This document shows, piece by piece, positions 1-64,000 of a DNA stretch of 64,000 bases. The notes under the pieces were generated by a model. It was given only the letters and a program-made list of their open reading frames with translations. It was not told where the DNA came from and did not search any database. Both the position numbers and the translations under genes were made by a program. Source of the stretch: a virus; IMG/VR virus record IMGVR_UViG_3300025660_000003, positions 1-64,000 of that record; one strand, written 5' to 3'. How positions within the stretch are numbered: position 1 is the first letter of the stretch; every line of letters begins with the position of its first letter.

Positions 1-312
1 GGGGGTCAGGCCACAGCCGGTCGCCAGCACACGGTCAATGACGTACTGCGGCTGGTTGCTGATGGCGAAGTCCCGCTGACCCTGCTCGACGTGCCACTTC
101 ATCCGGCGAAGTCGCGCCTCGACTGCCGCCCTGACCAGCTCTGTGCTGTCGTCCATCAGGACGACCACACTCGTCGGCAGCGCCGTGGGCCAGAAGGCTG
201 ACCAGTCCGCGTTTGCGGCGAGGGCCGCAGCAGCCTTGGCCAGCATTTCGTCTAGGTTGACGAAGTTCCACTGGGGTATGGCCCTGAGCTGCTTCTGTTC
301 GGCTTCGTACAT
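1..312 (-). CDS. Hypothetical protein, runs off the left end of the window
   Basis: ATG at 312 with GGAG upstream; frame open to position 1 (MYEAEQKQLRAIPQWNFVNLDEMLAK...); preceded by a GGCTCAG-N16-GTAGT motif. Absent from the ORF track because it has no stop in the window. Confidence 0.75.
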   Translation of the reverse strand, partial: MYEAEQKQLRAIPQWNFVNLDEMLAKAAAALAANADWSAFWPTALPTSVVVLMDDSTELVRAAVEARLRRMKWHVEQGQRDFAISNQPQYVIDRVLATGCGLTP

Positions 313-327
313 GGTGTCTCCGGGGCT

Positions 328-355
328 ACTACGGGGTGGGTCGGGAGTCTGAGCC
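328..355 (-). promoter_or_regulatory. Class I promoter-like motif GGCTCAG-N16-GTAGT, copy 1
   Basis: Minus strand GGCTCAG(355-349)-16 nt-GTAGT(332-328), just upstream of RBS and ATG 312. Confidence 0.8.
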
Positions 356-356
356 G

Positions 357-935
357 CTACCAGCGACGGTAGCTGCCCCGACCTTGGCTCCGGCCCCGGC
401 GGGGCTGCTGGTAGCTCTGGTTGCTGCGGTTCAGGTCTTCAGCCGTCTTCCAGCAGAGGTCGGCACAGACCTGGTTGCCGCCGGTCTTGACGCCCGTGTG
501 CTTGTTGGTGCGGACCTTGCTCACGAACTTCGGGGCTCCGCAGTGGCAGCGCGGGATGCTGACCACAGCCTTCCAGCAGTCCCGCATCCGCAGGATGACC
601 CGCTTGGTGATCTCGTCGATGACGCCCGTGCGGTTGACCCGCTTCTGAGCGGAGGCGATGCCACGCTCGCGGCCGTCTCGGCTGCGGTACATGACGCAGA
701 CCCGGATGGCGTCCTTGGCGACCGCTCTGGTCATGTCGCCTTCGATGGTCGAGTAGACCAGCACCCTGATCTTGCCGTCCGTGTTCGGGACCTCTCGGGC
801 GAACACTCGCTCCTTGGTTCCGTCGATGGTCGTCTCGATGAAGAGCGCCCTTGCGAACAGGGCCAGCAGTTCGGTCGCCAGCGTGCGGCGGTGGTCTCGG
901 TCGCGGGGGTCGTACTTGCTCGTCGGGTGGGTCAT
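357..935 (-). CDS. Hypothetical protein with C-terminal Cys cluster (possible Zn finger) and Arg-rich tail
   Basis: 192 aa; CHCG...CADLC; GGAG RBS; own class I motif. Confidence 0.8.
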   Translation of the reverse strand: MTHPTSKYDPRDRDHRRTLATELLALFARALFIETTIDGTKERVFAREVPNTDGKIRVLVYSTIEGDMTRAVAKDAIRVCVMYRSRDGRERGIASAQKRVNRTGVIDEITKRVILRMRDCWKAVVSIPRCHCGAPKFVSKVRTNKHTGVKTGGNQVCADLCWKTAEDLNRSNQSYQQPRRGRSQGRGSYRRW

Positions 936-964
936 CGCTTGCTCCGTATCGTTCGTCCACCTCC

Positions 965-992
965 ACTACTGACGGGGTTATGTTTCTGAGCC
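965..992 (-). promoter_or_regulatory. Class I promoter-like motif, copy 2 (divergent pair with copy 3)
   Basis: Minus strand GGCTCAG(992-986)-16 nt-GTAGT(969-965). Confidence 0.8.
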
Positions 993-1023
993 CCAAATCG
1001 CAGATAGTTTCCGCGAAAATAGG

Positions 1024-1051
1024 GGCTCAGAACGCAGGGCACGTCAGTAGT
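1024..1051 (+). promoter_or_regulatory. Class I promoter-like motif, copy 3
   Basis: GGCTCAG(1024-1030)-16 nt-GTAGT(1047-1051), then AAGGAG RBS and ATG 1069. Confidence 0.8.
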
Positions 1052-1068
1052 AGGGGTGAAGGAGAGAC

Positions 1069-2457
1069 ATGGCACGACGACCCCGAACGCTGGTGATCTT
1101 GAGCTACGGCCTTGGCTGGGACAGCACCGCCATCCTGGTCCGCTGGCTGCTCGACCCCTCCAGCCGAGACTTCGACCTCCGCGACCTCATCGTCGTCACG
1201 GCGATGACGGGGGACGAGTTCAAGTCGATGGGCGTCCTGGTCGAGAAGTACATCCTCCCCCTGATGCGAGCCCACGGAGTCCGCTTCGTGCAGGTCGCTC
1301 GCGGCGGGGCCAGCACCCGCGCTGGCGTCACCATCCTCGATGACTCCCGCTCCCCCACGAAGGTCTACCTCGACGGCGTCTACAAGCTGTCCGACGAGAT
1401 GCTGGAGTCAGCCACCGTCCCGCAGTTCGGTGGAGCCCGACTCTGCTCGCAGAAGCAGAAGGGCGTCCCCCTCGACTTCATCATCGACAAGCTGACCAAG
1501 GGCAAGCCCTTCCGACACGTCATGGGCTTCAACGCCGACGAGTTGAACCGGGTCGCCCGCGATGCCAGCTACTCCACCGTCACCCGCAAGTCCGAGTACC
1601 CGCTGGTCACCTGGGGCTGGGGCCGGGCGAAGCTCTCCGAGTACGTCCGCGAGTCCCTCGGTGTCGAGTGGGAGAAGAGCTGCTGCACCTTCTGTCCGTT
1701 CGCTGGCTCCTGCAAGGCCGAGAAGATGGAGGCCCTGACCTCCCGCTACACCGCCGAGCCCGAAGCCGCCGTGCTGGCCCTGACCATCGAGCGTCGGTCC
1801 CTGGCGATGAACGTCCGCCAGCCCCTCTTCGCCAAGACCTCCCTGTTCGACGTGCTGGCACAGACCGATCCCGCACTGGTCGCCCTCTTCGAGAAGGACT
1901 GGAACTCCGCGAAGGCCTGGAGCCTCTACCGCGTCCGCCGCAGCTTCCGTGGAGTCGGACAGGCCGTCCGCAGCCTGGAGTGCATCGCCACCGGCCCGAA
2001 GGCCCGGATGCTTGCCCGGCAAGCATCGTTCGGCGAGGTGGAGCACACCGCTGGTTCGCCCCGTGTCTTCGTGCAGCGCAAGGTCGAGGACGTGTTCCCC
2101 GTCAACGAGGATATGTACGTCGTCGCCCCGGCTGGTGTCGCCCCGAAGACCAACGCGATGTTCGACGCCTACTGGGTCCGCACCGGAGAGGTCGAGGCAG
2201 CCCGAGCGACCGGGGCCGATGAGCCCTGTCCGAAGGCACGGGCGATGAGCTTCGTGCTCCGGTACGTCGTGACCCACGCGGCCAACACCTTCACCAAGGG
2301 CGATGTCCAGCGAGCCGCCGGAGCCTCCGGGGTCTTCACCAAGGAGGCCGGAGCCGCCTACGACGAGCTGAAGGCCGAAGGCCGGTTCGGCAAGGTCGGC
2401 AAGCGCATGACTCTGGCCCCCGCCGCCTGGGGCTCAGTCGAAGCCTCACCCGCGTAG
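1069..2457 (+). CDS. PP-loop (PAPS-reductase/DndC-like) protein with Cys cluster and possible C-terminal winged helix
   Basis: LSYGLGWDSTA (SxGxDS PP-loop), TGDE, CSQKQK, GFNADE, EYPL, KSCCTFCPF motifs. Confidence 0.8.
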   Translation: MARRPRTLVILSYGLGWDSTAILVRWLLDPSSRDFDLRDLIVVTAMTGDEFKSMGVLVEKYILPLMRAHGVRFVQVARGGASTRAGVTILDDSRSPTKVYLDGVYKLSDEMLESATVPQFGGARLCSQKQKGVPLDFIIDKLTKGKPFRHVMGFNADELNRVARDASYSTVTRKSEYPLVTWGWGRAKLSEYVRESLGVEWEKSCCTFCPFAGSCKAEKMEALTSRYTAEPEAAVLALTIERRSLAMNVRQPLFAKTSLFDVLAQTDPALVALFEKDWNSAKAWSLYRVRRSFRGVGQAVRSLECIATGPKARMLARQASFGEVEHTAGSPRVFVQRKVEDVFPVNEDMYVVAPAGVAPKTNAMFDAYWVRTGEVEAARATGADEPCPKARAMSFVLRYVVTHAANTFTKGDVQRAAGASGVFTKEAGAAYDELKAEGRFGKVGKRMTLAPAAWGSVEASPA

Positions 2458-2458
2458 T
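2431..2458 (+). promoter_or_regulatory. Class I promoter-like motif, copy 4
   Basis: GGCTCAG(2431-2437)-16 nt-GTAGT(2454-2458); its TAG is also the upstream stop codon; AAGGAG RBS and ATG 2475 follow. Confidence 0.8.
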
Positions 2459-2474
2459 CGGAGCAAGGAGATCC

Positions 2475-2702
2475 ATGCCCAGGTACACCAAGGCGCAGAA
2501 GGAACGAATGACCCGCTGGGCAGCTCGGTGGTGGGCTCAGTGCTTCAACGAGTGTCCGCCCCGGCACCCGAATCGAGAGCTTCACGCTCGGGCCTACGGC
2601 TTCTGGATGAACCGCACCGACCCGCTGCTCTCCCTGGATCTTGACGCGCTGTACGCGAAGACCGACGAGCTGCTCAGCACGAGACCGCCTAGTCGTCCGT
2701 GA
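2475..2702 (+). CDS. Small hypothetical protein
   Basis: 75 aa, AAGGAG RBS, own class I motif. Confidence 0.75.
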   Translation: MPRYTKAQKERMTRWAARWWAQCFNECPPRHPNRELHARAYGFWMNRTDPLLSLDLDALYAKTDELLSTRPPSRP

Positions 2703-3081
2703 ACTCCGGTGCGGGGACGTGTTGCCCCCCGCTGAAGTAGCAGGCCGGTCCCGGCAGATGGAACGACCCGAGGTCGGTCTCCCACCAGGTATTCACCATC
2801 TCCAGGTCGAGCATCCCGTACAGGTCGTCGGGGAGGCTCCCTAGCCCCGGCTCGATGAACCACTCGCCCTCGTATGTCCCCTGCGAGTGGAAGCCCTGTA
2901 GCGCCCTGTGGACGGCTCTCTCGCGTGGTCCCTGGTCCAGTACGACCAGGATGATGCGGAGCTTGAACGGGGAGCCCACCTGAAGGTCTTGTAGCCGACG
3001 TGGTGGGTTTGACGACCGGCCGACCTTGAAGGCTCCGGTCGTGTGGGACTGGATCAGGTAGAGGTGCTCACCGCCCCGCAT
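2689..3081 (-). CDS. T5orf172/MUG113-like GIY-YIG domain protein
   Basis: LYLIQ...FKVGRSSNPPRRLQDLQVGSP...ERAVHRAL...GEWF; start moved to ATG 3081. Confidence 0.85.
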   Translation of the reverse strand: MRGGEHLYLIQSHTTGAFKVGRSSNPPRRLQDLQVGSPFKLRIILVVLDQGPRERAVHRALQGFHSQGTYEGEWFIEPGLGSLPDDLYGMLDLEMVNTWWETDLGSFHLPGPACYFSGGQHVPAPEFTDD

Positions 3082-3232
3082 CGGGCTTCTCCGGCTTCTT
3101 GAACCCATCGCACTTGCAGGCCGCCCCGTCGCACTCCTGCCACAACGGGAGGAGCGGACGGAACTCGCGTCCGTGCAGGTGGCGGGGGTGGCCGCAGGTA
3201 CAGACATCGGCCCACTTGGGGTCGGGCTTCAC
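3068..3232 (-). CDS. 54-aa Cys/His Zn-finger microprotein
   Basis: GTG 3232 directly after the thyX stop; CTCGH-x4-H...C-x4-CKC-x2-F; it is the tail of the 3068..3988 shadow ORF. Confidence 0.65.
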   Translation of the reverse strand: MKPDPKWADVCTCGHPRHLHGREFRPLLPLWQECDGAACKCDGFKKPEKPDAGR

Positions 3233-3234
3233 GG

Positions 3235-4203
3235 TTACTCGCCGAGCAGCTTGTCGAGCTTCGCCAGCAGCTCCTTGCGCTCCCGGCCCTTGCCGAGCTT
3301 GGAGCCTTCGATGGCCCGAGCGATGACCACCTTGCGGTTCAGCTCGTCGAGGTCCGGGAGGACCGCGTGCAGGAGGGTCCGAATCCCCTGCACGTCGAAC
3401 CGGGACAGGTACATGCCGTTGAGCCGGTAGTCCTCGAACGCCTCCCAGGCCCACGGCACCCACACCTTCACGATCTCGGCGATGGCCTCGGCGTAGGAGC
3501 GGATCTCCTTCTGGGCGTGGGGGTCGAGCCGCAGGCCCAAGAAGTGGAAGAGGTTGTGGAGGTCCATCTTCCAGTACGCCTCGGTGTAGGTGGAGAGGGG
3601 CAAGTCCTTCCGGGCCACCTCCTTCGCCACACCGAAGGCCAGCCGCTCCTCGTAGAGCGCCCTTGCGTGGCCGTGAAACTCCGCTTCGCGCATGGAGAGG
3701 TAGGTCGGGGCGCTCATGTTCTCCGGCCCGCCGATGTTCGACAGGGTGTCCCTGGTGCCCCGGAACCCGAAGCCTTTCGGCCTCTCGAAGCCGTCCGGCC
3801 AGTCGGTCACGACCCCGCTGGAGCCCTGCTTGTTGTCCTTGCTCTGCGACCGCCACTCGGTTGCGAGCTGTGCGGAGTCGATGGCGGGGGCGTAGCGGGT
3901 CGAGGACTCGTTCACGTTCGCCGTGCGGTGGCGAATCCACTGTCGCCAGGCGTCCATCGGCACCCGGACGCGGATCTTCAGCTCGCACATCTCGAACGGC
4001 GTCGTGTGGCGGCAGCGCATCAGGTAGCGGAGCAGGTGCCGGTTCGAGGCGTCGGTGCTGGTGTCCGCAGACCCGAAGAAGCTGACCCGGGCCGCGTCGA
4101 TGATGGAGCGGTCGTCGCCCATCACGTCGATGAGCTGGACGTGCCCATCGTTCAGGACAGGGATGGGGGTCGTGAACGGCAACAGGCGGTCAGGCAGACT
4201 CAT
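3235..4203 (-). CDS. thyX: FAD-dependent thymidylate synthase
   Basis: AARVS, HTTPFE, RQWIRHRTANVNESSTRY (RHRx7S), EVARKDLP, LRLDPHAQKEIR motifs. Confidence 0.97.
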   Translation of the reverse strand: MSLPDRLLPFTTPIPVLNDGHVQLIDVMGDDRSIIDAARVSFFGSADTSTDASNRHLLRYLMRCRHTTPFEMCELKIRVRVPMDAWRQWIRHRTANVNESSTRYAPAIDSAQLATEWRSQSKDNKQGSSGVVTDWPDGFERPKGFGFRGTRDTLSNIGGPENMSAPTYLSMREAEFHGHARALYEERLAFGVAKEVARKDLPLSTYTEAYWKMDLHNLFHFLGLRLDPHAQKEIRSYAEAIAEIVKVWVPWAWEAFEDYRLNGMYLSRFDVQGIRTLLHAVLPDLDELNRKVVIARAIEGSKLGKGRERKELLAKLDKLLGE

Positions 4204-4226
4204 GCGGGGCTCCCAGGGTGAGGTGG

Positions 4227-4256
4227 TGTTCTGTCTATACCCGCAGGGCTAGTAGA
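4227..4256 (+). promoter_or_regulatory. Class II (late-type) motif T-N7-CTAT-N13-GTAGA
   Basis: At the head of the spanin/neck operon; the same motif recurs before other late genes. Confidence 0.55.
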
Positions 4257-4277
4257 ACCCACCCTGGGGAGATGCAC

Positions 4278-4589
4278 ATGCCTGAGACACCACCGCCCGC
4301 CGCTCCCACCATCCCCTCGCCGGGGAAGTGGACTGATCTTGCGTTCAAGGTGCTGTCCATCCTGGTGGTCCCCTTGTGCCTGTGGGGGGTCAAGCTGGAA
4401 GTCGGCCAGGCTGTCCAGGACACGAAGATCGAGACCCTGGAAGTAGAGGTGGTCGCCGCCAAGGCCATCAAGGCTGGCGTCCAGGCCAACACGGTCACCC
4501 TCGGACGGGTAGAGGAGAAGCTCAATGGGACGAATGCCCGGCTGGACGAGATTCGGTCTGATCTGCGTCGCAGCCTGCCTCCTCGGTAG
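4278..4589 (+). CDS. Putative i-spanin (Rz-like): single TM helix plus coiled coil
   Basis: GGGGAG RBS; LAFKVLSILVVPLCLWGV hydrophobic segment then heptad-like region; 3' end overlapped by a lipoprotein gene in another frame. Confidence 0.6.
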   Translation: MPETPPPAAPTIPSPGKWTDLAFKVLSILVVPLCLWGVKLEVGQAVQDTKIETLEVEVVAAKAIKAGVQANTVTLGRVEEKLNGTNARLDEIRSDLRRSLPPR

Positions 4590-5193
4590 TTGCGGCGACC
4601 CCACCCCCGTCCTGGAGCCCAACCTCGACGAGCTACTCAGCGGGGATTTCGATCTCATGGACATGGATTCCGATGGCGTCATGGACGTTCGGGACGATTT
4701 CCCTGGCGACGACGACTCGTCTGGCGACGACGACTCGTCTGGCGACGATGACTCGGCCCCGCTGTTGACCGTGGACCCGGTGGCGGTAGCGAAGGCCTGG
4801 GGAGTAGAGCCCACCCCGAAGTCGGAGCCCGCCTACGAGCCGGACCGATCAGGGAAGAAGCACGCCCCGGTCCCGGAGCTGATGGTTGAGGCTGCTGCGA
4901 TGCAGGAGCAGCGGGTGGTGGTGAAGCGGACCGACGTGAAGACGGAGATCCTCGATACGGACGTTGAGGATCTGGCAGCGGCGATCAGAGCGGCCCGGTA
5001 CGCCCGGCTCGACGAGTACGCGCAGAAGTGGCACTGGAAGGTGGAGGCCCCGAGCGACTGGCTCGTCAGGCACCCCGAGAAGCTGGAGTGGTGGAAGGAG
5101 TGGGTGGAGCTGAAGCCGGAGGCCGATGCTCTTGCACTCGCTCGCGCGGCTGTTGCGGTCAAGGAAGCTGCTGGCGAGGTGCCTGGTGACTGA
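4525..5193 (+). CDS. Lipoprotein, putative o-spanin (Rz1-like), with Asp-rich repeats
   Basis: GAGGAG RBS inside the upstream gene; signal peptide with lipobox candidates VAAC18 / LGSC23; 65-nt overlap with the TM/coiled-coil gene. Confidence 0.6.
   Translation: MGRMPGWTRFGLICVAACLLGSCGDPTPVLEPNLDELLSGDFDLMDMDSDGVMDVRDDFPGDDDSSGDDDSSGDDDSAPLLTVDPVAVAKAWGVEPTPKSEPAYEPDRSGKKHAPVPELMVEAAAMQEQRVVVKRTDVKTEILDTDVEDLAAAIRAARYARLDEYAQKWHWKVEAPSDWLVRHPEKLEWWKEWVELKPEADALALARAAVAVKEAAGEVPGD
4703..4756 (+). repeat. 3 x 18-bp in-frame tandem repeat encoding GDDDSS
   Basis: ctggcgacgacgactcgt x2 followed by ctggcgacgatgactcgg. Confidence 0.95.
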
Positions 5194-5461
5194 ACCGACC
5201 AAGCGTGAGATCCAGGCTGCTTTCGGGCAACGGGTCTACGAGTATCACGACGACAAGGGGACGGTGTACTACTCGTTCACCCAGGCTCCGAACATCATCT
5301 CGCCCCCGAAGCGGCTCAAGATGCAGAACCGGATCGGTGTCCATCTGGTGAACTTCGTGACGCGACTTCGGCGATTGAGCGACTCCATGCAGGTGCCGGA
5401 GGGGACGGCGGGTAGGGTGCCCCGCGTTGAGCAACACCCCCCTCCCGGAAGAAAACCATGA
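5186..5461 (+). CDS. Hypothetical protein
   Basis: GTG 5186 overlaps the previous gene end; stop overlaps the next ATG (ATGA). Confidence 0.65.
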   Translation: MTEPTKREIQAAFGQRVYEYHDDKGTVYYSFTQAPNIISPPKRLKMQNRIGVHLVNFVTRLRRLSDSMQVPEGTAGRVPRVEQHPPPGRKP

Positions 5462-5823
5462 GCGACAACGGCACCCCCCAGCAGCCTCCCCAGCCCCACA
5501 TCTTCGGTGAGGTCGAGCCCGACGAGCTTCAGCGGCTCGCCGGTCTGAAGCAGCAGGCGGACGGCATCATTCACCAGATGGGCGTCAACCGCGTCAACGA
5601 GCACCGGCTGATCATGCAGCTCAGTCAGTGCGAGCAGGCGACCAACGAGATCGTGAAGGTCGCGGGCGAACGCTTGGGCATCCCCAATGGCACCGCATGG
5701 TCCGTGACCAGCGACGGCAAGGCCGTCTCGGTCGGTCCGCAGCCGACACCTCCGCAGATGCGGCCGAACCTGTCCGCCGTCCCGACGCCGGACGCGGGCG
5801 AGGACACGACGCCGGAGGCGTGA
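5458..5823 (+). CDS. Hypothetical protein with coiled-coil core
   Basis: 121 aa, coupled to the upstream gene. Confidence 0.75.
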   Translation: MSDNGTPQQPPQPHIFGEVEPDELQRLAGLKQQADGIIHQMGVNRVNEHRLIMQLSQCEQATNEIVKVAGERLGIPNGTAWSVTSDGKAVSVGPQPTPPQMRPNLSAVPTPDAGEDTTPEA

Positions 5824-5837
5824 AGGGCAGGGTGTAG

Positions 5838-7235
5838 ATGACGACCAACCAGTGGGAGAGCGCCGGGCCAGTTCCGCTGCCCCCCAAGAACACTCAGGTC
5901 GTCAGCCCGTTCACCATCGGGATGCTCGATTTGCGGTGGGAGGACCCAGCGGTCCTCGCCCGCAACGTCGGGTTCACTCTCGTTGGGGTGAACATCTACC
6001 GCTCCGAGGCGTCTGACAGAGGCCCCTTCCGCCGCATCAACGAGTTCCCCATCGGGGGCACGTTCTTTCGCGACCGCACGGACTACGCACGCATCGACCG
6101 GGAGGCCGTGCGGTGGGACTCGGACTGGCTCTACAAGGGCAACGCCCCGAACGACCGGCGATGGACCTTCTGCACCCGCAACGTCATCTCCAAGCGGTTC
6201 AACTCGGCCCCCAATCAGGACGCTGACGACGCCGACTCGCCCACCGACGTACAGCTCTTCATCAACGGCGAGGAGATCCCCGTCGCTGATGTCTTCGGCT
6301 CCACTCGCCAGGTCACCCTCGTCAACGCCCCCGGCTTCGACGCAGCCACGGAGACCATCGAGGACCCGGTGATCCCCACGGCTACCGACGTGGTGGAGAT
6401 CAGCTACTACACGCCGAAGAACCACGTGAAGTCCGGGCTGGACATGAACCTCTGGTACCGCTTCACGTCGGTTGCCATCGACGCCAGCACCCCCAGCGGC
6501 TACGTCGAGACCCCGCTGGACTGGTGCGAGCCCCGGAGCCTGGTCGAGGTCGAGTCACTCGACTGGATCTGGCGGGAAGCCATGCGGCGGAACGCCTGGA
6601 TTCTTCAGCAGGGCGGGGAGCGGGTGAAGCTCTTCATCCGCAAGACATCCGGCGTCCCCTGCGATTGCCAGATCGAGGACAAGACCAGGGAGTACAGCAA
6701 GCAGCCCTCGCAGCGGTGCCTGGTGTGCTTCGGCTCCGGGTTCGTGGGGGGCTACGAAGGCCCCTACGAGGGCATCATCGTCCCCGACGATGCAGAGCGG
6801 CGGATCTCGCAGGCGGTCGGTGGTCGTCGCAAGGAGCACACCTACGAGGTCTGGACCGGCCCCAGCCCGCTGTTGACGCAGCGGGACTTCGTGGTCAAGC
6901 AGACCAACGAGCGGTACAGCATCGGGCCGGTACGACGGCCCAGCCATCGGGGCAACCTGATGCAGCAGCACTTCACCATCGCCTACTTCGACCAGGGCGA
7001 CATTCGCTACAAGGTGCCCATCTACGGGACCACGGAGCTTGCCTGGCCGCAGACCAGAGGTCAGCAGACACCTCGCGTCTTCTCTCCCCGGCCCGTGGAC
7101 CAGGCCCTTGAGGGTCTGCCCCAGTGGCCGGAAGGTGCTGACGGCGACAACCCGCAGATGACTGAGAAGTCGAACATCCCGGATGCACGGGAGCGGAGAG
7201 GCCGTTCCCGCGTCTGGGAGAACACTGAATACTGA
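5838..7235 (+). CDS. Neck / head-closure-like protein with Zn ribbon and N-terminal FN3/Ig-like modules
   Basis: GGERVKLFIRK...CDC...CLVCFGSGFVGGY...WTGPSPLLTQRDFVV...ERYSIGPV; lies upstream of the tail genes. Confidence 0.65.
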   Translation: MTTNQWESAGPVPLPPKNTQVVSPFTIGMLDLRWEDPAVLARNVGFTLVGVNIYRSEASDRGPFRRINEFPIGGTFFRDRTDYARIDREAVRWDSDWLYKGNAPNDRRWTFCTRNVISKRFNSAPNQDADDADSPTDVQLFINGEEIPVADVFGSTRQVTLVNAPGFDAATETIEDPVIPTATDVVEISYYTPKNHVKSGLDMNLWYRFTSVAIDASTPSGYVETPLDWCEPRSLVEVESLDWIWREAMRRNAWILQQGGERVKLFIRKTSGVPCDCQIEDKTREYSKQPSQRCLVCFGSGFVGGYEGPYEGIIVPDDAERRISQAVGGRRKEHTYEVWTGPSPLLTQRDFVVKQTNERYSIGPVRRPSHRGNLMQQHFTIAYFDQGDIRYKVPIYGTTELAWPQTRGQQTPRVFSPRPVDQALEGLPQWPEGADGDNPQMTEKSNIPDARERRGRSRVWENTEY

Positions 7236-7858
7236 TGGCCGGTCACGGCAAGGTGAAGGGCATCTACGCAGGCCCGGTCGCCAAGGTGCTGGACATCCCG
7301 GTCACCAAGGGTCTGCTGGAGAAGCTCGGCAAGTGCATGGTCGCGGCCTACGTCAAGGAGGCCAAGAAGGACTTCGCCAAGCGCGGCTGGTCCGGCGAGG
7401 CCCGTGACGGTTCGGCCCCCATCTGGGACTCATTCTCGTACCGCATCAGGGGCGACCGGACCATCGAGGTGCTGAGCACCTTCCCCGACATCGAGGTGTT
7501 GACCACTCAGGACATCCCCTCGCGGCGGATGACATGGCTGACGCAGGAGGGCAAGAACATGAAGCCCTCGCAGTACCCGGTCACCCCACGGGAAAAGAAG
7601 CTGGGGATGAAGCTGGGTGGCCGCGTCTCACAGAACAAGCGGATGCCCCTCGTGGTCCCCATGAAGGACAAGAGCGGCACGGTCGTCTTCCGCACAGCCC
7701 CATTGAAGATGCAGGACGCCTGGGTCCACCCCGGCATCGCGCGGTTCACCTTCATGGAGCGGGCGGTACGCACCGGCAAGGCTGGCTGTGTCCAGATCCT
7801 TGCTGATGAGGTCAGGAAGTCGCTAGGGCTGGAGCTGACGAAGCGGATGCGAGGATGA
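7235..7858 (+). CDS. Basic neck / tail-completion-like protein
   Basis: 207 aa, Lys/Arg-rich, WVHPG...FMERAV ending reminiscent of HK97 gp10-like proteins; neck position. Confidence 0.55.
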   Translation: MAGHGKVKGIYAGPVAKVLDIPVTKGLLEKLGKCMVAAYVKEAKKDFAKRGWSGEARDGSAPIWDSFSYRIRGDRTIEVLSTFPDIEVLTTQDIPSRRMTWLTQEGKNMKPSQYPVTPREKKLGMKLGGRVSQNKRMPLVVPMKDKSGTVVFRTAPLKMQDAWVHPGIARFTFMERAVRTGKAGCVQILADEVRKSLGLELTKRMRG

Positions 7859-8430
7859 TCGAGGCCGAGGTCACCTGCCAGTGTGCTCAGATTGCTCTGC
7901 CGGATCTGCGGCTGTCCATGGTGAACGGTCAGGTCGTCTATCTGGATGAGGCCGATGCAAAGGCATCGGTGGACCTTCAACGGGCGTGGAGGGCGAAGGC
8001 CGTCATCGTCAAGTACATCAAGCGATTCCGAGAGCGAAGGGCAGCCCGGCTGGCCCTCCCGGAGCCCCCTACGCAGCAGGGGGTAGGGTTCCTGCCGCCG
8101 GGACCGCTGGAACAGACCGTGGTGGTCGATGTCGAGGCGATAGCCCAGCGTGTCGCAGAGCTGCTGGAGCCTCGCCTTGTAGCCAGCGTCACAGCCTCCG
8201 TGGTGGCCGCTCTGCGCTCCGAAGGCCCCGTGGTGGTCGCTGGTACCCCGGCTGTGCCCGCCCCGCCACAGGCGCTCGTGGGGGATGACGTGCCGGTGTT
8301 CATCCCGTCGAAGATCGGCAACGCCCTGGAGGCCGACCTTGAACTCCAGGCGACCACGGCCACTGAGGGGGTAGTGTCTGACGCGGCTGCTGCCTTGCGG
8401 GCCGCCCGGAAGAAGCAGGAGCCGACATGA
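7855..8430 (+). CDS. Hypothetical protein coupled to the actin-like gene; Pro-rich linkers and C-terminal amphipathic helix
   Basis: 191 aa; ATGA overlaps on both sides; ends DAAAALRAARKKQEPT. Confidence 0.75.
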   Translation: MIEAEVTCQCAQIALPDLRLSMVNGQVVYLDEADAKASVDLQRAWRAKAVIVKYIKRFRERRAARLALPEPPTQQGVGFLPPGPLEQTVVVDVEAIAQRVAELLEPRLVASVTASVVAALRSEGPVVVAGTPAVPAPPQALVGDDVPVFIPSKIGNALEADLELQATTATEGVVSDAAAALRAARKKQEPT

Positions 8431-9431
8431 GCAAGAAAAAGACCCTTGGGGTCGGGCTGGACATCGGGACGATGAACATCGTCTCCGCTCGCAGCGTCGG
8501 TGGCAGCATCGAGACGAAGCGGATGCGGGACGCCTTCATGTCCATGCCCCCGAACAAGACCCGGATGCTCAAGCTCTCGGAGACCAGCTTCGTCGAGCGC
8601 GAACATGATGTGCTCCTGCTGGGCGATGCTGCGATGGAGATGGCCAACGTCTTCGGTGGCAATCCCCGCCGTCCCCTGGCTGGTGGGCTCATCGCTGCCG
8701 GGGAGTCCGATGCGCTGGGCGTGTTGAAGCTGCTCATCAAGAACGTGCTCGGGGAGCCGCAGATCGAGAACGAGGTCTGCTACTTCAGCGTCCCCGCTGC
8801 CCCCCTCGACCAGCCCGGCAAGGACATCATCTACCACCGGGGCGTCTTCGAGCGCATCGTCGAGGAGTGCGGGTTCGAGCCGTACCCCGCGAACGAGGCC
8901 ATGGGCATCATCTTCAGCGAGTGTGCTGCCGAGGGCTTCTCCGGCCTGTCCTTCAGCTTCGGCTCCGGGATGACCAACGTGGCCCTGGCCCTCAACACGA
9001 CCGAGGTGCTGTCCTTCTCCGTCCAGCGGGGCGGTGACTGGATCGATGAGCACGCAGCTCAGGCGGTGGGGATGACCCAGGCTCAGATGTGCGCCCTCAA
9101 GGAGAGCGGCATCGACCTGATGACCCACGAGACGCAGCCGGAAGAGGCCCTCACCCTGTACTACAAGGCGATGATCGACTTCGCGCTCGACCAGGTGGCG
9201 GCCCACTTCGTCGCGCAGTCCGGCCAGTTCACCTTCCCGAAGCCCATCCCCATCATCGTCTCCGGCGGGACGAGCATGGCGGGCGGGTTCATCGACTTTT
9301 TCAACAAGGTCTGGCGCAAGAAGAAGCGGAAGTTCCCCATCGAGGTCAGCGAGATTCGCTCGGCCAAGGACCCGCTCAACGCGGTGGCCTTCGGGATGCT
9401 TATCCAGTCCATGCAGGAGTACGAAGAATGA
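8427..9431 (+). CDS. Actin-fold ATPase (MreB/ParM/FtsA superfamily)
   Basis: VGLDIGTMN (phosphate 1), NEAMG (connect 1), SFGSGMTN (phosphate 2), GGDWID, VSGGTS (adenosine), DPLNAVAFG (connect 2). Confidence 0.9.
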   Translation: MSKKKTLGVGLDIGTMNIVSARSVGGSIETKRMRDAFMSMPPNKTRMLKLSETSFVEREHDVLLLGDAAMEMANVFGGNPRRPLAGGLIAAGESDALGVLKLLIKNVLGEPQIENEVCYFSVPAAPLDQPGKDIIYHRGVFERIVEECGFEPYPANEAMGIIFSECAAEGFSGLSFSFGSGMTNVALALNTTEVLSFSVQRGGDWIDEHAAQAVGMTQAQMCALKESGIDLMTHETQPEEALTLYYKAMIDFALDQVAAHFVAQSGQFTFPKPIPIIVSGGTSMAGGFIDFFNKVWRKKKRKFPIEVSEIRSAKDPLNAVAFGMLIQSMQEYEE

Positions 9432-9991
9432 GCCCCCACATCGAGCCGACCGACATCCAGCCCGACGCCCCGGGTCCGATCCGCATCCGCCACATGCTCT
9501 GCGACGCCGAGAGGCCGGTGCGGGGCAACGACGGGAAGGACTACAGGTTCACCTGCCAGTCGAAGTGCGACAACGAGACCACCTACGCCTGCACGGGCTC
9601 CGAGCACAAGGTCCCGGGCACCGAGGTCATCTGCACCTGCCCCTGCCACCAGTCGATGCAGGGCGTCACCATCGAGAGCTTCGACAAGGTCACTGTGACC
9701 CCGGACGGCAAGCTGAACGTGGAGGGGTTGAAGCTCAGTCCCGTGACGGCTGAGTCGCAGTGCCGCGTCCGCATCACCGTCGAGATCCTCGACTACCCGG
9801 ACTCCGACCTGGACGTGCTCAAGGTGGACGCCCGTGGGACCACCTACTCGTTCATCCTGGACGAGGCGGTCATCTCCAACAACCGTGAGGTGAAGCGGGT
9901 CGATCTGCCGGACGGCGGGTGCGAGCTGGTGGCCAGCCCGGATGTCGCGTGGTCCATCGTGGGTACGGAGCACGGCGTCCCTAGCCACTGA
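9428..9991 (+). CDS. Hypothetical protein with Cys/His-rich N-terminal half
   Basis: ATG 9428 overlaps the actin stop; several Cys including CTCPCH. Confidence 0.7.
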   Translation: MSPHIEPTDIQPDAPGPIRIRHMLCDAERPVRGNDGKDYRFTCQSKCDNETTYACTGSEHKVPGTEVICTCPCHQSMQGVTIESFDKVTVTPDGKLNVEGLKLSPVTAESQCRVRITVEILDYPDSDLDVLKVDARGTTYSFILDEAVISNNREVKRVDLPDGGCELVASPDVAWSIVGTEHGVPSH

Positions 9992-10017
9992 TCTCCCTAT
10001 CCCTGGCAGGAGGTAGA
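9989..10017 (+). promoter_or_regulatory. Class II motif T-N7-CTAT-N12-GTAGA
   Basis: tgatctccCTATccctggcaggagGTAGAtg, abutting ATG 10017. Confidence 0.45.
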
Positions 10018-11210
10018 TGTACTTCCAGCTCACAGAGGCGCTCAAGCGACGGTTCATCGAGGAGCTACGACGCTACTGGTCGTATCACCCGAAATACCGT
10101 GACGACCTTGTGCAGAACATCCAGGGGAAGTTCAGCTTCAAGGAGCGGCCCCAGCACGGGATCATCATCAAGACCGGCTCGGGCAACCGGGTAGACCTCT
10201 CAGCCGACAACTACATCGGCGTGGTCGAGTCCTACTGCCTGATGACCCGGGTGAAGAACAAGCCCGGCCTCTCGGTCGAGTGGGTGCGCGAAGACTCCGT
10301 CGCCATCCAGAACAACAACGGCTACTTCCCGTCGCCTCCCGGCCTCTACTACCTCGACGTGCAGGAAGAGGGCGGGAGCCTGGTCTTCTACGTGGACCCC
10401 CTCGTTGAGGTCTTCCACGAGCCCGTGAGCATGATCGACACGACGAGCGGGCAGCTCCAGCAGACCCCGGTGACCGGGAGCCTCCGGCTCTACGAACAGC
10501 CGTCCCGTTTCCAGCTTGTCGAGGGCGTGAACTACGACCTGAACGCCACCGGGGGCATCACCCTGACCAACCCGCTGACGGGCGGCCGGTGGTTGCAGGC
10601 CGACTACCGCTACCCCACACCGTCAACAGGGCCGTACCCCATCACGGAGATGCACGCGAACAACGTGGCCATCCCCGGAGTGGTCATCGCCTTCGGGCGG
10701 CGGGCACAGGCTGGCGACCAGGTGGCCATCATGGTCCACGACATCCGGCGTCCGGCCTACATGGAGTACGGCGGGAAGTGGGAGCTGACCCTCGACTGCG
10801 ACGTGATGAGCCGGGATGTCCACGCCCAGCAGGAGATCGTGGATCAGACGGTCATCTACCTCTGGGGCGTCCTGCGCTCGCACCTCTCGCACAAGGGCAT
10901 CGAGATCACGGATGTCTCGATGGGTGGGGAGTCCGAGGAGGTCTACGACGAGAACGGCGACGACTACTTCTACAACGCGAACTTCACCATCACCTGCCAG
11001 ACCGACTGGTCCATCCATGTCCCCATCGACGGCTGGATGCGGCAGGCGGCTCCCCTGACCCGCGCCCAGGCCGCCCAGATTGCCGCACTCTCCGACGATG
11101 ATCTTCGGGGTGAGGACGGTAACATCAAGGGTCTGGAGGCCCTCGGTGTCGAGGCGGTGCAGGACCCCTTCTGGTCCGGCCGACGAGGGACCTTTGAGAT
11201 GGTGAAGTAG
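10017..11210 (+). CDS. Tail terminator / neck-like structural protein with inserted Ig-like module
   Basis: 397 aa upstream of the sheath; C-terminal WELTLDCDVMSRD...QQEIVD...ITCQTDW resembles tail-terminator folds. Confidence 0.5.
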   Translation: MYFQLTEALKRRFIEELRRYWSYHPKYRDDLVQNIQGKFSFKERPQHGIIIKTGSGNRVDLSADNYIGVVESYCLMTRVKNKPGLSVEWVREDSVAIQNNNGYFPSPPGLYYLDVQEEGGSLVFYVDPLVEVFHEPVSMIDTTSGQLQQTPVTGSLRLYEQPSRFQLVEGVNYDLNATGGITLTNPLTGGRWLQADYRYPTPSTGPYPITEMHANNVAIPGVVIAFGRRAQAGDQVAIMVHDIRRPAYMEYGGKWELTLDCDVMSRDVHAQQEIVDQTVIYLWGVLRSHLSHKGIEITDVSMGGESEEVYDENGDDYFYNANFTITCQTDWSIHVPIDGWMRQAAPLTRAQAAQIAALSDDDLRGEDGNIKGLEALGVEAVQDPFWSGRRGTFEMVK

Positions 11211-11218
11211 GAGCGAGC

Positions 11219-11503
11219 ATGGAAGAGGTCCGCCACAAGACGGCGAAGTCGTGGTTCGACGCCATTGAGACAGCGAACGGCCATGAGCTGCTGGTGGGTG
11301 ACGTTCCCACACGGCGGTCTCTCGGCTTCTTCGACCACACCGACGAGAAGCACCACCTGATCGGCCTGACCCTGATGGACGTGACCTTCTCGGACTACCT
11401 GGACCAGTTCCCGAAGGACCGCCGGGAGGCAGTGAGCCACAGTGTCCGGGAGTATCTGAAGACCCCGGAGAGCCGCAAGAAGCTCATCGAGAGCCGCGCC
11501 TGA
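11219..11503 (+). CDS. Hypothetical protein
   Basis: 94 aa, AGGAG RBS. Confidence 0.7.
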   Translation: MEEVRHKTAKSWFDAIETANGHELLVGDVPTRRSLGFFDHTDEKHHLIGLTLMDVTFSDYLDQFPKDRREAVSHSVREYLKTPESRKKLIESRA

Positions 11504-11931
11504 TGCCGACCTACGAATACCAGTGCGAGTGTGGCGTCCAGTTCGAGGCCCGTGCCTCCATCGCCAACAGGGATCAGACGAAGCCCTGCCCCGCCTGTCC
11601 TGAGCAGGGCAAGCCCATCCCTCCCTCCGGCGTCCACGGTCATTTCAAGAAGGAGGTGACCGGCCCCGTGCCTCAGAACACGGGCATCCACGACCTCGAC
11701 ACGAAGATCGACCGCGTGATCGGCCAGTCCAGCCACCAGGGCTGGGAGGTGGCCGAAGGGCGGAAGCGGATGAAGCAGGAGGTCATGCACCGTGAAGGCG
11801 TCACGGGCCACGACCTCTCGAAGAATCTCGACGGCTCCTACCGGGTGCTCAAGCCGGAGGAGCGGGGTCTCCACGAACGCAGCCAGGCGATTCACCAGGC
11901 GGCGGGGGAGCGAAAGAAGCCGAAGGGGTAG
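11503..11931 (+). CDS. FmdB-family zinc-ribbon protein
   Basis: MPTYEYQCECG...FE...CPAC. Confidence 0.85.
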   Translation: MPTYEYQCECGVQFEARASIANRDQTKPCPACPEQGKPIPPSGVHGHFKKEVTGPVPQNTGIHDLDTKIDRVIGQSSHQGWEVAEGRKRMKQEVMHREGVTGHDLSKNLDGSYRVLKPEERGLHERSQAIHQAAGERKKPKG

Positions 11932-11994
11932 TCGATAGTTTGACTATCCCGCACCCTTATCAGCGAAGGGCAAGTTCCTAGAACGCGCCCAGGC

Positions 11995-12095
11995 ACCTCC
12001 TCTCCGCACCGGAGATGGTCAGACAGACGACAGGATGAGTCCCAGCTTGTGCTTCCCCTGATGGGGACCTGCCTCCCGCGCTTCGGCGGGGATGG
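11995..12095 (+). promoter_or_regulatory. Structured leader of the sheath gene: two CC-[TCYC...GRGA]-TGG hairpin units
   Basis: Stems TCTCCG/CGGAGA (12001-12015) and TCCC-G-CGC[TTCG]GCG-GGGA (12074-12092), each flanked by CC and TGG; same element at 29232-29349. Confidence 0.6.
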
Positions 12096-12157
12096 ACACG
12101 ATGAAGCCATACGGACTGATGCTCGAACCCTGTTGACCACTCTCGTGAGGTGCCCTG

Positions 12158-15100
12158 ATGTCGTTCCCCGGTCTGAACTACGCCCCGCCCAACGTCTACA
12201 CCCGGACTGAGTTCGAGAACCCTCTTCAGGGGGCCATCGAGTCTCTGAAGGTCCCGATCTTCATCGGCGAGGGCAACGAGTACCTCTCCCAGGTGGATCT
12301 GGAGGTCGTGCGCGGCTCGTCCGCGACCATCGACCAGCGCATCGTCGGCGAAGACATGACGGGCCGTGCGGTCGCCAGCGTCTCGGCCACGGGCGTCGTG
12401 ACGCGGAGCGCCTTCGACGGCGTCCTCAACCGGGTCCAGGTCCAGAACCTCCCCGTCGTGGACGGCACGGGTCGGGGCACGACCAGCAACAGCCGCAGCG
12501 ACGTGACGGTGACCCTCAACGGTCTGCCGGTCGTGGTGTCGGCCCTGGACGGTGCTTCGGGCATCCTGACTCTCGCGCAGTCCCCGGCCCTGGGTGACCT
12601 CGTGCGGGTGAGCTACTTCTTCAACCGTGAGGACACGCTCGTCACGGACGACCTCTCGGAGCAGGTCACCCTCCTGGCGGCCATCATCCAGGCCAGCGTG
12701 GGCATCAAGGACGTGAACGCCCCGACGCCGGGCACCACGACCATCGACCTGCACGCTGACGTGCTCGGGCCGACCGGCCAGGTCATCGTCCCGGCGAACA
12801 ACGTCCTGAACCTCATCGTGGACGGAGTCACGGCGGCCATCACGCTGACGCCGAAGGCCGACTACACGATGCAGCAGATCGCCAACGTCATCTCGGCGGC
12901 TGGTGTCGGGACGCTGACGGGCGCGACCTTCGTGAACAACCACGGTGAGAGCACCCTCTCGCTGAACTCCGACCACGACCTGACGGTCATGGAAGGCACG
13001 GCGAACGCCCTGCTCGGTCTGGTGACGGGCTCCGTGAGCGTCCGCCGGAAGGCCTTCTACACGTTCAACGGTCCCATCGTGGACGGCACCAACGGCGGCG
13101 TCACGACGACTGACCCGAGCCACGTCACGGTCAAGGTGGACGGCGTCCAGGTCATCCCCGTCACGGTGGACGGTGCGACTCGGGCCATCACCCTCGCCCA
13201 GGCCCCGGAGGCCGGTTCGACGGTCACGGTGACCTACTGGTTCAACACCTGGCAGGACACCTACGACCACCTGGCCCACGTCAACGTCACAAGCGTCGAA
13301 CGGGTCGGCGACGTGCCCGGTGGCAGCCAGTACACCCAGGAGGCCGACTTCGTCCTTCAGAACGACCGGGTGATGTGGGGTACGGCGGCCACGGTGGTCA
13401 GCGGCATCACGACCACCGGGTCGGAGCTGCTCGATGACACGCAGGTCACTCCGACGCTGGTGGACAACCGGACCTTCATGTCCCCCTGCCTGGCGGTCAC
13501 GTCCGCACAGGGCGCGGTCAGCACTAGCGACTTCCAGCTCCCCCTGAACCCGACCCTCGGCAACGGCCGCTCGACGAGCCTCGGTCAGAGCCTCTTCCAG
13601 AGCATCAGCAACAACCGCATCGGCGTCCCGGTGAACCGGCCCGACGTGGTGGATGTCTACTGGGGCTTCTCGGTGGCAGACGCGCTGGTTCGCGGCAAGG
13701 TCGAGGCCATCAAGGTCGAGGGCAGCGTCATCACGCTCCCGGTCGAGGTCCCGGTCGGAGCCAGCGTCTTCGCCAGCTTCTATCACAACATGATCGTGGA
13801 CATGGAGTACACGCTGGCCGTGGTCCTGCCCGGCATCAGCGGCGTCGGTACCTACACCATCGCGGACTCCGGCGGGAACTCCGTCTACACCCCGACCTTC
13901 GACAACAGCACGAAGTCGGCGGGCCTGACGGGCATCGAGATCGTCTTCCCGAGCGGCAGCGAGCTGACCCCGGACCTCCACTTCGAGGGTGGTGCCGGGA
14001 CCGGCTTCACCGGCCCCATCGAAGAGGTGGTCACGGTCACCCTCGCGACGACGCAGGACACCCCGGCGAAGTTCACGGTCTCCGGCCCGTCGCCCTATGC
14101 CTTCATGCCCGGTGAGTCCGACCTCATCGCCATGACGATCAACGGGGACACCGTGCTCCCGGTCGCGGGCACCGACATGGACGTGCTCTCCGGCGGTGGC
14201 CTGGGTGTCATGGCCCACTTCGTCAGCAACGAGATCGCCTACCCGGACGGCATCGACTTCGACGTGGCCGACTTCACGGGCGGCGACGAGCAGGTCATCC
14301 TCACCATCGACGCTGTGGAGGTCACGGCGACCGTCGAGTCACTGGCCAACCAGACCATCGACGCCTGGGTCGCCTCCATCAACGAGGCGGCGGACGGTCA
14401 CCAGGGCGTCGCGGGCGTCGGTGCCCCGACCACCACCAGCTTCGAGCTGGCAGCGGGCAGCCGTTCCGCCGTGGACAACTACTACGCCGGGTGGCGGGTG
14501 GTCGTCGGCAGCGGTGCTGGAGCCATCACGGCCGGTACGGTCGGCACGGTCCTCAGCTACGTCGGAGCCACGGGCATCATCACGCTCACGGCGATCATCG
14601 ACGGGGCCAACGCCTTCGTGGCGGCGGACCCCTACCGCATCTACAACCCCGACACGATGGCCGAGATCAAGGGAGCCACGCGCTTCAACGGTCCCATCGA
14701 CCTGTCGGGTGCTGCGGGCTTCGACACCCTGACGATGCGGTTCAACTGCCTCGCCACGGCGGGTGCGGTGAACATCACCGCAGCGGTGGCGGCCCTGCAC
14801 TCCTCAGTGTCGGTGCTGGCGTCGGCCCTCAACACGGCGTTCCGTGGGGCCTCCGGTGACGACATCCTGACGCCTCCGGCGGGCGGCTCCCCCATCGCAG
14901 TCGTCATCGGCGGTGATGTCCTCCTCTCGGGTCTGGACTTCATCTTCACGGCGGACGGCAACGGTCGCCTGACGGTGGTGGTGCAGCTCCCCGGCCTCTC
15001 GACGGCGGGCTTCCTGGAGTTCGTTTCGCAGGGTGCGGCGGTCGATGACTTCTGCAACCTCGCGGGCTTCGACGCGGGCACGGCGGGCAGCGGCCAGATG

Positions 15101-17467
15101 AAGCTGAACATCGGCGAGGTGGCGAAGAGCTACCGGCTGACGCAGGGCGGCGTGAACGTCCACGACCGGCTGATTCTTCGCAACCGCATCCACCCCGGCG
15201 GCTTCTCGATGAGCGCCCTGGACGCGGTGGATCAGTGCCAGCTCCTCGTGGGTGCGGGCTCCGGCAACGCCAAGGCGGGTCTGGCGAACGCGGACTTCGG
15301 TGAGGCGGCCCACGGTGCCACGGTCCACGGGGCCACGATGGTCGGCCGGGTCGGCTTCGCAGGCGGCACGAACACGGCGGGCGAGCCGCAGGTGACCTTC
15401 TACGACGGCACGGGGGCACAGCCCGCGAACAACGTCCTGGCGTTCACCCTCGACGGCGTTCCCTTCAGCGTGACCTTCGCGGCGTCGGCAACGGGCACGG
15501 TGAACCTGCTGGGCATCGCGGCTGCTGCGGGCGACCGCATCATCCTCCAGATCCAGACGGCTCTGGCTGCTCTGCCCGGTGCGCCCTTCGGCAACCTGGC
15601 AACCATCCAGGGTGCGTTCATCTGCCGGGCAGAGGGAGCGGGCATCCGGCTCACCAGCACGACGATGCACGAGAGTGGCGTCATCGTGATGGGTGGCGGT
15701 TCGGCCAACGCGGTCCTCGGGTTCACCGAGGGCACGGTCGCGGCCCGGCAGCTCGTCACGGCGGGAGAGCTGGCGTCGGCACTGAACTCGCACCGGGAGA
15801 ACAACATCCCGGACTTCCTGCACGACTTCTCGGCCATCAACGCGGCGGCTGCTGAGTTCGCTGCGCAGGCGGTGGCCAAGGTGGTCGAGGACACGGCCTC
15901 CCGGAAGTTCCTGACCATCGCCTCGGCGGGTCCGGCCACGACCGACTACGGCACCGGCTCCACCATCGCCCTGCTGGGAGCCACGACGCGCTCCTGGCTC
16001 TTCGTGGGCACGGGCATTGACGAGTTGAGCAACGCCGGTTCGGCGGGAGAGGCGGCCCTGAACGGGTACTTCGTCACCTCCTCCGATGGTGTGAACGGCT
16101 CCGGCTCGGCGGACACTTCGGTGCTCAACGCGGGCACCGGACAGGATGGGACCATCGGCCAGACCTACCGCGACGCGGTGACCGGCCTGACGTTCACCAT
16201 CCTGCCTCGCGGCTGGCACGACAACCCGGCGGGTCCCTGGATCGCCTACCCGGCGGCGGCGACGTTCCGGTTCGCGGTCAGCCAGACGGTCACGACCGAC
16301 GCGAACATCCCGGTGCGCTCCATCCCCGGTCTGGAGATGAAGGTCGCGAACACGGCTGATGTGGGTGTGAGCGACACGGCCATCGTGCAGACGTACCCGC
16401 GAGGGGGCGAAGAGCCCGCCATCGGGGACATCTACTACGCCAGCTACGTCTACCAGAAGCAGGATTTCACGACGGGCTTCTTCACGAAGATGTCGTCCAT
16501 CATCGCGGCCTACGGTGCCATCCACCCGGAGAACCCGGTGTCGCTGGCGGCCTACCTGGCGATGATCAACGGTGCCGTCCTGGTGGGCGTCAAGCAGGTG
16601 CCCCGGGCGACCGGGACCAACTTCGCCAGCGTCACGACCTACGTGGCGGCGGTCACGGAGCTGGAAGGCGTCCTGCCCGGCCACATCGAGCCGGACCTGA
16701 TCACACCCCTGCTGGGTAGCTCCACGCAGCTCTTCCAGTTGCTCGCTCGCAGCAACGACATCCAGAGCAGCATCCGCTACCGCAGCGAGCGCACCAGCAT
16801 CATCGGGATGTCGGCGGGCGCGACGGAGGCCCAGGCGAAGACCCTGGCCGGTGTGATGTCGAACGACCGGATGCGGATGGTCTACCCGGACATGGCCCTC
16901 ATCGACATCGAGGAGGACGACGGGACCAGCAAGGAGCACCTCATCGACGGCCCGATGCTGGCCGCGATGCTGACCGGCTCCGTGGTCAGCCCGAACTACG
17001 ACGTGGCGTCCCCCTGGACGCGGCGGAAGTTGATCGGGCCGAGCCAGCTCGCCAGGACGCTCGACGCGGTGCAGCAGAACCAGCTCGCCCAGGCGGGCGT
17101 CACGGTGCTGGACGACAAGCCCCCCTTCATCCGGGTGCGACACGGTCTCACGACCGACATGACCAGCATCCTGACGAAGACGCCGACCGTCCGGCTCATC
17201 GCCGACCACGTCCAGCAGCAGAGCCGGTCCACGCTGGACCAGTTCATCGGGCTGAAGTTCCTGCCCGGCGTCCTCTCGCAGGTCGAGGGGCGGCTGGCCA
17301 AGATGTTCCAGACGCTCGTGAAGCAGCAGATCATCGCCATCTACACCGGCCTCAAGGCCCAGGTGGATGCCGAGGACCCGACGACGGCCAACGTGGAGGC
17401 CTTCTACCAGCCGGTCTTCCCGCTGCTCTACATCGTCCTGACGTTCCACCTCCGCGCGAGCCTGTAG
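12158..17467 (+). CDS. Tail sheath protein, greatly expanded (1769 aa)
   Basis: N-terminal YAPPNVYT; C-terminal sheath core (HGLTTD...VRLIADHV...FIGLK...YQPVFPLLYIVLTF); roughly 1300 aa of inserted beta-rich modules. Confidence 0.93.
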   Translation: MSFPGLNYAPPNVYTRTEFENPLQGAIESLKVPIFIGEGNEYLSQVDLEVVRGSSATIDQRIVGEDMTGRAVASVSATGVVTRSAFDGVLNRVQVQNLPVVDGTGRGTTSNSRSDVTVTLNGLPVVVSALDGASGILTLAQSPALGDLVRVSYFFNREDTLVTDDLSEQVTLLAAIIQASVGIKDVNAPTPGTTTIDLHADVLGPTGQVIVPANNVLNLIVDGVTAAITLTPKADYTMQQIANVISAAGVGTLTGATFVNNHGESTLSLNSDHDLTVMEGTANALLGLVTGSVSVRRKAFYTFNGPIVDGTNGGVTTTDPSHVTVKVDGVQVIPVTVDGATRAITLAQAPEAGSTVTVTYWFNTWQDTYDHLAHVNVTSVERVGDVPGGSQYTQEADFVLQNDRVMWGTAATVVSGITTTGSELLDDTQVTPTLVDNRTFMSPCLAVTSAQGAVSTSDFQLPLNPTLGNGRSTSLGQSLFQSISNNRIGVPVNRPDVVDVYWGFSVADALVRGKVEAIKVEGSVITLPVEVPVGASVFASFYHNMIVDMEYTLAVVLPGISGVGTYTIADSGGNSVYTPTFDNSTKSAGLTGIEIVFPSGSELTPDLHFEGGAGTGFTGPIEEVVTVTLATTQDTPAKFTVSGPSPYAFMPGESDLIAMTINGDTVLPVAGTDMDVLSGGGLGVMAHFVSNEIAYPDGIDFDVADFTGGDEQVILTIDAVEVTATVESLANQTIDAWVASINEAADGHQGVAGVGAPTTTSFELAAGSRSAVDNYYAGWRVVVGSGAGAITAGTVGTVLSYVGATGIITLTAIIDGANAFVAADPYRIYNPDTMAEIKGATRFNGPIDLSGAAGFDTLTMRFNCLATAGAVNITAAVAALHSSVSVLASALNTAFRGASGDDILTPPAGGSPIAVVIGGDVLLSGLDFIFTADGNGRLTVVVQLPGLSTAGFLEFVSQGAAVDDFCNLAGFDAGTAGSGQMKLNIGEVAKSYRLTQGGVNVHDRLILRNRIHPGGFSMSALDAVDQCQLLVGAGSGNAKAGLANADFGEAAHGATVHGATMVGRVGFAGGTNTAGEPQVTFYDGTGAQPANNVLAFTLDGVPFSVTFAASATGTVNLLGIAAAAGDRIILQIQTALAALPGAPFGNLATIQGAFICRAEGAGIRLTSTTMHESGVIVMGGGSANAVLGFTEGTVAARQLVTAGELASALNSHRENNIPDFLHDFSAINAAAAEFAAQAVAKVVEDTASRKFLTIASAGPATTDYGTGSTIALLGATTRSWLFVGTGIDELSNAGSAGEAALNGYFVTSSDGVNGSGSADTSVLNAGTGQDGTIGQTYRDAVTGLTFTILPRGWHDNPAGPWIAYPAAATFRFAVSQTVTTDANIPVRSIPGLEMKVANTADVGVSDTAIVQTYPRGGEEPAIGDIYYASYVYQKQDFTTGFFTKMSSIIAAYGAIHPENPVSLAAYLAMINGAVLVGVKQVPRATGTNFASVTTYVAAVTELEGVLPGHIEPDLITPLLGSSTQLFQLLARSNDIQSSIRYRSERTSIIGMSAGATEAQAKTLAGVMSNDRMRMVYPDMALIDIEEDDGTSKEHLIDGPMLAAMLTGSVVSPNYDVASPWTRRKLIGPSQLARTLDAVQQNQLAQAGVTVLDDKPPFIRVRHGLTTDMTSILTKTPTVRLIADHVQQQSRSTLDQFIGLKFLPGVLSQVEGRLAKMFQTLVKQQIIAIYTGLKAQVDAEDPTTANVEAFYQPVFPLLYIVLTFHLRASL

Positions 17468-17469
17468 CC

Positions 17470-17512
17470 CCTAGGCGGGGTCAGGGCATGAGCCTCTGAC
17501 CCCGCATCTAGG
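17470..17512. terminator. Strong hairpin between convergent genes (likely bidirectional terminator)
   Basis: GCGGGGTCAG(17475-84)/CTGACCCCGC(17496-505), inner GGC-ATGA-GCC, outer CCTAG/CTAGG; no U-tract. Confidence 0.7.
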
Positions 17513-17514
17513 CC

Positions 17515-17832
17515 TCAGAGGATGCTCACGGTCGTCTTGGTCTCGACCTTGAGCTTCGCAGCGACCTTCAGCACCGCGAAGACGGGCGGCTTGCGACCGT
17601 AGGAGTGCTTCGGAACCGCCGAGAGTTCATCCACCTTCTCCTGGAGCCGGGCCTTGTCGGTGGTGACCCAGTGCTCGAAGGTGTCGGTGGTGACGGTGTG
17701 GGCGGGGTAGCCGTGCCCAGGATTGGTGCGGCTCCGCTCGTCACCCTCAACGTGGTGGGAGTCGGTCTTGTAGATGTGGACCGCGAAGTGCGGCCCCTCG
17801 GGGATGTCGGCGGGGGTGTTCACCCTTTGCAT
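17515..17832 (-). CDS. Hypothetical protein
   Basis: AGGAG RBS before ATG 17832; contains GDERSRTNPGHGYP. Confidence 0.75.
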   Translation of the reverse strand: MQRVNTPADIPEGPHFAVHIYKTDSHHVEGDERSRTNPGHGYPAHTVTTDTFEHWVTTDKARLQEKVDELSAVPKHSYGRKPPVFAVLKVAAKLKVETKTTVSIL

Positions 17833-17852
17833 TTCAGTGCTCCTGTTCGTGT

Positions 17853-18791
17853 TCACACGCGGTTCAAGATCGCCCCACCGCTGGCGGGGGTCAGATCGAA
17901 GATGCGATCCTCTGCCTCGCGGAGTAGCTCCGTCAGCCGCTCGACCTCTTCGGCGTGGGCCTCTGCCCTGGCGGCAAGCACGTCCTTCGCCTGACGCATT
18001 TCAGTGTTCGCGGCGTTCCGCTCATCCATCGCCTCATGCCACCGCTTCTCGGCAACTTCGGTCTCCTCACGGGCGGCCTTGACCTCCAGCTTCATCTTGT
18101 CGTAGTCCACCATCGCAGCCCGATACTTCGCGGCCTGCCTGCCTGCGACCTTCACGTCGGTGCGGGCCTTCCCCTTGGGGAAGTAGTGGCCCCACACCCC
18201 ATGGGACGAGACGACCTTGGAGACCTCGTGGGAACAGAGGGTCAGCCTGGTCCTTCGACCCGCCGCTCGCCATTCCTCGTACCAGACATCGTCGTCAGGC
18301 CCCAGGTAGCTCAAGTGGGGGAACAGGAACCGAAGCTCCGGCCGTCTGAGGACGTTCCCTTTCCTGATGGGCTCCGTCATGTAGGGGCGGATCGACTGGC
18401 TCTCACGCTCGCCAGCCCACCAGTGCCCGCCCTTGTCCTGACGCACGCTGGTCAGGCTGTCCGGCGAGAGGTGGCCCTCGACCACCTTGTTGGTGCGGGT
18501 GGATGACTCCTGCGGTAGTCCGATCTCCGGCAGATCGAACATCCGGGGGTTCGGCTTCGGGAAGTCCCGTGTCTGTCGATAGGTCTCCATCTGGGCCTTC
18601 GTGAGCCACAGCTCCTCGACCACTCCTGTGTGGAGGTTGAACAGGTGGTGGCTGACGTAGACGTTCATGTCCGCCGACGTGATGTACTCCACGTCATCCA
18701 GCGTGACCCGCGACACCACCTGAGCGTAGTGCTGCGTCACTCGATAAGACGAGTCGGCTCGAAGGACGAATGCGCGGGTCTCATGGTCCAT
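17853..18791 (-). CDS. Hypothetical protein with C-terminal coiled coil, probably leaderless
   Basis: ATG 18791 lies 6 nt after the GTAGT of class I copy 5, with no SD. Confidence 0.7.
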   Translation of the reverse strand: MDHETRAFVLRADSSYRVTQHYAQVVSRVTLDDVEYITSADMNVYVSHHLFNLHTGVVEELWLTKAQMETYRQTRDFPKPNPRMFDLPEIGLPQESSTRTNKVVEGHLSPDSLTSVRQDKGGHWWAGERESQSIRPYMTEPIRKGNVLRRPELRFLFPHLSYLGPDDDVWYEEWRAAGRRTRLTLCSHEVSKVVSSHGVWGHYFPKGKARTDVKVAGRQAAKYRAAMVDYDKMKLEVKAAREETEVAEKRWHEAMDERNAANTEMRQAKDVLAARAEAHAEEVERLTELLREAEDRIFDLTPASGGAILNRV

Positions 18792-18797
18792 GGGGCT

Positions 18798-18825
18798 ACT
18801 ACGCTCGCAGTCGTGCATCTGAGCC
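18798..18825 (-). promoter_or_regulatory. Class I promoter-like motif, copy 5
   Basis: Minus strand GGCTCAG(18825-18819)-16 nt-GTAGT(18802-18798). Confidence 0.8.
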
Positions 18826-19074
18826 CTAGACGTTCAGGGCTTCCAGAGCCCTTCTGACGAGCTTCCAGACCGGGTAGCTGAGCCGTGGGTAGTCGAGGAC
18901 ATCGGCGGTCCTGGAGACCGCCTTGGGGCTCCCCTTGCGCATCAGACGGATGGCGTAGTTGCCTCGCCTCGCCTGCTTGCCAGTCCAGCTCGTGTTGTGG
19001 ATGAGCATCCGGCCGATCTCGAAGGCTTTGCTCTCCCGGCCTCCGGGCCACATCTCGATCTTGACGACGAGCAT
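18826..19074 (-). CDS. Small basic hypothetical protein
   Basis: 82 aa, coupled to the upstream gene (TGATG). Confidence 0.75.
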   Translation of the reverse strand: MLVVKIEMWPGGRESKAFEIGRMLIHNTSWTGKQARRGNYAIRLMRKGSPKAVSRTADVLDYPRLSYPVWKLVRRALEALNV

Positions 19075-19337
19075 CAGGTGATGCCGCCGGGGATGTTGAA
19101 GATGCGCTTCAGCGTGTCCCGGATCACGTCGGGGTCACGGACGATCTGAAAGCACGCCCCTGCTGAGATATGGGTGGTGGTGTCGCAGAGGTCCTGGCCC
19201 TGCACCACGATGATCTCGCCCTTGCGCATCAGCTCGTTGTCGGCCTCGGAAAGCAGGCAGCCCACGTCGTAGTCCGGGTGGACCTGCATCGGTCGGGCTT
19301 TGTCCCCGTCGATCAAAGTGACGTTGATGGCAGGCAT
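19074..19337 (-). CDS. Small hypothetical protein
   Basis: 87 aa from ATG 19337, which overlaps the ATPase stop; GGAG upstream. Confidence 0.7.
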   Translation of the reverse strand: MPAINVTLIDGDKARPMQVHPDYDVGCLLSEADNELMRKGEIIVVQGQDLCDTTTHISAGACFQIVRDPDVIRDTLKRIFNIPGGIT

Positions 19338-21781
19338 CAGACCGGCTCCTCCGGCTCCATGGCCTTGCGGCGGTGCTCTGCGCCAACGCTCGTCGCCAGC
19401 GTCGTGAGAGCCGAGCATTCCAGCATGGCCTCGAACTCTGGCTTCGTCTCCACCGTCCAGTGCCAGAAGGGCGTCTTGCCGTTGCGGACTCTGTATAGGG
19501 CGGTCGTGCAGATGTGCTGGAGCAATCGCTTCTGGGCCTCCATCTGGAAGGCGGGGCTGTAGCCGTACAGGGTGCTTTGGATGGTCTCGTGATCGACAAA
19601 GACGGTGATGTCGATCACGACACGATCCTCATCCGCGTCGTTGATGGATACGGTGAGCAGTCGTTTCGACGGCCAGTCCGGGGGGAGATCCTTCGCCGTC
19701 ACCTGATGGATCTGCGGGCTGACCTGATCTGCGCTCGCCGTGTCTGTCGCCCCACCGCCCTTGTTGGTGGATGGCTGGGCCTTTGGCCCCAGCGGGCGGA
19801 GCTGGATCGACTGCTCCAGAGCAACACCATCCGGTGTGGGCACCGAGACGTAGATCACAGAGGGGATGTCCTTCTGGCTGATGTTCCCCCTCACCTTGAG
19901 GCGGGCTTCCCCATACGAGTCCGTCCATGTGATCGACGCTGGTGTCGAGGTCCACGCACTACGCGGCATGACGTGAAAGGGCGTGGTCCCATCCGGGACG
20001 GCGTTGCAACCGAGCCGGAGAGTGATGGTTCCGCCGACGTGCGCTCGAAGCGCCTCCTTCGAGTGCGTGATGAGCCGGAACGGCCCCTTGGGGTTGGGGA
20101 AGGTCGGGTTCTGTGAGCGGGCCTTGGACACCTGGCTGGTCGTACTTCTGAGGAATCGGACGTGGGCGTGGGCGTTCTGCGTGAACGCATCGGACCCCGG
20201 AGACTTGAACCCCTTGACCCTTTCGGCCTCGTAGCGGTCGCGGGCCACTGCCAGTACACCGGCATCACCCGAGATGCGGGTCTGGATTGCCTTCTGCATC
20301 CGCCGGACGATCTCGTGGCTGGTTCGCAGCGTCCGGTCTGACGAGACCATCTCGCGCTGGAGACCTCTGGACAGCGTCGAGAGGTCCACGTACAGGATCA
20401 TGTACTTCCGCAGGCTGCCGATGATGGACCTGTTCCCCATGTACCAGTCTGGGGTCGCCAGATGCACCGTGAAGGTGTCCTGCATGATGATGACCTGCTC
20501 TGGAATCCTGCCGTTCCACGTGGTCAGGGGCCGTTCAAGTACCCGCCCCTTGCGGCGCTTACCAGCAGCGTTGCCATCGTTCTTGGTCTTGGTGGGCAGC
20601 TTGTAGCGGTCATCCTGTGCCTCGACATCTGTCCTGGCGATTCTCTTCGTGATGAACGCCTTGACGCCCACCTTCTCGAAGGCTCCAGAGCGGCTTTCAA
20701 ACTCGATCAACCAGTCGAAGGACGCCTCGAAGCAGTTGAGCTTGCTGGTGTTGTTCTGGGCGCGGTGGGGTCGCGCCATGTTGTCGAGGATTCGGGTGAT
20801 GCCGCCTTTACACACCTTCCTTGTCGCCCCCCGAACCTTGTCGGTGGCCTTCGTGCGTTTGCGGGGCTTCTCCGACACATTCCGAAGTTCCACCAGGAGG
20901 TACGGAAGGAACGGTTCTGGGCAGATGCGCTCGAAGTCCCGGTAGGGGGAGTTCCCGTGGACGTTGATGAGCTGGGGGGAGATCCCCTGGTACTCAAAGT
21001 GGGTGATGGCTGTCCCGGGTCTGAACGGGACCCCGGTGGATGGCACCCAGTTCTTGTCCCGCTTGCGCTCACGGGCTTCTGCGGCCAGATCCCAGTGATA
21101 CGCCTCCTCTGGCGTCAGCCACGGGACCTGACCCTCGTTGTTCGTGAGGGTCAGCCAGTGGGTCTCCTCGGCCTTCGTCCAGGGCACCTTGACGATGAAC
21201 ATGATGGAAACGCGGTCGTCGTCACCAGGCTCCAGGAGATCAGGGCTCCGGCGGGTGAGGATCAGCGTGCTGTCGCTCCACCGAAGCGTCTTTGCGCTCC
21301 CGTCGTGCCAAGTGCCGATGGTGTAGGGCTTCGCGGTCTTGGCGTTCTTGTGGACTCCACCCAAGGTCTGAGGGACCTGTGCGTGCGTCTGACCGCAGCC
21401 GTAGTCCCGGTAGATCACGTTGTCCAGCGTGTCGCCTGGCGTGAGGGCGACCACGATGTTCTCTGCGAGTTCGGCTCTGCGGTCACTGGATACCCCGGCC
21501 AAGCCCGCGACCCCAAACTGACGCAGCACCGCTTCCTGGGGGGAGCCCGGAGCATCCTCACCCCGCAGCAAGGCCCGCTCCACACCGAGTTCGATCATGG
21601 CGTCCTGCGAGTTCTGCACCCGCTCGCCGAGCTTGAGGACGGCACTGTTGCTGCCCTCAATGGTGGCCCGGTGTCCGAAGGGGACGAAACGGTAGCCGTG
21701 GTCTGCTACCAGCAAGTCGGCAGCCACCCTGGCTGCCGAGCTGGTCCGGGCCATCATCAGATGGCGAAGAGCTTCGATCAT
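19337..21781 (-). CDS. GHKL (HATPase_c; MORC/MutL/TopoVI-B-like) ATPase-domain protein
   Basis: ERVQNSQDA (N box), DYGCGQ (G1 box), NAK...IGTWHDGS (degenerate G2 box); 814 aa; AGGAG RBS; own class I motif. Confidence 0.75.
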   Translation of the reverse strand: MIEALRHLMMARTSSAARVAADLLVADHGYRFVPFGHRATIEGSNSAVLKLGERVQNSQDAMIELGVERALLRGEDAPGSPQEAVLRQFGVAGLAGVSSDRRAELAENIVVALTPGDTLDNVIYRDYGCGQTHAQVPQTLGGVHKNAKTAKPYTIGTWHDGSAKTLRWSDSTLILTRRSPDLLEPGDDDRVSIMFIVKVPWTKAEETHWLTLTNNEGQVPWLTPEEAYHWDLAAEARERKRDKNWVPSTGVPFRPGTAITHFEYQGISPQLINVHGNSPYRDFERICPEPFLPYLLVELRNVSEKPRKRTKATDKVRGATRKVCKGGITRILDNMARPHRAQNNTSKLNCFEASFDWLIEFESRSGAFEKVGVKAFITKRIARTDVEAQDDRYKLPTKTKNDGNAAGKRRKGRVLERPLTTWNGRIPEQVIIMQDTFTVHLATPDWYMGNRSIIGSLRKYMILYVDLSTLSRGLQREMVSSDRTLRTSHEIVRRMQKAIQTRISGDAGVLAVARDRYEAERVKGFKSPGSDAFTQNAHAHVRFLRSTTSQVSKARSQNPTFPNPKGPFRLITHSKEALRAHVGGTITLRLGCNAVPDGTTPFHVMPRSAWTSTPASITWTDSYGEARLKVRGNISQKDIPSVIYVSVPTPDGVALEQSIQLRPLGPKAQPSTNKGGGATDTASADQVSPQIHQVTAKDLPPDWPSKRLLTVSINDADEDRVVIDITVFVDHETIQSTLYGYSPAFQMEAQKRLLQHICTTALYRVRNGKTPFWHWTVETKPEFEAMLECSALTTLATSVGAEHRRKAMEPEEPV

Positions 21782-22536
21782 GGGGTCTCCTGTTCCGCAC
21801 TACGGGCGTCGGTTTCGGACTGAGCCCCGCAGTCAACGGTCGGTCCTTCGATCAGCCAGGACCTCGCGGGGCCATGGTCGTTGCGCTGGTCCCAGCCGGG
21901 GCGGTTCTCGGTCAGCCACTTGCGGGCCTCTGCCTCAGCATCGCGGCGAACGGCGTTGTTCGCCCTGTCCATCGCCTGCCTGGTCGGCATCGGCATGTCG
22001 TCGGGGAACTCCAGGTAGTAGCTGGTGTAGTGCTCGTAGTGGTTGATGTTGTCGCGGGAGTGCGGGTACTCCACGGGGAATGCCTGGATGGAGCCCTTGG
22101 CGTCGAGCACCTGGACGGTGCCGTGCTTCGGCCCCAGCTCCTTCAGCCGGACGGAGTAGCGTTGCCCGATGCGGACATCGACCGGCTCCCAGCCGTGGAT
22201 GTACCACCAGATGCGCTGGATGCCCTTGTCGTCGAACAGCCCGTTGTGGCCGTTGCTGGTGGACTTGGCTTCCCACCCCTCCGGGAGCACCACGGAGAGC
22301 GTGTTGCACCCGCCGACCATCTGCGTGATCCGGCCCCCACCTTCGAGGATCTCCATGCCCCACAGCTCCAGGGCTTCGCGGGAGCCGTCCTTGTCCGGGA
22401 TCTTCCCGGACGCAGCTCGCTGCGACATCTCGACGGCGACTCCGACCCCCTCGCCGGGCTTGCAGCCACCCATGGTGATGCCCATCGCGGCCATCTGGAA
22501 CGGATTGTCGTCGCGGTCAACTGTCTTGCGGCCCAT
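21778..22536 (-). CDS. Hypothetical protein
   Basis: Start moved to ATG 22536 (AAGGGAG RBS, class I motif upstream); 252 aa. Confidence 0.75.
   Translation of the reverse strand: MGRKTVDRDDNPFQMAAMGITMGGCKPGEGVGVAVEMSQRAASGKIPDKDGSREALELWGMEILEGGGRITQMVGGCNTLSVVLPEGWEAKSTSNGHNGLFDDKGIQRIWWYIHGWEPVDVRIGQRYSVRLKELGPKHGTVQVLDAKGSIQAFPVEYPHSRDNINHYEHYTSYYLEFPDDMPMPTRQAMDRANNAVRRDAEAEARKWLTENRPGWDQRNDHGPARSWLIEGPTVDCGAQSETDARSAEQETP
21799..21826 (-). promoter_or_regulatory. Class I promoter-like motif, copy 6
   Basis: Minus strand GGCTCAG(21826-21820)-16 nt-GTAGT(21803-21799), within the 3' end of the upstream gene. Confidence 0.8.
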
Positions 22537-22558
22537 AGGTCTCCCTTGTTCATCAGGG

Positions 22559-22586
22559 ACTACGCCCGCCGGGATTCTTCTGAGCC
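22559..22586 (-). promoter_or_regulatory. Class I promoter-like motif, copy 7
   Basis: Minus strand GGCTCAG(22586-22580)-16 nt-GTAGT(22563-22559). Confidence 0.8.
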
Positions 22587-22635
22587 CGCTAGTTAGCCGA
22601 TAATCCGGGGGAGGTAGAACCCGTGGAGGCTTCCG

Positions 22636-23034
22636 ATGACGACCCCCCTCAATGACCGCGAGGTGCCCGAGCGCATCGCCAGCGTGATCGACCGTCTGGC
22701 GATGGCCTACATCAAGATGACTCGTCAGGCGTCGGCCGTCATCGTCGGGGACATCTTCACGTCGAGCTGGGGCTGGGAGCAGACCAACGTGGACTTCTAC
22801 CAGGTGGTCAAGACGACCCCGAAGATGGTGATGATCCGCAAGATCGACTCGAAGACCCACCGGCAGACCGGCGATATGAGCCGGTCGGTCATGCCCGTCG
22901 TGAACACGATGAAGGGGCCGGTGCTCCGCAAGAAGCTGGATGCGTACCAGGGCACGCCGATGCTGAAGATCAACACCTACAGCCGGGCCTACAAGTGGGA
23001 CGGCAAGCCCCAGAATGAGACCAGCTACGGCTAG
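22636..23034 (+). CDS. Conserved phage/plasmid-type hypothetical protein (SWGxxQTNVDFYQV motif)
   Basis: VGDIFTSSWGWEQTNVDFYQVV; GGAGG RBS; variant class II motif at 22590-22618. Confidence 0.8.
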   Translation: MTTPLNDREVPERIASVIDRLAMAYIKMTRQASAVIVGDIFTSSWGWEQTNVDFYQVVKTTPKMVMIRKIDSKTHRQTGDMSRSVMPVVNTMKGPVLRKKLDAYQGTPMLKINTYSRAYKWDGKPQNETSYG

Positions 23035-24128
23035 GCCTCCGCTGCCTGCTTCTCCGCGATCATGGCCTGGTGCTTGGCGACCCCCGAACCGTCCCCGTCG
23101 CAGGGCCGGAGGTGGTTGAACAGGGCGAGGCGGATCTTCTCCTCGTGCCGGTGGTTGAGCGCACCGAAGTAGCCACTCAGCGTCATCCCACAGGCCCTTG
23201 CGCTGGCGATGTGGCTTGCCCGCACCTCCGTGGTGACGCTGTCCCAGTCGTAGGGGTCGGTGACCTTCTCGACTTCGGGCTCTACGCTCGCGAAGGTGGG
23301 CTCGGGCACACTGAGTCCGAGGGCATCGGGGTCGGTGGTGAACGCGGCCATCGGGGCGTCGGCCTTGTCGTCCTGGAGGATCTTGCCGAGGGCCAGCGGG
23401 AGCAGGTCCTCGTCGTCCGGCTGGTCCGGGGGAGCATCACCAGTGGTGGCCCACCCCTCGTCCTCGTCGATGCCCGCGAGTGCATCAGCGATGGGGTCCG
23501 CCTTGGCGATGCCGGAGGGGTCGGAGAAGGCGTCCGTGCCCTTGCCGATGCCGGAGACGTTCGGAGCCCCGAACGCGGCAGCATTGGCAGCGACGACCGC
23601 CGGGTCACTGGGGCCGACCGGGACCGCGACGACTGGCAGCTTGTAGGTCGGCGTCCGGTGCGTGCGGTCCTCGATCACGGTGTCCTTGGCGGCCAGGTCA
23701 GACAACCCGCGACGAGCTGAGTCCAGCGAGATGTTGGCGATGGTGGCGACCTCGCGGGGGTTGGCGGCTCCCTGTGCGAGTCGCTGCCGCTGCTGGAGCA
23801 CGGCGAGGGACACCAGCTCCTTGTAGTTGTCGATGAACCGATCTGAGCAGGCGTCGAGTTCCGCCAGCAGGTCGGCCATCAGCGACCCCTTCGCCGTGAA
23901 CAGGTACTCGTTGTCCTCCAGGGTCAACAGCCCCTCCCCCGTCGTCATCCGGTTGAGGATCTGCTGCACCGCACCGGGGGCGATGTACGACCGGCTGTAG
24001 ATGGCGGGGGCGTCCTTCCGGCGAGCCATGATGAACGCCGAGACGTGCTTGGCGGTCGTCGCGAGGTCAGCGACCGCTCGCTCGCGGATGATGTAGAGGA
24101 TCTGGAAGGTGCGGGCGTTGATGGCCAT
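23031..24128 (-). CDS. Putative DNA-binding protein: tandem winged-helix domains plus acidic linker
   Basis: Start ATG 24128 with AGGAG; GAVQQILNRM...YLFTAKG and PREVATIANISLDSARRGLSDL...TYKL resemble wHTH units. Confidence 0.65.
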   Translation of the reverse strand: MAINARTFQILYIIRERAVADLATTAKHVSAFIMARRKDAPAIYSRSYIAPGAVQQILNRMTTGEGLLTLEDNEYLFTAKGSLMADLLAELDACSDRFIDNYKELVSLAVLQQRQRLAQGAANPREVATIANISLDSARRGLSDLAAKDTVIEDRTHRTPTYKLPVVAVPVGPSDPAVVAANAAAFGAPNVSGIGKGTDAFSDPSGIAKADPIADALAGIDEDEGWATTGDAPPDQPDDEDLLPLALGKILQDDKADAPMAAFTTDPDALGLSVPEPTFASVEPEVEKVTDPYDWDSVTTEVRASHIASARACGMTLSGYFGALNHRHEEKIRLALFNHLRPCDGDGSGVAKHQAMIAEKQAAEA

Positions 24129-24215
24129 GTCGTGTCTCCTGGTTCTGGGTCGTCTACCCCTGACGCCGCATGGTGAACCCCCTCTCAGACACGCGACCAC
24201 TAATTCGACACCCTC

Positions 24216-24247
24216 TTGACAGTGGCGAGAACGACCATTAGGGTCGT
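24216..24247 (+). promoter_or_regulatory. Sigma70-type promoter with overlapping palindrome
   Basis: TTGACA(24216-21)-17 nt-TAGGGT(24239-44); ACGACC-5-GGTCGT (24231-24247) straddles the -10; ATG 7 nt after the -10. Confidence 0.75.
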
Positions 24248-24251
24248 GGGC

Positions 24252-24665
24252 ATGACGGATTCACCCCTGCACTTGAGCCTCACAGAGCTGGCGGACAAGT
24301 CGGGCTTCACGGCCCGGACCATCCGGCTCTACATCAGCAAGAAACTGCTGCCCCCGCCGCTCAAGGCAGGTCGAGAGGCGGCTTACGGCCAGGTCCACCT
24401 GGATGTGTTGCACAGCGTCAAGGGGTTGAAGGACTTCGGGCTGACGCTCGAACAGATCCGCAACCAGCTTCAGGAGCAGGGGGTCATCGACCCGACTCTG
24501 CCCGTCCCCGTGCCCTGGCTCATCATCCAGCCCGCAGACGACGTGGCGGTGATGGTGCGTTCCGATGTCGCCCCCTGGCGACGCAACCTGATCGACCGTG
24601 CCCTCGTGGACTTCGTCCGCGCAGTCACACCGAAGAACCTGGGCGACGAGCCCACGGGAGAATGA
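24252..24665 (+). CDS. MerR-type HTH regulator
   Basis: LSLTELADKSGFTARTIRLYISKKLLPPP...AAYGQVHLDVL...LKDFGLTLEQIR; leaderless ATG 24252. Confidence 0.88.
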   Translation: MTDSPLHLSLTELADKSGFTARTIRLYISKKLLPPPLKAGREAAYGQVHLDVLHSVKGLKDFGLTLEQIRNQLQEQGVIDPTLPVPVPWLIIQPADDVAVMVRSDVAPWRRNLIDRALVDFVRAVTPKNLGDEPTGE

Positions 24666-27334
24666 AGATGGAACCTGCTGTGAACACCCTCATCGACACG
24701 TCCACCGGCAAGGCCATCGACCTCGCCATGCAGAGCCTGGAGGTGACCGGACGGGTCTACCCCGTGGGCTCATTCGTGCGCGTCATCCACCGCTTCCGCT
24801 GCCTCGGCACCCGACCGATGGAGGCCATCTACGTCTCGCAGCTCCCGACCAACGGGGTGCTCCGGCGGTTCAAGGTCATCGGCGAGAACTTCGAGTCCGA
24901 CTCCAAGCTGGAGAAGCGCAAGAAGGCCCGCGAGACCTACGAGGAGGGCGTCGCAGGCGGTCACCTCTCCGTGCTGGCCGAGACCAACCAGGACGGCATG
25001 GTCAGCCTGACGGTCGGCCAGGTGCAGCCCGACGAAGAGATCAGCGTCATCATGGACGTGGTGGTCGGCGTGGACATCAAGGACGCGGGCTTCCGCTTCC
25101 GCTACCCGTTCACCCTCGCCCCGAACTACCACCCGCAGGCGAAGGCCACGGCGACCGAGGCCGGAGGCACCATCGAGCTGCCGTCCGACGTGTTCGGTGA
25201 CCTGGTGCTCCCCGAGTGGAAGGCCAGCGGCTTCGGTCTCCACGAAGTCACGTTCAACCTGCTGGTCTTCGGCGGTGGCGACCTGGTCACCTGCTCGTCC
25301 CCCTCGCACCGCATCACGGTGTCTCCGCAGGGCGACGGCTCCCACAAGGTCAGCCTCGCAGGCATGGCCGACACCCCGAACCGCGATCTCGTGATCGACG
25401 TGTCGGTCCCGGAGGCCAAGCCCCTCCTGTTCGCTGACGCGACGCTCCTCGGTGCGACCCCCACGGGGAACGAGCCGGTGACGCCCGCTGATGCAGCTCG
25501 CTGGACGGCCCTGGTGCCCTCCACAGCCCTCCCGAAGACCACAAGGCAGCCCCGGAAGGTCTGCTTCCTCCTGGACCGCTCCGGCTCCATGACGGGCGGC
25601 TACAACCACGACCCGACTGCCCCCATCCTTGGGGCCAAGAAGGCGCTCCTGGCCTGCCTGTCGCTCCTCCAGTCGGATGACGAGTTCGGCATCGTCCACT
25701 TCGGTTCGGACGCGACGAAGTTCGACAACCGCATGGGCAAGGCCGACGACGTGAACCGGGCTCGTGCCGCGAAGTGGGTCGAGGCGATCCAGTGCGCAGG
25801 TGGGACCGAGATGCTGACTGCCCTGTCCGCCGCGACCCAGGTGCTCGGTGGTCCCGGAGGCGACATCTTCCTGATCACGGACGGTGAGGTGTACGGCACG
25901 GGTGCCATCGTCGAGCAGATGAGTGCGAGCGGCAGTCGCGTCCATGTGCTCGGCATCGGGACGGCAGCTCAGCACCGTTTCATGGCACAGCTCGCCCGCC
26001 GGACGGGTGGGGTGGCCGACATGGTGTCCCCCAGCGAGAACGTGGCGGCCACGGGCCTCAAGCTGTTCGGCAAGGTCCGCGAGCCGGTGCTGACCGACAC
26101 GACGGCCAAGGTGGACGGCGTGGACGTGAAGAACGTCGGGACGGTGTGGGGCGGCCTGCCGGTCCTCATCAACGACCCCAGGGGCGACGGCTCCCTGCCG
26201 GGGACCATCCTCATCGACGGCAACGGGCTGAAGAAGGCCAAGGCGGTCAAGAAGTTCGCCAAGGTCGAGCTGCCGGACGGGCTCGTGTCCCTCCTGTGGG
26301 CTGGGCGTCGCATCGAGGATCTGTCCTCGAAGCTGGACATGGCCGGACAGGGGCCGATGAAGGACCGCATCGAGCAGAAGATGGAAGACGTGTCGGTGGG
26401 CTACAGCCTCGCCAGCCGGGTGATGAGTCTGGTGGCCGTGGTCGAGCGCATCGGCGACCAGGCGGGCGTCACGCCTGACCAGACGGTCGTGCCGGTGGGC
26501 GTACCCGAGGGTTCGGGGACCGTGTTCCCGGCCGCCGTCGCCCACGCCTCCATCCTCGGTCAGGCCGGTGTCGGGATGGGGAACACGGGGATGCTTCGCA
26601 GCATGACCCTGAGCAGCCCGCTCCGCAGCCGCAGGGACTACTCCTCGACTGGTCGGAAGGGCTTCGCTCCCCAGATCCGCCGCCGGGCCGGTCACATCAT
26701 CCCGGAGAGCAGCCGGGGTGGTCAGCCGATCAGCGTGAACTACTCGATGTCCATCGACAGCAACCTCGGTCCGGCGACCAAGGGCGGGAGCTTCGGCGAT
26801 TTCGACGATGGCGTGCGCAGCGCGGCTCCACCGACGATGGACTTCATGGACCTGGAGCGGGAGCGCGGCCCGGTACTGAAGGACAACCAGGATGCCTTCG
26901 ACGGTATCTTCGACAGCTACCAGAAGGGTCCGATCCCGGTCGCGGCCGTCTGCGGTGCCGCCACCTCGTCGGAGCCCTACGACGACGGGACCTTCTACCC
27001 GCACAACGATCTGCTGGTCAGCCTCTCCGAGCTGCTGGCGGACGGCGGAGTCCGGGGCAACACCCTGGAAGAGCGGGTGCTTCACACCCTCCTCCTGCTG
27101 TTCCTGGTCTCCCTGGAGTCCCAGAAGCAGCCCGGGGTCTTCGACGCCCACATCGTCCGGCTCGTCGAGTTCCTGACGGCGAACAAGCGGTCGGTGTCCG
27201 GCCGGGCCAGCCTGGTCCACAAGGGCATCAAGCTGGGTGTCAGCGGGGAGGCACGGCTCCGGGAGCAGTCGATCGTCAGCCTGTTCCGCAAGCCCACGTC
27301 GGACGCCTGGGAGGCGGTACGGCTCGCCGTCTGA
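24662..27334 (+). CDS. VIT + vWA domain protein
   Basis: VIT N-terminus (MEAIYVSQLP...ARETYEE...SLTVGQVQP); vWA with complete MIDAS (DRSGS, GGT, ITDG); 890 aa; ATGA overlap with the MerR gene. Confidence 0.92.
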   Translation: MKMEPAVNTLIDTSTGKAIDLAMQSLEVTGRVYPVGSFVRVIHRFRCLGTRPMEAIYVSQLPTNGVLRRFKVIGENFESDSKLEKRKKARETYEEGVAGGHLSVLAETNQDGMVSLTVGQVQPDEEISVIMDVVVGVDIKDAGFRFRYPFTLAPNYHPQAKATATEAGGTIELPSDVFGDLVLPEWKASGFGLHEVTFNLLVFGGGDLVTCSSPSHRITVSPQGDGSHKVSLAGMADTPNRDLVIDVSVPEAKPLLFADATLLGATPTGNEPVTPADAARWTALVPSTALPKTTRQPRKVCFLLDRSGSMTGGYNHDPTAPILGAKKALLACLSLLQSDDEFGIVHFGSDATKFDNRMGKADDVNRARAAKWVEAIQCAGGTEMLTALSAATQVLGGPGGDIFLITDGEVYGTGAIVEQMSASGSRVHVLGIGTAAQHRFMAQLARRTGGVADMVSPSENVAATGLKLFGKVREPVLTDTTAKVDGVDVKNVGTVWGGLPVLINDPRGDGSLPGTILIDGNGLKKAKAVKKFAKVELPDGLVSLLWAGRRIEDLSSKLDMAGQGPMKDRIEQKMEDVSVGYSLASRVMSLVAVVERIGDQAGVTPDQTVVPVGVPEGSGTVFPAAVAHASILGQAGVGMGNTGMLRSMTLSSPLRSRRDYSSTGRKGFAPQIRRRAGHIIPESSRGGQPISVNYSMSIDSNLGPATKGGSFGDFDDGVRSAAPPTMDFMDLERERGPVLKDNQDAFDGIFDSYQKGPIPVAAVCGAATSSEPYDDGTFYPHNDLLVSLSELLADGGVRGNTLEERVLHTLLLLFLVSLESQKQPGVFDAHIVRLVEFLTANKRSVSGRASLVHKGIKLGVSGEARLREQSIVSLFRKPTSDAWEAVRLAV

Positions 27335-27355
27335 CGCTGATGCGACTATGGATTC

Positions 27356-27389
27356 ACCTCCTGTAGGGGCGCTGTCCCCTACAGGAGGT
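27356..27389 (+). promoter_or_regulatory. Perfect 14-bp hairpin sequestering the PLD Shine-Dalgarno
   Basis: ACCTCCTGTAGGGG-cgctgt-CCCCTACAGGAGGT; the right arm contains AGGAGGT, 3 nt before ATG 27393. Confidence 0.85.
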
Positions 27390-27392
27390 CCC

Positions 27393-27839
27393 ATGCCCCG
27401 CAAGCCCTACGTCTCGACGTACTTCTCGCCCCGCAAGGGGGCCGCAGAGCAGGTGGCCGGGTTCATCGACCACTGCACGAAGTCCATCGACATCGCGGTC
27501 TACTCCCTGACCCACCCCGACATCGAGGCAGCCCTGCTGAGAGCACACGCGAGAGGCGTGAAGCTCCGGGTGCTGACCGACGACCTCCAGTCCCGCAGCA
27601 AGTGGTCGGCAGATGAGCGGCTGGAAGCTGCTGGTGTGCCCCTGCGGAGGGACACTCAGTCAGGCTCGATGCACCACAAGTTCTGCATCGGCGACCGCAA
27701 GGCGGTCATCACCGGCTCGTTCAACTGGACGAAGAATGCCGACCGCAAGAACGCCGAGAACTTCGTCATCGTCCGGCTCCGCAAGACGACGGCCACCTTC
27801 AAGGGCGAGTTCGACCGCATCTGGGAGCTGAACGCCTAG
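27393..27839 (+). CDS. Single-domain PLD-family (Nuc/Zucchini-like) nuclease
   Basis: YFSP...SIDIAVYSLT...MHHKFCIGD...ITGSFNWT...NAEN (HxKx4D, GSxN); no signal peptide. Confidence 0.9.
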   Translation: MPRKPYVSTYFSPRKGAAEQVAGFIDHCTKSIDIAVYSLTHPDIEAALLRAHARGVKLRVLTDDLQSRSKWSADERLEAAGVPLRRDTQSGSMHHKFCIGDRKAVITGSFNWTKNADRKNAENFVIVRLRKTTATFKGEFDRIWELNA

Positions 27840-28210
27840 TCCTCCCAGACCCTCTTCCGCCGGGGCTTCTCTGGCTCCGGCAGGGGGATGTGCCTCCAGG
27901 TCTTTCCGAGCCCGATGTTCGCGATGGTCTGCCTGGTGACCCCGTAGTCGGTGGCCACGGCAGCGGGCTTCTCCAGGTTGGCGAGCCTGACTCGGATGAC
28001 CGGGATGTCCGTAGACGACAGCTTGCAGCCCCGCAGGGTGACCTCCGGTGGGTCAGGTCGGTCGAGGTCCGGCCACGACTTCCCCTTCACCAGATTCGAT
28101 ACGGTCCCGGCCGTGACCTTGAACTCAGCGGCGAGGATCTTCTGCTGCTCACCTTCGGCCACACGGTCGATGATGGTCTGAGCCTGGTCCTCTGTGAGTC
28201 GCTTGTTCAC
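27836..28210 (-). CDS. Tandem-HTH protein resembling HNH-endonuclease C-terminal HTH repeats, without a nuclease domain
   Basis: Two repeats: LAAEFKVTAGTVSNLVKGKSW and VATDYGVTRQTIANIGLGKTW; start moved to GTG 28210. Confidence 0.75.
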   Translation of the reverse strand: MNKRLTEDQAQTIIDRVAEGEQQKILAAEFKVTAGTVSNLVKGKSWPDLDRPDPPEVTLRGCKLSSTDIPVIRVRLANLEKPAAVATDYGVTRQTIANIGLGKTWRHIPLPEPEKPRRKRVWED

Positions 28211-28216
28211 GCGGAC

Positions 28217-28253
28217 AGGGTACTTCGGCCCCAAAATCAAGTCTATTTTGATT
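28217..28253 (-). promoter_or_regulatory. Sigma70-type leaderless promoter with palindrome over the -35
   Basis: Minus strand TAGACT(28245-40)-17 nt-TACCCT(28222-17)-6 nt-GTG; AATCAA-7-TTGATT at 28235-28253. Confidence 0.6.
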
Positions 28254-28258
28254 CTCGC

Positions 28259-28287
28259 TAGGGCTTCTATATGCCGGGAGTAGTGAG
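28259..28287 (+). promoter_or_regulatory. Class II motif upstream of the tail tube gene
   Basis: tagggcttCTATatgccgggagtaGTGAG. Confidence 0.55.
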
Positions 28288-28320
28288 CGACAGGCGAAGC
28301 CCCCGCCACGGAGAACGATC

Positions 28321-29187
28321 ATGCCGAACCTGGACAATGGCCCCGCGAACGGACTTGGAGGTTCCTCGTACCTCTACGATTTCGGGACCTCTCCGAACAC
28401 TCGGACGGCGGTGAGCCAGAAGGTTCGCCTGCTGACCCCGCACTACGGGTCGAGCGCAGCGATGCACCAGATGGGCGTCGTCTCCAGCTTCAACCCCTCG
28501 CAGAGCCGGACGGTCGAGCCCGTGCGTGGCGTCGGCTTCGGAGATCAGGTCGCGGAGCTGGTGCCGAGCGTGACGGAGCCGACGACGGGTTCCTTCGAGC
28601 GTGCGCTCCTGTACCTCTGCAACCTGTGGCAGGCCACGGGCTACGCCTCTGGCGTGGACGGGCCGGTGCGGTCGCTGGCCCACCACAAGTGGCCGTTCGA
28701 CATCGAGCAGCAGCTCGTCTTCTCGACGCTGGCGGACATCGATCTCGGCGTGGCCAACAGCGGCCACGCGGGCGGCACGGGCTCCTTCGACGGCGGCATC
28801 AAGCAGACGGTCTACCCGGCGGTGACGCCGGACTTCGGCGGTGGTGGCGGCCCGAGCGGGCACGGCTCCGGTGGCCCCGCCACGGCTCCGGGAGCAGCCC
28901 GTGGTCACTCGGCCATCATCACCATCTACGAGGCCTGCTGGTTCACCTCCTGGTCCGCCACGTTCGCCAAGGACAGCGGCATGATCATGGAGAGCGGCGA
29001 CGTGACCGTCTCCGATGTCCACGACTTCGCTTCGATGTACGGCGAGTTCCTGGCGACGGGCAACGACCCGACCATCGGGCAGCTCGGCTCCATTCGCTTC
29101 GGTGAGAGTGACTCTGGGTTCCAGATCGCGCAGGTCGGTGGCGACCTGACGGGTGGTTCGCCGCAGTCGCCCTTCATCAACACGTAG
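28321..29187 (+). CDS. Tail tube protein
   Basis: GVVSSFNPSQSR...ELVP...ERALLY...PFDI...TIYEACWFTSWS...IMESGDVTV; precedes chaperones and tape measure; Gly-rich insert. Confidence 0.8.
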   Translation: MPNLDNGPANGLGGSSYLYDFGTSPNTRTAVSQKVRLLTPHYGSSAAMHQMGVVSSFNPSQSRTVEPVRGVGFGDQVAELVPSVTEPTTGSFERALLYLCNLWQATGYASGVDGPVRSLAHHKWPFDIEQQLVFSTLADIDLGVANSGHAGGTGSFDGGIKQTVYPAVTPDFGGGGGPSGHGSGGPATAPGAARGHSAIITIYEACWFTSWSATFAKDSGMIMESGDVTVSDVHDFASMYGEFLATGNDPTIGQLGSIRFGESDSGFQIAQVGGDLTGGSPQSPFINT

Positions 29188-29227
29188 CCGTCCGGGACAG
29201 GTAGCCGGGCTGGGTAAGATGTAGACG

Positions 29228-29400
29228 ACCACCTCCCCTACAGGGGGATGGTTCATGTGACCTCGGAAACAGCCGGTGGCCCTCAACGGACCAAACGGAC
29301 AAATGTGACGACCCTCGCTTGCTCTGTCCTCCTCTCCTACGGGAGATGGCTGAATGTGCTGACGACGGATATGGCCTGATCACGACCGCTTGTTCTGTCC
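29228..29400 (+). promoter_or_regulatory. Structured leader of the chaperone/TMP/baseplate operon: two tandem hairpin units
   Basis: CC-TCCCC/GGGGA-TGG (29232-29251) and CC-TCTCC[TACG]GGAGA-TGG (29331-29349), each followed by ATGTG and CGCTTGYTCTGTCC (29316-29329, 29387-29400). Confidence 0.65.
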
Positions 29401-29439
29401 AGAGCCCCCGCTGCTGTTCCCGTCAACAACCAGGGGAAC

Positions 29440-30627
29440 GTGCAGATGCAGATCGACTTCAAAGCTCTGGAGCAGGCTCTTGCTCCCATCGAGGAGATCG
29501 GCCAGGGCGAGCTGACCTTCGAGGCCGCTTCGACCACCATCACCTTGCGCGTCCTGTTGCCCGCCGAAGAGGTGGAGGCCCAGAGGTACGCCGCTTCGGT
29601 GCTCCAGGACGAGGTCGAGGGTGACCACTCGGCGGTGGACTATCTCGACCGCTTCCGTATTGCCTGCCTGTCCCACTCCGTCGTCGCCATCGGTGACATG
29701 GACTTCCGGGGCCTGGAGTACGTCGAGACCGGCGAGGTGCTCCCCAACGGGAGCCCGATCAAGGTCACCAAGTCGAAGGCGCTGCGGACGCTCCTGGCTC
29801 GCTGGACTCGCTCCACGCTGACGGTGGTGTACTCGAAGTTCAGCGACCTGACATCCAAGGCCGAGGCCGCTGCTGAGAGCCTCATCGAATACACGCCTTC
29901 GGATCTGTCCGCCGAACTCGACCGGCTCAACAAGCGGGTGGCCGAGATCACGGCGAAGATGGAACATGAGAAGATGATCGAGAAGGCGAAGTTCACCGAG
30001 CAGGTGGGGTCGATCTCCAAGGTCACCACAGAGGCCATGGAGCGGTCCCCCGCCACACCGGCCATTGCCGCCCCGGAGCCGAACCCGGAACAGGCGTTGC
30101 CTGCGGCGTCCCGCCGCACCGGCCCCATCAGCCCCACCACCGCCCCGCCACCGGCCGCCAGGGAGCCCAGAGCGGCCCAGCCAGCTCCGGCAGAGCAGCC
30201 GGTCCATCGGGCGGCCCCGCCGCGTGCGGACTCGTCGTTCATCAACCCGGACGACGACGAGTCAATGAACGCTGCTCTCGACGCGGAGCACAACCGCATC
30301 GTCGCGATGCGTCGTCGTGCAGCCGAAGGACAGCCCGCTGTGGATGATGCGTCCGCCCTGGAGCAGATTCACCCGCAGACGGCCCACCGCCGAACGCCTC
30401 CGCATCTGGAGGCCAAGAAGGCAGAGGCCGACGTGGGGGTGCTGGACGCTGCGGCACAGACGGCTCAGGAGATCGGCGAGATCGACGGCAAGCCGGTGTT
30501 TGCCCTCCCCGCACAGGACTTGGGGGTGAAGGCCCCTCCTGCTCCGGCTGATGCACGGTCAGCCATCAACCCGCCTGCGGCCACTGTGTCCGAGAACCCC
30601 CGGTTCAAGGCCCGCATCAAGCCCTGA
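29440..30627 (+). CDS. Putative tail assembly chaperone 1
   Basis: Between tube and TMP; globular N-terminus, Pro/Ala-rich tail; start may be ATG 29446. Confidence 0.6.
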   Translation: MQMQIDFKALEQALAPIEEIGQGELTFEAASTTITLRVLLPAEEVEAQRYAASVLQDEVEGDHSAVDYLDRFRIACLSHSVVAIGDMDFRGLEYVETGEVLPNGSPIKVTKSKALRTLLARWTRSTLTVVYSKFSDLTSKAEAAAESLIEYTPSDLSAELDRLNKRVAEITAKMEHEKMIEKAKFTEQVGSISKVTTEAMERSPATPAIAAPEPNPEQALPAASRRTGPISPTTAPPPAAREPRAAQPAPAEQPVHRAAPPRADSSFINPDDDESMNAALDAEHNRIVAMRRRAAEGQPAVDDASALEQIHPQTAHRRTPPHLEAKKAEADVGVLDAAAQTAQEIGEIDGKPVFALPAQDLGVKAPPAPADARSAINPPAATVSENPRFKARIKP

Positions 30628-30636
30628 TCGAGACGA

Positions 30637-31842
30637 ATGCTCCCGAAGACCACACCAGAGCAGCGCACCCGCTTCTACACCGACATCGAAGGACTCCTCT
30701 CCCCAGGATTCTTGACGCATTCGGTCGTGGTCAACGGTGTGCGCCTGCATCTGCGGTCCCTGGGGGCAGGCGACCTGTTCATGCTGAAGGCCCGAACAGA
30801 GGGGGCCTCGGGTCGTGAATGGCGGGTGTGGTCGGTCGCCACGGCCATCTGGATGGTCGAGGGGCGTTCCGTCCTGGGCCATGACGACGTGATCCCCTTC
30901 CTGGCCCGGTTCATCCGGGGACTGCCGAAGGTTTCGCTGGAGATCCTGTTCTCCCTCCTGCTCGGGTTGTGGATGCGGGTGGGTGCCGCCGTGAACTCCA
31001 CGGAGGTCTTCTGCTTCGAGACGGCTTCCCGCTACAAGTGGAAGACCGTGGGTGCCGCTGGCCTGCTGAACACTGGTGTCCCCGGAGCGAACCGGCTCGG
31101 CTTGAACGCGGTCCAGCGCATCTGGACTGCCTTCAACGAGATGGAGGACTCCCGCCGGGACGATGAGACGGCGTGGGAGGGGTTCAAGCTGGTCGCTAGC
31201 TCCAACGCCCCCAAGGCCGTCAAGAAGCTGGACGGCAAGGACACGCAGCGGCGGACGGAGACGACGGAGACGCGGCAGAAGCAGCTCGACATGCACTACT
31301 ACCAGCAGCTTGGTGTGGTGGACGCCAAGGGCGCTGTCCACGGCACGGACGGCTCGATGCACCGCATCCAGGGGGCCAAGACGGTCGAGGACCTCGAAGA
31401 CGAGATGCGTCGGTGGGTGACTGACGACCAGGACATCCACGACCAGGTGGTCGCTGACTACAAGGCCCGCATCAAGGCCAGCCGCGAGGCAGAGCAGGTC
31501 CAACGGGCAGAACGACGAGCAGCCATCGCAAAGAAGCGGGAGCAGATGGGCTGGGAGGCCGGGGACTTCCGACCGCAGCCGCTCGTGGCCATGACCACCC
31601 AGCAGCTCCAGCACATGCTGGCGGGCCGGGGTGCTGGTCGCCCGGATGGTGTCAGCTTCATCCCGAAGGCTCCGAGCGCGGATCGGCTCTACGACAAGTA
31701 CGTGGACGAGGCGGCCGGTGCAGGCCAGTTGGAGGTCGTGGACGGCAAGGTGCTGGACGCCGGGGCGAATCCCGATACGGATGAACGGACGCTCAACCAG
31801 TTGATCAGGGGTCGCAACCCTGCCTTCGGAGCGGGGGAGTAA
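30637..31842 (+). CDS. Putative tail assembly chaperone 2
   Basis: 401 aa directly before the TMP; charged helical C-terminus. Confidence 0.55.
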   Translation: MLPKTTPEQRTRFYTDIEGLLSPGFLTHSVVVNGVRLHLRSLGAGDLFMLKARTEGASGREWRVWSVATAIWMVEGRSVLGHDDVIPFLARFIRGLPKVSLEILFSLLLGLWMRVGAAVNSTEVFCFETASRYKWKTVGAAGLLNTGVPGANRLGLNAVQRIWTAFNEMEDSRRDDETAWEGFKLVASSNAPKAVKKLDGKDTQRRTETTETRQKQLDMHYYQQLGVVDAKGAVHGTDGSMHRIQGAKTVEDLEDEMRRWVTDDQDIHDQVVADYKARIKASREAEQVQRAERRAAIAKKREQMGWEAGDFRPQPLVAMTTQQLQHMLAGRGAGRPDGVSFIPKAPSADRLYDKYVDEAAGAGQLEVVDGKVLDAGANPDTDERTLNQLIRGRNPAFGAGE

Positions 31843-31845
31843 GCC

Positions 31846-34800
31846 ATGTCCATCAACGAGGTTATGAACTGGACCGTGAACTTGGAGGCCAACACCTCCC
31901 AGTTTATGAAGGACCTCAACGATGCCGCCAAGGGCATCAATGTCGAGTTCGACAACAAGGGCCTGGTCAAGAGCTTCGCCCGTGCGCAGGGCGACATCCA
32001 GAAGCTCCTCTCGGACACCGTGTCGGCGGGTGCCACGGCGGGCTTCTCCAACGCGAACATCAAGGGCCTGAAGAACAAGCTGAAGCCCATCAGCGAAGAG
32101 ATCGAGACATCCCTCAAGAGCATCTTCGACCTCCAGGTGAAGGGTTCAACGGAGGCCGCGAAAAACTGGAGCCAGGCCGCCAAGGACATCCACGCCAAGG
32201 CCATCGAGACAGAGCGGATGAAGATGAATGAGGCGGAACGCCGCTTCAAGCTGGAGAAGAAGAGCACCGACCGGCTCATCAAGCGTCGCGCGACCGCTCG
32301 TCAGGATGCTGACCGTCTGGAAGACCGGAACGCGAGTGAGCGGGCCAAGGACTGGATGGAGTCCATCGGCGGGTCCTTCGCCAAGCTCAAGAGCGGGGAC
32401 CTGGCGGGGGTGCTGTCGGGTGCGGGCAAGGGTGCGACCGCTCGTGGCGTCGGGATGCAGGACAAGGCAGCGGCGGCGGGCGAGGCCGGTGGGATGATGG
32501 GCAAGATGGGCGGCCTCATGGCCAAGATCGGCCCCATCATCGCGGGCATCGGGGCGGTCGTTGGTGGCTTCGCGGCCTTGGCTGCGGTGGTGATGCTGGT
32601 GGATGCAGCCGTGAAGGGGCTGAACAAGACCATGCTGGACAGCGGGGTGGCTGGTGCCGACATGGCGAGCCAGTTCAACCAGCTCGGCGACACGATGGAC
32701 AACATCCGAAAGTCGGCCACTAGGTCGTTCGGGTTCAACCAGATCTGGGGTGTGTCCGGCAAGGACCACCTGGAGATCCTCGGGGCCTTCAACGCGGCGG
32801 GCCAGACCATCCACGAGATGGGCACCGAGATGGACCGGCTGCGGCAGTACACGCAGGCGGCCCTGACCTACAGCAAGCTCCTGGGGCTGAGCACGCAGGA
32901 GGTCAGCTCATCCATGGCCTCCTACATGGAGGAGCTGGGGCTGACCCTTCAGGGCGTCCAGGGTCGCTTCTCCAACATCACGTCGGCGGCCAAGGAGAGC
33001 GGCTTCGGGGTCAAGCGATTCTTCAATATGGTCCTCCAGGCCACGTCGGGGATGTCGATGTACAACGTCCGGCTCGAAGAGGCCGCCGGACTACTCATCC
33101 AGCTCGGGGACATCCTGGGCGAGAAGATGGGCGGGGACTTCCTTCAGACCTTGACGCAGGGGTTCAAGCAGGAGGGCACGCAGGACCGCATCAAGAAGAC
33201 GATGACGACGGGTGTGGACCTGTCGTCCCGCATCCTCCGCAAGGACGCGGTGTACGCCGCCGAGGAGTTCCAGCGGAAGGTCGCTGAGCTGACCGAGGCG
33301 GAAGGTGGCCCGGCGGTGCAGGCTCTCCTCAAGGCGTCTGGTCTCGAAGGGCTGGAAGGTGAGGACTTCGCCAAGAAGGTCGGCAGCATGTCCCCGGATG
33401 ATCTTGCGCTGTTGCAGGAGAAGCTGCGACAGACCGGATCGGCGGGTGCTGGCCTCTCTCGGTCGCTGCGGGATGTGGGGAGCCTCGGCAAGTCCTTCAA
33501 GGGTGGTCTGGCGGGGACACAGGCAGCCCGTAGCTCCGCTGGAGCTGGCGCGACCCTGTTCCTCAAGCTCAACGAGATGAACCGCCTGCTCGGGCCTTTG
33601 CAGGACATCGACATGTCCTCTGAGGCAGGCATGAGGCAGATGATGGCCTTTGAGCAGCAGACGGGCATCTCTGGCGAGGAGGCCATGAAGCTGTCGGAGA
33701 CTGGCAAGGCGATGGAGGCGAAGTTCCAGCTCATGCAGGAGGCACAGGGCGGGACTGCTGCTGACCGGGCTGCCTTCAACGATGCGGCGGGCAAGGAGTT
33801 CGGCATCGCCCTGGACGAGGCGACGGGCAAGGCGTTCCGGCAGGACGCCGATGGCAACCGGGTCGGCAGCGAGATCAAGAATCTGGAGGACTTCTTCATC
33901 GGCATCGGGTCGAACCTGATCGGCTGGGAGCCGTCCCAGATCGCTGAGGACATCCTGCTGGCTCAGGAGATCGCCAGCAACACCACGGACATCGCCAGCA
34001 TCCTCGAACGTGGGATCGAGTGGCTGCTGACCGGCATTTACGACACCGTGAAAATCATCGCGGGATTCATGGGGGCGGGGCTCGACAAGTCGGAGAAGGC
34101 CGCGAAGTCGGAGGCTATCGAAATCCTGTCGGAGCAGGCGAATGCCGCTGCTGATCAGGTGCGGGCGTACCAGAAGGAGATCGACGCGCTGAAGGACAAG
34201 CGCAGGACAGCGGACTCATCTGAGTACGCCGGGATCGACGCTGAGATCGCGGGCAAGGAGGGCTTGCGGGATGACGCGGGCATCGGGGCGTCATCTTTGA
34301 GGCGGCAGCTCCGGTCAGTCCAGCGGATCAACGACAAGAAGGGCTTTTTCGACTGGGACAAGGCGTCCGACTTCACGGGCAATGCCGACCGAATGGATGC
34401 TCCGGGGCGACGAGCGGACTACGAGAAGACTTACGGGGAGGGCTGGGAGGACAAGTACGTCGAGGAGCTGCGCAGGCTGGCTGTGGCAGCCGACCCCTCG
34501 CTGGGTGACCAGACCACTGACATCCTCGGGTACGAATCGGATGCGATGTTCGATGCGATGAATGCCATTGACCCCGAGTGGGTTGGTAGCGGGGAAAACG
34601 TGGCGGCTCGCTGGATGGACGATGACAGGGCCGTGGACTGGGACGAGCTGGAGGCAGAGGCAAGGGCAGCCGATGACCAGCGGACTGGTGACCAGACCAC
34701 TGACCTAGAAGCCGCCTTCGACAAGCAGACCGACGATCTGGACAGGTCTGCTGATGAGCGTGAGCGGGATGCACTCCAGCAGCAGGTGGCAGGGCTCATC

Positions 34801-35199
34801 AACGAGTCTGGCTTCAAGGGTGATGTGGACAGGGCTGCGGCGGGCATCCTCGGGGGCAACCCCGGCAGCGTCGCGATGGGTGCCGAGATGCCGGGCGGCG
34901 GGACGCTCTTCGATGCCCTGGCCGCCATCGGTGATCAGGATGTGATGCGGGCGGCTTTGAGGGGCAACAGGCCCGCCAACGACTTCCTCATGCAGATCGG
35001 GGCTGGTGGCCGGGTGAAGTTCGCCCAGCGCATCAACTCAGCCGACACCGTGACGGCGACGGCATCGAAGCCCGGCGGCCCAATTCAGTCGTCCGGTCGG
35101 AAGGGCTCCGGTGGTTCGACGGTCGTGATCAACAGCTTCGGCAACGCTGCCGAAGTCGTGCGGGGCATCCAGGCGGCCGTGGCGGCGGGGGTCGTGTAA
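31846..35199 (+). CDS. Tape measure protein
   Basis: 1117 aa, Ala/Gly/Leu-rich helical, hydrophobic stretch IIAGIGAVVGGFAALAAVVMLV; canonical position. Confidence 0.85.
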   Translation: MSINEVMNWTVNLEANTSQFMKDLNDAAKGINVEFDNKGLVKSFARAQGDIQKLLSDTVSAGATAGFSNANIKGLKNKLKPISEEIETSLKSIFDLQVKGSTEAAKNWSQAAKDIHAKAIETERMKMNEAERRFKLEKKSTDRLIKRRATARQDADRLEDRNASERAKDWMESIGGSFAKLKSGDLAGVLSGAGKGATARGVGMQDKAAAAGEAGGMMGKMGGLMAKIGPIIAGIGAVVGGFAALAAVVMLVDAAVKGLNKTMLDSGVAGADMASQFNQLGDTMDNIRKSATRSFGFNQIWGVSGKDHLEILGAFNAAGQTIHEMGTEMDRLRQYTQAALTYSKLLGLSTQEVSSSMASYMEELGLTLQGVQGRFSNITSAAKESGFGVKRFFNMVLQATSGMSMYNVRLEEAAGLLIQLGDILGEKMGGDFLQTLTQGFKQEGTQDRIKKTMTTGVDLSSRILRKDAVYAAEEFQRKVAELTEAEGGPAVQALLKASGLEGLEGEDFAKKVGSMSPDDLALLQEKLRQTGSAGAGLSRSLRDVGSLGKSFKGGLAGTQAARSSAGAGATLFLKLNEMNRLLGPLQDIDMSSEAGMRQMMAFEQQTGISGEEAMKLSETGKAMEAKFQLMQEAQGGTAADRAAFNDAAGKEFGIALDEATGKAFRQDADGNRVGSEIKNLEDFFIGIGSNLIGWEPSQIAEDILLAQEIASNTTDIASILERGIEWLLTGIYDTVKIIAGFMGAGLDKSEKAAKSEAIEILSEQANAAADQVRAYQKEIDALKDKRRTADSSEYAGIDAEIAGKEGLRDDAGIGASSLRRQLRSVQRINDKKGFFDWDKASDFTGNADRMDAPGRRADYEKTYGEGWEDKYVEELRRLAVAADPSLGDQTTDILGYESDAMFDAMNAIDPEWVGSGENVAARWMDDDRAVDWDELEAEARAADDQRTGDQTTDLEAAFDKQTDDLDRSADERERDALQQQVAGLINESGFKGDVDRAAAGILGGNPGSVAMGAEMPGGGTLFDALAAIGDQDVMRAALRGNRPANDFLMQIGAGGRVKFAQRINSADTVTATASKPGGPIQSSGRKGSGGSTVVINSFGNAAEVVRGIQAAVAAGVV

Positions 35200-35202
35200 C
35201 CC

Positions 35203-35826
35203 ATGCCACGGGACAACACCCCGGTCTTCAAGAGCGCCTTCGTCTCGGCTGAAGATGAGTTCAGCGGGCTCGGGGTGCGTCCGGTGGTGTTCGACATCCT
35301 CGGCCCGGACCTGGCGACCAGCATTCTTCCGCCCGACCTGCGGATGGTGCTGCACGTCAACCCCTCGTCGATGTCCCCGCAGTACAGCAAGCAGACCGAG
35401 CGCATCCAGACCAAGGGCGGCTTCGTCGAGCAGCACTGGGGCGAGGCGGCGAGGTCCATCAACTTCAACATGGCCACCGGGGGGTTCAAGCGGCTCTACA
35501 GCGGCCTGTCGAACGTCACGGGCGGCGGGCACGACACAGAGGGCACCCGCCGGGAGACTATCGCCTACGACAAGTACCTGGACCTCCTGGCCCTCTTCCA
35601 CAACAACGGGAGCATCTACGACGCCTCCGGGCAGATCGCCTTCCAGGGCATCCTCAAGGTCACGTTCGACGGCGGCATCTACCTCGGCTGGTTCGCCTCG
35701 TTCAACGTCCAGGAGGATGCTGAGAAGCCCTATCAGTTCGACCTGACCGCTGAGTTCACCGTGGCCCACGAAGTCCTGCGGCTGCGGACGACCCTCTCCA
35801 CGGCCAACCCCGGCGTAGGGAGCTGA
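35203..35826 (+). CDS. Tail tube initiator / baseplate protein, paralog A
   Basis: LHVNPSSM...QTKGGFVEQHWGE...YLGWFASF...FTV; follows the TMP. Confidence 0.7.
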   Translation: MPRDNTPVFKSAFVSAEDEFSGLGVRPVVFDILGPDLATSILPPDLRMVLHVNPSSMSPQYSKQTERIQTKGGFVEQHWGEAARSINFNMATGGFKRLYSGLSNVTGGGHDTEGTRRETIAYDKYLDLLALFHNNGSIYDASGQIAFQGILKVTFDGGIYLGWFASFNVQEDAEKPYQFDLTAEFTVAHEVLRLRTTLSTANPGVGS

Positions 35827-35828
35827 TC

Positions 35829-37193
35829 ATGGCGAAGCCCATCCTCGGCAGCCTCCAGGTCGGAGCAGCGACCCGCTTCGCCAGCAACGGGCAGCCCGTC
35901 GCCAACAGCGGGTACGCCCCGGATGTCACCCAGGCGCAGTTGGAGTCGCCTCCGGCTCCTGGGGAGTACGCAGGGCTGAAGTCCGGGCCTGAGTTCGGCA
36001 TCGAGTACGAGGCCAACCAGACCACGCCCATCGACGGCAGCAAGGACCTGCTCCGGGTCCTCTCGCCCTTTATGATCCAGGTCGAGCCGCCCCTCATCAC
36101 GGGCAGCTCCCCGAACGTGCAGGGTGGCAAGAAGGACTACGCGGGCATCTACGGCGGGGGCCACAGCGGAGCCCCTGGAGCGTTCAACGCGGCCCGGAAC
36201 CGGATCATCCAGGACCTCCCCGGCGGGGAGCAGATGTCCAACGCGGGGTCCGTGGACAACTACGTCGCTGGTGGGCTCCAGCGACGGGGTGCTGGTGGTG
36301 ACTCAGAGCGAACTATCGACGTGAAGGGCGAGGGGCCGACTCGTCTGGGTGCCCCTGCCATTGCCGACCTCTACACGGCGGTGGACATCACGATGCAGCT
36401 CCGGGCGCTGGTGAACACGCCCCCGCTCATCCTGCTCATCAACCCGCAGTCGCTCTCGATGAACTACACGAAGATCCAGCAGTTCAGCGACCGGACGCGC
36501 TACGGCTTCGTGTTCCAGGCATGGGGCGAGGAGCAGCCGAAGCTGACGATCTCGGCGAAGTGCGGTGCCTTCATCACCAGCGGCAAGGGCGTCCAGTGGG
36601 CCAGCCGTAGGGACTCCGCTGCGTGGCAGAACCTCGCGACGGCGTTCCAGTTCTACCGGCACAACGGGTACATCTACGACACCGTGGGCAAGTCGAACGC
36701 GCACCACATGGTCGGGGCGCTCTCCATCCACTACGACGGGTGGGTCTACTACGGGAACATGGAGTCCTTCTCCTACGCCTTCGAGGAGGAGACACAGCTC
36801 GGCGGTATCGTCTTTGAGATGGAGTTCACCGTGAACGCGATGGTGGACACCACCAAGCAGTCGGTCGTCGTCACCCCGATGCGGTCCCCGACCCCCTCGC
36901 GCTCTGACCCCCGCTACCAGGGCTTCGAGAACCGGGCTCTCCCCAGCCCCGGCGATGTCTCTGTCGGCCAGGGGTCGGGCGTCCACCTGGGCGGGCACGA
37001 CTTCTACTCCCTCAACGGTGTCGAACGCCCGTCTGACGTGGCTCCTGACGGCACGACATCAGCCGCCATCACCGGGGCCTCCGGTGGCCAGTCAGCTCCG
37101 AAGTCCTCCGGCGGTTTCCAGTCGGCTACGGCTGTGGAGGTCGCGGACGCTCCGGCCGCACGGCCCCCGACGCCCTTTGGCGTGAGGCGGTAG
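35829..37193 (+). CDS. Tail tube initiator / baseplate protein, paralog B
   Basis: LLINPQSL...RTRYGFVFQAWGE...YYGNMESF...FTV aligns by eye with paralog A. Confidence 0.7.
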   Translation: MAKPILGSLQVGAATRFASNGQPVANSGYAPDVTQAQLESPPAPGEYAGLKSGPEFGIEYEANQTTPIDGSKDLLRVLSPFMIQVEPPLITGSSPNVQGGKKDYAGIYGGGHSGAPGAFNAARNRIIQDLPGGEQMSNAGSVDNYVAGGLQRRGAGGDSERTIDVKGEGPTRLGAPAIADLYTAVDITMQLRALVNTPPLILLINPQSLSMNYTKIQQFSDRTRYGFVFQAWGEEQPKLTISAKCGAFITSGKGVQWASRRDSAAWQNLATAFQFYRHNGYIYDTVGKSNAHHMVGALSIHYDGWVYYGNMESFSYAFEEETQLGGIVFEMEFTVNAMVDTTKQSVVVTPMRSPTPSRSDPRYQGFENRALPSPGDVSVGQGSGVHLGGHDFYSLNGVERPSDVAPDGTTSAAITGASGGQSAPKSSGGFQSATAVEVADAPAARPPTPFGVRR

Positions 37194-37196
37194 ACC

Positions 37197-40100
37197 ATGG
37201 GTCTCGAATCACGGCCATACGTCGGCACCTGGCGGCTCAACGGGCGGCAGCTCATCCAGCACACGCCGGATGCGCTGGTCTACGTCAACGGGGAGACATC
37301 GCTCCCCGGCTGCTCGAAGTGCAGTGGCCGCATCGACATCCAGCGATTCTTGACCGAGGTGTCGGTGGACGCGGGCACGGAGCCGGGTTCGGCCTCTGCC
37401 AGCTTCTCGCTCGCCATCCCGCGACACCACAACGAGTCGTTCGCCCGGGACGCGAAGTTCCTGCTCCGGCCCGGCCTCGAAATCCACGTCTACATGCGGG
37501 GCTACTTCCCCGTGGCGGGCCTCTACAACAACCTGGCCGAGGGCAAGGTGCAGAACGAGATCACGTCGCTGGGGGACGTGACCCCGGCCATGATCGAGGC
37601 AGAGCAGCTCCCCGACCCTGCATCGCCGGGCACCTACGGGGTGGACGACATCCTCGGTGGGGCCGATGTGGACGCTGAGACCAGAGCGAACGCGGCAACC
37701 ACGGCAGCGATGATGAACACGCTGGAGTCGTACCTCCAGCAGCGGTACCCCGGAGCGAAGCTCTCCGTGAACTCGGCCTACACCCCGGCGAGGCCCCAGG
37801 GAGGGCACGCCGACAAGAGCCAGCACTACCAGGGCAGCGCGGTGGACATCCAGGCCACCTCCGATGCAGGGCCAATCTCGTCCCCGGACATCTGGCGGTC
37901 GGTCGAGAAGCTCCGTGAGACGGGCCACCTCCCACGGGGAGGCACCGGGGCCTACGTCTACGACGGGAGTACCCCGGACAACCCCCTGTGGGCCGGGTAC
38001 GTCCACATGGACCACCGGGGCAGGAGCGCCTGGTGGGTCCATGATCAGGCGACTCAAACGATGGTGCCTGACCCCGTTGCCTACAAGGGGGTGCTCCAGA
38101 CAGGGCTCGGTGGCTTGCCGGAGCCGAACAGCACCGTGCAGGGCTACGACGCCTCTGAGCCGCCCCCGGCTGTCGCCCCGCCTGCGACGACAGCGGGAAT
38201 CCAGGAGCCGGTGACCCTGGCCACGACAGCTCAGGTGGGGCCGTCATTGCTGGAAGAGCAGGGGCTCGCCGGGCTGGGCATCGAGGACACGCTGGCCTAC
38301 CCCTACTACCACGTGTTCCACGGGGTCATCACTGAGGTGAGCCACAGTGCTTCGGGTGGGGTGGGCAGCATCTCGGTGAGCTGCTCGTCGATGCTCCACT
38401 TCTGGCAGTACCAGAACATGAGCACCAACGCCTCGCTGTTCGGTGCGAGGCCCACGAACTCGAAGCTCAAGATGAGCCTCGTCGGCCACAACTTCACGGG
38501 GATGCACCCCTACCAGATCATGTACACGCTGCATCACGACATGGTCGGGGCAGCGGGTGGGGTCGGCTGGGCGCTCTCCAACAAGACCAACCAGACCGCC
38601 GTGAGCGAGGTGGGTGGCGAGTCCCTCTACTCGCTCAACATCCGGTACTGGCAAAAGCGGTTCTCCGGCAAGGCCATCCGGCTGCGGATGCACGGAGCCA
38701 CAGGCGACCTGTTCAGCACGATGGCCGCAGCCTGGCTGGGTCGCACGTCGTCGTCGAACATCATGTCTTTGATGCGGAAGCGGTACAGCACGGCGAAGCC
38801 GAGCGCGGTCAAGGGTGTGCTGGAGCGGGTCGGCCTCTACAACAGGAACAAGCGGGCAGCTCTGGATGCCCTGGAGGCTCTGGAGTTCGCAGACCAGAGC
38901 CACGGGGGGAACGTCGCGAACAAGCCCGACTTCGGGATCAACATCGTCGAGATGCAGGCGTTCGTGTCGAACATCGGCAACTGGGGCCAGGTCAACCTCT
39001 TCGAGTCGTCCTACGAGAGCAAGCTGGACGTGGCCCAGAAGGTCATGGAGATCACCGGCTTCGAGTTCTATCAGGACGTGGACGGCGACTTCGTTTTCAA
39101 GCCGCCGATGTGGAACCTCGATACGAGCGGGAGCCGCGTCTACCGCATCGAAGACATCGACATCATCAACATCGGCTACTCGGAGAAGGAGCCACAGGTC
39201 ACCTACATGACCTGCAAGGGCAGCCAGTTCAAGAACACCGCAGGGACGGGGCTGGAGAACGAGTGGGGCGTCCGGGGGCAGTACATCGACTACCGGCTGG
39301 TCGCGCAGTTCGGCTGGCGTCCGGGCAGCTACGAGACGGCCTACTTCAACGACTCCAAGAGCATGTTCTTCAGTGCGGTCAACCGCATGGACGTGCTCAA
39401 CATCGGCATCAACTCGGCCAACGTGACCATCCCGGTGCGGCCGGAGATCCGCCCTGGCTTCCCCGTCTACGTCGTCTACATGGACGCCTTCTACTACTGC
39501 AACAGCTTCGCCCACAGCCACGCGGTCGGCGGGCAATGCACCACGAGCCTCCAGCTCGTCGGCAAGCGGGCGAAGTTCTATCCGCCGGGCCGCCCCGGGT
39601 CAGGGGGCGCTGGGTTCCTGGCCGACGTGGACCTGGGCAACACCATCCTGCCGCAGCGACCCATCCAGGTGCTCTCCCCCGATGGGACTCCGAAGCTCTC
39701 CGGGTTCCCGAACGTGGTCATGGCCCTCGACCCCACGGCCATCAACCCGTTGTTCTTCGTCGTCGGCAACGACATGGCGGACATCAGCGACGTGCGGGTC
39801 ATCAAGTACCTGCTGAAGTTCGGTGAGGAGGACGGGCGCATCTTCGACAGCGTGAAGACGCTGGAGAACGGCGGCAAGGTCTACACGATGACCACGGGCC
39901 AGAAGACCGGAGCTGGTGAGGACTCGCAGCCCATCACCGTCCGCTTCTACTTCCAGGAGGACGACTTCAAGGGCACGGCCTCTGTGCCGCAGAGCGGGGA
40001 CCCCAACGCGGAGCAGCCGTTCAACATCATTGCGGAGGCCATCAACTACGAGCGGCTGGTGGCCGAGGCCACGGTTGCGCAGGAGAAGGACCAGGAGGCG

Positions 40101-42398
40101 GTAGACCGTATCAAGTACGACATCATCACCATGCAGTCGGAGAAGGCGAACCTGCAACAGTCGGCGGATAGCAACACCGACCAGGTGCAGGCCAAGCTGG
40201 AGACCTTGTCGGCTGATGTGGCGGTGCTGGAGGACGAACTTCGGGCCAAGGTCGCTCAGTTCAACCTGGCGAAGAACATCATCCAGGAGAGCTGGAAGGA
40301 CCCCAGCAACCCCAAGGCTCGCGGCGTCGCATTCCTGCTGGAGATGCTCGACCAGGTGGGGGCCGCCTACCGGACCTCCGATGACTTCCAGGGTCGGGGT
40401 GACCTCGGCAGCGCGACCGCCCTGCTCGACATGCTCTCCGACAAGAAGGCCATCTTCTCCAACGGCTCCCAGCCCGGCAGCTACCGCTACTACTCGGCCT
40501 CGCACCCCGACAAGGAGCACCAGGGGCCGAGCGTCATCGAGTACGTCTCTGACGTGAAGGGAAAGACACAGGAGTCGGCCCCGGCCAAGATCGACGGGGC
40601 CATCCCCACCATCAAGATGTTCTCACCCCACCCCACGGCACCGTTCGAGGGGGCCATCGTCCCAGAAGCGGAGCTGGTGGATGGCCAGCCGGAGGTCGGC
40701 ATCAGGGTGCTGGATGGCAGCGGGAAGGAAGGTGGGGTCTCTCTCGCTACCAGCGACATCATGGAGCTGATGTTCTCGGTCCAGGTCGTCACGGTGGTCA
40801 AGAGCGTCACCACGAACTTCCGCACCACCAACATCGGCAGCCTCGGTCCGGCGGCACGGGCGAAGATCAGCGCACAGCTCGCTCCGGTATCGGCTGCGGC
40901 TCTCACCGCGACCATCGCGGACATCTTCGAGCCCCAGTGGGACTCCCTGAAGGCCAAGGTCACTCAGGGCATCACGGCCATGAAGGCGAAGGCCACCGAG
41001 GGTGGCTGGAACGTCGGGACGGTTCTGGCTCCAGCCTTTCCCGCCACGGTCGTGCTCTACAAGCAGTCCGTGTCCACGGGCACCAGCGGGGGCGATGACC
41101 TGTTCGGTGACGCCACGCTGGCGGACCTCATCTTTGCCGACAACCCCGATGGGACCATCGACCTGGGGCCAAAGGGTGCGCAGGCCACGCAGTTCGACCT
41201 CCTGAGCCACGCAGGGGCAAAGCTGGGGTCCGACTTCTATCGGAAGCTGGAGACCATCCGCCGAACAGCCGCCACGGCCCTCAAGGCGGCCGGTGCCAAG
41301 GGGCCAGAGTCGGATGAAGTGATCGGCGTGTTCAACACCGCTCTCGGGGCCGTCATCGGCACGTCGGTGGCCCCCAGCAACACCCGCAAGGGTCGGGAGA
41401 CCCAGCGGAAGACAACGACTACTTCCAGCCCGGTCTTCCCGGTGTCCGACGCCCGTGGCTACGAGGTCATCGGGTCGTACCGCTACGGACGCGAGGTGAG
41501 CATCGAGCCGGAGGGGGTGTTCGACCAGCTCCACAAGACCGACCTGTTCAGCCTCCTCGACAAGACGCTGGTGGAGCAGATCCTTCGGTCCTTCGTCCAG
41601 GGTCAGAGCATCGCCACTCCGTCTCCATCGCCGGTCCAGGTCGGGGACAAGACGGTGACTCGCCCCGTGGGCAACGGTGAGATGAGTGTCCAGAGCGGAG
41701 CTGCCACCTCCCGCTACCTCAACGACGAGGTGGTTCGCCAGCTCCGGTCGAAGAACCTGACCGACAAGCAGATCCTGGACTACGGCTTCCTCCTGGACGG
41801 CGGCGAGTCGAACCAGCTCCAGTTCAGCCTGGCGAACATCTTCACGGAGCAGAACCTCGACGGCATCCAGAAGATCCCGGTCATCAACGCGGCCTACTCG
41901 CTTGCCGACATGGACCTCCAGCAGGGCGGGCACATCTGCGACTGCAAGGCCGCAGAGGCGGACGTTCACATCCTCGCGTTCGGCCAGGAGCAGTTCCTTT
42001 CCTTCTCCCAGGCAGGCTCTCCGGCCCATGAGGGGCTCGGGGATGACCCGGCGGATGCTGGCACCCGATGGGTGGCCATGACGGCAGCTCAGGCGTCTGT
42101 GTCGTGGCAGCAGCAGCAGGAGGCTCTGCGGGGCCAGGTGCTCGACAGAGGCGGGAGCCACATCGTCAAGCAGGTCGTGGAGACCCTCGGCATCGACACG
42201 GGGCCGAGCGGCAACGACTTCACGGAGACCCTGGGCATCGAAGGTCTGGAGCCCGGCATCAGGACGAGCGTGTTCGAGAAGACCAACGCCGAGGCACAGC
42301 GCAACTTCACGGATGAGGATGGGCCTCTCCAGGAGGCCATCCGGGAGGCAGAGCAGAACGGCCTCAACCTGACGACGCCGCCAGGGGGTGACCAGTGA
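37197..42398 (+). CDS. Baseplate hub (gp27/gpD-like) with inserted M15-family Zn peptidase domain
   Basis: Hub motifs FEFYQDVDGDFVFKPP, QFGWR, RPEIRPGFPV; insert SQHYQGSAVD...YVHMDHRG; 1733 aa. Confidence 0.8.
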   Translation: MGLESRPYVGTWRLNGRQLIQHTPDALVYVNGETSLPGCSKCSGRIDIQRFLTEVSVDAGTEPGSASASFSLAIPRHHNESFARDAKFLLRPGLEIHVYMRGYFPVAGLYNNLAEGKVQNEITSLGDVTPAMIEAEQLPDPASPGTYGVDDILGGADVDAETRANAATTAAMMNTLESYLQQRYPGAKLSVNSAYTPARPQGGHADKSQHYQGSAVDIQATSDAGPISSPDIWRSVEKLRETGHLPRGGTGAYVYDGSTPDNPLWAGYVHMDHRGRSAWWVHDQATQTMVPDPVAYKGVLQTGLGGLPEPNSTVQGYDASEPPPAVAPPATTAGIQEPVTLATTAQVGPSLLEEQGLAGLGIEDTLAYPYYHVFHGVITEVSHSASGGVGSISVSCSSMLHFWQYQNMSTNASLFGARPTNSKLKMSLVGHNFTGMHPYQIMYTLHHDMVGAAGGVGWALSNKTNQTAVSEVGGESLYSLNIRYWQKRFSGKAIRLRMHGATGDLFSTMAAAWLGRTSSSNIMSLMRKRYSTAKPSAVKGVLERVGLYNRNKRAALDALEALEFADQSHGGNVANKPDFGINIVEMQAFVSNIGNWGQVNLFESSYESKLDVAQKVMEITGFEFYQDVDGDFVFKPPMWNLDTSGSRVYRIEDIDIINIGYSEKEPQVTYMTCKGSQFKNTAGTGLENEWGVRGQYIDYRLVAQFGWRPGSYETAYFNDSKSMFFSAVNRMDVLNIGINSANVTIPVRPEIRPGFPVYVVYMDAFYYCNSFAHSHAVGGQCTTSLQLVGKRAKFYPPGRPGSGGAGFLADVDLGNTILPQRPIQVLSPDGTPKLSGFPNVVMALDPTAINPLFFVVGNDMADISDVRVIKYLLKFGEEDGRIFDSVKTLENGGKVYTMTTGQKTGAGEDSQPITVRFYFQEDDFKGTASVPQSGDPNAEQPFNIIAEAINYERLVAEATVAQEKDQEAVDRIKYDIITMQSEKANLQQSADSNTDQVQAKLETLSADVAVLEDELRAKVAQFNLAKNIIQESWKDPSNPKARGVAFLLEMLDQVGAAYRTSDDFQGRGDLGSATALLDMLSDKKAIFSNGSQPGSYRYYSASHPDKEHQGPSVIEYVSDVKGKTQESAPAKIDGAIPTIKMFSPHPTAPFEGAIVPEAELVDGQPEVGIRVLDGSGKEGGVSLATSDIMELMFSVQVVTVVKSVTTNFRTTNIGSLGPAARAKISAQLAPVSAAALTATIADIFEPQWDSLKAKVTQGITAMKAKATEGGWNVGTVLAPAFPATVVLYKQSVSTGTSGGDDLFGDATLADLIFADNPDGTIDLGPKGAQATQFDLLSHAGAKLGSDFYRKLETIRRTAATALKAAGAKGPESDEVIGVFNTALGAVIGTSVAPSNTRKGRETQRKTTTTSSPVFPVSDARGYEVIGSYRYGREVSIEPEGVFDQLHKTDLFSLLDKTLVEQILRSFVQGQSIATPSPSPVQVGDKTVTRPVGNGEMSVQSGAATSRYLNDEVVRQLRSKNLTDKQILDYGFLLDGGESNQLQFSLANIFTEQNLDGIQKIPVINAAYSLADMDLQQGGHICDCKAAEADVHILAFGQEQFLSFSQAGSPAHEGLGDDPADAGTRWVAMTAAQASVSWQQQQEALRGQVLDRGGSHIVKQVVETLGIDTGPSGNDFTETLGIEGLEPGIRTSVFEKTNAEAQRNFTDEDGPLQEAIREAEQNGLNLTTPPGGDQ

Positions 42399-44815
42399 CC
42401 GACCAGTACGGCAGAGCGTGGAACACCCTGGGCCGTGTCCATCGCGGGCACCTGACCCAGGAGCCCTTCGCCAAGAAGAAGAAGCTCGACGACATGAACC
42501 CCGACAAGGGGGGCAGCCTGGGGCTGGGCGTCGCCCGTGTGGTGGGCATCGACTACGAGGAGCACTTCGTCACCCTGCGTACCGTCGTCGGCACTGAGCA
42601 GGAGTTCGAGCGCGTCCCTGTCCCCCTGACGTACCCCGGTGCGGGCTGTCGGCACTTCTTTGGGGCCATGCCGGAGGTGGGCGACTACTGCGTGGTCGGC
42701 TGGCTGCCCCAGGAGTCGTCGGAGAAGCACGGCGGCAGCAAGACCCCCGTGATCCTCAACTGGATCATCCCCGGTGTCTGGCCGGGTCGTGACTGGCTCG
42801 CGCTCTCGAACTTCACGGAGGACGAGCACGACTCAGGCACCAGCCGCAACCGGGAGGAGGTCAAGGGGGTCTTCGACCAGATCCGGCACAAGCTCAGGCA
42901 CCTCCAGCCGGGCAACATCCTTGCGTCATCGTCGCAGGGTGCCGACATGGTGCTGGATGAGAACGTCCACCTGGCCAACCGCCGGGGCAACGAGTTCATC
43001 CTGCGAGACGCCGATCAGGCGGTGGTCACCCGTGCGCTCCAGCAGTTCACAGCTCTGGCAGGCAGCCGCACCTACGCAGGCATGGTCCAGCGTGACGCTC
43101 TCCGGCTCCCGACCACGATGTTCAGCGACGGGTTCGTGTGGGACGGCCCGACCCAGGCATACGCAGGGGTCGCCCTGCATGAGGGTGACCTCCCTGTGGA
43201 TGGGACATACCCCGAAGGGTATGTGACCCCTGACCCGCAGCTCACCCGGACGTTCGATGCGGACGGCAAGCTCACCAAGGGGCTGTACCAGTACCCCGCT
43301 TTCCTCGACCCCTACGTCTTCCTGCGGAACGGTGGCTACATCGACGAGGATGGCGTCGCCGTGGACTCCCGGCACCTCAACGACGCGGTGTACGGCGGCA
43401 AGGGCATCTACCGCATCGGCACTGGGTCGCTCGCCAACACCGTCCTCGACCCAGGAGTCCCCTCCCTGACGGAGCACCGGATCGAGGTGTCCCACACCTC
43501 CGATGGCCTCCTCCCGGTCACGGAGCAGACGGATGGCTTCGATGCCGAACGGCTCCCAGGCTCAGACCCCGATACCCCGGGCGTCTCCGGCAACCAGCCC
43601 TACATCGAGTGGGTCATGGGCTCGGTCGTCGGCAACGACCCCTTCTCCGGGCAGGGCCGCAAGGAGTACGGCCTCCCCCTGGTCGCCCGCGTCTTCGATG
43701 AGACCGGGGGCCTGAGCCCCACCATCCAGGCAGCTCGCGTCGCGTCAGCAGGGAAGTCCGGCGGGACTCCTCTGGTGGAGCACGCGGCGACGTTGTTCAA
43801 GCTGACCCCGCCCTCTGGCCGTCTGGCTCCGACCTGGTGGTCCATCAACAAGCAGGGGCAGGCTCGTGTCAGCCTCTCCGGGCCGCCCACGGGCTACGGC
43901 CTCGACATGGCTGTCTCCGGCGGGATGCGGCTGGCTGTCGGTGGCGGGCTGGAGCTGCTGCTCAAGGGCGGCATCCACATCGGCACGCTGTCGAAGAATA
44001 GCCTCCGGCTCCGTAGCGAGCAGGGGCCGCTCATCCTCTACGGCGGTGGCTCCGACCGTGGTGATGCGAGCACCCTGGAGCGCCTCCAGGGCACGAACGG
44101 CGGCGAGAGTGGTGTGCCCAGCGTGGACATCCACGCCCGGACGAATGCCGTGTTCCGTGCCGAGAAGCAGATGCTCATCAAGGCAGAGCTGCTGGAGGCC
44201 AACGCGAAGGCGGTCAAGGTCGTCGGCCACGACGAGATTGCCCTGACGACCTCGAAGCAGCTCTCGGCATCTGCCGAGGACGTGAAGTTCACGGTCAGCG
44301 GCAAGCGAACCGACAACTTCTCGGGTCCGAAGCAGCTCGATTCGACCAACGGAGCCCTACACGAGCGGAGCTACACCCCGAACTTCCCAGGCGTGGTGTG
44401 CGAGGAGGTCAACTACGAGTCGGGTGACCGCGAGGAGACGTTCCAGAACGGCAACCACACGACGAGCATGGTCATCGGCGACATGACCTACGAGACCGAC
44501 CAGGGCACCTGGAAGGCACGGTCGGGCCAGAACAGCCAGGAGGTCAGTGCGGACGGGGTCATCGGTACGGCCACGACCGGGAGCGCGAAGCTCACCGCGA
44601 CGGCAGGTGCAGCGGTGATGAAGGGCTCCACCTCGGTGCTCGTCGAGGCGACGGCAGGCCCGCTGACGCTCAAGTCGTCCAGCTCCATCTTCTTGCAGTC
44701 CTCCGGGAACGCCCCGGACATCGGTGGGGTGCTCTGCGCAGGTTCGCTGGAGCCCTTCACGAACCTGCCCTTCTCTACCTGGGGCCTGGGTGCCTCTGGA
44801 GTGGTGGTGTCCTGA
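42395..44815 (+). CDS. Baseplate central spike (gpV/gp5-like)
   Basis: N-terminal OB-fold pattern ARVVGIDYE...MPEVGDYCVVGW; C-terminal short beta-strand repeats; follows the hub. Confidence 0.75.
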   Translation: MTDQYGRAWNTLGRVHRGHLTQEPFAKKKKLDDMNPDKGGSLGLGVARVVGIDYEEHFVTLRTVVGTEQEFERVPVPLTYPGAGCRHFFGAMPEVGDYCVVGWLPQESSEKHGGSKTPVILNWIIPGVWPGRDWLALSNFTEDEHDSGTSRNREEVKGVFDQIRHKLRHLQPGNILASSSQGADMVLDENVHLANRRGNEFILRDADQAVVTRALQQFTALAGSRTYAGMVQRDALRLPTTMFSDGFVWDGPTQAYAGVALHEGDLPVDGTYPEGYVTPDPQLTRTFDADGKLTKGLYQYPAFLDPYVFLRNGGYIDEDGVAVDSRHLNDAVYGGKGIYRIGTGSLANTVLDPGVPSLTEHRIEVSHTSDGLLPVTEQTDGFDAERLPGSDPDTPGVSGNQPYIEWVMGSVVGNDPFSGQGRKEYGLPLVARVFDETGGLSPTIQAARVASAGKSGGTPLVEHAATLFKLTPPSGRLAPTWWSINKQGQARVSLSGPPTGYGLDMAVSGGMRLAVGGGLELLLKGGIHIGTLSKNSLRLRSEQGPLILYGGGSDRGDASTLERLQGTNGGESGVPSVDIHARTNAVFRAEKQMLIKAELLEANAKAVKVVGHDEIALTTSKQLSASAEDVKFTVSGKRTDNFSGPKQLDSTNGALHERSYTPNFPGVVCEEVNYESGDREETFQNGNHTTSMVIGDMTYETDQGTWKARSGQNSQEVSADGVIGTATTGSAKLTATAGAAVMKGSTSVLVEATAGPLTLKSSSSIFLQSSGNAPDIGGVLCAGSLEPFTNLPFSTWGLGASGVVVS

Positions 44816-45393
44816 TGGCCTTGACCCGTGCCCTCTACTACGCCGACCTGGTGGCCCTCAAAGGGGCTGGCCTGTTCGCGTTCAACGGTGTGCCCTTCGA
44901 TGACGTGGCTCAGAGCATCGCGGCGGCGATGATGGCCTGGGGGCCTACCGTCCAGCTCGAAGGGGTGGCGGTAGGGACGGCAGGGGCCGGGACCATCAAC
45001 ACGCCCACCAGCAAGATGATCCTCGCCCCCAACGCTCCGGTGGTCATCGCGGGGCTGGCCTCTGCCGGGATGGTCGGGCCACTGAGCATCTCCCTAGGCA
45101 CCGTGGTCAGCTCCGCCCTGGCGAAGACCATCTCGGCATCCGGCGGCTACTCCGGTGCGGTCGTCGGCGTCGGTGTCGGTGCTGATGTATCGAAGGTGAC
45201 GGTGGCCGGTGAGGCGAAGCTCAGCAACACCCTGGCCGCTCTGCTAGGCACTGGACCGGCTGCCTCGATGATGGCCCGGGGCCTTGCCTCTGGCATTTCA
45301 AAGCTGCTGTTGACGGCCACGGGCGCGGGTAGTGTGGTGGGCTCCCCAAGTACGGCCCCAGCAACGGGCACCTCTACCTCGGTGATGGTCTGA
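44815..45393 (+). CDS. Ala/Gly-rich virion protein, possibly spike-associated
   Basis: 192 aa, coupled to the spike gene. Confidence 0.6.
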   Translation: MALTRALYYADLVALKGAGLFAFNGVPFDDVAQSIAAAMMAWGPTVQLEGVAVGTAGAGTINTPTSKMILAPNAPVVIAGLASAGMVGPLSISLGTVVSSALAKTISASGGYSGAVVGVGVGADVSKVTVAGEAKLSNTLAALLGTGPAASMMARGLASGISKLLLTATGAGSVVGSPSTAPATGTSTSVMV

Positions 45394-48300
45394 TGGGTAT
45401 CGAGTTCACAGGTCACGTCCTGCGTGCTCCCCGGATCGCTCCGGGGAACTCGGCGACATCCAGTCCCCCGGAGAACGGGGTGGTTCGAGACGTTCAGGTG
45501 CCCCCGGCACGGACGGCTGCCGATCCCCTCATCGTGGACTTCGCGGGTGACCAGTACCGGGCCGCCGTGCTCGAAGGCCCCGGCACCTCCCCGCATGAGT
45601 ACCTGGTCTGGACCGCCGTGTCCTCGCAGCTCGCTCAGGTCGAAGACGCGACCTGGTGGATGACCGATGGCACCGGCAGCATCCCGGCCGGAGAGACCTT
45701 CAGGGTCATCGTCACCGACGACGGCGGGCGGGACATCGGCCAGGTGACCCACCTGGTCATTGCCCGTGGCGACGTGGTCCATGTGGACGAAGGCTGGGTG
45801 GACGTGAACAACCCGGCGGCAGGACGCCTGGGCTCCCTGCCCTTCTACGTCGTCGTCCCCGCTCTTGCAGACCAGGACCCCGTGTCGGGCGTCGTGACCC
45901 TGAAGGACAGCAACGTCTTCACGGCCACCGGAGCGGGCCTTGTCGCGAGCACCCTCGCCACCCTCTTCGGTACGGGCCTGTCCCTCGACCGGGGGGATGC
46001 CGTCATGGAGGCCCGCTACACCCTGTCGTCGGTGAAGTTCTGGTGGACCCGGAACGACCGCTACGAGACCCGGTTCGGCTGGAACAACGCCCTTCAGCGG
46101 TGGATGCCCTACAAGGGCTCGGCTCCCGTCAACCTGGGGCGGCTGCTCTTCGACACGACGTACAAGCTCTCCCCACCCTTGAGCAACCTCCCTGTCGGCT
46201 CTGTGCTGCCTGGTGACGCCCTGGTGGGCGACCAGTACGCCATGCTCCGGCTGGGCTCGTCTGCGGGCGCTCTGAGCCTCCCTGTGGGCGTCAACGACGT
46301 GGACGGGTTCACAGGTGTCGAGGTCGTAGCCGACTCGGCTGTGGAGTCCCTGTACGACTTCACGGCATCGACCATGGCAGCGGTCGTGGGTCAGACCAAC
46401 GGCATCCTCCAGTTCAACCCGCTCTACACCCAGGAGCACGCGGGCCAGAGCCTCTGGTACGTCTACCGGGGCTTCGCCGCTGATGCCGATGGCGTCGTCG
46501 GCACCCTCATCGCTCCCGACGACCTGTTTCTTGCTCCCGTCCCCGGCCCGACCGACCGTCCCTTCGTCCGCATCAACAACAGGACGCCTCTGGCGGTGAC
46601 CCTGGTGGCGGATGAGGCAGCTCTGGGTGCCGTGGCTCCAGTCGAAGGAGCTTGCGCAGTCGCCCTGACGACGGGTCGGCTGAAGCTGTCCACGACCGAC
46701 ATCGACAAGTCGGACCCGACGAAGCTGGGCACCTTCGACAAGCACTTCCTAGGGGCGGTCATCGTCTACGACGGGGTGGCCCTCAACGCGACCCCACAGC
46801 CCACGAAGGGGCCTCGACCCCTGGTGCAGGCAGACGGGGTGACGACGACGGTGCATCCAGTCGAGCTGATGTACCTCCCCGCTGCCTTGCCCTGGCCGGA
46901 AGACGCAGGAGGCGGGATCTTCTCAGGGCTCGGCATCTCCGGCGTCTTGCACATGCCGGACAAGACCGGAGCAATCCCCGACCCGGAGGGGGTCAACCCC
47001 GCACTGGTCGTTGTCCCGGTACGGCCGGGTGGTGATGCCCTGCCTGCCCCTGGTGGTGGCGTGCCTCCGCAGACCATCGGGTTGATTCGCCAGATCGAGG
47101 ACGGGGTAGGAGACACCATCCTGTTCTCGAAGGCCGGAGCCGTCGAAGAGCTGATCGTGGTGGACCGCAACAGCGACCTGCCGGACTTCCCGTTCAATGT
47201 CCCTGGTGGGGTGGCGTACATCACCCGCGAGGCGACGACGGTGGCGGCAGCTCCGCACTCGGCGGTACAGCTCGGTTCGGAGACCCGGACGGCCTTCGCC
47301 GGTCAGGTGGTCTACTTCCTCCAGGCGTCCCTCAACCCCTCGACCTACACCGAGACGGCGGTGCTCTACTCCAAGAGCCGCATCGTCTTCCGGTTCGAGG
47401 GCGACGAGGTGCTGTACTTCGCCAGCGACGGGGTGGCCCACGACTGGCTCGCCAGCTCTCTGCCCGTCCAGGCCTCCTACACCTCGACGGAGGTGGCTGC
47501 CTCCATCCAGGCCCGCATCACCGCGCAGGCGGGCACGGCCACTTGTCGGGCTGCGGGTGACCGGGTGGTGCTCGAAGCGGCAGACCCCACGACCGGCTGG
47601 GTCGAGATCGGCTGGGGCTTCCCGAAGGACTTGAGCGGGGCGTCTGCCCTCGGATTCTTGCCGGGCTGGCGAGTCCTGGGCGGGCAGCCGAACTGGCTGA
47701 CGGATGCGGGCGTCTCGATGGGCCTGTCCCGGAGCCTGCTCAACCTCGACCGCAGCAAGCCGGACGCGGACTACCTCGCCCAGTACCGGCTCGAAGACAC
47801 GGTGCTGGCTACCGCTGTGCAGGGGACGCCCTTCACCTTCTTTGACTTCCCGCCTGTCGAGGACATCGCCGGGTTCGATGACGGGGTGTTCTTCAACCTC
47901 CAGACCATCGCTCTCCAGGGTGACGACCTCCGCATCATCGACAAGCGGCTGGGTCACCTGGATGAGATCGAGCACAGGTTCACCGAGGGCAAGTTCGCCT
48001 GGCTGGACAGCACGGTCTCATCGAACCTGGTGCAGCAGCGCACTTCGGTCGTCAACCTGGGCAACCCCCTGGTGGTCCCTGAGTCCCTGCTCCCCGCCCC
48101 CGGCATCAACGGGAACTTCATGGCAGCCGAGGATGCTGCCCGGTACGTCGTCCAGCAGCAGGGCGTGGACTACCTCATCACTGACGACGGGGTGTCAGGG
48201 AACGTCCAGCTCGTCACCCGCTACGGGGCTCGGGTTGACTTCGGAGGCCAGGGAACCTTCACCCTCGCCGGGACCACGTTTGAGGACCCCGACGCGAACT

Positions 48301-51300
48301 TCGTGGCGACGATGCAGCCTGGTACACGCATCAAGCTCCCCGAAGGGTCGTACTTCGTCGATTCCGTCACGGATGCAACCCATGTGGAGGTCTCGCCGCC
48401 CTTCATCTCGACCGCGACTAGGGCGACCCCGTGGGAGGCGTTCGCAGGCTTCCCGGACAGCGTTTACGACCCGGCAATCGTCGCGGATCAGGTGTTCAAG
48501 CCGTTCGATCACCTGCCTGACGAGCCCTTCCGGGTTCGGGTGCTTTCACCGCTCGGCAATATTGTGATTGCGGATTTCACGGCGAACGTGGAAGACGCGA
48601 ACACCAGTGGTCGTCCAGTCAGTCTCCGGTTCGGTGCGGTAGCTCCGGGAGCGGGGGTGACGGCCTCGCTCTCGCCCCTGACGTTGACCACGCTCGGCGT
48701 GGTGGCGAACAACCTCCTGGTGCTGCCCTCGACGACGCACGTTGACGAGGCGGCCTTCAGCATCCGGGTGGGGACAGAGCTGCACGAACAGGGTGTCGGC
48801 CTTCTGCCGGTGGCTGCCTTCACGGCTGACCCGGTCAACGTGGAGTACCTGACGGCCGCGTGGAACGACGGCACGGTCGTCCACCCCAAGGGCGAACTGA
48901 AGTTCAACTCAGTGCTGCTGGTGGACCTGGAGTCCAGTGCGGTCGTGCTGGTCGAGACGCTGAGGCTCGCTGCCAACCTGACGGCGGGGGCGGCTGAGTA
49001 CGACCAGAAGACGGGCGACATCCGCATCGCGGCAGCGGACGTGACGACCCACGCTGGGACACAGCTCTACTTCACCGAGCAGATGATCACGCGGAAGCCT
49101 GGGGCCGACGTGGCGATCAGCCCGATGGTCGGGGCGGTCTCGTTCCGCAAGCCCATCAACAAGGGCAGCCTGGTCGAGATCGAATACTGGCTGGCCGACT
49201 CAGAGGGCCGCCGCGTCGGCACCCCGGCGGACCGGACCATCGAGTTCTTGCCTGTCTTCGTCCGCCGGGAGGCGATGGTCAGGCTCACCGATCACGAGTT
49301 CAATCTTGACCCAAACGGGTCACACGTCATCGACACCCGCATCAAGCCGGTCGTCTACCTGGGACCGAAGCAGCAGAACTTCGGCAAGGTGGACTTCACG
49401 GTGGACACCCCGAAGCACCTGCTGGGGCAGCGGCTCTCGTTCAACCGGGACCTGGCGACGTGGATCGTCCCGGAGGTCAACTACGCCGTGTTCGATGCAC
49501 TGGGCGGCGAGCGTGCCTTCCAGACATCGCAGAAGCCGGTCTATCGACCCCCCTTCTTCATCAAGGCGGGCAAGGACAACTTCGGGCTCCGTGGGGATCG
49601 GTCGGCCGACTTCGAGGTCGGTCAGATGCTCCGCATCGGGCCGGAGTGCTTCTACATCACGGAGATCCGCTACTTCGCTGACCCGGACACGACCCGGTTC
49701 GACATCTACCCGTCCACCGTGGGCGAGGTGGGGTCCCGTTCCCCCGGCAACGATGTCCTGACGCTGGTGACGGCTGGCCCCATCACCCCGGTCCTCGATC
49801 CCGATGGAGCTGCCCCGATTGCGACAGCAGCTCCGCTGGGGTTCATGCAGGAGATCGTGCTTGCGGACTTCCCGTTCGAGCCGGTCAACGCGAAGCAGAA
49901 CAGCATCACGTTCCTGGGTGACCTGACCACCTTCGCTGTGCCCGGTCACATCATGGAGATCGCCGGGCTCCCCTTCACCATCGCCTCTGCATCGTTGAGC
50001 GAGGATGGCACCCGCACGAAGATCATCTTCACCAGCCCCTTCCGGCTGGCTATCGACCCCGCAGGGCTCCCCACGGTCCGGCTCTCGTACCGGCCGGTCT
50101 ACCCGCCGGAGGTACGTCAGTTCGTGGGCGTCGGCCCCTACGTCGCCTCCGAAGGCGTCGATCTGACCCTCTCTGGAGAGTTCATCGCGGGCGTCGAGCA
50201 GCCGGGCCGCACGCTGGCCGAGGGCACTGAGTTCGAGGTTGACCCAGAGACGGGTGCCGTCCAGTTGCTCGCCCCGCTCCAGGAGCCCCTGGGGCCGAAG
50301 CAGAAGCTCCTGCTCTCGTTCACGAAGATCCGGGTCATGGAGCCCTTCTACTCGGGCGGCCAGGTGCAGTTCCCCCGGTGGGCAGCTCAGTACAAGCACA
50401 TCGTCGTCCCCTCCGTGGACAACGGCTACCTGGGCGGCACGCTGACGGCCCGGTACACCTTCGACAACCCCGACTCCTTCTACTTCCGGGCGCTCCCCCT
50501 CCGCAGCTACCTGGGCGAGGCGGTCGCACAGGCGGTCGCAGAGATGCAGCAGGGGCAGTCGTCGGGCGGCCCCCTGCTCTCATCGTCCGTGGGGACGAGC
50601 AACTGGCAGCAGGGCAACCTCGGTCTGGCGTCCCAGCGGCGAGACCTGCTCGACAAGGACCGGGCGGCCCGCAGTCTGCTGACCTTCTACAACAACGCCG
50701 TCGTGGCGTTCGAGCAGGTCGAGGAGGCCATCACCGGGAAGTTCATCGGTGACCGCGACGGCAAGTTCCGCTTCTGGGTCGGACGGGGCGAGGAGTACGC
50801 CCCGCCGGGCTTCGAGGACGAGTACACGGGCGAGCTGAACCCCTCAATCGTGTGGAGCAGCGTCTTCAACGCGACCGACCTGACCCGCGACATCCAGTTC
50901 CTGACGAGCGATCCCCTGGTGCGGCCGACGCTCTGCACGCTGGTGGATCTCCAGTTGTTCGGGGAGCCCCTGGGGGCATCACAGCTCCGCGACCTGATGG
51001 ACCAGCAGCGCGCGCTCATCCGCAACGACGTGGACGACGTGGTGCTGCTGGCGTCCTCGACCCCCCGCACCATCCCGACCAACGCACCTCCGTACTTCAC
51101 GGTGGAGGCCGATGGCTCGTTCGCCCGGATGGGCTCTGCCCACAGGTACTCCCGGCTGTTCCCGACCACGACGGAGGTGTTCTTCACCCTCATGCCGGGC
51201 ATCGAGGCTGACGTGTCGGTCGCGGGCGACGTGGGCTCCTACGCCTGGAACCGCATCACTACGACGGGGACAACGGAGTCCACCTACCGGGCTCCCATCG

Positions 51301-54300
51301 GCCAGGTCGGCAACCCCGTCATGGGGGCCATCGGCAACATCTCCGAGAAGGTGCTTCAGATGCGGCTCCCGCGAGCCCGCATCCTGAGCTACCACCCGGA
51401 GGGTCTGGACAGCTCTGCCTTCGGTCTGGCAGTCACGCTGCCCTGCGTAGTCGTCTCCAACGTCCCGCTGGCTGACCTGCCGATGGACCCCGCGACGGGC
51501 TTCCCCGACGTGAGCCGATTCTTGTCACAGAACGTGACAGGTGACACGGCGGACGCCGTGGCAGGTGACCCCGTGTTCGCGCTTCCGGGCTTCGAGGTCG
51601 GTCAGAGGGTCGGGTGGGGCAAGCCGGACGGGCGGCTCCTGGCGGCCCTGTTCCCGGAGGAGATCGATGTCTTCGGGTCGAAGACCTACACGGGGCTCTT
51701 CATCAACGAGGTGCTCCACGGCTGCGTGCTGACCTTCCGGGACCGCCAGGACAACCCCATCAGCGACCCGAACCAGATCCTCGTCGGCACGTCGCCGACG
51801 AGTGGCATCGCTGCGCACATCTTCGGACTCATCGAGTCCGACACCATCTACGTCGTCCCGCCGGACACGGCCAACCCCATCAGCGACCCGGCCACTGAGT
51901 CGCCCACGATGGAGATGCAGCAGCAGGCCGCCTTGCTCTCCCCGGCCTTCCGGCAGGGCTTCGACCTGGCGGTGGACACTTCCGGCCAGGTCAAGGATCT
52001 GTCCCTCCCGTCCTGGGGCGACCCCTCCCTGTTCCCCATCAAGGAGCTGCTGGGCCAGAAGACCCCGGAGCCGATGAGCCACCTTGAAGGGGTGGTGGAC
52101 TTCGCCAACGTGGACCAGCTCCCGCTGCGGACACCGGCCCTGCTCGGCAATCCGCAGGACGACGCGGGCGACTACGCCATCCCCTACATGAAGGGCACGA
52201 ACACGGAGCTGGCCCGGTTTGAGCAGGTCACCAACGTCATCGGCCCGCTCATGGCTGCCGATGCGGTGGACGGGGGCTACTTCCCTGACGAGATCCTGTT
52301 CGTGGACGGCGAGGTCCCGGCAGCTCCGCTGCTCATCGCCGGATTGAACTACCGCGAGCCGGGTGCCCTGATGGTCCCGACGAAGACCGACCCGGCGGCG
52401 ACGCTGGGGACGGCTCCTGGCCGCGAGGGTGACTTCCTGCTGATGGAGGTCAACACAGCATCTCCGCAGGGCTACCAGGGCATCCTGACGGTGGGTGGGC
52501 TGCGCAACGTGAACACGGGCGGGACGGACTGGTCGTGGATCGAGCCGCCACGCTTCGTCACGCAGGTCAATCAGGGGTCGGCGACCCGGTTCATCTTGAA
52601 CAAGTACGCCGTCCACACGACGCCGGGTGTCTACCCGGTGGACCCGCAGGTCGTGAGCCCTCCGGGCGTGCGGATCTTCGATGACATCGCCAACGGCAAC
52701 ACGGTCCTGTCGTTCCAGGACGTTGTCTTCGGCCTCAACGATGCTGCGGCCATCAACGTCGGCAACCTGAACACCGTCCTTGCGGCCCATGCGGACAACG
52801 CGGTGCGGGTCAACCTCATCTCCCGGCCTGACGACACGGTGGTCAACGGTCTGGCTGGTGCCGTCTCCGTCGCGAACATGAAGGACGGTCGGGTCATCCT
52901 GACCATCCACATCCGGGCGGGCTTCGCGCGGATCACGGACTACCAGGGCGGCGACACTGGCTGGATCGCCCATGCCGGTGTCACCTTCGGTGGCTTCGAC
53001 CCCGTGGGTGGTGAGCCTGCTCCGGGTGCGGTGGCGGACAACCGGCACATCATCATCTCGGGCTGGTCGGGGCAGGTCCCCTTCACGCCTGCCGTGGGCA
53101 CCGAAGTCCAGTGGTTCATGCCCCATGACCACCTCGACCCCGCAGGAGCGAACGACCGGAAGATCAGCAAGTACGGCTGGGAGTTCGGCATCGACCTGGA
53201 CACCAGCGTCACAGGGGAGAGCACGTCGGCCTACATCGACTCCGACCGGCTGACCTTCCACGAGGTCGTGGACTTCCGCCTGGCACGGCCTCGTGGCTTC
53301 CAGCACGACAACGGCGTCGGTGCCATCCGGGTCTACCAGACGATGTTGCAGGTCACGGAGATCACCCTTGGCGGGGCGGTCTTCTCCACCGTCAACGACG
53401 TGATCGGGGCTGGCCTGTCCATCAGGAGCCGGGACGGCTCGACCACGACCATCGAGGGCACCTGGAACCCGGCCCCCACTCCGGCAGAAGAGGGCTCCAT
53501 CCGGGTCATGGCTTTCGAGTATGCCAACACCGGGATCACGGTGGGGGACAGCACGGCCTCTGTGGTGGCCTCGCAGACCACTGACCCTTCCGGCTCCGAC
53601 ATCCTGGTCGGTGACGGCTGGGCAGAAGCGGACCGGATCGACAGCATCGTGGCTACGACGGGCGACATGGACAACGTCCAGAAGGGCGATGCGGTCTACA
53701 TCGACCGTTCGGCCACAGCTCTCCCGGACGCGGCGACGGAGAAGGCGGGGACGTTCATCACCCGGTTCGCCATCAAGCCGACCGCCGGGCCGAACCTGTA
53801 CCTCCCGGTGGCCAAGAGCACCTACGCAGGCACGGGCAACGGCTTCGTCACCACGCGGTTCCCTCGCGTCCTGTCCATGGACGTGCTCCTTCAGCGGTTG
53901 GAGATCGACGACCACCTGATGCTCCCGGCCACGGGCAAGCTCTTCATCGCCATCCGACCAGCCGACCTGAACTCCGCTGTGCCGGGCACGTTCACGCAAG
54001 CTCTCTTCAGCGTGGACTGGACCGGGTTCGACCTCGGCGGCCCGAACCCGAAGCTCATCCTTGGGGCCTTCGACACCTGGCGGTGGGCTGACGACGCCCC
54101 CATCGGGGCGAGTCTCGCGGCCATCGCCTTGCTGATCTCCAACGCTGATGTGGTCGGCCGCCAGATGACCTGGCACGACAACGCAGTCGGTGGAGCTGGA
54201 GCCAGCCCGTCCGGGGTCATGCAGGTGAACGTCAGCGTGCGGGGTGGCGACCTCCCGGACGATTCTTCCGTCGTCGGGCATCACAGCATCGGCCCTGGTG

Positions 54301-56525
54301 CGACCGATGCTGCCTACGGGTTCCACGGCATCACCTACGAGACGATCTACAACCCCACCAGTGTCCCCGTGGTCAACATGGTCGCTGTGGTCCCGCTTGC
54401 CGGGAAGGTCAGGGTCACCCCTGGGACGCCCCACGCCAACGAGACGTTCGACCCCACCAACGAGGTGCCGGTCTATCTCAACGTCCCCTCGCTCCTGCAC
54501 TTCCACATCGACGCCACCCAGGGCGACACCCTGAACAACCCACAGGGCCACATCGGTCTCGGCAACGGCATCGCCTGTCTCCTGCCGGGGACTGAGATCC
54601 GCACGGAGGACGCCGCCAACAACCCAGCATTCTTCGCTCTCGGTGGGGTGTTCCTGGAGCCATCGACTCCGATGTTCCCGCCATCCCTCGATCCGGTTTC
54701 GACCCCGAACGTGGTGGATGCCACTCGGTCGATGGGTCTAGGTGCGGTGGGAATGCGCTCATCGACCACGGCCGAGGAGGTCCACTTCGAGGTCCGGCGA
54801 GTTCGACGGTGGCACGGGCAGCAGAACGCCATCAACGACGCCTTCCAGCCCTTGCAGTACGCCTACGAGATCCGCCGGGGCATCGTCACGGCCTTCGCCC
54901 GGAACGAGCAGCAGGTCGGCATGGTGACGGCCCTGAACTTCCAGATGAACTGGGCCGTGGCGAATCCAGCCCTGCCCCTCGTCGCGGACGTGTGGAACGA
55001 CAACGACGGGGATCTGCACAGCGGCACGAACCTCGGACCGTTCAACTCCGGGGACGTGAACATCAACCCCGGCGACACCTTCCGGCTGCTCGACGACAAC
55101 GACGTGGTGCTGGAAGAGGCTGTCGTCGCAGAAGTGGTGTCGGGCTCAGCCCTGAAGCTCCGGGCTCCGGGCTTCTCCACTCAGACGGCGGCCAGTGTGG
55201 TCGGTCGTCGGTTCGAGGTCTGGCTCCGTCAGGCCCCGATCCCGCATGAGCAGAGCAACGAGCAGCTCCTCGAACTCATCACCGACTCCGTGGTTCACGT
55301 CACGGCGGCAGACCACACCGACCCCGACCCCCAGAACTGGGTCGGCGGCTACGTCCCGGAGACGGCTGGCGGTAGCGCGTGGGCGGACGTGAGCAACAAG
55401 CTGCTGGACGACTCGGCTGGTGGCGTGGACTTCACGGCCCTGGGCGTCCGGGCAGACGACATCGTGATCATCGACCCGATGGGCACGCTGCCGGTCGTGG
55501 ACGAGCGGGGTGCCCGTCCGCTGGGCGACCGCAGCGTTCCGACTCGCACGCCCGCCGGGGCCTACCAGGCAGGCCCGGCATCCAGCCTGGACGACAACCG
55601 GGGCTTCTACCGGGTGGCCACGGTCGCCGCCGGGGAACTCGGCATCGACCCCATCCACCTGTTCGCGGGGACGCTGGGTGGCGACGTGCTGATGGCTGCT
55701 GTGCGGACCAACCTGGTCTACGCCATCTATCCGACCGTCAGCACTTCGGTCCTCTCGACGGATGGTGCAGAGGGCCAGAACGACCTGCGACCGACCCGCA
55801 AGGCGGTGGGCGGCACGTTCACCAGTGGAGTGCCCGTCGAGGACAAGCACTCGATGAGGCCCTTCAGCTACCGGATCATCCGGCCCAGCTCGCTCTTCAG
55901 CTCTGACATCGTGGACACGGTGCTGATGATGCGGGAGCGGATGCTCTCGCTCATCGAGCTGTTCCGCAGCTCGACCAAGGGGACGAAGGGCGGCTTCTAC
56001 TGGACCTGGCAGGACGCGGACCACGTCGAAGACCTTGGTGACCCGGCGGACCCAGACTCCGGGCTGGGGCTCTTCCCGAACCGGCTGGTGACGACCATCG
56101 TGGGCGAGACGAGTCGTTCACCATTCGTGAACACGAACGACTGCCTGTCCATCCTGGACCGCCGCTTCTGGATTCACGACACGAAGCTGGACCTCCGCGA
56201 GCCCGACCCGAACAACCCGTTCGGTATGCGTGAGGTGACGGGCGGGGTGGCCTTCGACGGCGTGGGCGGCCCCTACACGGCCTATACGGACGTGACTGTG
56301 GGTGGTTCAGAGGTCAGGCCGGTGCTGACCGACCACATCAACCTGGTGCTCGACGTGCGAGATCGACTCCGAGACATCCGATACACCTGGCTGGCCTACC
56401 GGACGCACAGGTACATCGGGACGCTGGCTCGAATCGCAGCCTTCGACGCGGCCTTGCCGGTACGGCTGGAGGAACGCGAGCGGGCGATGCTGCTGGAGAG
56501 CACGGCTGGAGAGGCGACGGAATGA
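45393..56525 (+). CDS. Giant 3710-aa virion protein (baseplate/fibre scaffold)
   Basis: Uninterrupted 11.1-kb ORF in the baseplate operon, coupled at both ends; beta-rich; shares short modules with the sheath. Confidence 0.8.
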   Translation: MGIEFTGHVLRAPRIAPGNSATSSPPENGVVRDVQVPPARTAADPLIVDFAGDQYRAAVLEGPGTSPHEYLVWTAVSSQLAQVEDATWWMTDGTGSIPAGETFRVIVTDDGGRDIGQVTHLVIARGDVVHVDEGWVDVNNPAAGRLGSLPFYVVVPALADQDPVSGVVTLKDSNVFTATGAGLVASTLATLFGTGLSLDRGDAVMEARYTLSSVKFWWTRNDRYETRFGWNNALQRWMPYKGSAPVNLGRLLFDTTYKLSPPLSNLPVGSVLPGDALVGDQYAMLRLGSSAGALSLPVGVNDVDGFTGVEVVADSAVESLYDFTASTMAAVVGQTNGILQFNPLYTQEHAGQSLWYVYRGFAADADGVVGTLIAPDDLFLAPVPGPTDRPFVRINNRTPLAVTLVADEAALGAVAPVEGACAVALTTGRLKLSTTDIDKSDPTKLGTFDKHFLGAVIVYDGVALNATPQPTKGPRPLVQADGVTTTVHPVELMYLPAALPWPEDAGGGIFSGLGISGVLHMPDKTGAIPDPEGVNPALVVVPVRPGGDALPAPGGGVPPQTIGLIRQIEDGVGDTILFSKAGAVEELIVVDRNSDLPDFPFNVPGGVAYITREATTVAAAPHSAVQLGSETRTAFAGQVVYFLQASLNPSTYTETAVLYSKSRIVFRFEGDEVLYFASDGVAHDWLASSLPVQASYTSTEVAASIQARITAQAGTATCRAAGDRVVLEAADPTTGWVEIGWGFPKDLSGASALGFLPGWRVLGGQPNWLTDAGVSMGLSRSLLNLDRSKPDADYLAQYRLEDTVLATAVQGTPFTFFDFPPVEDIAGFDDGVFFNLQTIALQGDDLRIIDKRLGHLDEIEHRFTEGKFAWLDSTVSSNLVQQRTSVVNLGNPLVVPESLLPAPGINGNFMAAEDAARYVVQQQGVDYLITDDGVSGNVQLVTRYGARVDFGGQGTFTLAGTTFEDPDANFVATMQPGTRIKLPEGSYFVDSVTDATHVEVSPPFISTATRATPWEAFAGFPDSVYDPAIVADQVFKPFDHLPDEPFRVRVLSPLGNIVIADFTANVEDANTSGRPVSLRFGAVAPGAGVTASLSPLTLTTLGVVANNLLVLPSTTHVDEAAFSIRVGTELHEQGVGLLPVAAFTADPVNVEYLTAAWNDGTVVHPKGELKFNSVLLVDLESSAVVLVETLRLAANLTAGAAEYDQKTGDIRIAAADVTTHAGTQLYFTEQMITRKPGADVAISPMVGAVSFRKPINKGSLVEIEYWLADSEGRRVGTPADRTIEFLPVFVRREAMVRLTDHEFNLDPNGSHVIDTRIKPVVYLGPKQQNFGKVDFTVDTPKHLLGQRLSFNRDLATWIVPEVNYAVFDALGGERAFQTSQKPVYRPPFFIKAGKDNFGLRGDRSADFEVGQMLRIGPECFYITEIRYFADPDTTRFDIYPSTVGEVGSRSPGNDVLTLVTAGPITPVLDPDGAAPIATAAPLGFMQEIVLADFPFEPVNAKQNSITFLGDLTTFAVPGHIMEIAGLPFTIASASLSEDGTRTKIIFTSPFRLAIDPAGLPTVRLSYRPVYPPEVRQFVGVGPYVASEGVDLTLSGEFIAGVEQPGRTLAEGTEFEVDPETGAVQLLAPLQEPLGPKQKLLLSFTKIRVMEPFYSGGQVQFPRWAAQYKHIVVPSVDNGYLGGTLTARYTFDNPDSFYFRALPLRSYLGEAVAQAVAEMQQGQSSGGPLLSSSVGTSNWQQGNLGLASQRRDLLDKDRAARSLLTFYNNAVVAFEQVEEAITGKFIGDRDGKFRFWVGRGEEYAPPGFEDEYTGELNPSIVWSSVFNATDLTRDIQFLTSDPLVRPTLCTLVDLQLFGEPLGASQLRDLMDQQRALIRNDVDDVVLLASSTPRTIPTNAPPYFTVEADGSFARMGSAHRYSRLFPTTTEVFFTLMPGIEADVSVAGDVGSYAWNRITTTGTTESTYRAPIGQVGNPVMGAIGNISEKVLQMRLPRARILSYHPEGLDSSAFGLAVTLPCVVVSNVPLADLPMDPATGFPDVSRFLSQNVTGDTADAVAGDPVFALPGFEVGQRVGWGKPDGRLLAALFPEEIDVFGSKTYTGLFINEVLHGCVLTFRDRQDNPISDPNQILVGTSPTSGIAAHIFGLIESDTIYVVPPDTANPISDPATESPTMEMQQQAALLSPAFRQGFDLAVDTSGQVKDLSLPSWGDPSLFPIKELLGQKTPEPMSHLEGVVDFANVDQLPLRTPALLGNPQDDAGDYAIPYMKGTNTELARFEQVTNVIGPLMAADAVDGGYFPDEILFVDGEVPAAPLLIAGLNYREPGALMVPTKTDPAATLGTAPGREGDFLLMEVNTASPQGYQGILTVGGLRNVNTGGTDWSWIEPPRFVTQVNQGSATRFILNKYAVHTTPGVYPVDPQVVSPPGVRIFDDIANGNTVLSFQDVVFGLNDAAAINVGNLNTVLAAHADNAVRVNLISRPDDTVVNGLAGAVSVANMKDGRVILTIHIRAGFARITDYQGGDTGWIAHAGVTFGGFDPVGGEPAPGAVADNRHIIISGWSGQVPFTPAVGTEVQWFMPHDHLDPAGANDRKISKYGWEFGIDLDTSVTGESTSAYIDSDRLTFHEVVDFRLARPRGFQHDNGVGAIRVYQTMLQVTEITLGGAVFSTVNDVIGAGLSIRSRDGSTTTIEGTWNPAPTPAEEGSIRVMAFEYANTGITVGDSTASVVASQTTDPSGSDILVGDGWAEADRIDSIVATTGDMDNVQKGDAVYIDRSATALPDAATEKAGTFITRFAIKPTAGPNLYLPVAKSTYAGTGNGFVTTRFPRVLSMDVLLQRLEIDDHLMLPATGKLFIAIRPADLNSAVPGTFTQALFSVDWTGFDLGGPNPKLILGAFDTWRWADDAPIGASLAAIALLISNADVVGRQMTWHDNAVGGAGASPSGVMQVNVSVRGGDLPDDSSVVGHHSIGPGATDAAYGFHGITYETIYNPTSVPVVNMVAVVPLAGKVRVTPGTPHANETFDPTNEVPVYLNVPSLLHFHIDATQGDTLNNPQGHIGLGNGIACLLPGTEIRTEDAANNPAFFALGGVFLEPSTPMFPPSLDPVSTPNVVDATRSMGLGAVGMRSSTTAEEVHFEVRRVRRWHGQQNAINDAFQPLQYAYEIRRGIVTAFARNEQQVGMVTALNFQMNWAVANPALPLVADVWNDNDGDLHSGTNLGPFNSGDVNINPGDTFRLLDDNDVVLEEAVVAEVVSGSALKLRAPGFSTQTAASVVGRRFEVWLRQAPIPHEQSNEQLLELITDSVVHVTAADHTDPDPQNWVGGYVPETAGGSAWADVSNKLLDDSAGGVDFTALGVRADDIVIIDPMGTLPVVDERGARPLGDRSVPTRTPAGAYQAGPASSLDDNRGFYRVATVAAGELGIDPIHLFAGTLGGDVLMAAVRTNLVYAIYPTVSTSVLSTDGAEGQNDLRPTRKAVGGTFTSGVPVEDKHSMRPFSYRIIRPSSLFSSDIVDTVLMMRERMLSLIELFRSSTKGTKGGFYWTWQDADHVEDLGDPADPDSGLGLFPNRLVTTIVGETSRSPFVNTNDCLSILDRRFWIHDTKLDLREPDPNNPFGMREVTGGVAFDGVGGPYTAYTDVTVGGSEVRPVLTDHINLVLDVRDRLRDIRYTWLAYRTHRYIGTLARIAAFDAALPVRLEERERAMLLESTAGEATE

Positions 56526-56758
56526 GTGGGCTGACCGAGGAGCAGGTGACCGAGCGGCTCAAGGCAGCGGGCATCGACCCTAGCGCCTGGGGCGCAATGG
56601 GAGGCCACGGCCCGCAGACGCCGAAGTTCGCCCTCAGCATCGCAGCGGATCTCAAGAAGGTGTCGGCTCTCCTTCAGGGGGTGGTGGACGAGAAGCAGGT
56701 CAAGGTGCGGTCCTTGGAAGAGCAGCTCGCCCGGTTGCGCTACGGCGGGGGTAGCTGA
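56522..56758 (+). CDS. Small coiled-coil protein
   Basis: 78 aa, overlaps both neighbours. Confidence 0.7.
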   Translation: MSGLTEEQVTERLKAAGIDPSAWGAMGGHGPQTPKFALSIAADLKKVSALLQGVVDEKQVKVRSLEEQLARLRYGGGS

Positions 56759-59751
56759 TGCCCGTCGATGACAGAACTGGCCAGTGGGGGACTCTCAGCC
56801 TCACCATCCCCGACTTTCTTGCCGACGTGCGGGACGCGATCAACGACTTCGCGGAGCTGCTCATCAGCGTCCTGGAGATCGCCAATCAGGTGTTGGAGTT
56901 CGTGAAGGCGTTCATCCGGGGCTACATCGACCCGATGGTCATCCTCATCGAGGCCATCATCGACGAGATCACGGCCATCCTGACCGACCTGCGGGAGATC
57001 GGCCTCTACATCACCGGGGACTGGGCCTTGCTCGGCTGGCCACCGGAGGATCTGCGAGGCGGCTTCAGCGAGTACGAGCGTCGGATGATCGCCCGGTTGA
57101 GCGACCGGACCGACCCGACGCGACCGGACTTCTCCAGCAAGGTGAAGGTGCTGGGGTTCTTCGGCTACCTCTCGGTGGACCCCAGCGAGTTCGAGCGGCT
57201 CATCAACTTCGTCACCACGATCATCAAGATGTTCGGGTTGAGCTTCTTCCCGGACACCTCCGGGCTCCCGGTGCCGACCATCCAGGACACCCTGTACGGC
57301 CCCGACACCGTGGCGGTCGGGACGGCCTTCCAGTTCGGTGCGCTCAAGCAGGCCCTCACGACCTCCGATGGGACGCCCCCGGCCAGGTGCCGGGTGACCT
57401 GGATCGCGCAGCCCGCTTCTGCGAAGCACCCGATGAACCCCTTCCCGGTCACCGGCCCCTCCGGCTACATCGTCACCGTCTCCACGCTCCCGGACGGCAT
57501 CGCCCTCAAGTACGCCCGGCCGAAGGCGAACACCGACAAGAAGGCTGCTGGCGGCGACCCTGACAAGCTGGCCCAGCCCCGTGAGTCCGGCTCCGTCCTC
57601 GACTTGAACGGGACGCCCCTTGTGCTCCACGGTGGGGCCGAGATGCTGGCGTTCGAGGACTCGGGCTTCGGCTACAACGAGCACATGGACGACGGCATCC
57701 CCGAGGACGGGAGCTGCCAGGTCTTCGGGCTGCTCGACCCGTCATCGAACGAGATCATCCCGCTGGAGCTGCTCGGCAACGCTGACGCCCTGGGGACGCC
57801 TCTCGACGGCAAGGGGGAGGACTTCTACCTCCAGCGGACGTTCCTGGTGGGGGCAGGGGTCGCCCTCGCTCAGTGGTTCTCTGGCGAGTACGGGGCGGTC
57901 TTCCACATTGACGACATGCCCCGTGCAGCTCGCTTCGAGAAGCAGTCGGACGGGACGTTCGACCTGGTGGATGACGGCCCGGCGGTCAACTACTACGTCC
58001 GGGTCTGGGCGACGGGCAAGGAGGTCGCAGAGGCTACGAGGGTTCCGCAGTGGGACTTCGAGGCCCAGCAGGCCAAGAACAACGCCACCACCTCCGGGCA
58101 GCCCTTCGTCGTCGGCCTCAAATGCGGCCCCTCCGGCATCGGGATGCCCTCTGGCCCTCGCAAGATCACCTTCGTCAACGCCAACACGAACGAGTACCTG
58201 CACGCCCTGGAGACCGCCTTGATGGTGCTGGTCTTGAGCCGGTCGGACTTGCCGTTGCTGGATGAGCTGGTGGGATCGAAGCCAGAGGCCACGGCACAGG
58301 GCTACCGCGACGGCAAGTGGGCGGGACAGGGCTTCGCTCTGACGGCGACGGGTCTGGAGGACTCCAGGCACCTTGTCAGCCTGATGTACCCGAACACCAA
58401 GGCGCTGGAGAAGCCGAACCAGCCGCTTCAGGCGTGGCGGACGGTGCTGTTCCAGAAGGTCCGCCAGATGGCGCAGGACATCTACGAGCAGACCGGCCCG
58501 ATGCCCGATGTCGAGAAGATCATCGTCGATGCCACCACAGAGCTGCGGACGGTCACCTGGGATGCCTTGCTGGACGCGGACGATTCAGCGGGAACCTCCG
58601 GCCGTCTGTACGTGGCGAACGTAGAGGCTGTGGGCGGGGAGTCGCCCGCGATGTTCAAGGCACTGGACCCGGCGAACCCCGTGGCCGGGATGTCGGAGTT
58701 CGGTGTCGCCCCAAACGTCATGTCGATGGGTGTCGCTGCGCAGGACGTGGAGACGTTGTTCTTCGACCCGGCCTACGGCGGTCGGGGGCCGCTTCGACAC
58801 CGGGCCAGTGACTTCGTGCTCTGGGACGGCGGCAGCATCGAGATCGTCTACGAGGAGTCCGACCCGGGGAACGTCAGGGCGCTCAAGGCTAGCTCGCCCG
58901 CGAGCCTGGTCCGCATCTACGACAAGTTCACGGACAAGGACGGGAAGCTGCTCATCCCCGAGGACTGGCGGCAGTATTTTCAGGCTGTCGAGGCACAGGC
59001 GAAGGTGGTGGGCTCCGCTGACAAGTCCCCAGTCTTCGTCTCTGGAGCCTCGCAACTGGTGAAGTACACCAAGAACGGCGTCATGGTCGCTGACTGGCCC
59101 GGAGCCCTGTTCCTGCGGGGCCTCTTCCGGCTCTACGAGAACGGGCTCATCTACCAGCAGGCGGCCATCGCTCTGCGGGTGGCAACGGCGGCATCGAGCC
59201 GCGCACCGGAAGACGGCGAGTGGATCGCCATGCGGTTGTTCGACGCCTTCCCGGAGCTGGAGACGTTCTTGAACGCGGTCGAGAACTGGGTGAAGTCCCT
59301 CGCGTCCGCCGCGCAGTCGATGGCGGACGCCATCATCAAGTACATCGAGTTCGTGCAGGCGCAGATCGTGGAGCTACAGCAGCTCATCGCCCGCATCAAC
59401 GGGCTGATCCAGTCGTTCATGGCCTTCAGCTTCTCCCTGCCGGAGTTCAGCGGCTTGATGCTCCTGTCGGACGGCACGGACGGGGTGCTGTCTGACCTGG
59501 TGACGGCCAAGAACAAGCCCTCGGACAGCCCCCTGTCCTACGCAGCGGGTCTCGCCCTGGTCATCCCCTTCGGCCCGTCCTTCATCTTCGACCTCATCGC
59601 TCTGGCTGGTGGGGAGGACAACGAGGGATCGACCCCCAATCCCGACCCCAACGTCACCATGACGATGATCGGGGCTCCTGACCCCATCGGCATCGAGCAG
59701 ATCCCGCCGGGTGCGGGGCCAGCTCCGACCGATGAACCTGACGTGCTGTAG
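56758..59751 (+). CDS. Baseplate-region protein with similar N- and C-terminal helical domains
   Basis: 997 aa; both ends have long amphipathic helices followed by a G-L-x-hydrophobic strand and a Pro-containing turn. Confidence 0.7.
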   Translation: MPVDDRTGQWGTLSLTIPDFLADVRDAINDFAELLISVLEIANQVLEFVKAFIRGYIDPMVILIEAIIDEITAILTDLREIGLYITGDWALLGWPPEDLRGGFSEYERRMIARLSDRTDPTRPDFSSKVKVLGFFGYLSVDPSEFERLINFVTTIIKMFGLSFFPDTSGLPVPTIQDTLYGPDTVAVGTAFQFGALKQALTTSDGTPPARCRVTWIAQPASAKHPMNPFPVTGPSGYIVTVSTLPDGIALKYARPKANTDKKAAGGDPDKLAQPRESGSVLDLNGTPLVLHGGAEMLAFEDSGFGYNEHMDDGIPEDGSCQVFGLLDPSSNEIIPLELLGNADALGTPLDGKGEDFYLQRTFLVGAGVALAQWFSGEYGAVFHIDDMPRAARFEKQSDGTFDLVDDGPAVNYYVRVWATGKEVAEATRVPQWDFEAQQAKNNATTSGQPFVVGLKCGPSGIGMPSGPRKITFVNANTNEYLHALETALMVLVLSRSDLPLLDELVGSKPEATAQGYRDGKWAGQGFALTATGLEDSRHLVSLMYPNTKALEKPNQPLQAWRTVLFQKVRQMAQDIYEQTGPMPDVEKIIVDATTELRTVTWDALLDADDSAGTSGRLYVANVEAVGGESPAMFKALDPANPVAGMSEFGVAPNVMSMGVAAQDVETLFFDPAYGGRGPLRHRASDFVLWDGGSIEIVYEESDPGNVRALKASSPASLVRIYDKFTDKDGKLLIPEDWRQYFQAVEAQAKVVGSADKSPVFVSGASQLVKYTKNGVMVADWPGALFLRGLFRLYENGLIYQQAAIALRVATAASSRAPEDGEWIAMRLFDAFPELETFLNAVENWVKSLASAAQSMADAIIKYIEFVQAQIVELQQLIARINGLIQSFMAFSFSLPEFSGLMLLSDGTDGVLSDLVTAKNKPSDSPLSYAAGLALVIPFGPSFIFDLIALAGGEDNEGSTPNPDPNVTMTMIGAPDPIGIEQIPPGAGPAPTDEPDVL

Positions 59752-59759
59752 GAGCTGCA

Positions 59760-60662
59760 ATGCCGTCATTCACAAAGATGGGCAGCTTCCCGGTCGGGTA
59801 CTTCCGGGCGACGACCGCATGGCTGTTGCGTGAGCGGCGGGATGTCGTGACCCGCATCGCTACGTTGCAGGCAGAGATGGCCCGCATCGGCTTCGTCACC
59901 ATGAACTACCGGAAGGTCACGGTGGGCGACAGCACCAAGGCGACGGCAGAGCGGCTCGGCTTCTCCATCCCAGAGGGCACCACCCTCGCCCGGCTGGTGC
60001 AGGCGTACATCGCCACAGGCGGCAACCCGTTCAACATCTCCGGCTTCTTGCACCCGAACACCACCGAGGTCTCTCCGCAGGCGGACGGTGGTGTGTCCGT
60101 GGCACAGGACTACCCCGGCGGTGGTGCTCCGGGAGCGCAGTCAGTCGCCTACGACAACCCCCTGCCCGAAGGTCCAGAGGACGGCAGCACGAACCCGAAC
60201 AAGTCCGGCTACGAGGCATACGAGGGCGGCTACATCGACCACCCCGGCTACAAGCCCGCACGGATGGGTGGCCGGATGGACCGTGGTTCCTGGGACGACG
60301 CCACGGTCGTCCGGGTCATGCACGACACCCGCAACTGGGCGAACAAGGAGATCAAGGCCCGGCTCCAGAACAGGGAGTGGCAGATCATCAAGCTCTCCGA
60401 TTGCTGGGAGCAGCTCCGGGTGGAGCGTGACGAAGTGCTCATGGAGGCATTCGGCGGGCAGCTCATCGACCTGCCGGGTCTGGACGATGAGACGTTCGAT
60501 CCCAAGCGGCTCTGCCAGGTCATCATCGCGGACATGTACTCGGTCCTGTTCGACGTGGACGACTCTGGCATCCCCACTGGGTTCAAGCCGAACCCAGGGC
60601 TCGGGCTCCTTTTCTTCGCCTACAAAGACGTGCCCGCAGACGACGCAGGCCCCATGGGCTGA
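59760..60662 (+). CDS. Hypothetical virion-operon protein
   Basis: 300 aa, AGGAG RBS. Confidence 0.75.
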   Translation: MPSFTKMGSFPVGYFRATTAWLLRERRDVVTRIATLQAEMARIGFVTMNYRKVTVGDSTKATAERLGFSIPEGTTLARLVQAYIATGGNPFNISGFLHPNTTEVSPQADGGVSVAQDYPGGGAPGAQSVAYDNPLPEGPEDGSTNPNKSGYEAYEGGYIDHPGYKPARMGGRMDRGSWDDATVVRVMHDTRNWANKEIKARLQNREWQIIKLSDCWEQLRVERDEVLMEAFGGQLIDLPGLDDETFDPKRLCQVIIADMYSVLFDVDDSGIPTGFKPNPGLGLLFFAYKDVPADDAGPMG

Positions 60663-60665
60663 CGG

Positions 60666-60694
60666 TTTCGGGCCTATACCTCGCCAGTGGTGAG
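60666..60694 (+). promoter_or_regulatory. Class II motif upstream of the baseplate wedge genes
   Basis: tttcgggcCTATacctcgccagtgGTGAG, then AGGAGG RBS. Confidence 0.55.
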
Positions 60695-60708
60695 GCCCTA
60701 GGAGGTTC

Positions 60709-61884
60709 ATGTCCCTGGAGTTCCAGCTCGCGTGGCCCTGCCCCCATCTGACGGTGGAAGAGGTGGTGTCCCTTGGAGACGATCGGAGGTCGCTGAACAC
60801 GCGACAGCCGGTGGCGTCCAGTGGACAGGTGCGCGTGCTCGCCAACGACGACTTCTTCATCCCCCGCGAGGGGGTGCTCTCGGCGGCCGTGCTCTCCAGC
60901 TCCGTTTCTGGCCCCTTCGACATCATCGAGAACGAGGACACCCTGACCGTCGAGGCCAGTGGCGGTACGGCCACCCTGTCCTTCGGGGCGGTGGGGACCA
61001 TCCGGCTGACCACGGATCAGGTCATCCAGCGAATGACCATCGCGGCCTGGGAGCACGTCGAGATTCGCAACGACAACGGCTACCTGGTCTTCGTGGACAC
61101 GAACAAGGTCGGCCCTTCGGCCTTCGTCAAGGTGCGGGGCACGGTGGCATCTGCCCTGGGCTTCGGTCAGCCGACGCTCTCGGGCCGCCAGTGGGCTGCC
61201 TACGGTAAGGAGGTCTACCCCGGCTGGGACCTCTACCTCCGGCCCGACACCATCACCAACCGCTTCCCCCGGTTCCGCAAGCCGCTCCGCTTGAACCCGA
61301 TGCTCAAGGTGACCTACTCGGTCCCGGTCGCTCGCTGCCTGCGATGCCAGGCCGGGTTCATCGAGAACGACTTCCGGTTCGACGCCAGCGGCAACATGCT
61401 GCTCATCCAGAACGAGGACCTGCTCTACCAGGCGGCCCTGAAGATTCTGCTGACCGACAAGGGGAGCAACCCCTTCTTTCCGTGGTACGGCACGACCATC
61501 CGGGAGCGCATCGGCAGCAAGGCCCTGGCGGGCGTCGCCTCAGTCCTCAGCGAGGACGTGCGGAAGGCCCTGAGCCGCGTCCAGTCGCTCCAGACGGAGC
61601 AGGCGAAGTACCAGCAGGTCACGTTCAAGGAACGGCTCTACAGCGTCCTGGCGGTGAACGTGAAGCGGCACACGCAGGACGCGAGCACCTACCTCATCGA
61701 GGTCACAGTGCAGAATGCGTCTGGGGAACCCATCTCCCTGAACATCGTCTTCTCGGTGCCAGAGGTGGTGGCCCTGATGGGGAGCAACGGTTTGATGCTC
61801 GGTACTGAGGCGGCAGGGCTCGGGACCACAGAGGCTCGTCAGCTCTTCAAGAATGACCGCAACCTGCTGACCGGAGGCCAGTGA
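60709..61884 (+). CDS. Baseplate wedge / sheath initiator (gp25/gpW-like) with N-terminal extension
   Basis: LYQAALKILLTDKGSNPFFPWYGTTIRERIG is a gp25-type motif; CPH and CLRC could form a metal site. Confidence 0.85.
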   Translation: MSLEFQLAWPCPHLTVEEVVSLGDDRRSLNTRQPVASSGQVRVLANDDFFIPREGVLSAAVLSSSVSGPFDIIENEDTLTVEASGGTATLSFGAVGTIRLTTDQVIQRMTIAAWEHVEIRNDNGYLVFVDTNKVGPSAFVKVRGTVASALGFGQPTLSGRQWAAYGKEVYPGWDLYLRPDTITNRFPRFRKPLRLNPMLKVTYSVPVARCLRCQAGFIENDFRFDASGNMLLIQNEDLLYQAALKILLTDKGSNPFFPWYGTTIRERIGSKALAGVASVLSEDVRKALSRVQSLQTEQAKYQQVTFKERLYSVLAVNVKRHTQDASTYLIEVTVQNASGEPISLNIVFSVPEVVALMGSNGLMLGTEAAGLGTTEARQLFKNDRNLLTGGQ

Positions 61885-64000
61885 TGGCTGCTTACCCAGA
61901 GTTCCGAGGCCCGGACGGCACGCTCCGGCAGAAGTTCATCCTGTCCACGACCCTCCCCGACCAGGTGTTCACCGGGACCATGCCCACGGACACGGTGGAC
62001 ATGCAGGTCTCCGTCCGGGGTGGGGCGTTCACCAGCGACCCGGACTACATCACCTTCGAGGGGACTGGCTTCACGGTCCCGAACCCGTCCGCCTTCCCTG
62101 ACGGTCTCCAGCTCCTTCCGGGTGGCAACGAGATCAAGGTCAAGGCCATCCTCTCCACAGGGGCGGTCACGCAGGAGGCGGTGCTCCAGGCCAACCTCTC
62201 GCTGGAAGCAGACATCGGGGAGCTGGCCGACCCGCCGACCGGCATCTTCTTGGAGCGGTTCAACTCGACGGTGACGGTGACCGTCGAGGGTCTGACCAGC
62301 TCGACCGTCGCGGGCTACCACTTCTACGCCTCCACTCAGCCGGGTGGCGGTGACGTGGGGTACTTCCGCATCAACCCGTCGCTGGTCATCTCCGGCGAGG
62401 TGGTGGAGGCCACGGACGCCCTGGCGACCCTCTCGGTGGACGCGAGCATCGTGCTCGACTCCGAGGGATTCCACGCGGCCGACCCCTTGAACTTCCGGTT
62501 CAAGGGCACGCAGGAGGACGCGGACGACCTGGTGCTCGGCACGAACTTCGATGAGCTGCTGGAGGTCCCGGAGACGGCCAGCAAGCTCCGCATCGCGACG
62601 ACCATCCAGACGGTGCGGGAGACGCAGCAGTACAGCTTCGAGCACGACCGTCAGGCATCGCTGGAGAGCGCCAACCCGGCCCTCCCACACGCTGACCTGG
62701 CCACGGTGCCGGAGACCGACCCGCTCTACTACGTCGCCACGGCCATCCACATCATCAACGGCGAGGAGGTCGAGAGCTTCTTCAGCCCGGAGGTGCTGGG
62801 GGCTCCCCTGCGCATCACCCCGACCGTGGGCTCATTCCCGCAGGTGACCCGTCAGCAGATGGTCAGAGGGGCGGTCCTCTCCATCTACCGGAGCCAGCCG
62901 CAGGTTCGGGTGGACCCGGGCTCAGCTCTGCGGGACACGTTCATCGACCCCTTCACGACCGAGACGGATCGTGTCCGGTTCATCGTGGACTTCTTGCACA
63001 ACGCGATGAGCTTCCCGACGTTGCTGCTCATCGACGACCCCGGCTTCACAGGCACGTCGATCCCCGTCGCGCAGTCGTCGTACAAGACGGCCTTGCGGGA
63101 GGCGTTCTTCCTGACCTCGGACGCACAGGTCCAGACGATCATCGACAACGCCTTCGACAAGCTCGCCAGCAACTACGGCGTCATCCGGGACGGCGGCAAG
63201 CGAGCCAGAGGCGAGGTCACATTCTTCGTGACCAACCGGCCCACGACCTCCATCACGAAGACCATCGGGACCATCTGCATCGGCGGCGGGGTGAACTTCC
63301 GCACCACATCCACGGCGGTCATCTCGTCCACGGGAGCCTCCCGGAACTTCAATCCGTCCACGGGCCGCTACTTCGGCCGGGCCTTCATCCAGGCGGACGT
63401 GGCTGGGTCGGCGGGCAACTTGTCCGAGGGGCAGGTCTCGGTCATCTCCAACAACACGTTGAACGTCCAGGTGACCAACGAGTCCCGGACCTTCGGCGGC
63501 ACCGACAGGCAGTCGAACCGCGACCTCGCCCTCGAAGCCATGCGGGTCATCGCCTCCGTGGATTCCGGCACCCGCATGGGGTACGTGGACACCGCCATCA
63601 AGACGCCCGGCGTCGAGCAGGTGAGCGTCATCGAGGCAGGCAACCCCCTGATGATGAGGGACCGCACGGATGCCGGACGCCACGTCGGCGGCAAGGTGGA
63701 CATCTACTTGCGGGGCAGCTCAGAGGCCAAGGTCACGGACTCGTTCGCCTTCGGCTTCCAGACTCGTCAGGCCCAGCAGTTCGAGCCGGTCGGCGACCTG
63801 GCGACTCTTCGCTTCAGGGCGGTGGACCCGGCCCTCTCCGAAGAAAACCCGCTCATCGAGATGCTGGACCTGCCCAGCATCGATCTGGTGTTCGAGAACG
63901 CCAGCAAGAGCCAGGTCTTCGACCTGACCAACGTGGTCTACGCCTCGTTCGATGAGATCCAGCTCGACACGACCCTCAACGACCCCACGATCCACGACCT
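61884..64000 (+). CDS. Baseplate J-like wedge protein, runs off the right end
   Basis: ATG 61884 overlaps the previous stop; open frame with DKLASNYGVIR...ARGEVTF...GSAGN...VTNESRTFGGTDRQSN...GGKVDIY. Absent from the ORF track because it has no stop in the window. Confidence 0.88.
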   Translation, partial: MAAYPEFRGPDGTLRQKFILSTTLPDQVFTGTMPTDTVDMQVSVRGGAFTSDPDYITFEGTGFTVPNPSAFPDGLQLLPGGNEIKVKAILSTGAVTQEAVLQANLSLEADIGELADPPTGIFLERFNSTVTVTVEGLTSSTVAGYHFYASTQPGGGDVGYFRINPSLVISGEVVEATDALATLSVDASIVLDSEGFHAADPLNFRFKGTQEDADDLVLGTNFDELLEVPETASKLRIATTIQTVRETQQYSFEHDRQASLESANPALPHADLATVPETDPLYYVATAIHIINGEEVESFFSPEVLGAPLRITPTVGSFPQVTRQQMVRGAVLSIYRSQPQVRVDPGSALRDTFIDPFTTETDRVRFIVDFLHNAMSFPTLLLIDDPGFTGTSIPVAQSSYKTALREAFFLTSDAQVQTIIDNAFDKLASNYGVIRDGGKRARGEVTFFVTNRPTTSITKTIGTICIGGGVNFRTTSTAVISSTGASRNFNPSTGRYFGRAFIQADVAGSAGNLSEGQVSVISNNTLNVQVTNESRTFGGTDRQSNRDLALEAMRVIASVDSGTRMGYVDTAIKTPGVEQVSVIEAGNPLMMRDRTDAGRHVGGKVDIYLRGSSEAKVTDSFAFGFQTRQAQQFEPVGDLATLRFRAVDPALSEENPLIEMLDLPSIDLVFENASKSQVFDLTNVVYASFDEIQLDTTLNDPTIHD

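Follow-up and report, generated by a model that had tools for sequence, protein, structure and literature searches.

Promoters that are specific for a phage and read by an alternative sigma factor are long established as a kind of system. The middle and late promoters of Bacillus phage SPO1 are read by the phage sigma factors gp28 and gp33/gp34. In phage T4, the middle promoters combine a MotA box with a sigma70 -10 element and work with AsiA, and the late promoters (TATAAATA) are used with gp55, gp33 and the gp45 clamp. The promoters of group 4 (ECF) sigma factors are exemplified by TGAAAC-N16-CGTA for sigma W of B. subtilis and GGAAC-N16-18-GTT for SigH/SigE of M. tuberculosis. Other short phage motifs, the stoperators of mycobacteriophage L5 and the start-associated sequences of Cluster K, are contiguous elements of 13 bp. 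The former are spread throughout both genome arms, within early as well as late operons, and the latter keep a fixed distance of 3-8 nt to the start codon. To our knowledge, nothing is known about gene scheduling in uncultured phages of ~500 kb.

Here, we consider it likely that a two-box motif of such a phage, GGCTCAG-N16-GTAGT, is a phage-specific promoter class ('class I') read by an alternative sigma-family factor, which is most likely phage-encoded. The seven exact copies that an earlier note had described in the 64-kb window (the whole stretch of DNA analysed) were all found again at the same positions and strands (Table 1), against a mean of 0.01 in shuffled sequences, where seven was never reached; allowing two mismatches added matches at chance level only. 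The 141,696-bp contig contains 20 exact copies and one near-copy, its reversed control none, and in an unbiased count of all two-box words GGCTCAG-N16-GTAGT ranks first as the most over-represented. A weight-matrix scan of the contig yields 21 sites with scores of 23-47 and none between 12 and 23, with a control maximum of 8.4; the top score of 47 belongs to the copy at 1024-1051, which carries the full extended consensus. The spacer measures 16 nt in 20 of 20 contig copies (none with N10-15 or N17-22), and only this length occurs in four other lineages. About 13 of its positions hold little or no information, position 22 is C in 33 copies, and position 23, directly ahead of GTAGT, is C in 21 and A in 24 of 47 copies.

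Table 1. Proposed promoter elements and a hairpin in the 64-kb window.
Feature	Position	Strand	Context
Class I promoter copy	328..355	-	ATG of gene 1-312(-) 15 nt past GTAGT; kept in relative G001
Class I promoter copy	965..992	-	left arm of back-to-back divergent pair; upstream of gene 357-935(-) (192 aa, no known family)
Class I promoter copy	1024..1051	+	right arm of divergent pair with 965..992; upstream of gene 1069-2457(+) (462 aa)
Class I promoter copy	2431..2458	+	within 3' end of gene 1069-2457; upstream of gene 2475-2702(+) (75 aa)
Class I promoter copy	18798..18825	-	immediately after stop of gene 18826-19008; upstream of gene 17853-18791(-)
Class I promoter copy	21799..21826	-	within 3' end of gene 21778-22536; upstream of gene 19337-21781(-) (814 aa, no known family)
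Class I promoter copy	22559..22586	-	head of minus-strand unit; upstream of gene 21778-22536(-) (252 aa)
Strong hairpin	17468..17514	.	between convergent genes; -40.2 kcal/mol, z -4.84
Variant two-box element GGTTCAC-15 nt-GTAGA	24153..24179	-	24 nt upstream of gene 23031-24128(-)
Host-type promoter TTGACA-17 nt-TAGGGT	24216..24244	+	ATG of MerR-family gene 24252-24665 7 nt downstream; conserved in G004

Across six related contigs, 33 of the 48 exact copies lie in non-coding DNA, which makes up 6% of the sequence (94% being coding), and the other 15 occupy the 3' end of a gene on the same strand. As described earlier, two window copies are of the latter kind, one of them providing the stop codon of the upstream gene (TAG at 2455-2457, which ends gene 1069-2457). 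Not one of the 48 copies is truly antisense, the two apparent cases being gene-calling errors. A qualifying start codon follows within 60 nt at 80% of the sites versus 23.5% of random positions, and ~20% of the sites have no clear start codon in this range, among them the copy at contig position 121208, located within a gene and 147 nt ahead of the next one. For the seven window copies the distances from GTAGT to the start codon are 15, 29, 17, 16, 6, 17 and 22 nt in the order of Table 1, within the 6-30 nt given before. The earlier claim that structural genes are not preceded by the motif also holds for the contig, where no class I copy occurs between 24.2 and 97.6 kb, a 73-kb tail/structural block. 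Structural operons, including those of the tail, are proposed to use a different, CCTATA-type signal, and the class I regulon would comprise accessory genes without assigned function and probably replication genes.

A motif that recurs in many oriented, asymmetric copies, at gene junctions and in short gaps between genes, would also be expected of an oriented operator (a repressor site or roadblock, like the L5 stoperators) or of a signal in mRNA or translation, like the Cluster K start-associated sequences. We regard such a non-promoter role as highly improbable: divergent back-to-back pairs occupy intergenic regions otherwise devoid of promoter-like signals, the structural operons lack the motif, the boxes show neither mutual complementarity nor a match to an Rfam family, and the start-codon distance varies yet peaks sharply at the leaderless offset, as expected for a transcription start and not for a fixed translation signal. 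An L5-type stoperator in particular was rejected, given the two boxes with a spacer of variable sequence and their absence from the 73-kb structural block.

The leaderless peak emerged from a survey of 106 non-identical sites, in which ATGs opening reading frames of at least 40 codons were considered. Offset 6 after GTAGT accounts for 13 of the 106 sites, compared to 1, 1 and 0 at offsets 5, 7 and 8, and a second, broad mode at 20-27 nt is accompanied by a ribosome-binding site; the same two-mode pattern is found independently in G006. Because the peak lies exactly 6 nt past GTAGT, transcription is predicted to start 7 nt after this box, within the 5-8 nt anticipated by the earlier note, and to give leaderless mRNAs at the sites of the peak. 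GTAGT would then span -11 to -7 and GGCTCAG -34 to -28. In the window, the ATG of gene 17853-18791(-) follows the GTAGT of its promoter by exactly 6 nt, without a Shine-Dalgarno sequence, and its mRNA is therefore predicted to be leaderless.

With a 7-nt and a 5-nt box, a 16-nt spacer in all copies and an orientation shared with the downstream gene, the layout appears to be that of the sigma70 family, whereas the sequence is unlike that of housekeeping promoters. A promoter for a group 1 sigma factor was rejected on the basis of the boxes GGCTCAG and GTAGT, which place G instead of A at -11; for the primary sigma of the host, A at -11 is essential for recognition of the sigma70 -10 element. 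A consensus scan for housekeeping promoters between 1 and 31 kb gave no site, and true host-type promoters in these phages have the form TTGACA-N17-TAGGGT. The promoter at 24216-24244 is an example that shows the contrast between housekeeping-like promoters in the phage and class I.

The missing A at -11 equally weighs against a model in which GGCTCAG is the site of a phage activator that recruits the host polymerase, either a MotA-style sigma appropriator or a tandem sigma4-like protein with two helix-turn-helix (HTH) domains. A 200-aa protein of relatives is indeed highly conserved and contains two HTH domains of the sigma-region-4 type (Sigma70_r4, E 1.5e-16), its gene adjoins a NusG-like gene and a clamp-loader gene, and the box centres are ~22 bp apart, which would place them on the same helix face. 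Yet both recognition helices of this protein are invariant across lineages that differ in the -35 box, and an invariant spacer suits a rigid sigma2-sigma4 reader better, so that we consider the activator very unlikely.

Among the three readers put forward in the earlier note (a phage-encoded or a hijacked alternative sigma factor, or a phage RNA polymerase), the sigma-type reading stands, whereas the phage RNA polymerase is the least supported option. A single-subunit or divergent multisubunit polymerase encoded in the unsequenced part of the genome could be suspected since in strong copies conservation extends beyond GTAGT into the start region (AGGGGTGAAGGA), reminiscent of T7-type promoters, and since only about half of the estimated ~500 kb genome is covered. 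A T7-type promoter was nevertheless rejected, as the ~13 near-uninformative spacer positions split the boxes instead of leaving a contiguous block of ~23 bp across the start. A search of the contig for PF00940 was negative, which is a weak test given that the control genomes were unmatched as well, and no Rpb1_2 domain was found in a set of eight relatives that includes two complete genomes. Taken together, we give a phage polymerase as reader almost no credence.

The alternative sigma reading gains from the conservation of the motif. In orthologous pairs, the boxes are 100% and 99% identical, whereas identity falls to 70% in the spacer and 63-67% in the flanks; the copies at 2431-2458 and 22559-22586 keep their boxes in G001 with, respectively, 7 and 8 of the 16 spacer bases changed. 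Further relatives preserve the architecture, including the 16-nt spacer, and alter a box in concert: GGCTCAA occurs in 36 copies in G006 and 7 in G011, GGCTTAG in 8 copies in G019, GGCTTAY in 32 copies in G016, a complete genome of 436 kb, and GGCTTAG with GTAGA in 14 copies in G012. Controls for these variants were empty wherever counted, the G012 count being compared with shuffled DNA only. The promoter proposed in the earlier note is thus supported at the level of sequence by where the copies lie and how they point, by a spacer that is fixed in length while its bases diverge between conserved boxes, and by the lack of copies in structural operons.

The lineages that share this architecture range from 55 to 66% G+C and come from different samples. 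That the architecture recurs among them, with concerted box changes in each, is easier to account for if the reader is carried along with the phage than if it is a host alternative sigma factor, such as an ECF or stress sigma, which the phage exploits without a sigma of its own. Geometry and strict spacer would suit any group 3 or 4 sigma. In addition, neither the window, as stated before, nor the entire 141.7-kb contig holds a gene for a sigma factor or RNA polymerase, and changes in the candidate phage protein discussed below do not cleanly track those in the -35 box. However, when the 15-base form of the motif was compared with 185,579 species genomes, it gave scattered single matches and no genome with clustered copies among the matches listed, and related phages themselves encode several sigma-like proteins. 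A host factor as reader is accordingly regarded as rather unlikely.

The best candidate reader of class I promoters is an uncharacterised 480-aa protein in which two Mrr_N-like winged-helix domains precede a sigma2-like and a sigma4-like domain. Its gene is not in this contig and has been seen only in related contigs, which represent other parts of the genome; in three lineages it is preceded by sigma70-like, host-type promoters. The AlphaFold model (mean pLDDT 84.9) retrieves mostly sigma factors in Foldseek, with sigma E, AlgU and SigH at a probability of 0.99-1.0. In VIA-align, residues 394-480 superimpose on region 4 of T. thermophilus sigma A (Z 10.1, rmsd 2.8, 78 residues) and residues 248-474 on the ECF sigma SigL (Z 8.8, 169/174 residues), bearing in mind that Z below ~13 may arise by chance in helical proteins. 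The region 4 helix-turn-helix is found in the family, and Sigma70_r4_2 matches 26 of its 32 members, with no match reaching the curated cut-off (best E 5e-5). Pfam Sigma70_r2 matches none of them, and the sigma2-like domain is seen in the predicted structure only.

Comparisons between lineages weigh against this candidate. The recognition helix of its sigma4 part diverges strongly in G019, where the -35 box differs by one base, and is identical in G005 and G011 despite their differing -35 boxes. GGCT.A.-N16-GTAGT is not enriched in G013, G014, G015, G017, G018, G020 or G021, all of which have a homologue. It is tentatively possible that these proteins form a new phage sigma family, with two Mrr_N-like domains and a divergent sigma2-sigma4 part, which reads class I promoters in a clade of 400-540 kb phages and has co-diverged with the boxes. 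At least five natural variants would then have arisen by this divergence of promoter and factor (GGCTCAG, GGCTCAA, GGCTTAG and GGCTTAY with GTAGT, and GGCTTAG with GTAGA).

In the proposed mechanism, bacterial RNA polymerase with the alternative, most likely phage-encoded sigma-family factor would bind class I promoters, using GGCTCAG as -35 element and (C/A)GTAGT as -10 element, and initiate at the purine 7 nt past GTAGT. Two kinds of transcript would arise, one with a very short leader that begins just before the Shine-Dalgarno sequence and one that is leaderless, with the AUG first. Class I would drive the accessory and probably the replication genes, presumably as an early or middle temporal class. 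In the window, the hairpin at 17468-17514 is likely the terminator that closes a minus-strand class I unit running from 22586 down to 17515. The element at 24153-24179 is present as the earlier note gave it, but its description as a degenerate class I copy was rejected: it has a twin at 136.7 kb on the contig and belongs to a separate, conserved second type, in which GGGGTYCAYC is followed after 11-12 nt by GGGTAGR.

Class I thus offers a concrete promoter class with a predicted start, natural variants across lineages and named candidate readers, and allows genes without a function to be sorted into a non-structural regulon by their motif. A canonical beta-prime domain was not found in the complete relatives. 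Our data suggest that these phages rely on the core polymerase of the host, which their own factors would redirect. They could be a source of orthogonal promoter/sigma pairs for high-G+C hosts; if the new sigma family is real, it would provide a ready-made orthogonal set that also fires leaderless mRNAs.

Compared with the known systems, class I resembles the L5 and Cluster K elements as an oriented, asymmetric, conserved short motif that recurs where genes adjoin in phages of high-G+C hosts, and differs in its two boxes with a 16-nt spacer of free sequence, its divergent pairs and its two-mode start-codon distance. With ECF promoters it shares the rigid spacer of ~16 nt, a short -10 box beginning with (C)GT and, as predicted, a start 6-8 nt downstream, and the predicted fold of the candidate reader aligns end to end with SigL. 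The hallmark AAC, however, is not at the right position: many copies have AAC after GGCTCAG, ~4 nt too near the -10 box, and the conserved -35 box itself lacks it. Moreover, the copies reside in a phage instead of a stress regulon, and no anti-sigma gene was seen. Similar to T4, phage-specific promoter classes would divide non-structural from structural genes, and the cluster of clamp-loader, NusG-like and sigma4-like genes in relatives recalls the link between replication and late transcription in T4. T4 middle promoters, in contrast to class I, retain a host-type -10 element, and T4 late promoters are a single box, to which the CCTATA signal before the tail genes is a closer analogue. As in SPO1, two-box promoters that deviate from the host consensus would mark temporal gene classes, and a phage sigma expressed from host-type early promoters, here proposed for the candidate reader, would redirect the host core polymerase. 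The sequences are unrelated, the candidate carries two N-terminal Mrr_N-like winged-helix domains and no region 2 detectable by sequence, and the host, unlike that of SPO1, is probably a bacterium of high G+C content in which leaderless mRNAs are used.

The two-box motif GGCTCAG-N16-GTAGT, here named class I, is very probably a promoter. All seven exact copies reported for the window by the earlier note were found, where 0.01 would be expected, and extension of the scan to the full contig yielded 20 exact copies against none in the reversed control. The fixed spacer proved to be real, since it measures 16 nt in every copy. A weight-matrix scan of the contig gives 21 sites at scores of 23 to 47 and none between 12 and 23. 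Class I is also the top-ranked word of the contig in an unbiased count over all two-box words; reversed sequence is unsuitable as a control for such counts and was replaced by block shuffles. The extended consensus reads gGGCTCAGAa, about 12 free bases, C(C/A)GTAGTAGgggtGaA.

The contig to which these first 64 kb belong measures 141,696 bp, has 65.6% G+C and is about 27% complete according to CheckV. Five IMG/VR contigs could be placed around it from nucleotide comparison, with a combined cover of more than 250 kb; G001 and G004 reach upstream, G005 still further, and G002 extends downstream. Database comparison found no close cultured relatives of the phage. The nearest database phage is LR745208.1, an uncultured, unannotated genome of 485 kb whose PolA is 50% identical to that of the contig; the class I motif was not found in it. 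The literature search found nothing relevant on the motif or on huge-phage promoters, and in a scan of species genomes for a host the matches listed contained the motif only as scattered single matches.

Placement and orientation relative to genes were tallied in six related contigs, which are 94% coding. Of 48 exact copies, 33 fall between genes and the other 15 sit within the 3' end of a gene on the same strand; none is truly antisense, the two apparent cases being gene-calling errors. Two copies in the window indeed lie inside the 3' end of the upstream gene, and one supplies its stop codon, the TAG within GTAGT at 2455-2457. Back-to-back divergent pairs (965/1024 and three more beyond the window) occupy gaps without other signals. 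The earlier note had seen no copy before a structural gene, and the tail block at 24.2-97.6 kb contains none at all. Pfam and PHROGs searches did not usefully annotate the window genes that follow class I copies, the sole match being a weak, partial one of gene 1069-2457 to a PAPS reductase family of PHROGs (E 4e-4); we call these genes non-structural because of their position and because the tail block is free of the motif. The PolA and helicase operons found downstream of class I copies fit an early or middle class. No Rfam family matches anywhere in the window. Two further observations concern this layout. One exact copy within a gene of the contig has no start codon nearby and may either act as an internal promoter or have no function. 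A small T5orf172/MUG113-domain gene, which lies between the ThyX gene (3235-4203) and a class I gene of 75 aa, may encode a free-standing homing endonuclease.

Coordinates of the features discussed (numbers without prefix refer to the contig, of which the window is the first part; L handles are sequence stretches with local coordinates)
Feature	Location	Strand	Detail
Neck/tail block	4.5-17.5 kb		
73-kb tail operon	24-97 kb		genes up to 3,682 aa
Replication genes	beyond 100 kb		SNF2 helicase, DnaB helicase, methylase, PolA
Minus-strand unit	headed by copies 22559, 21799, 18798	-	closes at strong hairpin
Strong hairpin ending this unit	17468-17514		-40.2 kcal/mol, z -4.8
Exact class I copy within gene	L011:17208-17235 (121208-121235)	+	147 nt before next gene start
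T5orf172/MUG113-domain gene	2689-3081	-	GIY-YIG-related, E 3e-7
Host-type promoter TTGACA-N17-TAGGGT	24216-24251		7 nt ahead of ATG of MerR-family gene 24252-24665
(a/g)gCCTATA(c) signal	60673-60678; L009:2790-2795; L009:12460-12465; L010:579-584; L012:13646-13651		
Related forms of this signal	4242, 27346, 28270		
Third two-box element	24153-24179 (-); L012:12680-12712 (+)		GGGGTTCACC, 11 nt, GGGGTAGA; two in contig
480-aa candidate gene	G005 61573-63015 = L060:232-1674	+	sigma-like
348-aa gene, divergent neighbour	L080:266-1312, G005	-	common intergenic region
Clamp-loader subunit, NusG-like (NGN+KOW), 200-aa tandem sigma4 protein	L058:1180-3091, G005	-	conserved cluster
394-aa protein	L243:1165-2349, G015	-	C-terminal half ECF-type sigma by eye (regions 2 and 4)

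The position of the motif relative to start codons suggests where transcription begins. Distances from GTAGT to ATGs opening ORFs of at least 40 codons were tallied for 106 non-identical sites in nine contigs. A sharp peak lies exactly 6 nt after GTAGT (13 sites, against 1, 1 and 0 at offsets 5, 7 and 8), and a second, broad mode spans 20-27 nt and is preceded by a GGAG-type ribosome-binding site. The simplest reading is a transcription start 7 nt after GTAGT. Some mRNAs would therefore be leaderless, including that of gene 17853-18791, and GTAGT would span -11 to -7 and GGCTCAG -34 to -28, a geometry that points to the sigma70 family. Other class I mRNAs would carry some 15-20 nt of leader, beginning at a conserved purine after AGGGGT. 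An A at -11 is essential in the housekeeping -10 box; GTAGT has a G in its place. Judged by its sequence, class I is not a housekeeping promoter, and a consensus scan of 1-31 kb found no sigma70-type sites.

Other promoter-like signals are present in these phages. The host-type promoter of the MerR-family gene is kept in G004 (TTGACA-N17-TAGCTT, 7 nt, ATG), and the short distance to the ATG predicts a leaderless mRNA in the window. The separate signal (a/g)gCCTATA(c), often with GGT(A/G)AG about 10 nt further on, is found 23-46 nt ahead of tail genes and of others that look late, and probably marks a late promoter class. The element described earlier as a degenerate class I copy at 24153-24179 is present, yet it is a separate, rare two-box element. 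Both G001 and G004 have kept it, and the GTAGA box that it contains serves as the chief -10 variant of the distant relative G012.

Conservation concentrates on the boxes. G001 retains all ten class I sites of the contig for which it has orthologous DNA. In 14 orthologous pairs (G001, G003, G004) the two boxes are 100% and 99% identical, the spacer 70% and the flanks 63-67%, values that carry an ascertainment bias because the sites were chosen by motif. In more distant relatives the architecture persists, 16-nt spacer included, with one box altered in all copies together: GGCTCAA with GTAGT in G006 (36 copies) and G011 (7 copies), GGCTTAG with GTAGT in G019 (8 copies), GGCTTA(T/C) with GAGTAGT in the complete 436-kb genome G016 (32 copies), and GGCTTAG with GGGTAGA in G012 (14 copies, compared with shuffled DNA only). 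Reversed controls were empty wherever counted. Such concerted change over dispersed copies implies a trans-acting reader that recognises a specific sequence and evolves together with each lineage.

We consider it reasonably likely that this reader is a phage-encoded sigma-family protein. The window lacks a sigma or polymerase gene, as previously noted, and Sigma70_r2 and Sigma70_r4_2 searches gave no real match in the whole contig. The T7-type polymerase family had no real match there either, in a weak test that left control genomes also unmatched. In eight relatives (two complete genomes) neither a canonical beta-prime domain nor a Sigma70_r2 match above cut-off was found.

Related contigs encode three kinds of sigma-like protein, of 480, 348 and 200 aa. 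For the 480-aa protein 52 homologues were found, all of them hypothetical proteins, on contigs as long as 536 kb. An 89%-identical copy lies on a 281-kb contig. Its model (mean pLDDT 84.9) comprises a pair of Mrr_N-like winged-helix domains plus a C-terminal half for which Foldseek and VIA-align match mainly sigma factors. In this predicted structure VIA-align gives Z 10.1 against sigma region 4 and Z 8.8 against the ECF sigma SigL as a whole, the alignment covering 169 of 174 residues. Sigma70_r4_2 is weakly matched by 26 of 32 family members, region 2 by none of the 32. In three lineages the gene is preceded by sigma70-like promoters, as would suit an early gene that activates the next class. 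Its conserved 5' leader forms a hairpin immediately before the ribosome-binding site. The sigma4 helix does not simply track the -35 variants, so that co-variation is uninformative or mildly contradictory, and some relatives carry the protein without the class I motif. That the 480-aa protein specifically reads class I is a tentative proposal, more doubtful than the general one.

The divergent pair it forms with the 348-aa gene is conserved in G011 and G019. As a second sigma candidate the 348-aa protein was rejected, its fold matches being too weak (an E of 0.3 in Foldseek, VIA Z no higher than 5.7), and no solved structure matched it in a profile search. The 200-aa protein carries two tandem sigma-region-4 HTH domains with recognition helices invariant across lineages, and its cluster recurs in G004 (95.7-98.3 kb), G011, G019 and LR745208.1, the last with a second, 269-aa paralogue. 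Separately, the 394-aa protein of the related contig G015 has a weak Pfam region 2 match (E 0.004) and no homologue in the contigs of the G000 lineage examined, G000 being the contig described here; its resemblance to ECF-type factors suggests that these phages may encode several sigma factors.

Among known systems, readings of class I as a T7-type promoter or as a stoperator were rejected. ECF promoters share with class I the rigid spacer and a (C)GT-type -10 box, yet membership in the canonical ECF type is not established because the class I box lacks AAC. The cluster of clamp-loader, NusG-like and tandem sigma4 proteins recalls how T4 couples replication to late transcription, and the class I motif itself would work similarly to the alternative-sigma promoters of SPO1.

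Follow-up and report, generated by a model that had tools for sequence, protein, structure and literature searches.

The 252-nt gap between a gene for a 288-aa, tube-like protein (28321–29187) and the gene for a 395-aa protein carries a leader which, judging from the comparison of related loci, belongs to an undescribed and widely conserved cis-acting RNA family of a clade of very large phages. With fair confidence it can be described as a leader that acts in cis to control translation and has a pair of alternative folds. In the reading that we consider probable, a promoter-like motif precedes a leader that sequesters the Shine–Dalgarno sequence (SD) in one of two mutually exclusive folds, and an RNA-binding factor gates the translation of the tail operon. 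The window, meaning the whole 64 kb stretch of DNA that was analysed, covers positions 1–64,000 of a 141,696-bp IMG/VR virus record (G+C content of 65.6%), and the record is about 27% complete according to CheckV. The public runs matching the stretch were marine, seawater and freshwater metagenome DNA runs only, with no RNA runs among them.

The 395-aa gene starts an unbroken chain of + strand genes from 29446 to 60662 (approximately 31 kb) with gaps of less than 10 nt or overlaps, as described in the original prediction. The products of this chain are, among others, a 1117-aa protein whose tape-measure-like Pfam match is weak and below threshold, a 1733-aa protein with a weak M15-like match and a 3710-aa protein; a 78-aa ORF occupies positions 56522–56758 of the chain. 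The 391-aa gene directly past the chain (60709–61884) showed weak baseplate and sheath-initiator matches. In the original prediction, the 288-aa protein was called “tube” and a 1769-aa protein “sheath”; the evidence for both names is weak and our own searches did not confirm them: neither protein had a Pfam, PHROGs or PDB sequence-search match. AlphaFold2 modelled the 288-aa protein too poorly for use (pLDDT 35.6), and an Atlas feature search pointed to tail-tube families, through clusters with 28% Phi812_tail_tube and 19% DUF2001 members, which is a lead only. The sole homologue in a cultured phage (36% identity) belongs to Tunturiibacter phage Tunturi_5 (L114, PP885688.1, 276441–277136), where it is annotated as “virion structural protein”, is flanked by genes labelled “DNA ejection protein” and “head maturation protease”, and is followed by a gap of just 72 nt. 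Given this annotation and these neighbours, the tube assignment is not secure.

A MerR-like gene, a gene for an 890-aa VIT and von Willebrand A protein and a PLD-like nuclease gene lie between the sheath and tube genes (24216–27839). Since these genes intervene, the leaders of the tube-side operon and of the sheath gene head separate transcription units located about 17 kb apart. Directly ahead of the PLD-like gene, a perfect inverted repeat of 13–14 bp (27356–27389, CCTCCTGTAGGGG / CCCCTACAGGAGG) would pair the AGGAGG SD of that gene, making another SD-burying hairpin in the same genome. Two tRNA genes were seen upstream of the tube homologue in one relative (L027, positions 195–346, minus strand).

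All the parts of the leader are on the + strand. The promoter-like −10 element GGGTAAGAT (GGTAnnnT, 29212–29220) was recognized by a motif count across leaders, since 42 of the 50 distinct leaders have the word no farther than 90 nt ahead of the core, versus 4.3 expected from shuffles (maximum 13). The transcript is predicted to start near 29226–29228; a sigma-70 scan of 28000–30500 showed no two-hexamer promoter. Hairpin H1 (29232–29251), identified by reading the sequence, has seven C/G-rich pairs, a UACAG loop, a bulged U29249 and a terminal UGG. Its stems covary in close relatives, as in the 8-bp TCGTCCCC/GGGGGCGA stem of L004, and H1-like hairpins were present upstream of the core in L119–L130 and L032; many distant leaders have no H1.

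The core leader RNA, as delimited by the covariance model R1, extends over 190 nt from boxA to the AUG (29259–29448). The boxA segment (GGAAACAGC, 29265–29273) is the 5′ strand of the helix P1a; it can also fold locally, supplying the loop and some of the stem of a hairpin at 29262–29279. The GGUGGC segment (29275–29280) is the 5′ strand of P1b, with its partner at 29404–29409, both strands being assigned by paired-column counts. The A-rich tract 1 (29281–29315) consists of GAY repeats with two ACGGA and no predicted pairing, and leads to box 1 (CGCTTGCTCTGTCC, 29316–29329; family consensus CUUGnGCU). Hairpin H3 (29331–29349) has seven pairs, a C(UACG)G loop, a bulged U29347 and a terminal UGG; it is 92% paired, with 4–5 pairs changed on both sides and one pair found 21 times as CG and 18 times as UA. 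In both H1 and H3, the bulged U is located two pairs above the base. The motif after the hairpins is RUGG in the family, UGG being replaced by CGG in several lineages. Tract 2 (29350–29386), again of GAY repeats with a conserved ACGGA-like core, precedes box 2 (CGCTTGTTCTGTCC, 29387–29400), which makes a small hairpin (29387–29402) with a conserved nGCUGUY loop and the pairs U29390–G29402, U29391–A29401 and G29392–C29400 (83–87% paired, 2–3 pairs changed on both sides).

Beyond the 3′ strand of P1b comes the anti-SD strand (29411–29421), defined by a lineage permutation test, whose partner is either boxA (P1a, 29413–29421) or the SD arm. The SD GGGGAA (29433–29438) and the spacer run to 29445, and positions 29434–29445 are the 3′ arm of the SD hairpin. 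The probable true start of the 395-aa gene is the ATG at 29446–29448, since close relatives all have CAGATGCAGATC at this place and the SD is 7 nt ahead of it; judged by the same comparison, the GTG at 29440, where the mechanical ORF begins, is probably not the true start.

All of the predicted features were found in place, namely both hairpins, both exact copies of the CGCTTGYTCTGTCC box and the ACGGA words at 29287, 29296 and 29366. No other copy of CGCTTGCTCTGTCC / CGCTTGTTCTGTCC with one mismatch or less exists in the window, the next best (7628–7641, minus strand) having two mismatches, and the 141.7-kb contig has just four CCTC-type hairpins followed by GGRGATGG, two of them in this gap and the other two in the sheath leader. 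The predicted organization into two tandem hairpin-plus-box units was retained as to structure and amended in one respect, as the hairpin of unit 1 in the family is the boxA hairpin (29262–29279) and not H1. The latter is an additional hairpin close to the predicted 5′ end and was seen in the clade of the window and in L032. Across the 50 sequences, the two tracts contain 239 GAC versus 68 expected and 157 GAU versus 50, as well as 78 CGGA versus 16 and 120 GGA versus 67 (1.8-fold). An all-against-all covariation scan revealed no further helix or pseudoknot in the tracts and boxes; the top pairs corresponded to the known helices and the rest resembled composition noise.

The long-range helix P1, in which boxA and GGUGGC pair with 29404–29421, encloses a domain of about 125 nt made of the two units, each with a hairpin, RUGG, a GAY-repeat tract and a CUUGnGCU box. 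Both segments of P1 (P1b being GGUGGC with GCCnCC) and H3 were predicted by RNAalifold on a sequence-only MAFFT alignment. P1a is 88–92% paired with 4–6 pairs changed on both sides, and P1b is 82–89% paired with all six pairs changed on both sides in the 50-sequence alignment. Over the MAFFT alignment, 87.9% of the cells were paired compared to 38–55% with slid partners, and covariation reached 0.331 compared to at most 0.137. The R1 model, built from this alignment, found 58 leaders, 50 of them distinct, with a score of 144 bits at the leader of the window and of 26–157 bits in 57 relatives. In the 50 distinct sequences, 90.1% of the cells were paired, 20 of 25 pairs were changed on both sides and covariation was 0.376 compared to at most 0.138, in an alignment that was fitted to the R1 model itself. 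The covariation of the hairpin stems, first noticed within the window, was borne out in the alignments of relatives, and the covariance search across related phages that had been suggested as a check gave strong covariation in these 58 leaders (50 distinct). The weakest part of the model is the local boxA hairpin, 60% paired in a fixed register of the MAFFT alignment.

The alignment contained 159 G–U cells versus 28 A–C cells. As G–U is far above A–C, the structure is one of the + strand RNA rather than of DNA. This bears directly on the idea of a DNA-level element, either an array of operator or activator sites or tandem late promoters, which could draw on the conserved GGTAnnnT upstream and on the loose likeness of CTTGnGC to a −35 hexamer. 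The helices change their sequence yet keep pairing, with the G–U excess (159 to 28) on the + strand only, and the stem sequences and loop lengths vary freely, unlike those of protein operators. Moreover, approximately 25 nt separate the box from any −10-like word and the sigma-70 scan was empty. We hold a DNA-level element to be extremely improbable.

The second fold concerns the SD. The SD hairpin (29411–29445, about −17 kcal/mol) buries GGGGAA and ends one base ahead of the ATG at 29446. An SD-containing hairpin was present at the 3′ end of nearly all of the 23 leaders folded, with differing stems such as UUUCC/GGAAA, CUUCC/GGAAG and GCCCC/GGGGC, and it was 82.9% paired in the fixed-column MAFFT alignment. 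For the helices of this OFF state together, the excess in the MAFFT alignment was modest, with 72% paired versus 38–61% in controls, and 22–28 of 500 shuffles reached the observed values, kinship among the sequences inflating tests of this kind.

The 3′ strand of P1a (29413–29421) lies inside the 5′ arm of the SD hairpin (29411–29421), so that the two helices cannot coexist. An alignment-free duplex test was performed on 30 lineages less than 80% identical to one another, with 5000 permutations. The own partner bound better than a foreign one for boxA with the anti-SD, for P1b and for the SD arm with the anti-SD, as well as for the local boxA hairpin, where the preference was weaker; in each case none of the 5000 permutations did as well (kinship inflates permutation-based tests too). 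Four control strand pairs, boxA with the SD arm among them, showed no lineage-specific fit (961–2401 of 5000). Because boxA and the SD arm have no fit to each other and both track the anti-SD, alternative pairing is the best explanation; the helices and their mutual exclusion thus emerge from comparison between lineages. Calculations with nearest-neighbour energies, which are unreliable for a 125-nt multiloop and do not settle the dominant state in the cell, placed the SD-hairpin state lower by 0.7–14 kcal/mol in 20 of 21 leaders, suggesting that kinetics or a factor must assist the P1 state. The whole leader of the window folds no better than shuffles (z = −0.57), which makes thermodynamic stability alone uninformative.

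One can also picture a structured leader that does not switch and keeps expression at one constant level, whether by stabilising the 5′ end, by being processed by RNase III or RNase E, or by serving as a standby platform for ribosomes. The position of H1 within about 10 nt of the predicted 5′ end would fit this role, the A-rich tracts without predicted pairing could be standby sites, and the covariation support is much stronger for P1 than for the OFF-state helices. However, across 30 lineages the anti-SD is complementary to two partners which have no mutual fit, something hard to explain without alternative folds, and in the sheath copy the SD itself is part of the closing helix. We regard a constitutive leader as rather unlikely.

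The leader element is kept in 50 distinct sequences from viral and metagenome contigs. The relatives of the 288-aa protein number at least 168 in IMG/VR and, among metagenome contigs, at least 575. Compared with the window, the five closest lineages show 77–82% identity over the gap, on a par with the tube gene (80–84%), and lower values for the next two genes (65–77%; 65–70% for the 395-aa gene alone, at the DNA level) and for third codon positions (55–73%). The leader is therefore better kept than the neighbouring 395-aa gene and the third codon positions, and its stems covary, so that its conservation is far beyond chance. On this comparative evidence the leader is under purifying selection. 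A gap of 214–264 nt with the same order of elements was found in 29 of the 39 relatives listed (tube identity of at least 55%), although the G+C content of these 29 ranges from about 41% to 64%; the others had one gap of 380 nt and nine gaps of 53–105 nt without the element. The core from boxA to the AUG measures 180–196 nt in 17 of 20 lineages. The contigs of relatives are up to 380–540 kb in length and the matches came from marine, sediment, freshwater and other samples.

Among the short-gap lineages, L026, L028/L031, L033, L035/L036 and L041/L042 have 53–105 nt after the tube homologue, where a GGTAnnnT-type word is kept and the leader is missing; in L035 the word is in the loop of a terminator-like hairpin. 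Such lineages are natural “leader-less” controls.

Rfam 15 was searched at the gathering threshold and also at E ≤ 10, using the window, the two leaders and 11 related loci. Nothing was matched apart from two tRNAs elsewhere, in agreement with the original view of an RNA element outside the known families. The best sub-threshold match was psaA, with 13.4 bits for a threshold of 50. A full-text literature search returned no description of such a leader.

Two frames within the leader were considered as leader peptides and rejected. In close relatives, indels of 1 nt and 2 nt disrupt the one starting at ATG 29248, which has no counterpart in L013 or L015, other relatives carrying unrelated short ORFs only. 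The one starting at 29346, inside the frame 29319–29624, is not conserved, being affected by indels and missing in distant relatives.

The pairing scheme follows the same logic as ermC-type attenuators, in which strands 1:2 plus 3:4 compete with 2:3, the SD being in the 3:4 hairpin and freed by 2:3. The leader shows this four-strand alternative pairing freeing the SD, but no conserved short ORF covers strand 1 in the relatives compared, and a conserved two-unit domain of about 125 nt separates strands 2 and 3. The absence of a conserved leader peptide, together with this domain between the strands, indicates that the trigger is not a stalled ribosome. A second likeness is to the Vibrio add adenine riboswitch, which is of the translational ON type and in which the 3′ strand of P1 is the anti-SD. 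In the leader, too, the P1 3′ strand is the anti-SD, the closed domain frees the SD and the calculated ground state is OFF. The leader domain differs in being large, repetitive and mostly made of conserved sequence without predicted pairing, and it precedes phage structural genes and has no Rfam riboswitch match.

A translational ON riboswitch for a small molecule, with the P1-closed domain as its aptamer, would have precisely this architecture, with an unliganded ground state that is OFF. Against it, approximately 70 nt of the domain are repeat tracts without predicted pairing or covarying partners, unlike the known compact aptamers, the element consists of two repeated units, and the genes controlled are virion structural genes with no metabolic link. 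We consider a small-molecule riboswitch very unlikely. T-box leaders have a T-box sequence, in which a UGGN bulge pairs with the NCCA end of a tRNA, and a Stem I specifier; the leader is not of this kind, as no Rfam match appeared at E ≤ 10 and the UGG after its hairpins is CGG in several lineages. The logic of the leader is thus like that of ermC-type attenuators and translational ON riboswitches, and the defining trigger of neither is present.

The original prediction had also proposed processive antitermination, in which put- or nut-like hairpin units modify the RNA polymerase so that it reads through 31 kb. Like HK022 put and lambda nut, the leader is a cis-acting RNA with hairpins, present in two copies per genome (as are putL and putR) and heading a long phage operon, here a 31-kb chain of closely spaced genes, and box 1 of the window contains UGCUCU, which is rrn boxA-like. 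Several observations argue the other way. An intrinsic-terminator scan of 28000–30500 was negative, within the leader as well as around it; the alternative pairings that are conserved involve the SD and not a terminator; and the second copy heads a single gene, that of the sheath. The TGYTCTGT that had been compared to boxA did not hold as such, UGCUCU being peculiar to the clade of the window and box 2 being the loop of a small hairpin; the conserved nut boxA word for NusB/NusE (CGCUCUUUA or UGCUCUUUAACAA) is absent, and 20–50 relatives keep the family word CUUGnGCUGU. No boxB with a conserved purine-rich pentaloop next to boxA was seen, the H3 loops varying freely in sequence as well as in length (4 to more than 10 nt). 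The hairpins are about 75–95 nt apart, whereas put has two adjacent stem-loops of about 70 nt in all and terminators to be read through. Antitermination therefore has a low probability in our judgement, comparable to that of the riboswitch.

The sheath gene possesses a related leader. The leader of this 1769-aa gene is 226 nt long, and the paralogous element (11992–12160, + strand, with the ATG at 12158) was delimited from the R1 match, RNAalifold and the single-sequence fold. An invariant GGCACC (11992–11997) pairs with GGUGCC (12149–12154) inside the SD GAGGUGCC, about 150 nt downstream. In the clade of the window, three covarying hairpins (11999–12018, 12054–12067 and about 12072–12095) are accompanied by GAY tracts and a GCTTGTGCT box. 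Both RNAalifold and the minimum-energy fold (z = −2.36) close the sheath domain with the SD helix. The R1 model gave a partial match at 11997–12060 (E = 0.015 over the whole 142-kb contig) and full-length matches at the distant sheath leaders L101 (31.7 bits), L096, L100, L098 and L083. A complete 436-kb relative with terminal repeats has exactly two R1 copies, one after the tube homologue and the other between a zinc-ribbon gene and the sheath homologue. The kinship of the two leaders, already proposed from their shared units, is upheld by these matches, and by comparison the sheath leader is a divergent paralogue of the tail-operon leader. As the SD is tied to the domain in each of them, both leaders couple a two-unit domain to SD access.

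At the distant sheath loci L104–L109 (40% sheath identity), GAY-type tracts and a TTGAGCT box were seen about 200 nt upstream of the sheath start, and L104 has an 8-bp long-range helix, CCGAGCAG / CTGCTCGG. These loci were unscored by R1 yet share such features, so that the family may exceed the reach of the model.

A gene for a 142-aa protein (11503–11931, + strand) ends at the first base of the sheath leader. The N-terminus of the protein carries a zinc ribbon of the FmdB type (PF09723, scoring 38.7 bits, which exceeds the cut-off), and the C-terminal tail is basic. The gene is upstream of the sheath gene in all the related loci with sufficient flank, down to 29% identity, and stops just ahead of the leader in most of them. 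A second copy of the FmdB-type domain is present at 132952–133038 of the contig. In phage Mu, the SD of the late gene mom is held in an inhibitory stem, which Com, a small zinc-ribbon protein, opens by binding to a hairpin next to it. The synteny of the zinc-ribbon gene with the sheath leader recalls this system; the differences are that the ribbon is of the FmdB type and not Com, and that the leader is far larger. Com (PF10122) had no match on the contig, an absence that says little for a contig only 27% complete. The FmdB-type protein is a candidate leader-binding factor, as a lead only.

Other known systems point to the kind of factor that could be involved. Proteins that act on RNA as oligomers, for example phage coat proteins, TRAP and CsrA, recognise features of the kind seen here, namely bulged-pyrimidine hairpins and arrays of repeated triplets. 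In the TRAP/trp and CsrA leaders, oligomeric proteins read repeated triplets, the TRAP triplet being (G/U)AG. Here also, repeated-triplet arrays (GAY, with GGA enriched as well) flank alternative structures that decide access to the SD; the triplet differs, GAC/GAU with a spacing of 1–5 nt. Leaders regulated by CsrA/RsmA carry several GGA motifs (ANGGA), typically in the loops of hairpins and with one of them overlapping the SD. Here a GGA is found in the SD GGGGAA, and most GGA are in stems or tracts and not in loops. CsrA (PF02599) was absent from the contig, which says little as the contig is just 27% of the genome by CheckV.

The likeliest function would be a translational switch set by an RNA-binding factor, and the RNA–protein switch tuning tail protein output, put forward at the outset next to antitermination, would still be the best reading. 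We propose the following model. The leader would be the 5′ end of the mRNA for the gene chain after the tube-like gene. In the ON fold, boxA and GGUGGC would pair with 29404–29421 over about 130 nt, tying up the anti-SD and leaving the SD free. In the OFF fold, the anti-SD would pair with 29434–29445 and the SD would be buried up to the base before the AUG, while boxA would fold on itself. An RNA-binding factor, either a phage late protein or a host regulator, would set the balance between the folds by reading the bulged-U hairpins, the single-stranded GAY tracts, or both; this direction of control and this type of trigger are what we infer from the architecture. The translation of the first gene would be gated in this way and, through the close spacing of the downstream genes, also that of the operon.

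An extension of this model can be envisaged, in which one trans-acting factor reads the hairpin and GAY units of both leaders with opposite effects, as a reciprocal switch, the FmdB-type zinc-ribbon protein being a candidate. Closure of the domain would free the SD of the tail/baseplate operon, since P1 holds the anti-SD, and would bury that of the sheath, since the closing helix there includes the SD itself. We consider this extension unlikely. If it were true, the switch would order tail assembly, with the baseplate before the sheath.

If the family is confirmed, it would add a large class of cis-regulatory RNA of unusual build, with two tandem units of hairpin, triplet tract and box inside a long-range P1. 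The leader offers a tractable test case for the post-transcriptional control of virion stoichiometry or timing in phages that are not yet cultivable. In genomes that otherwise defy annotation, the R1 model shows where the tail module begins and which start codon is the true one.
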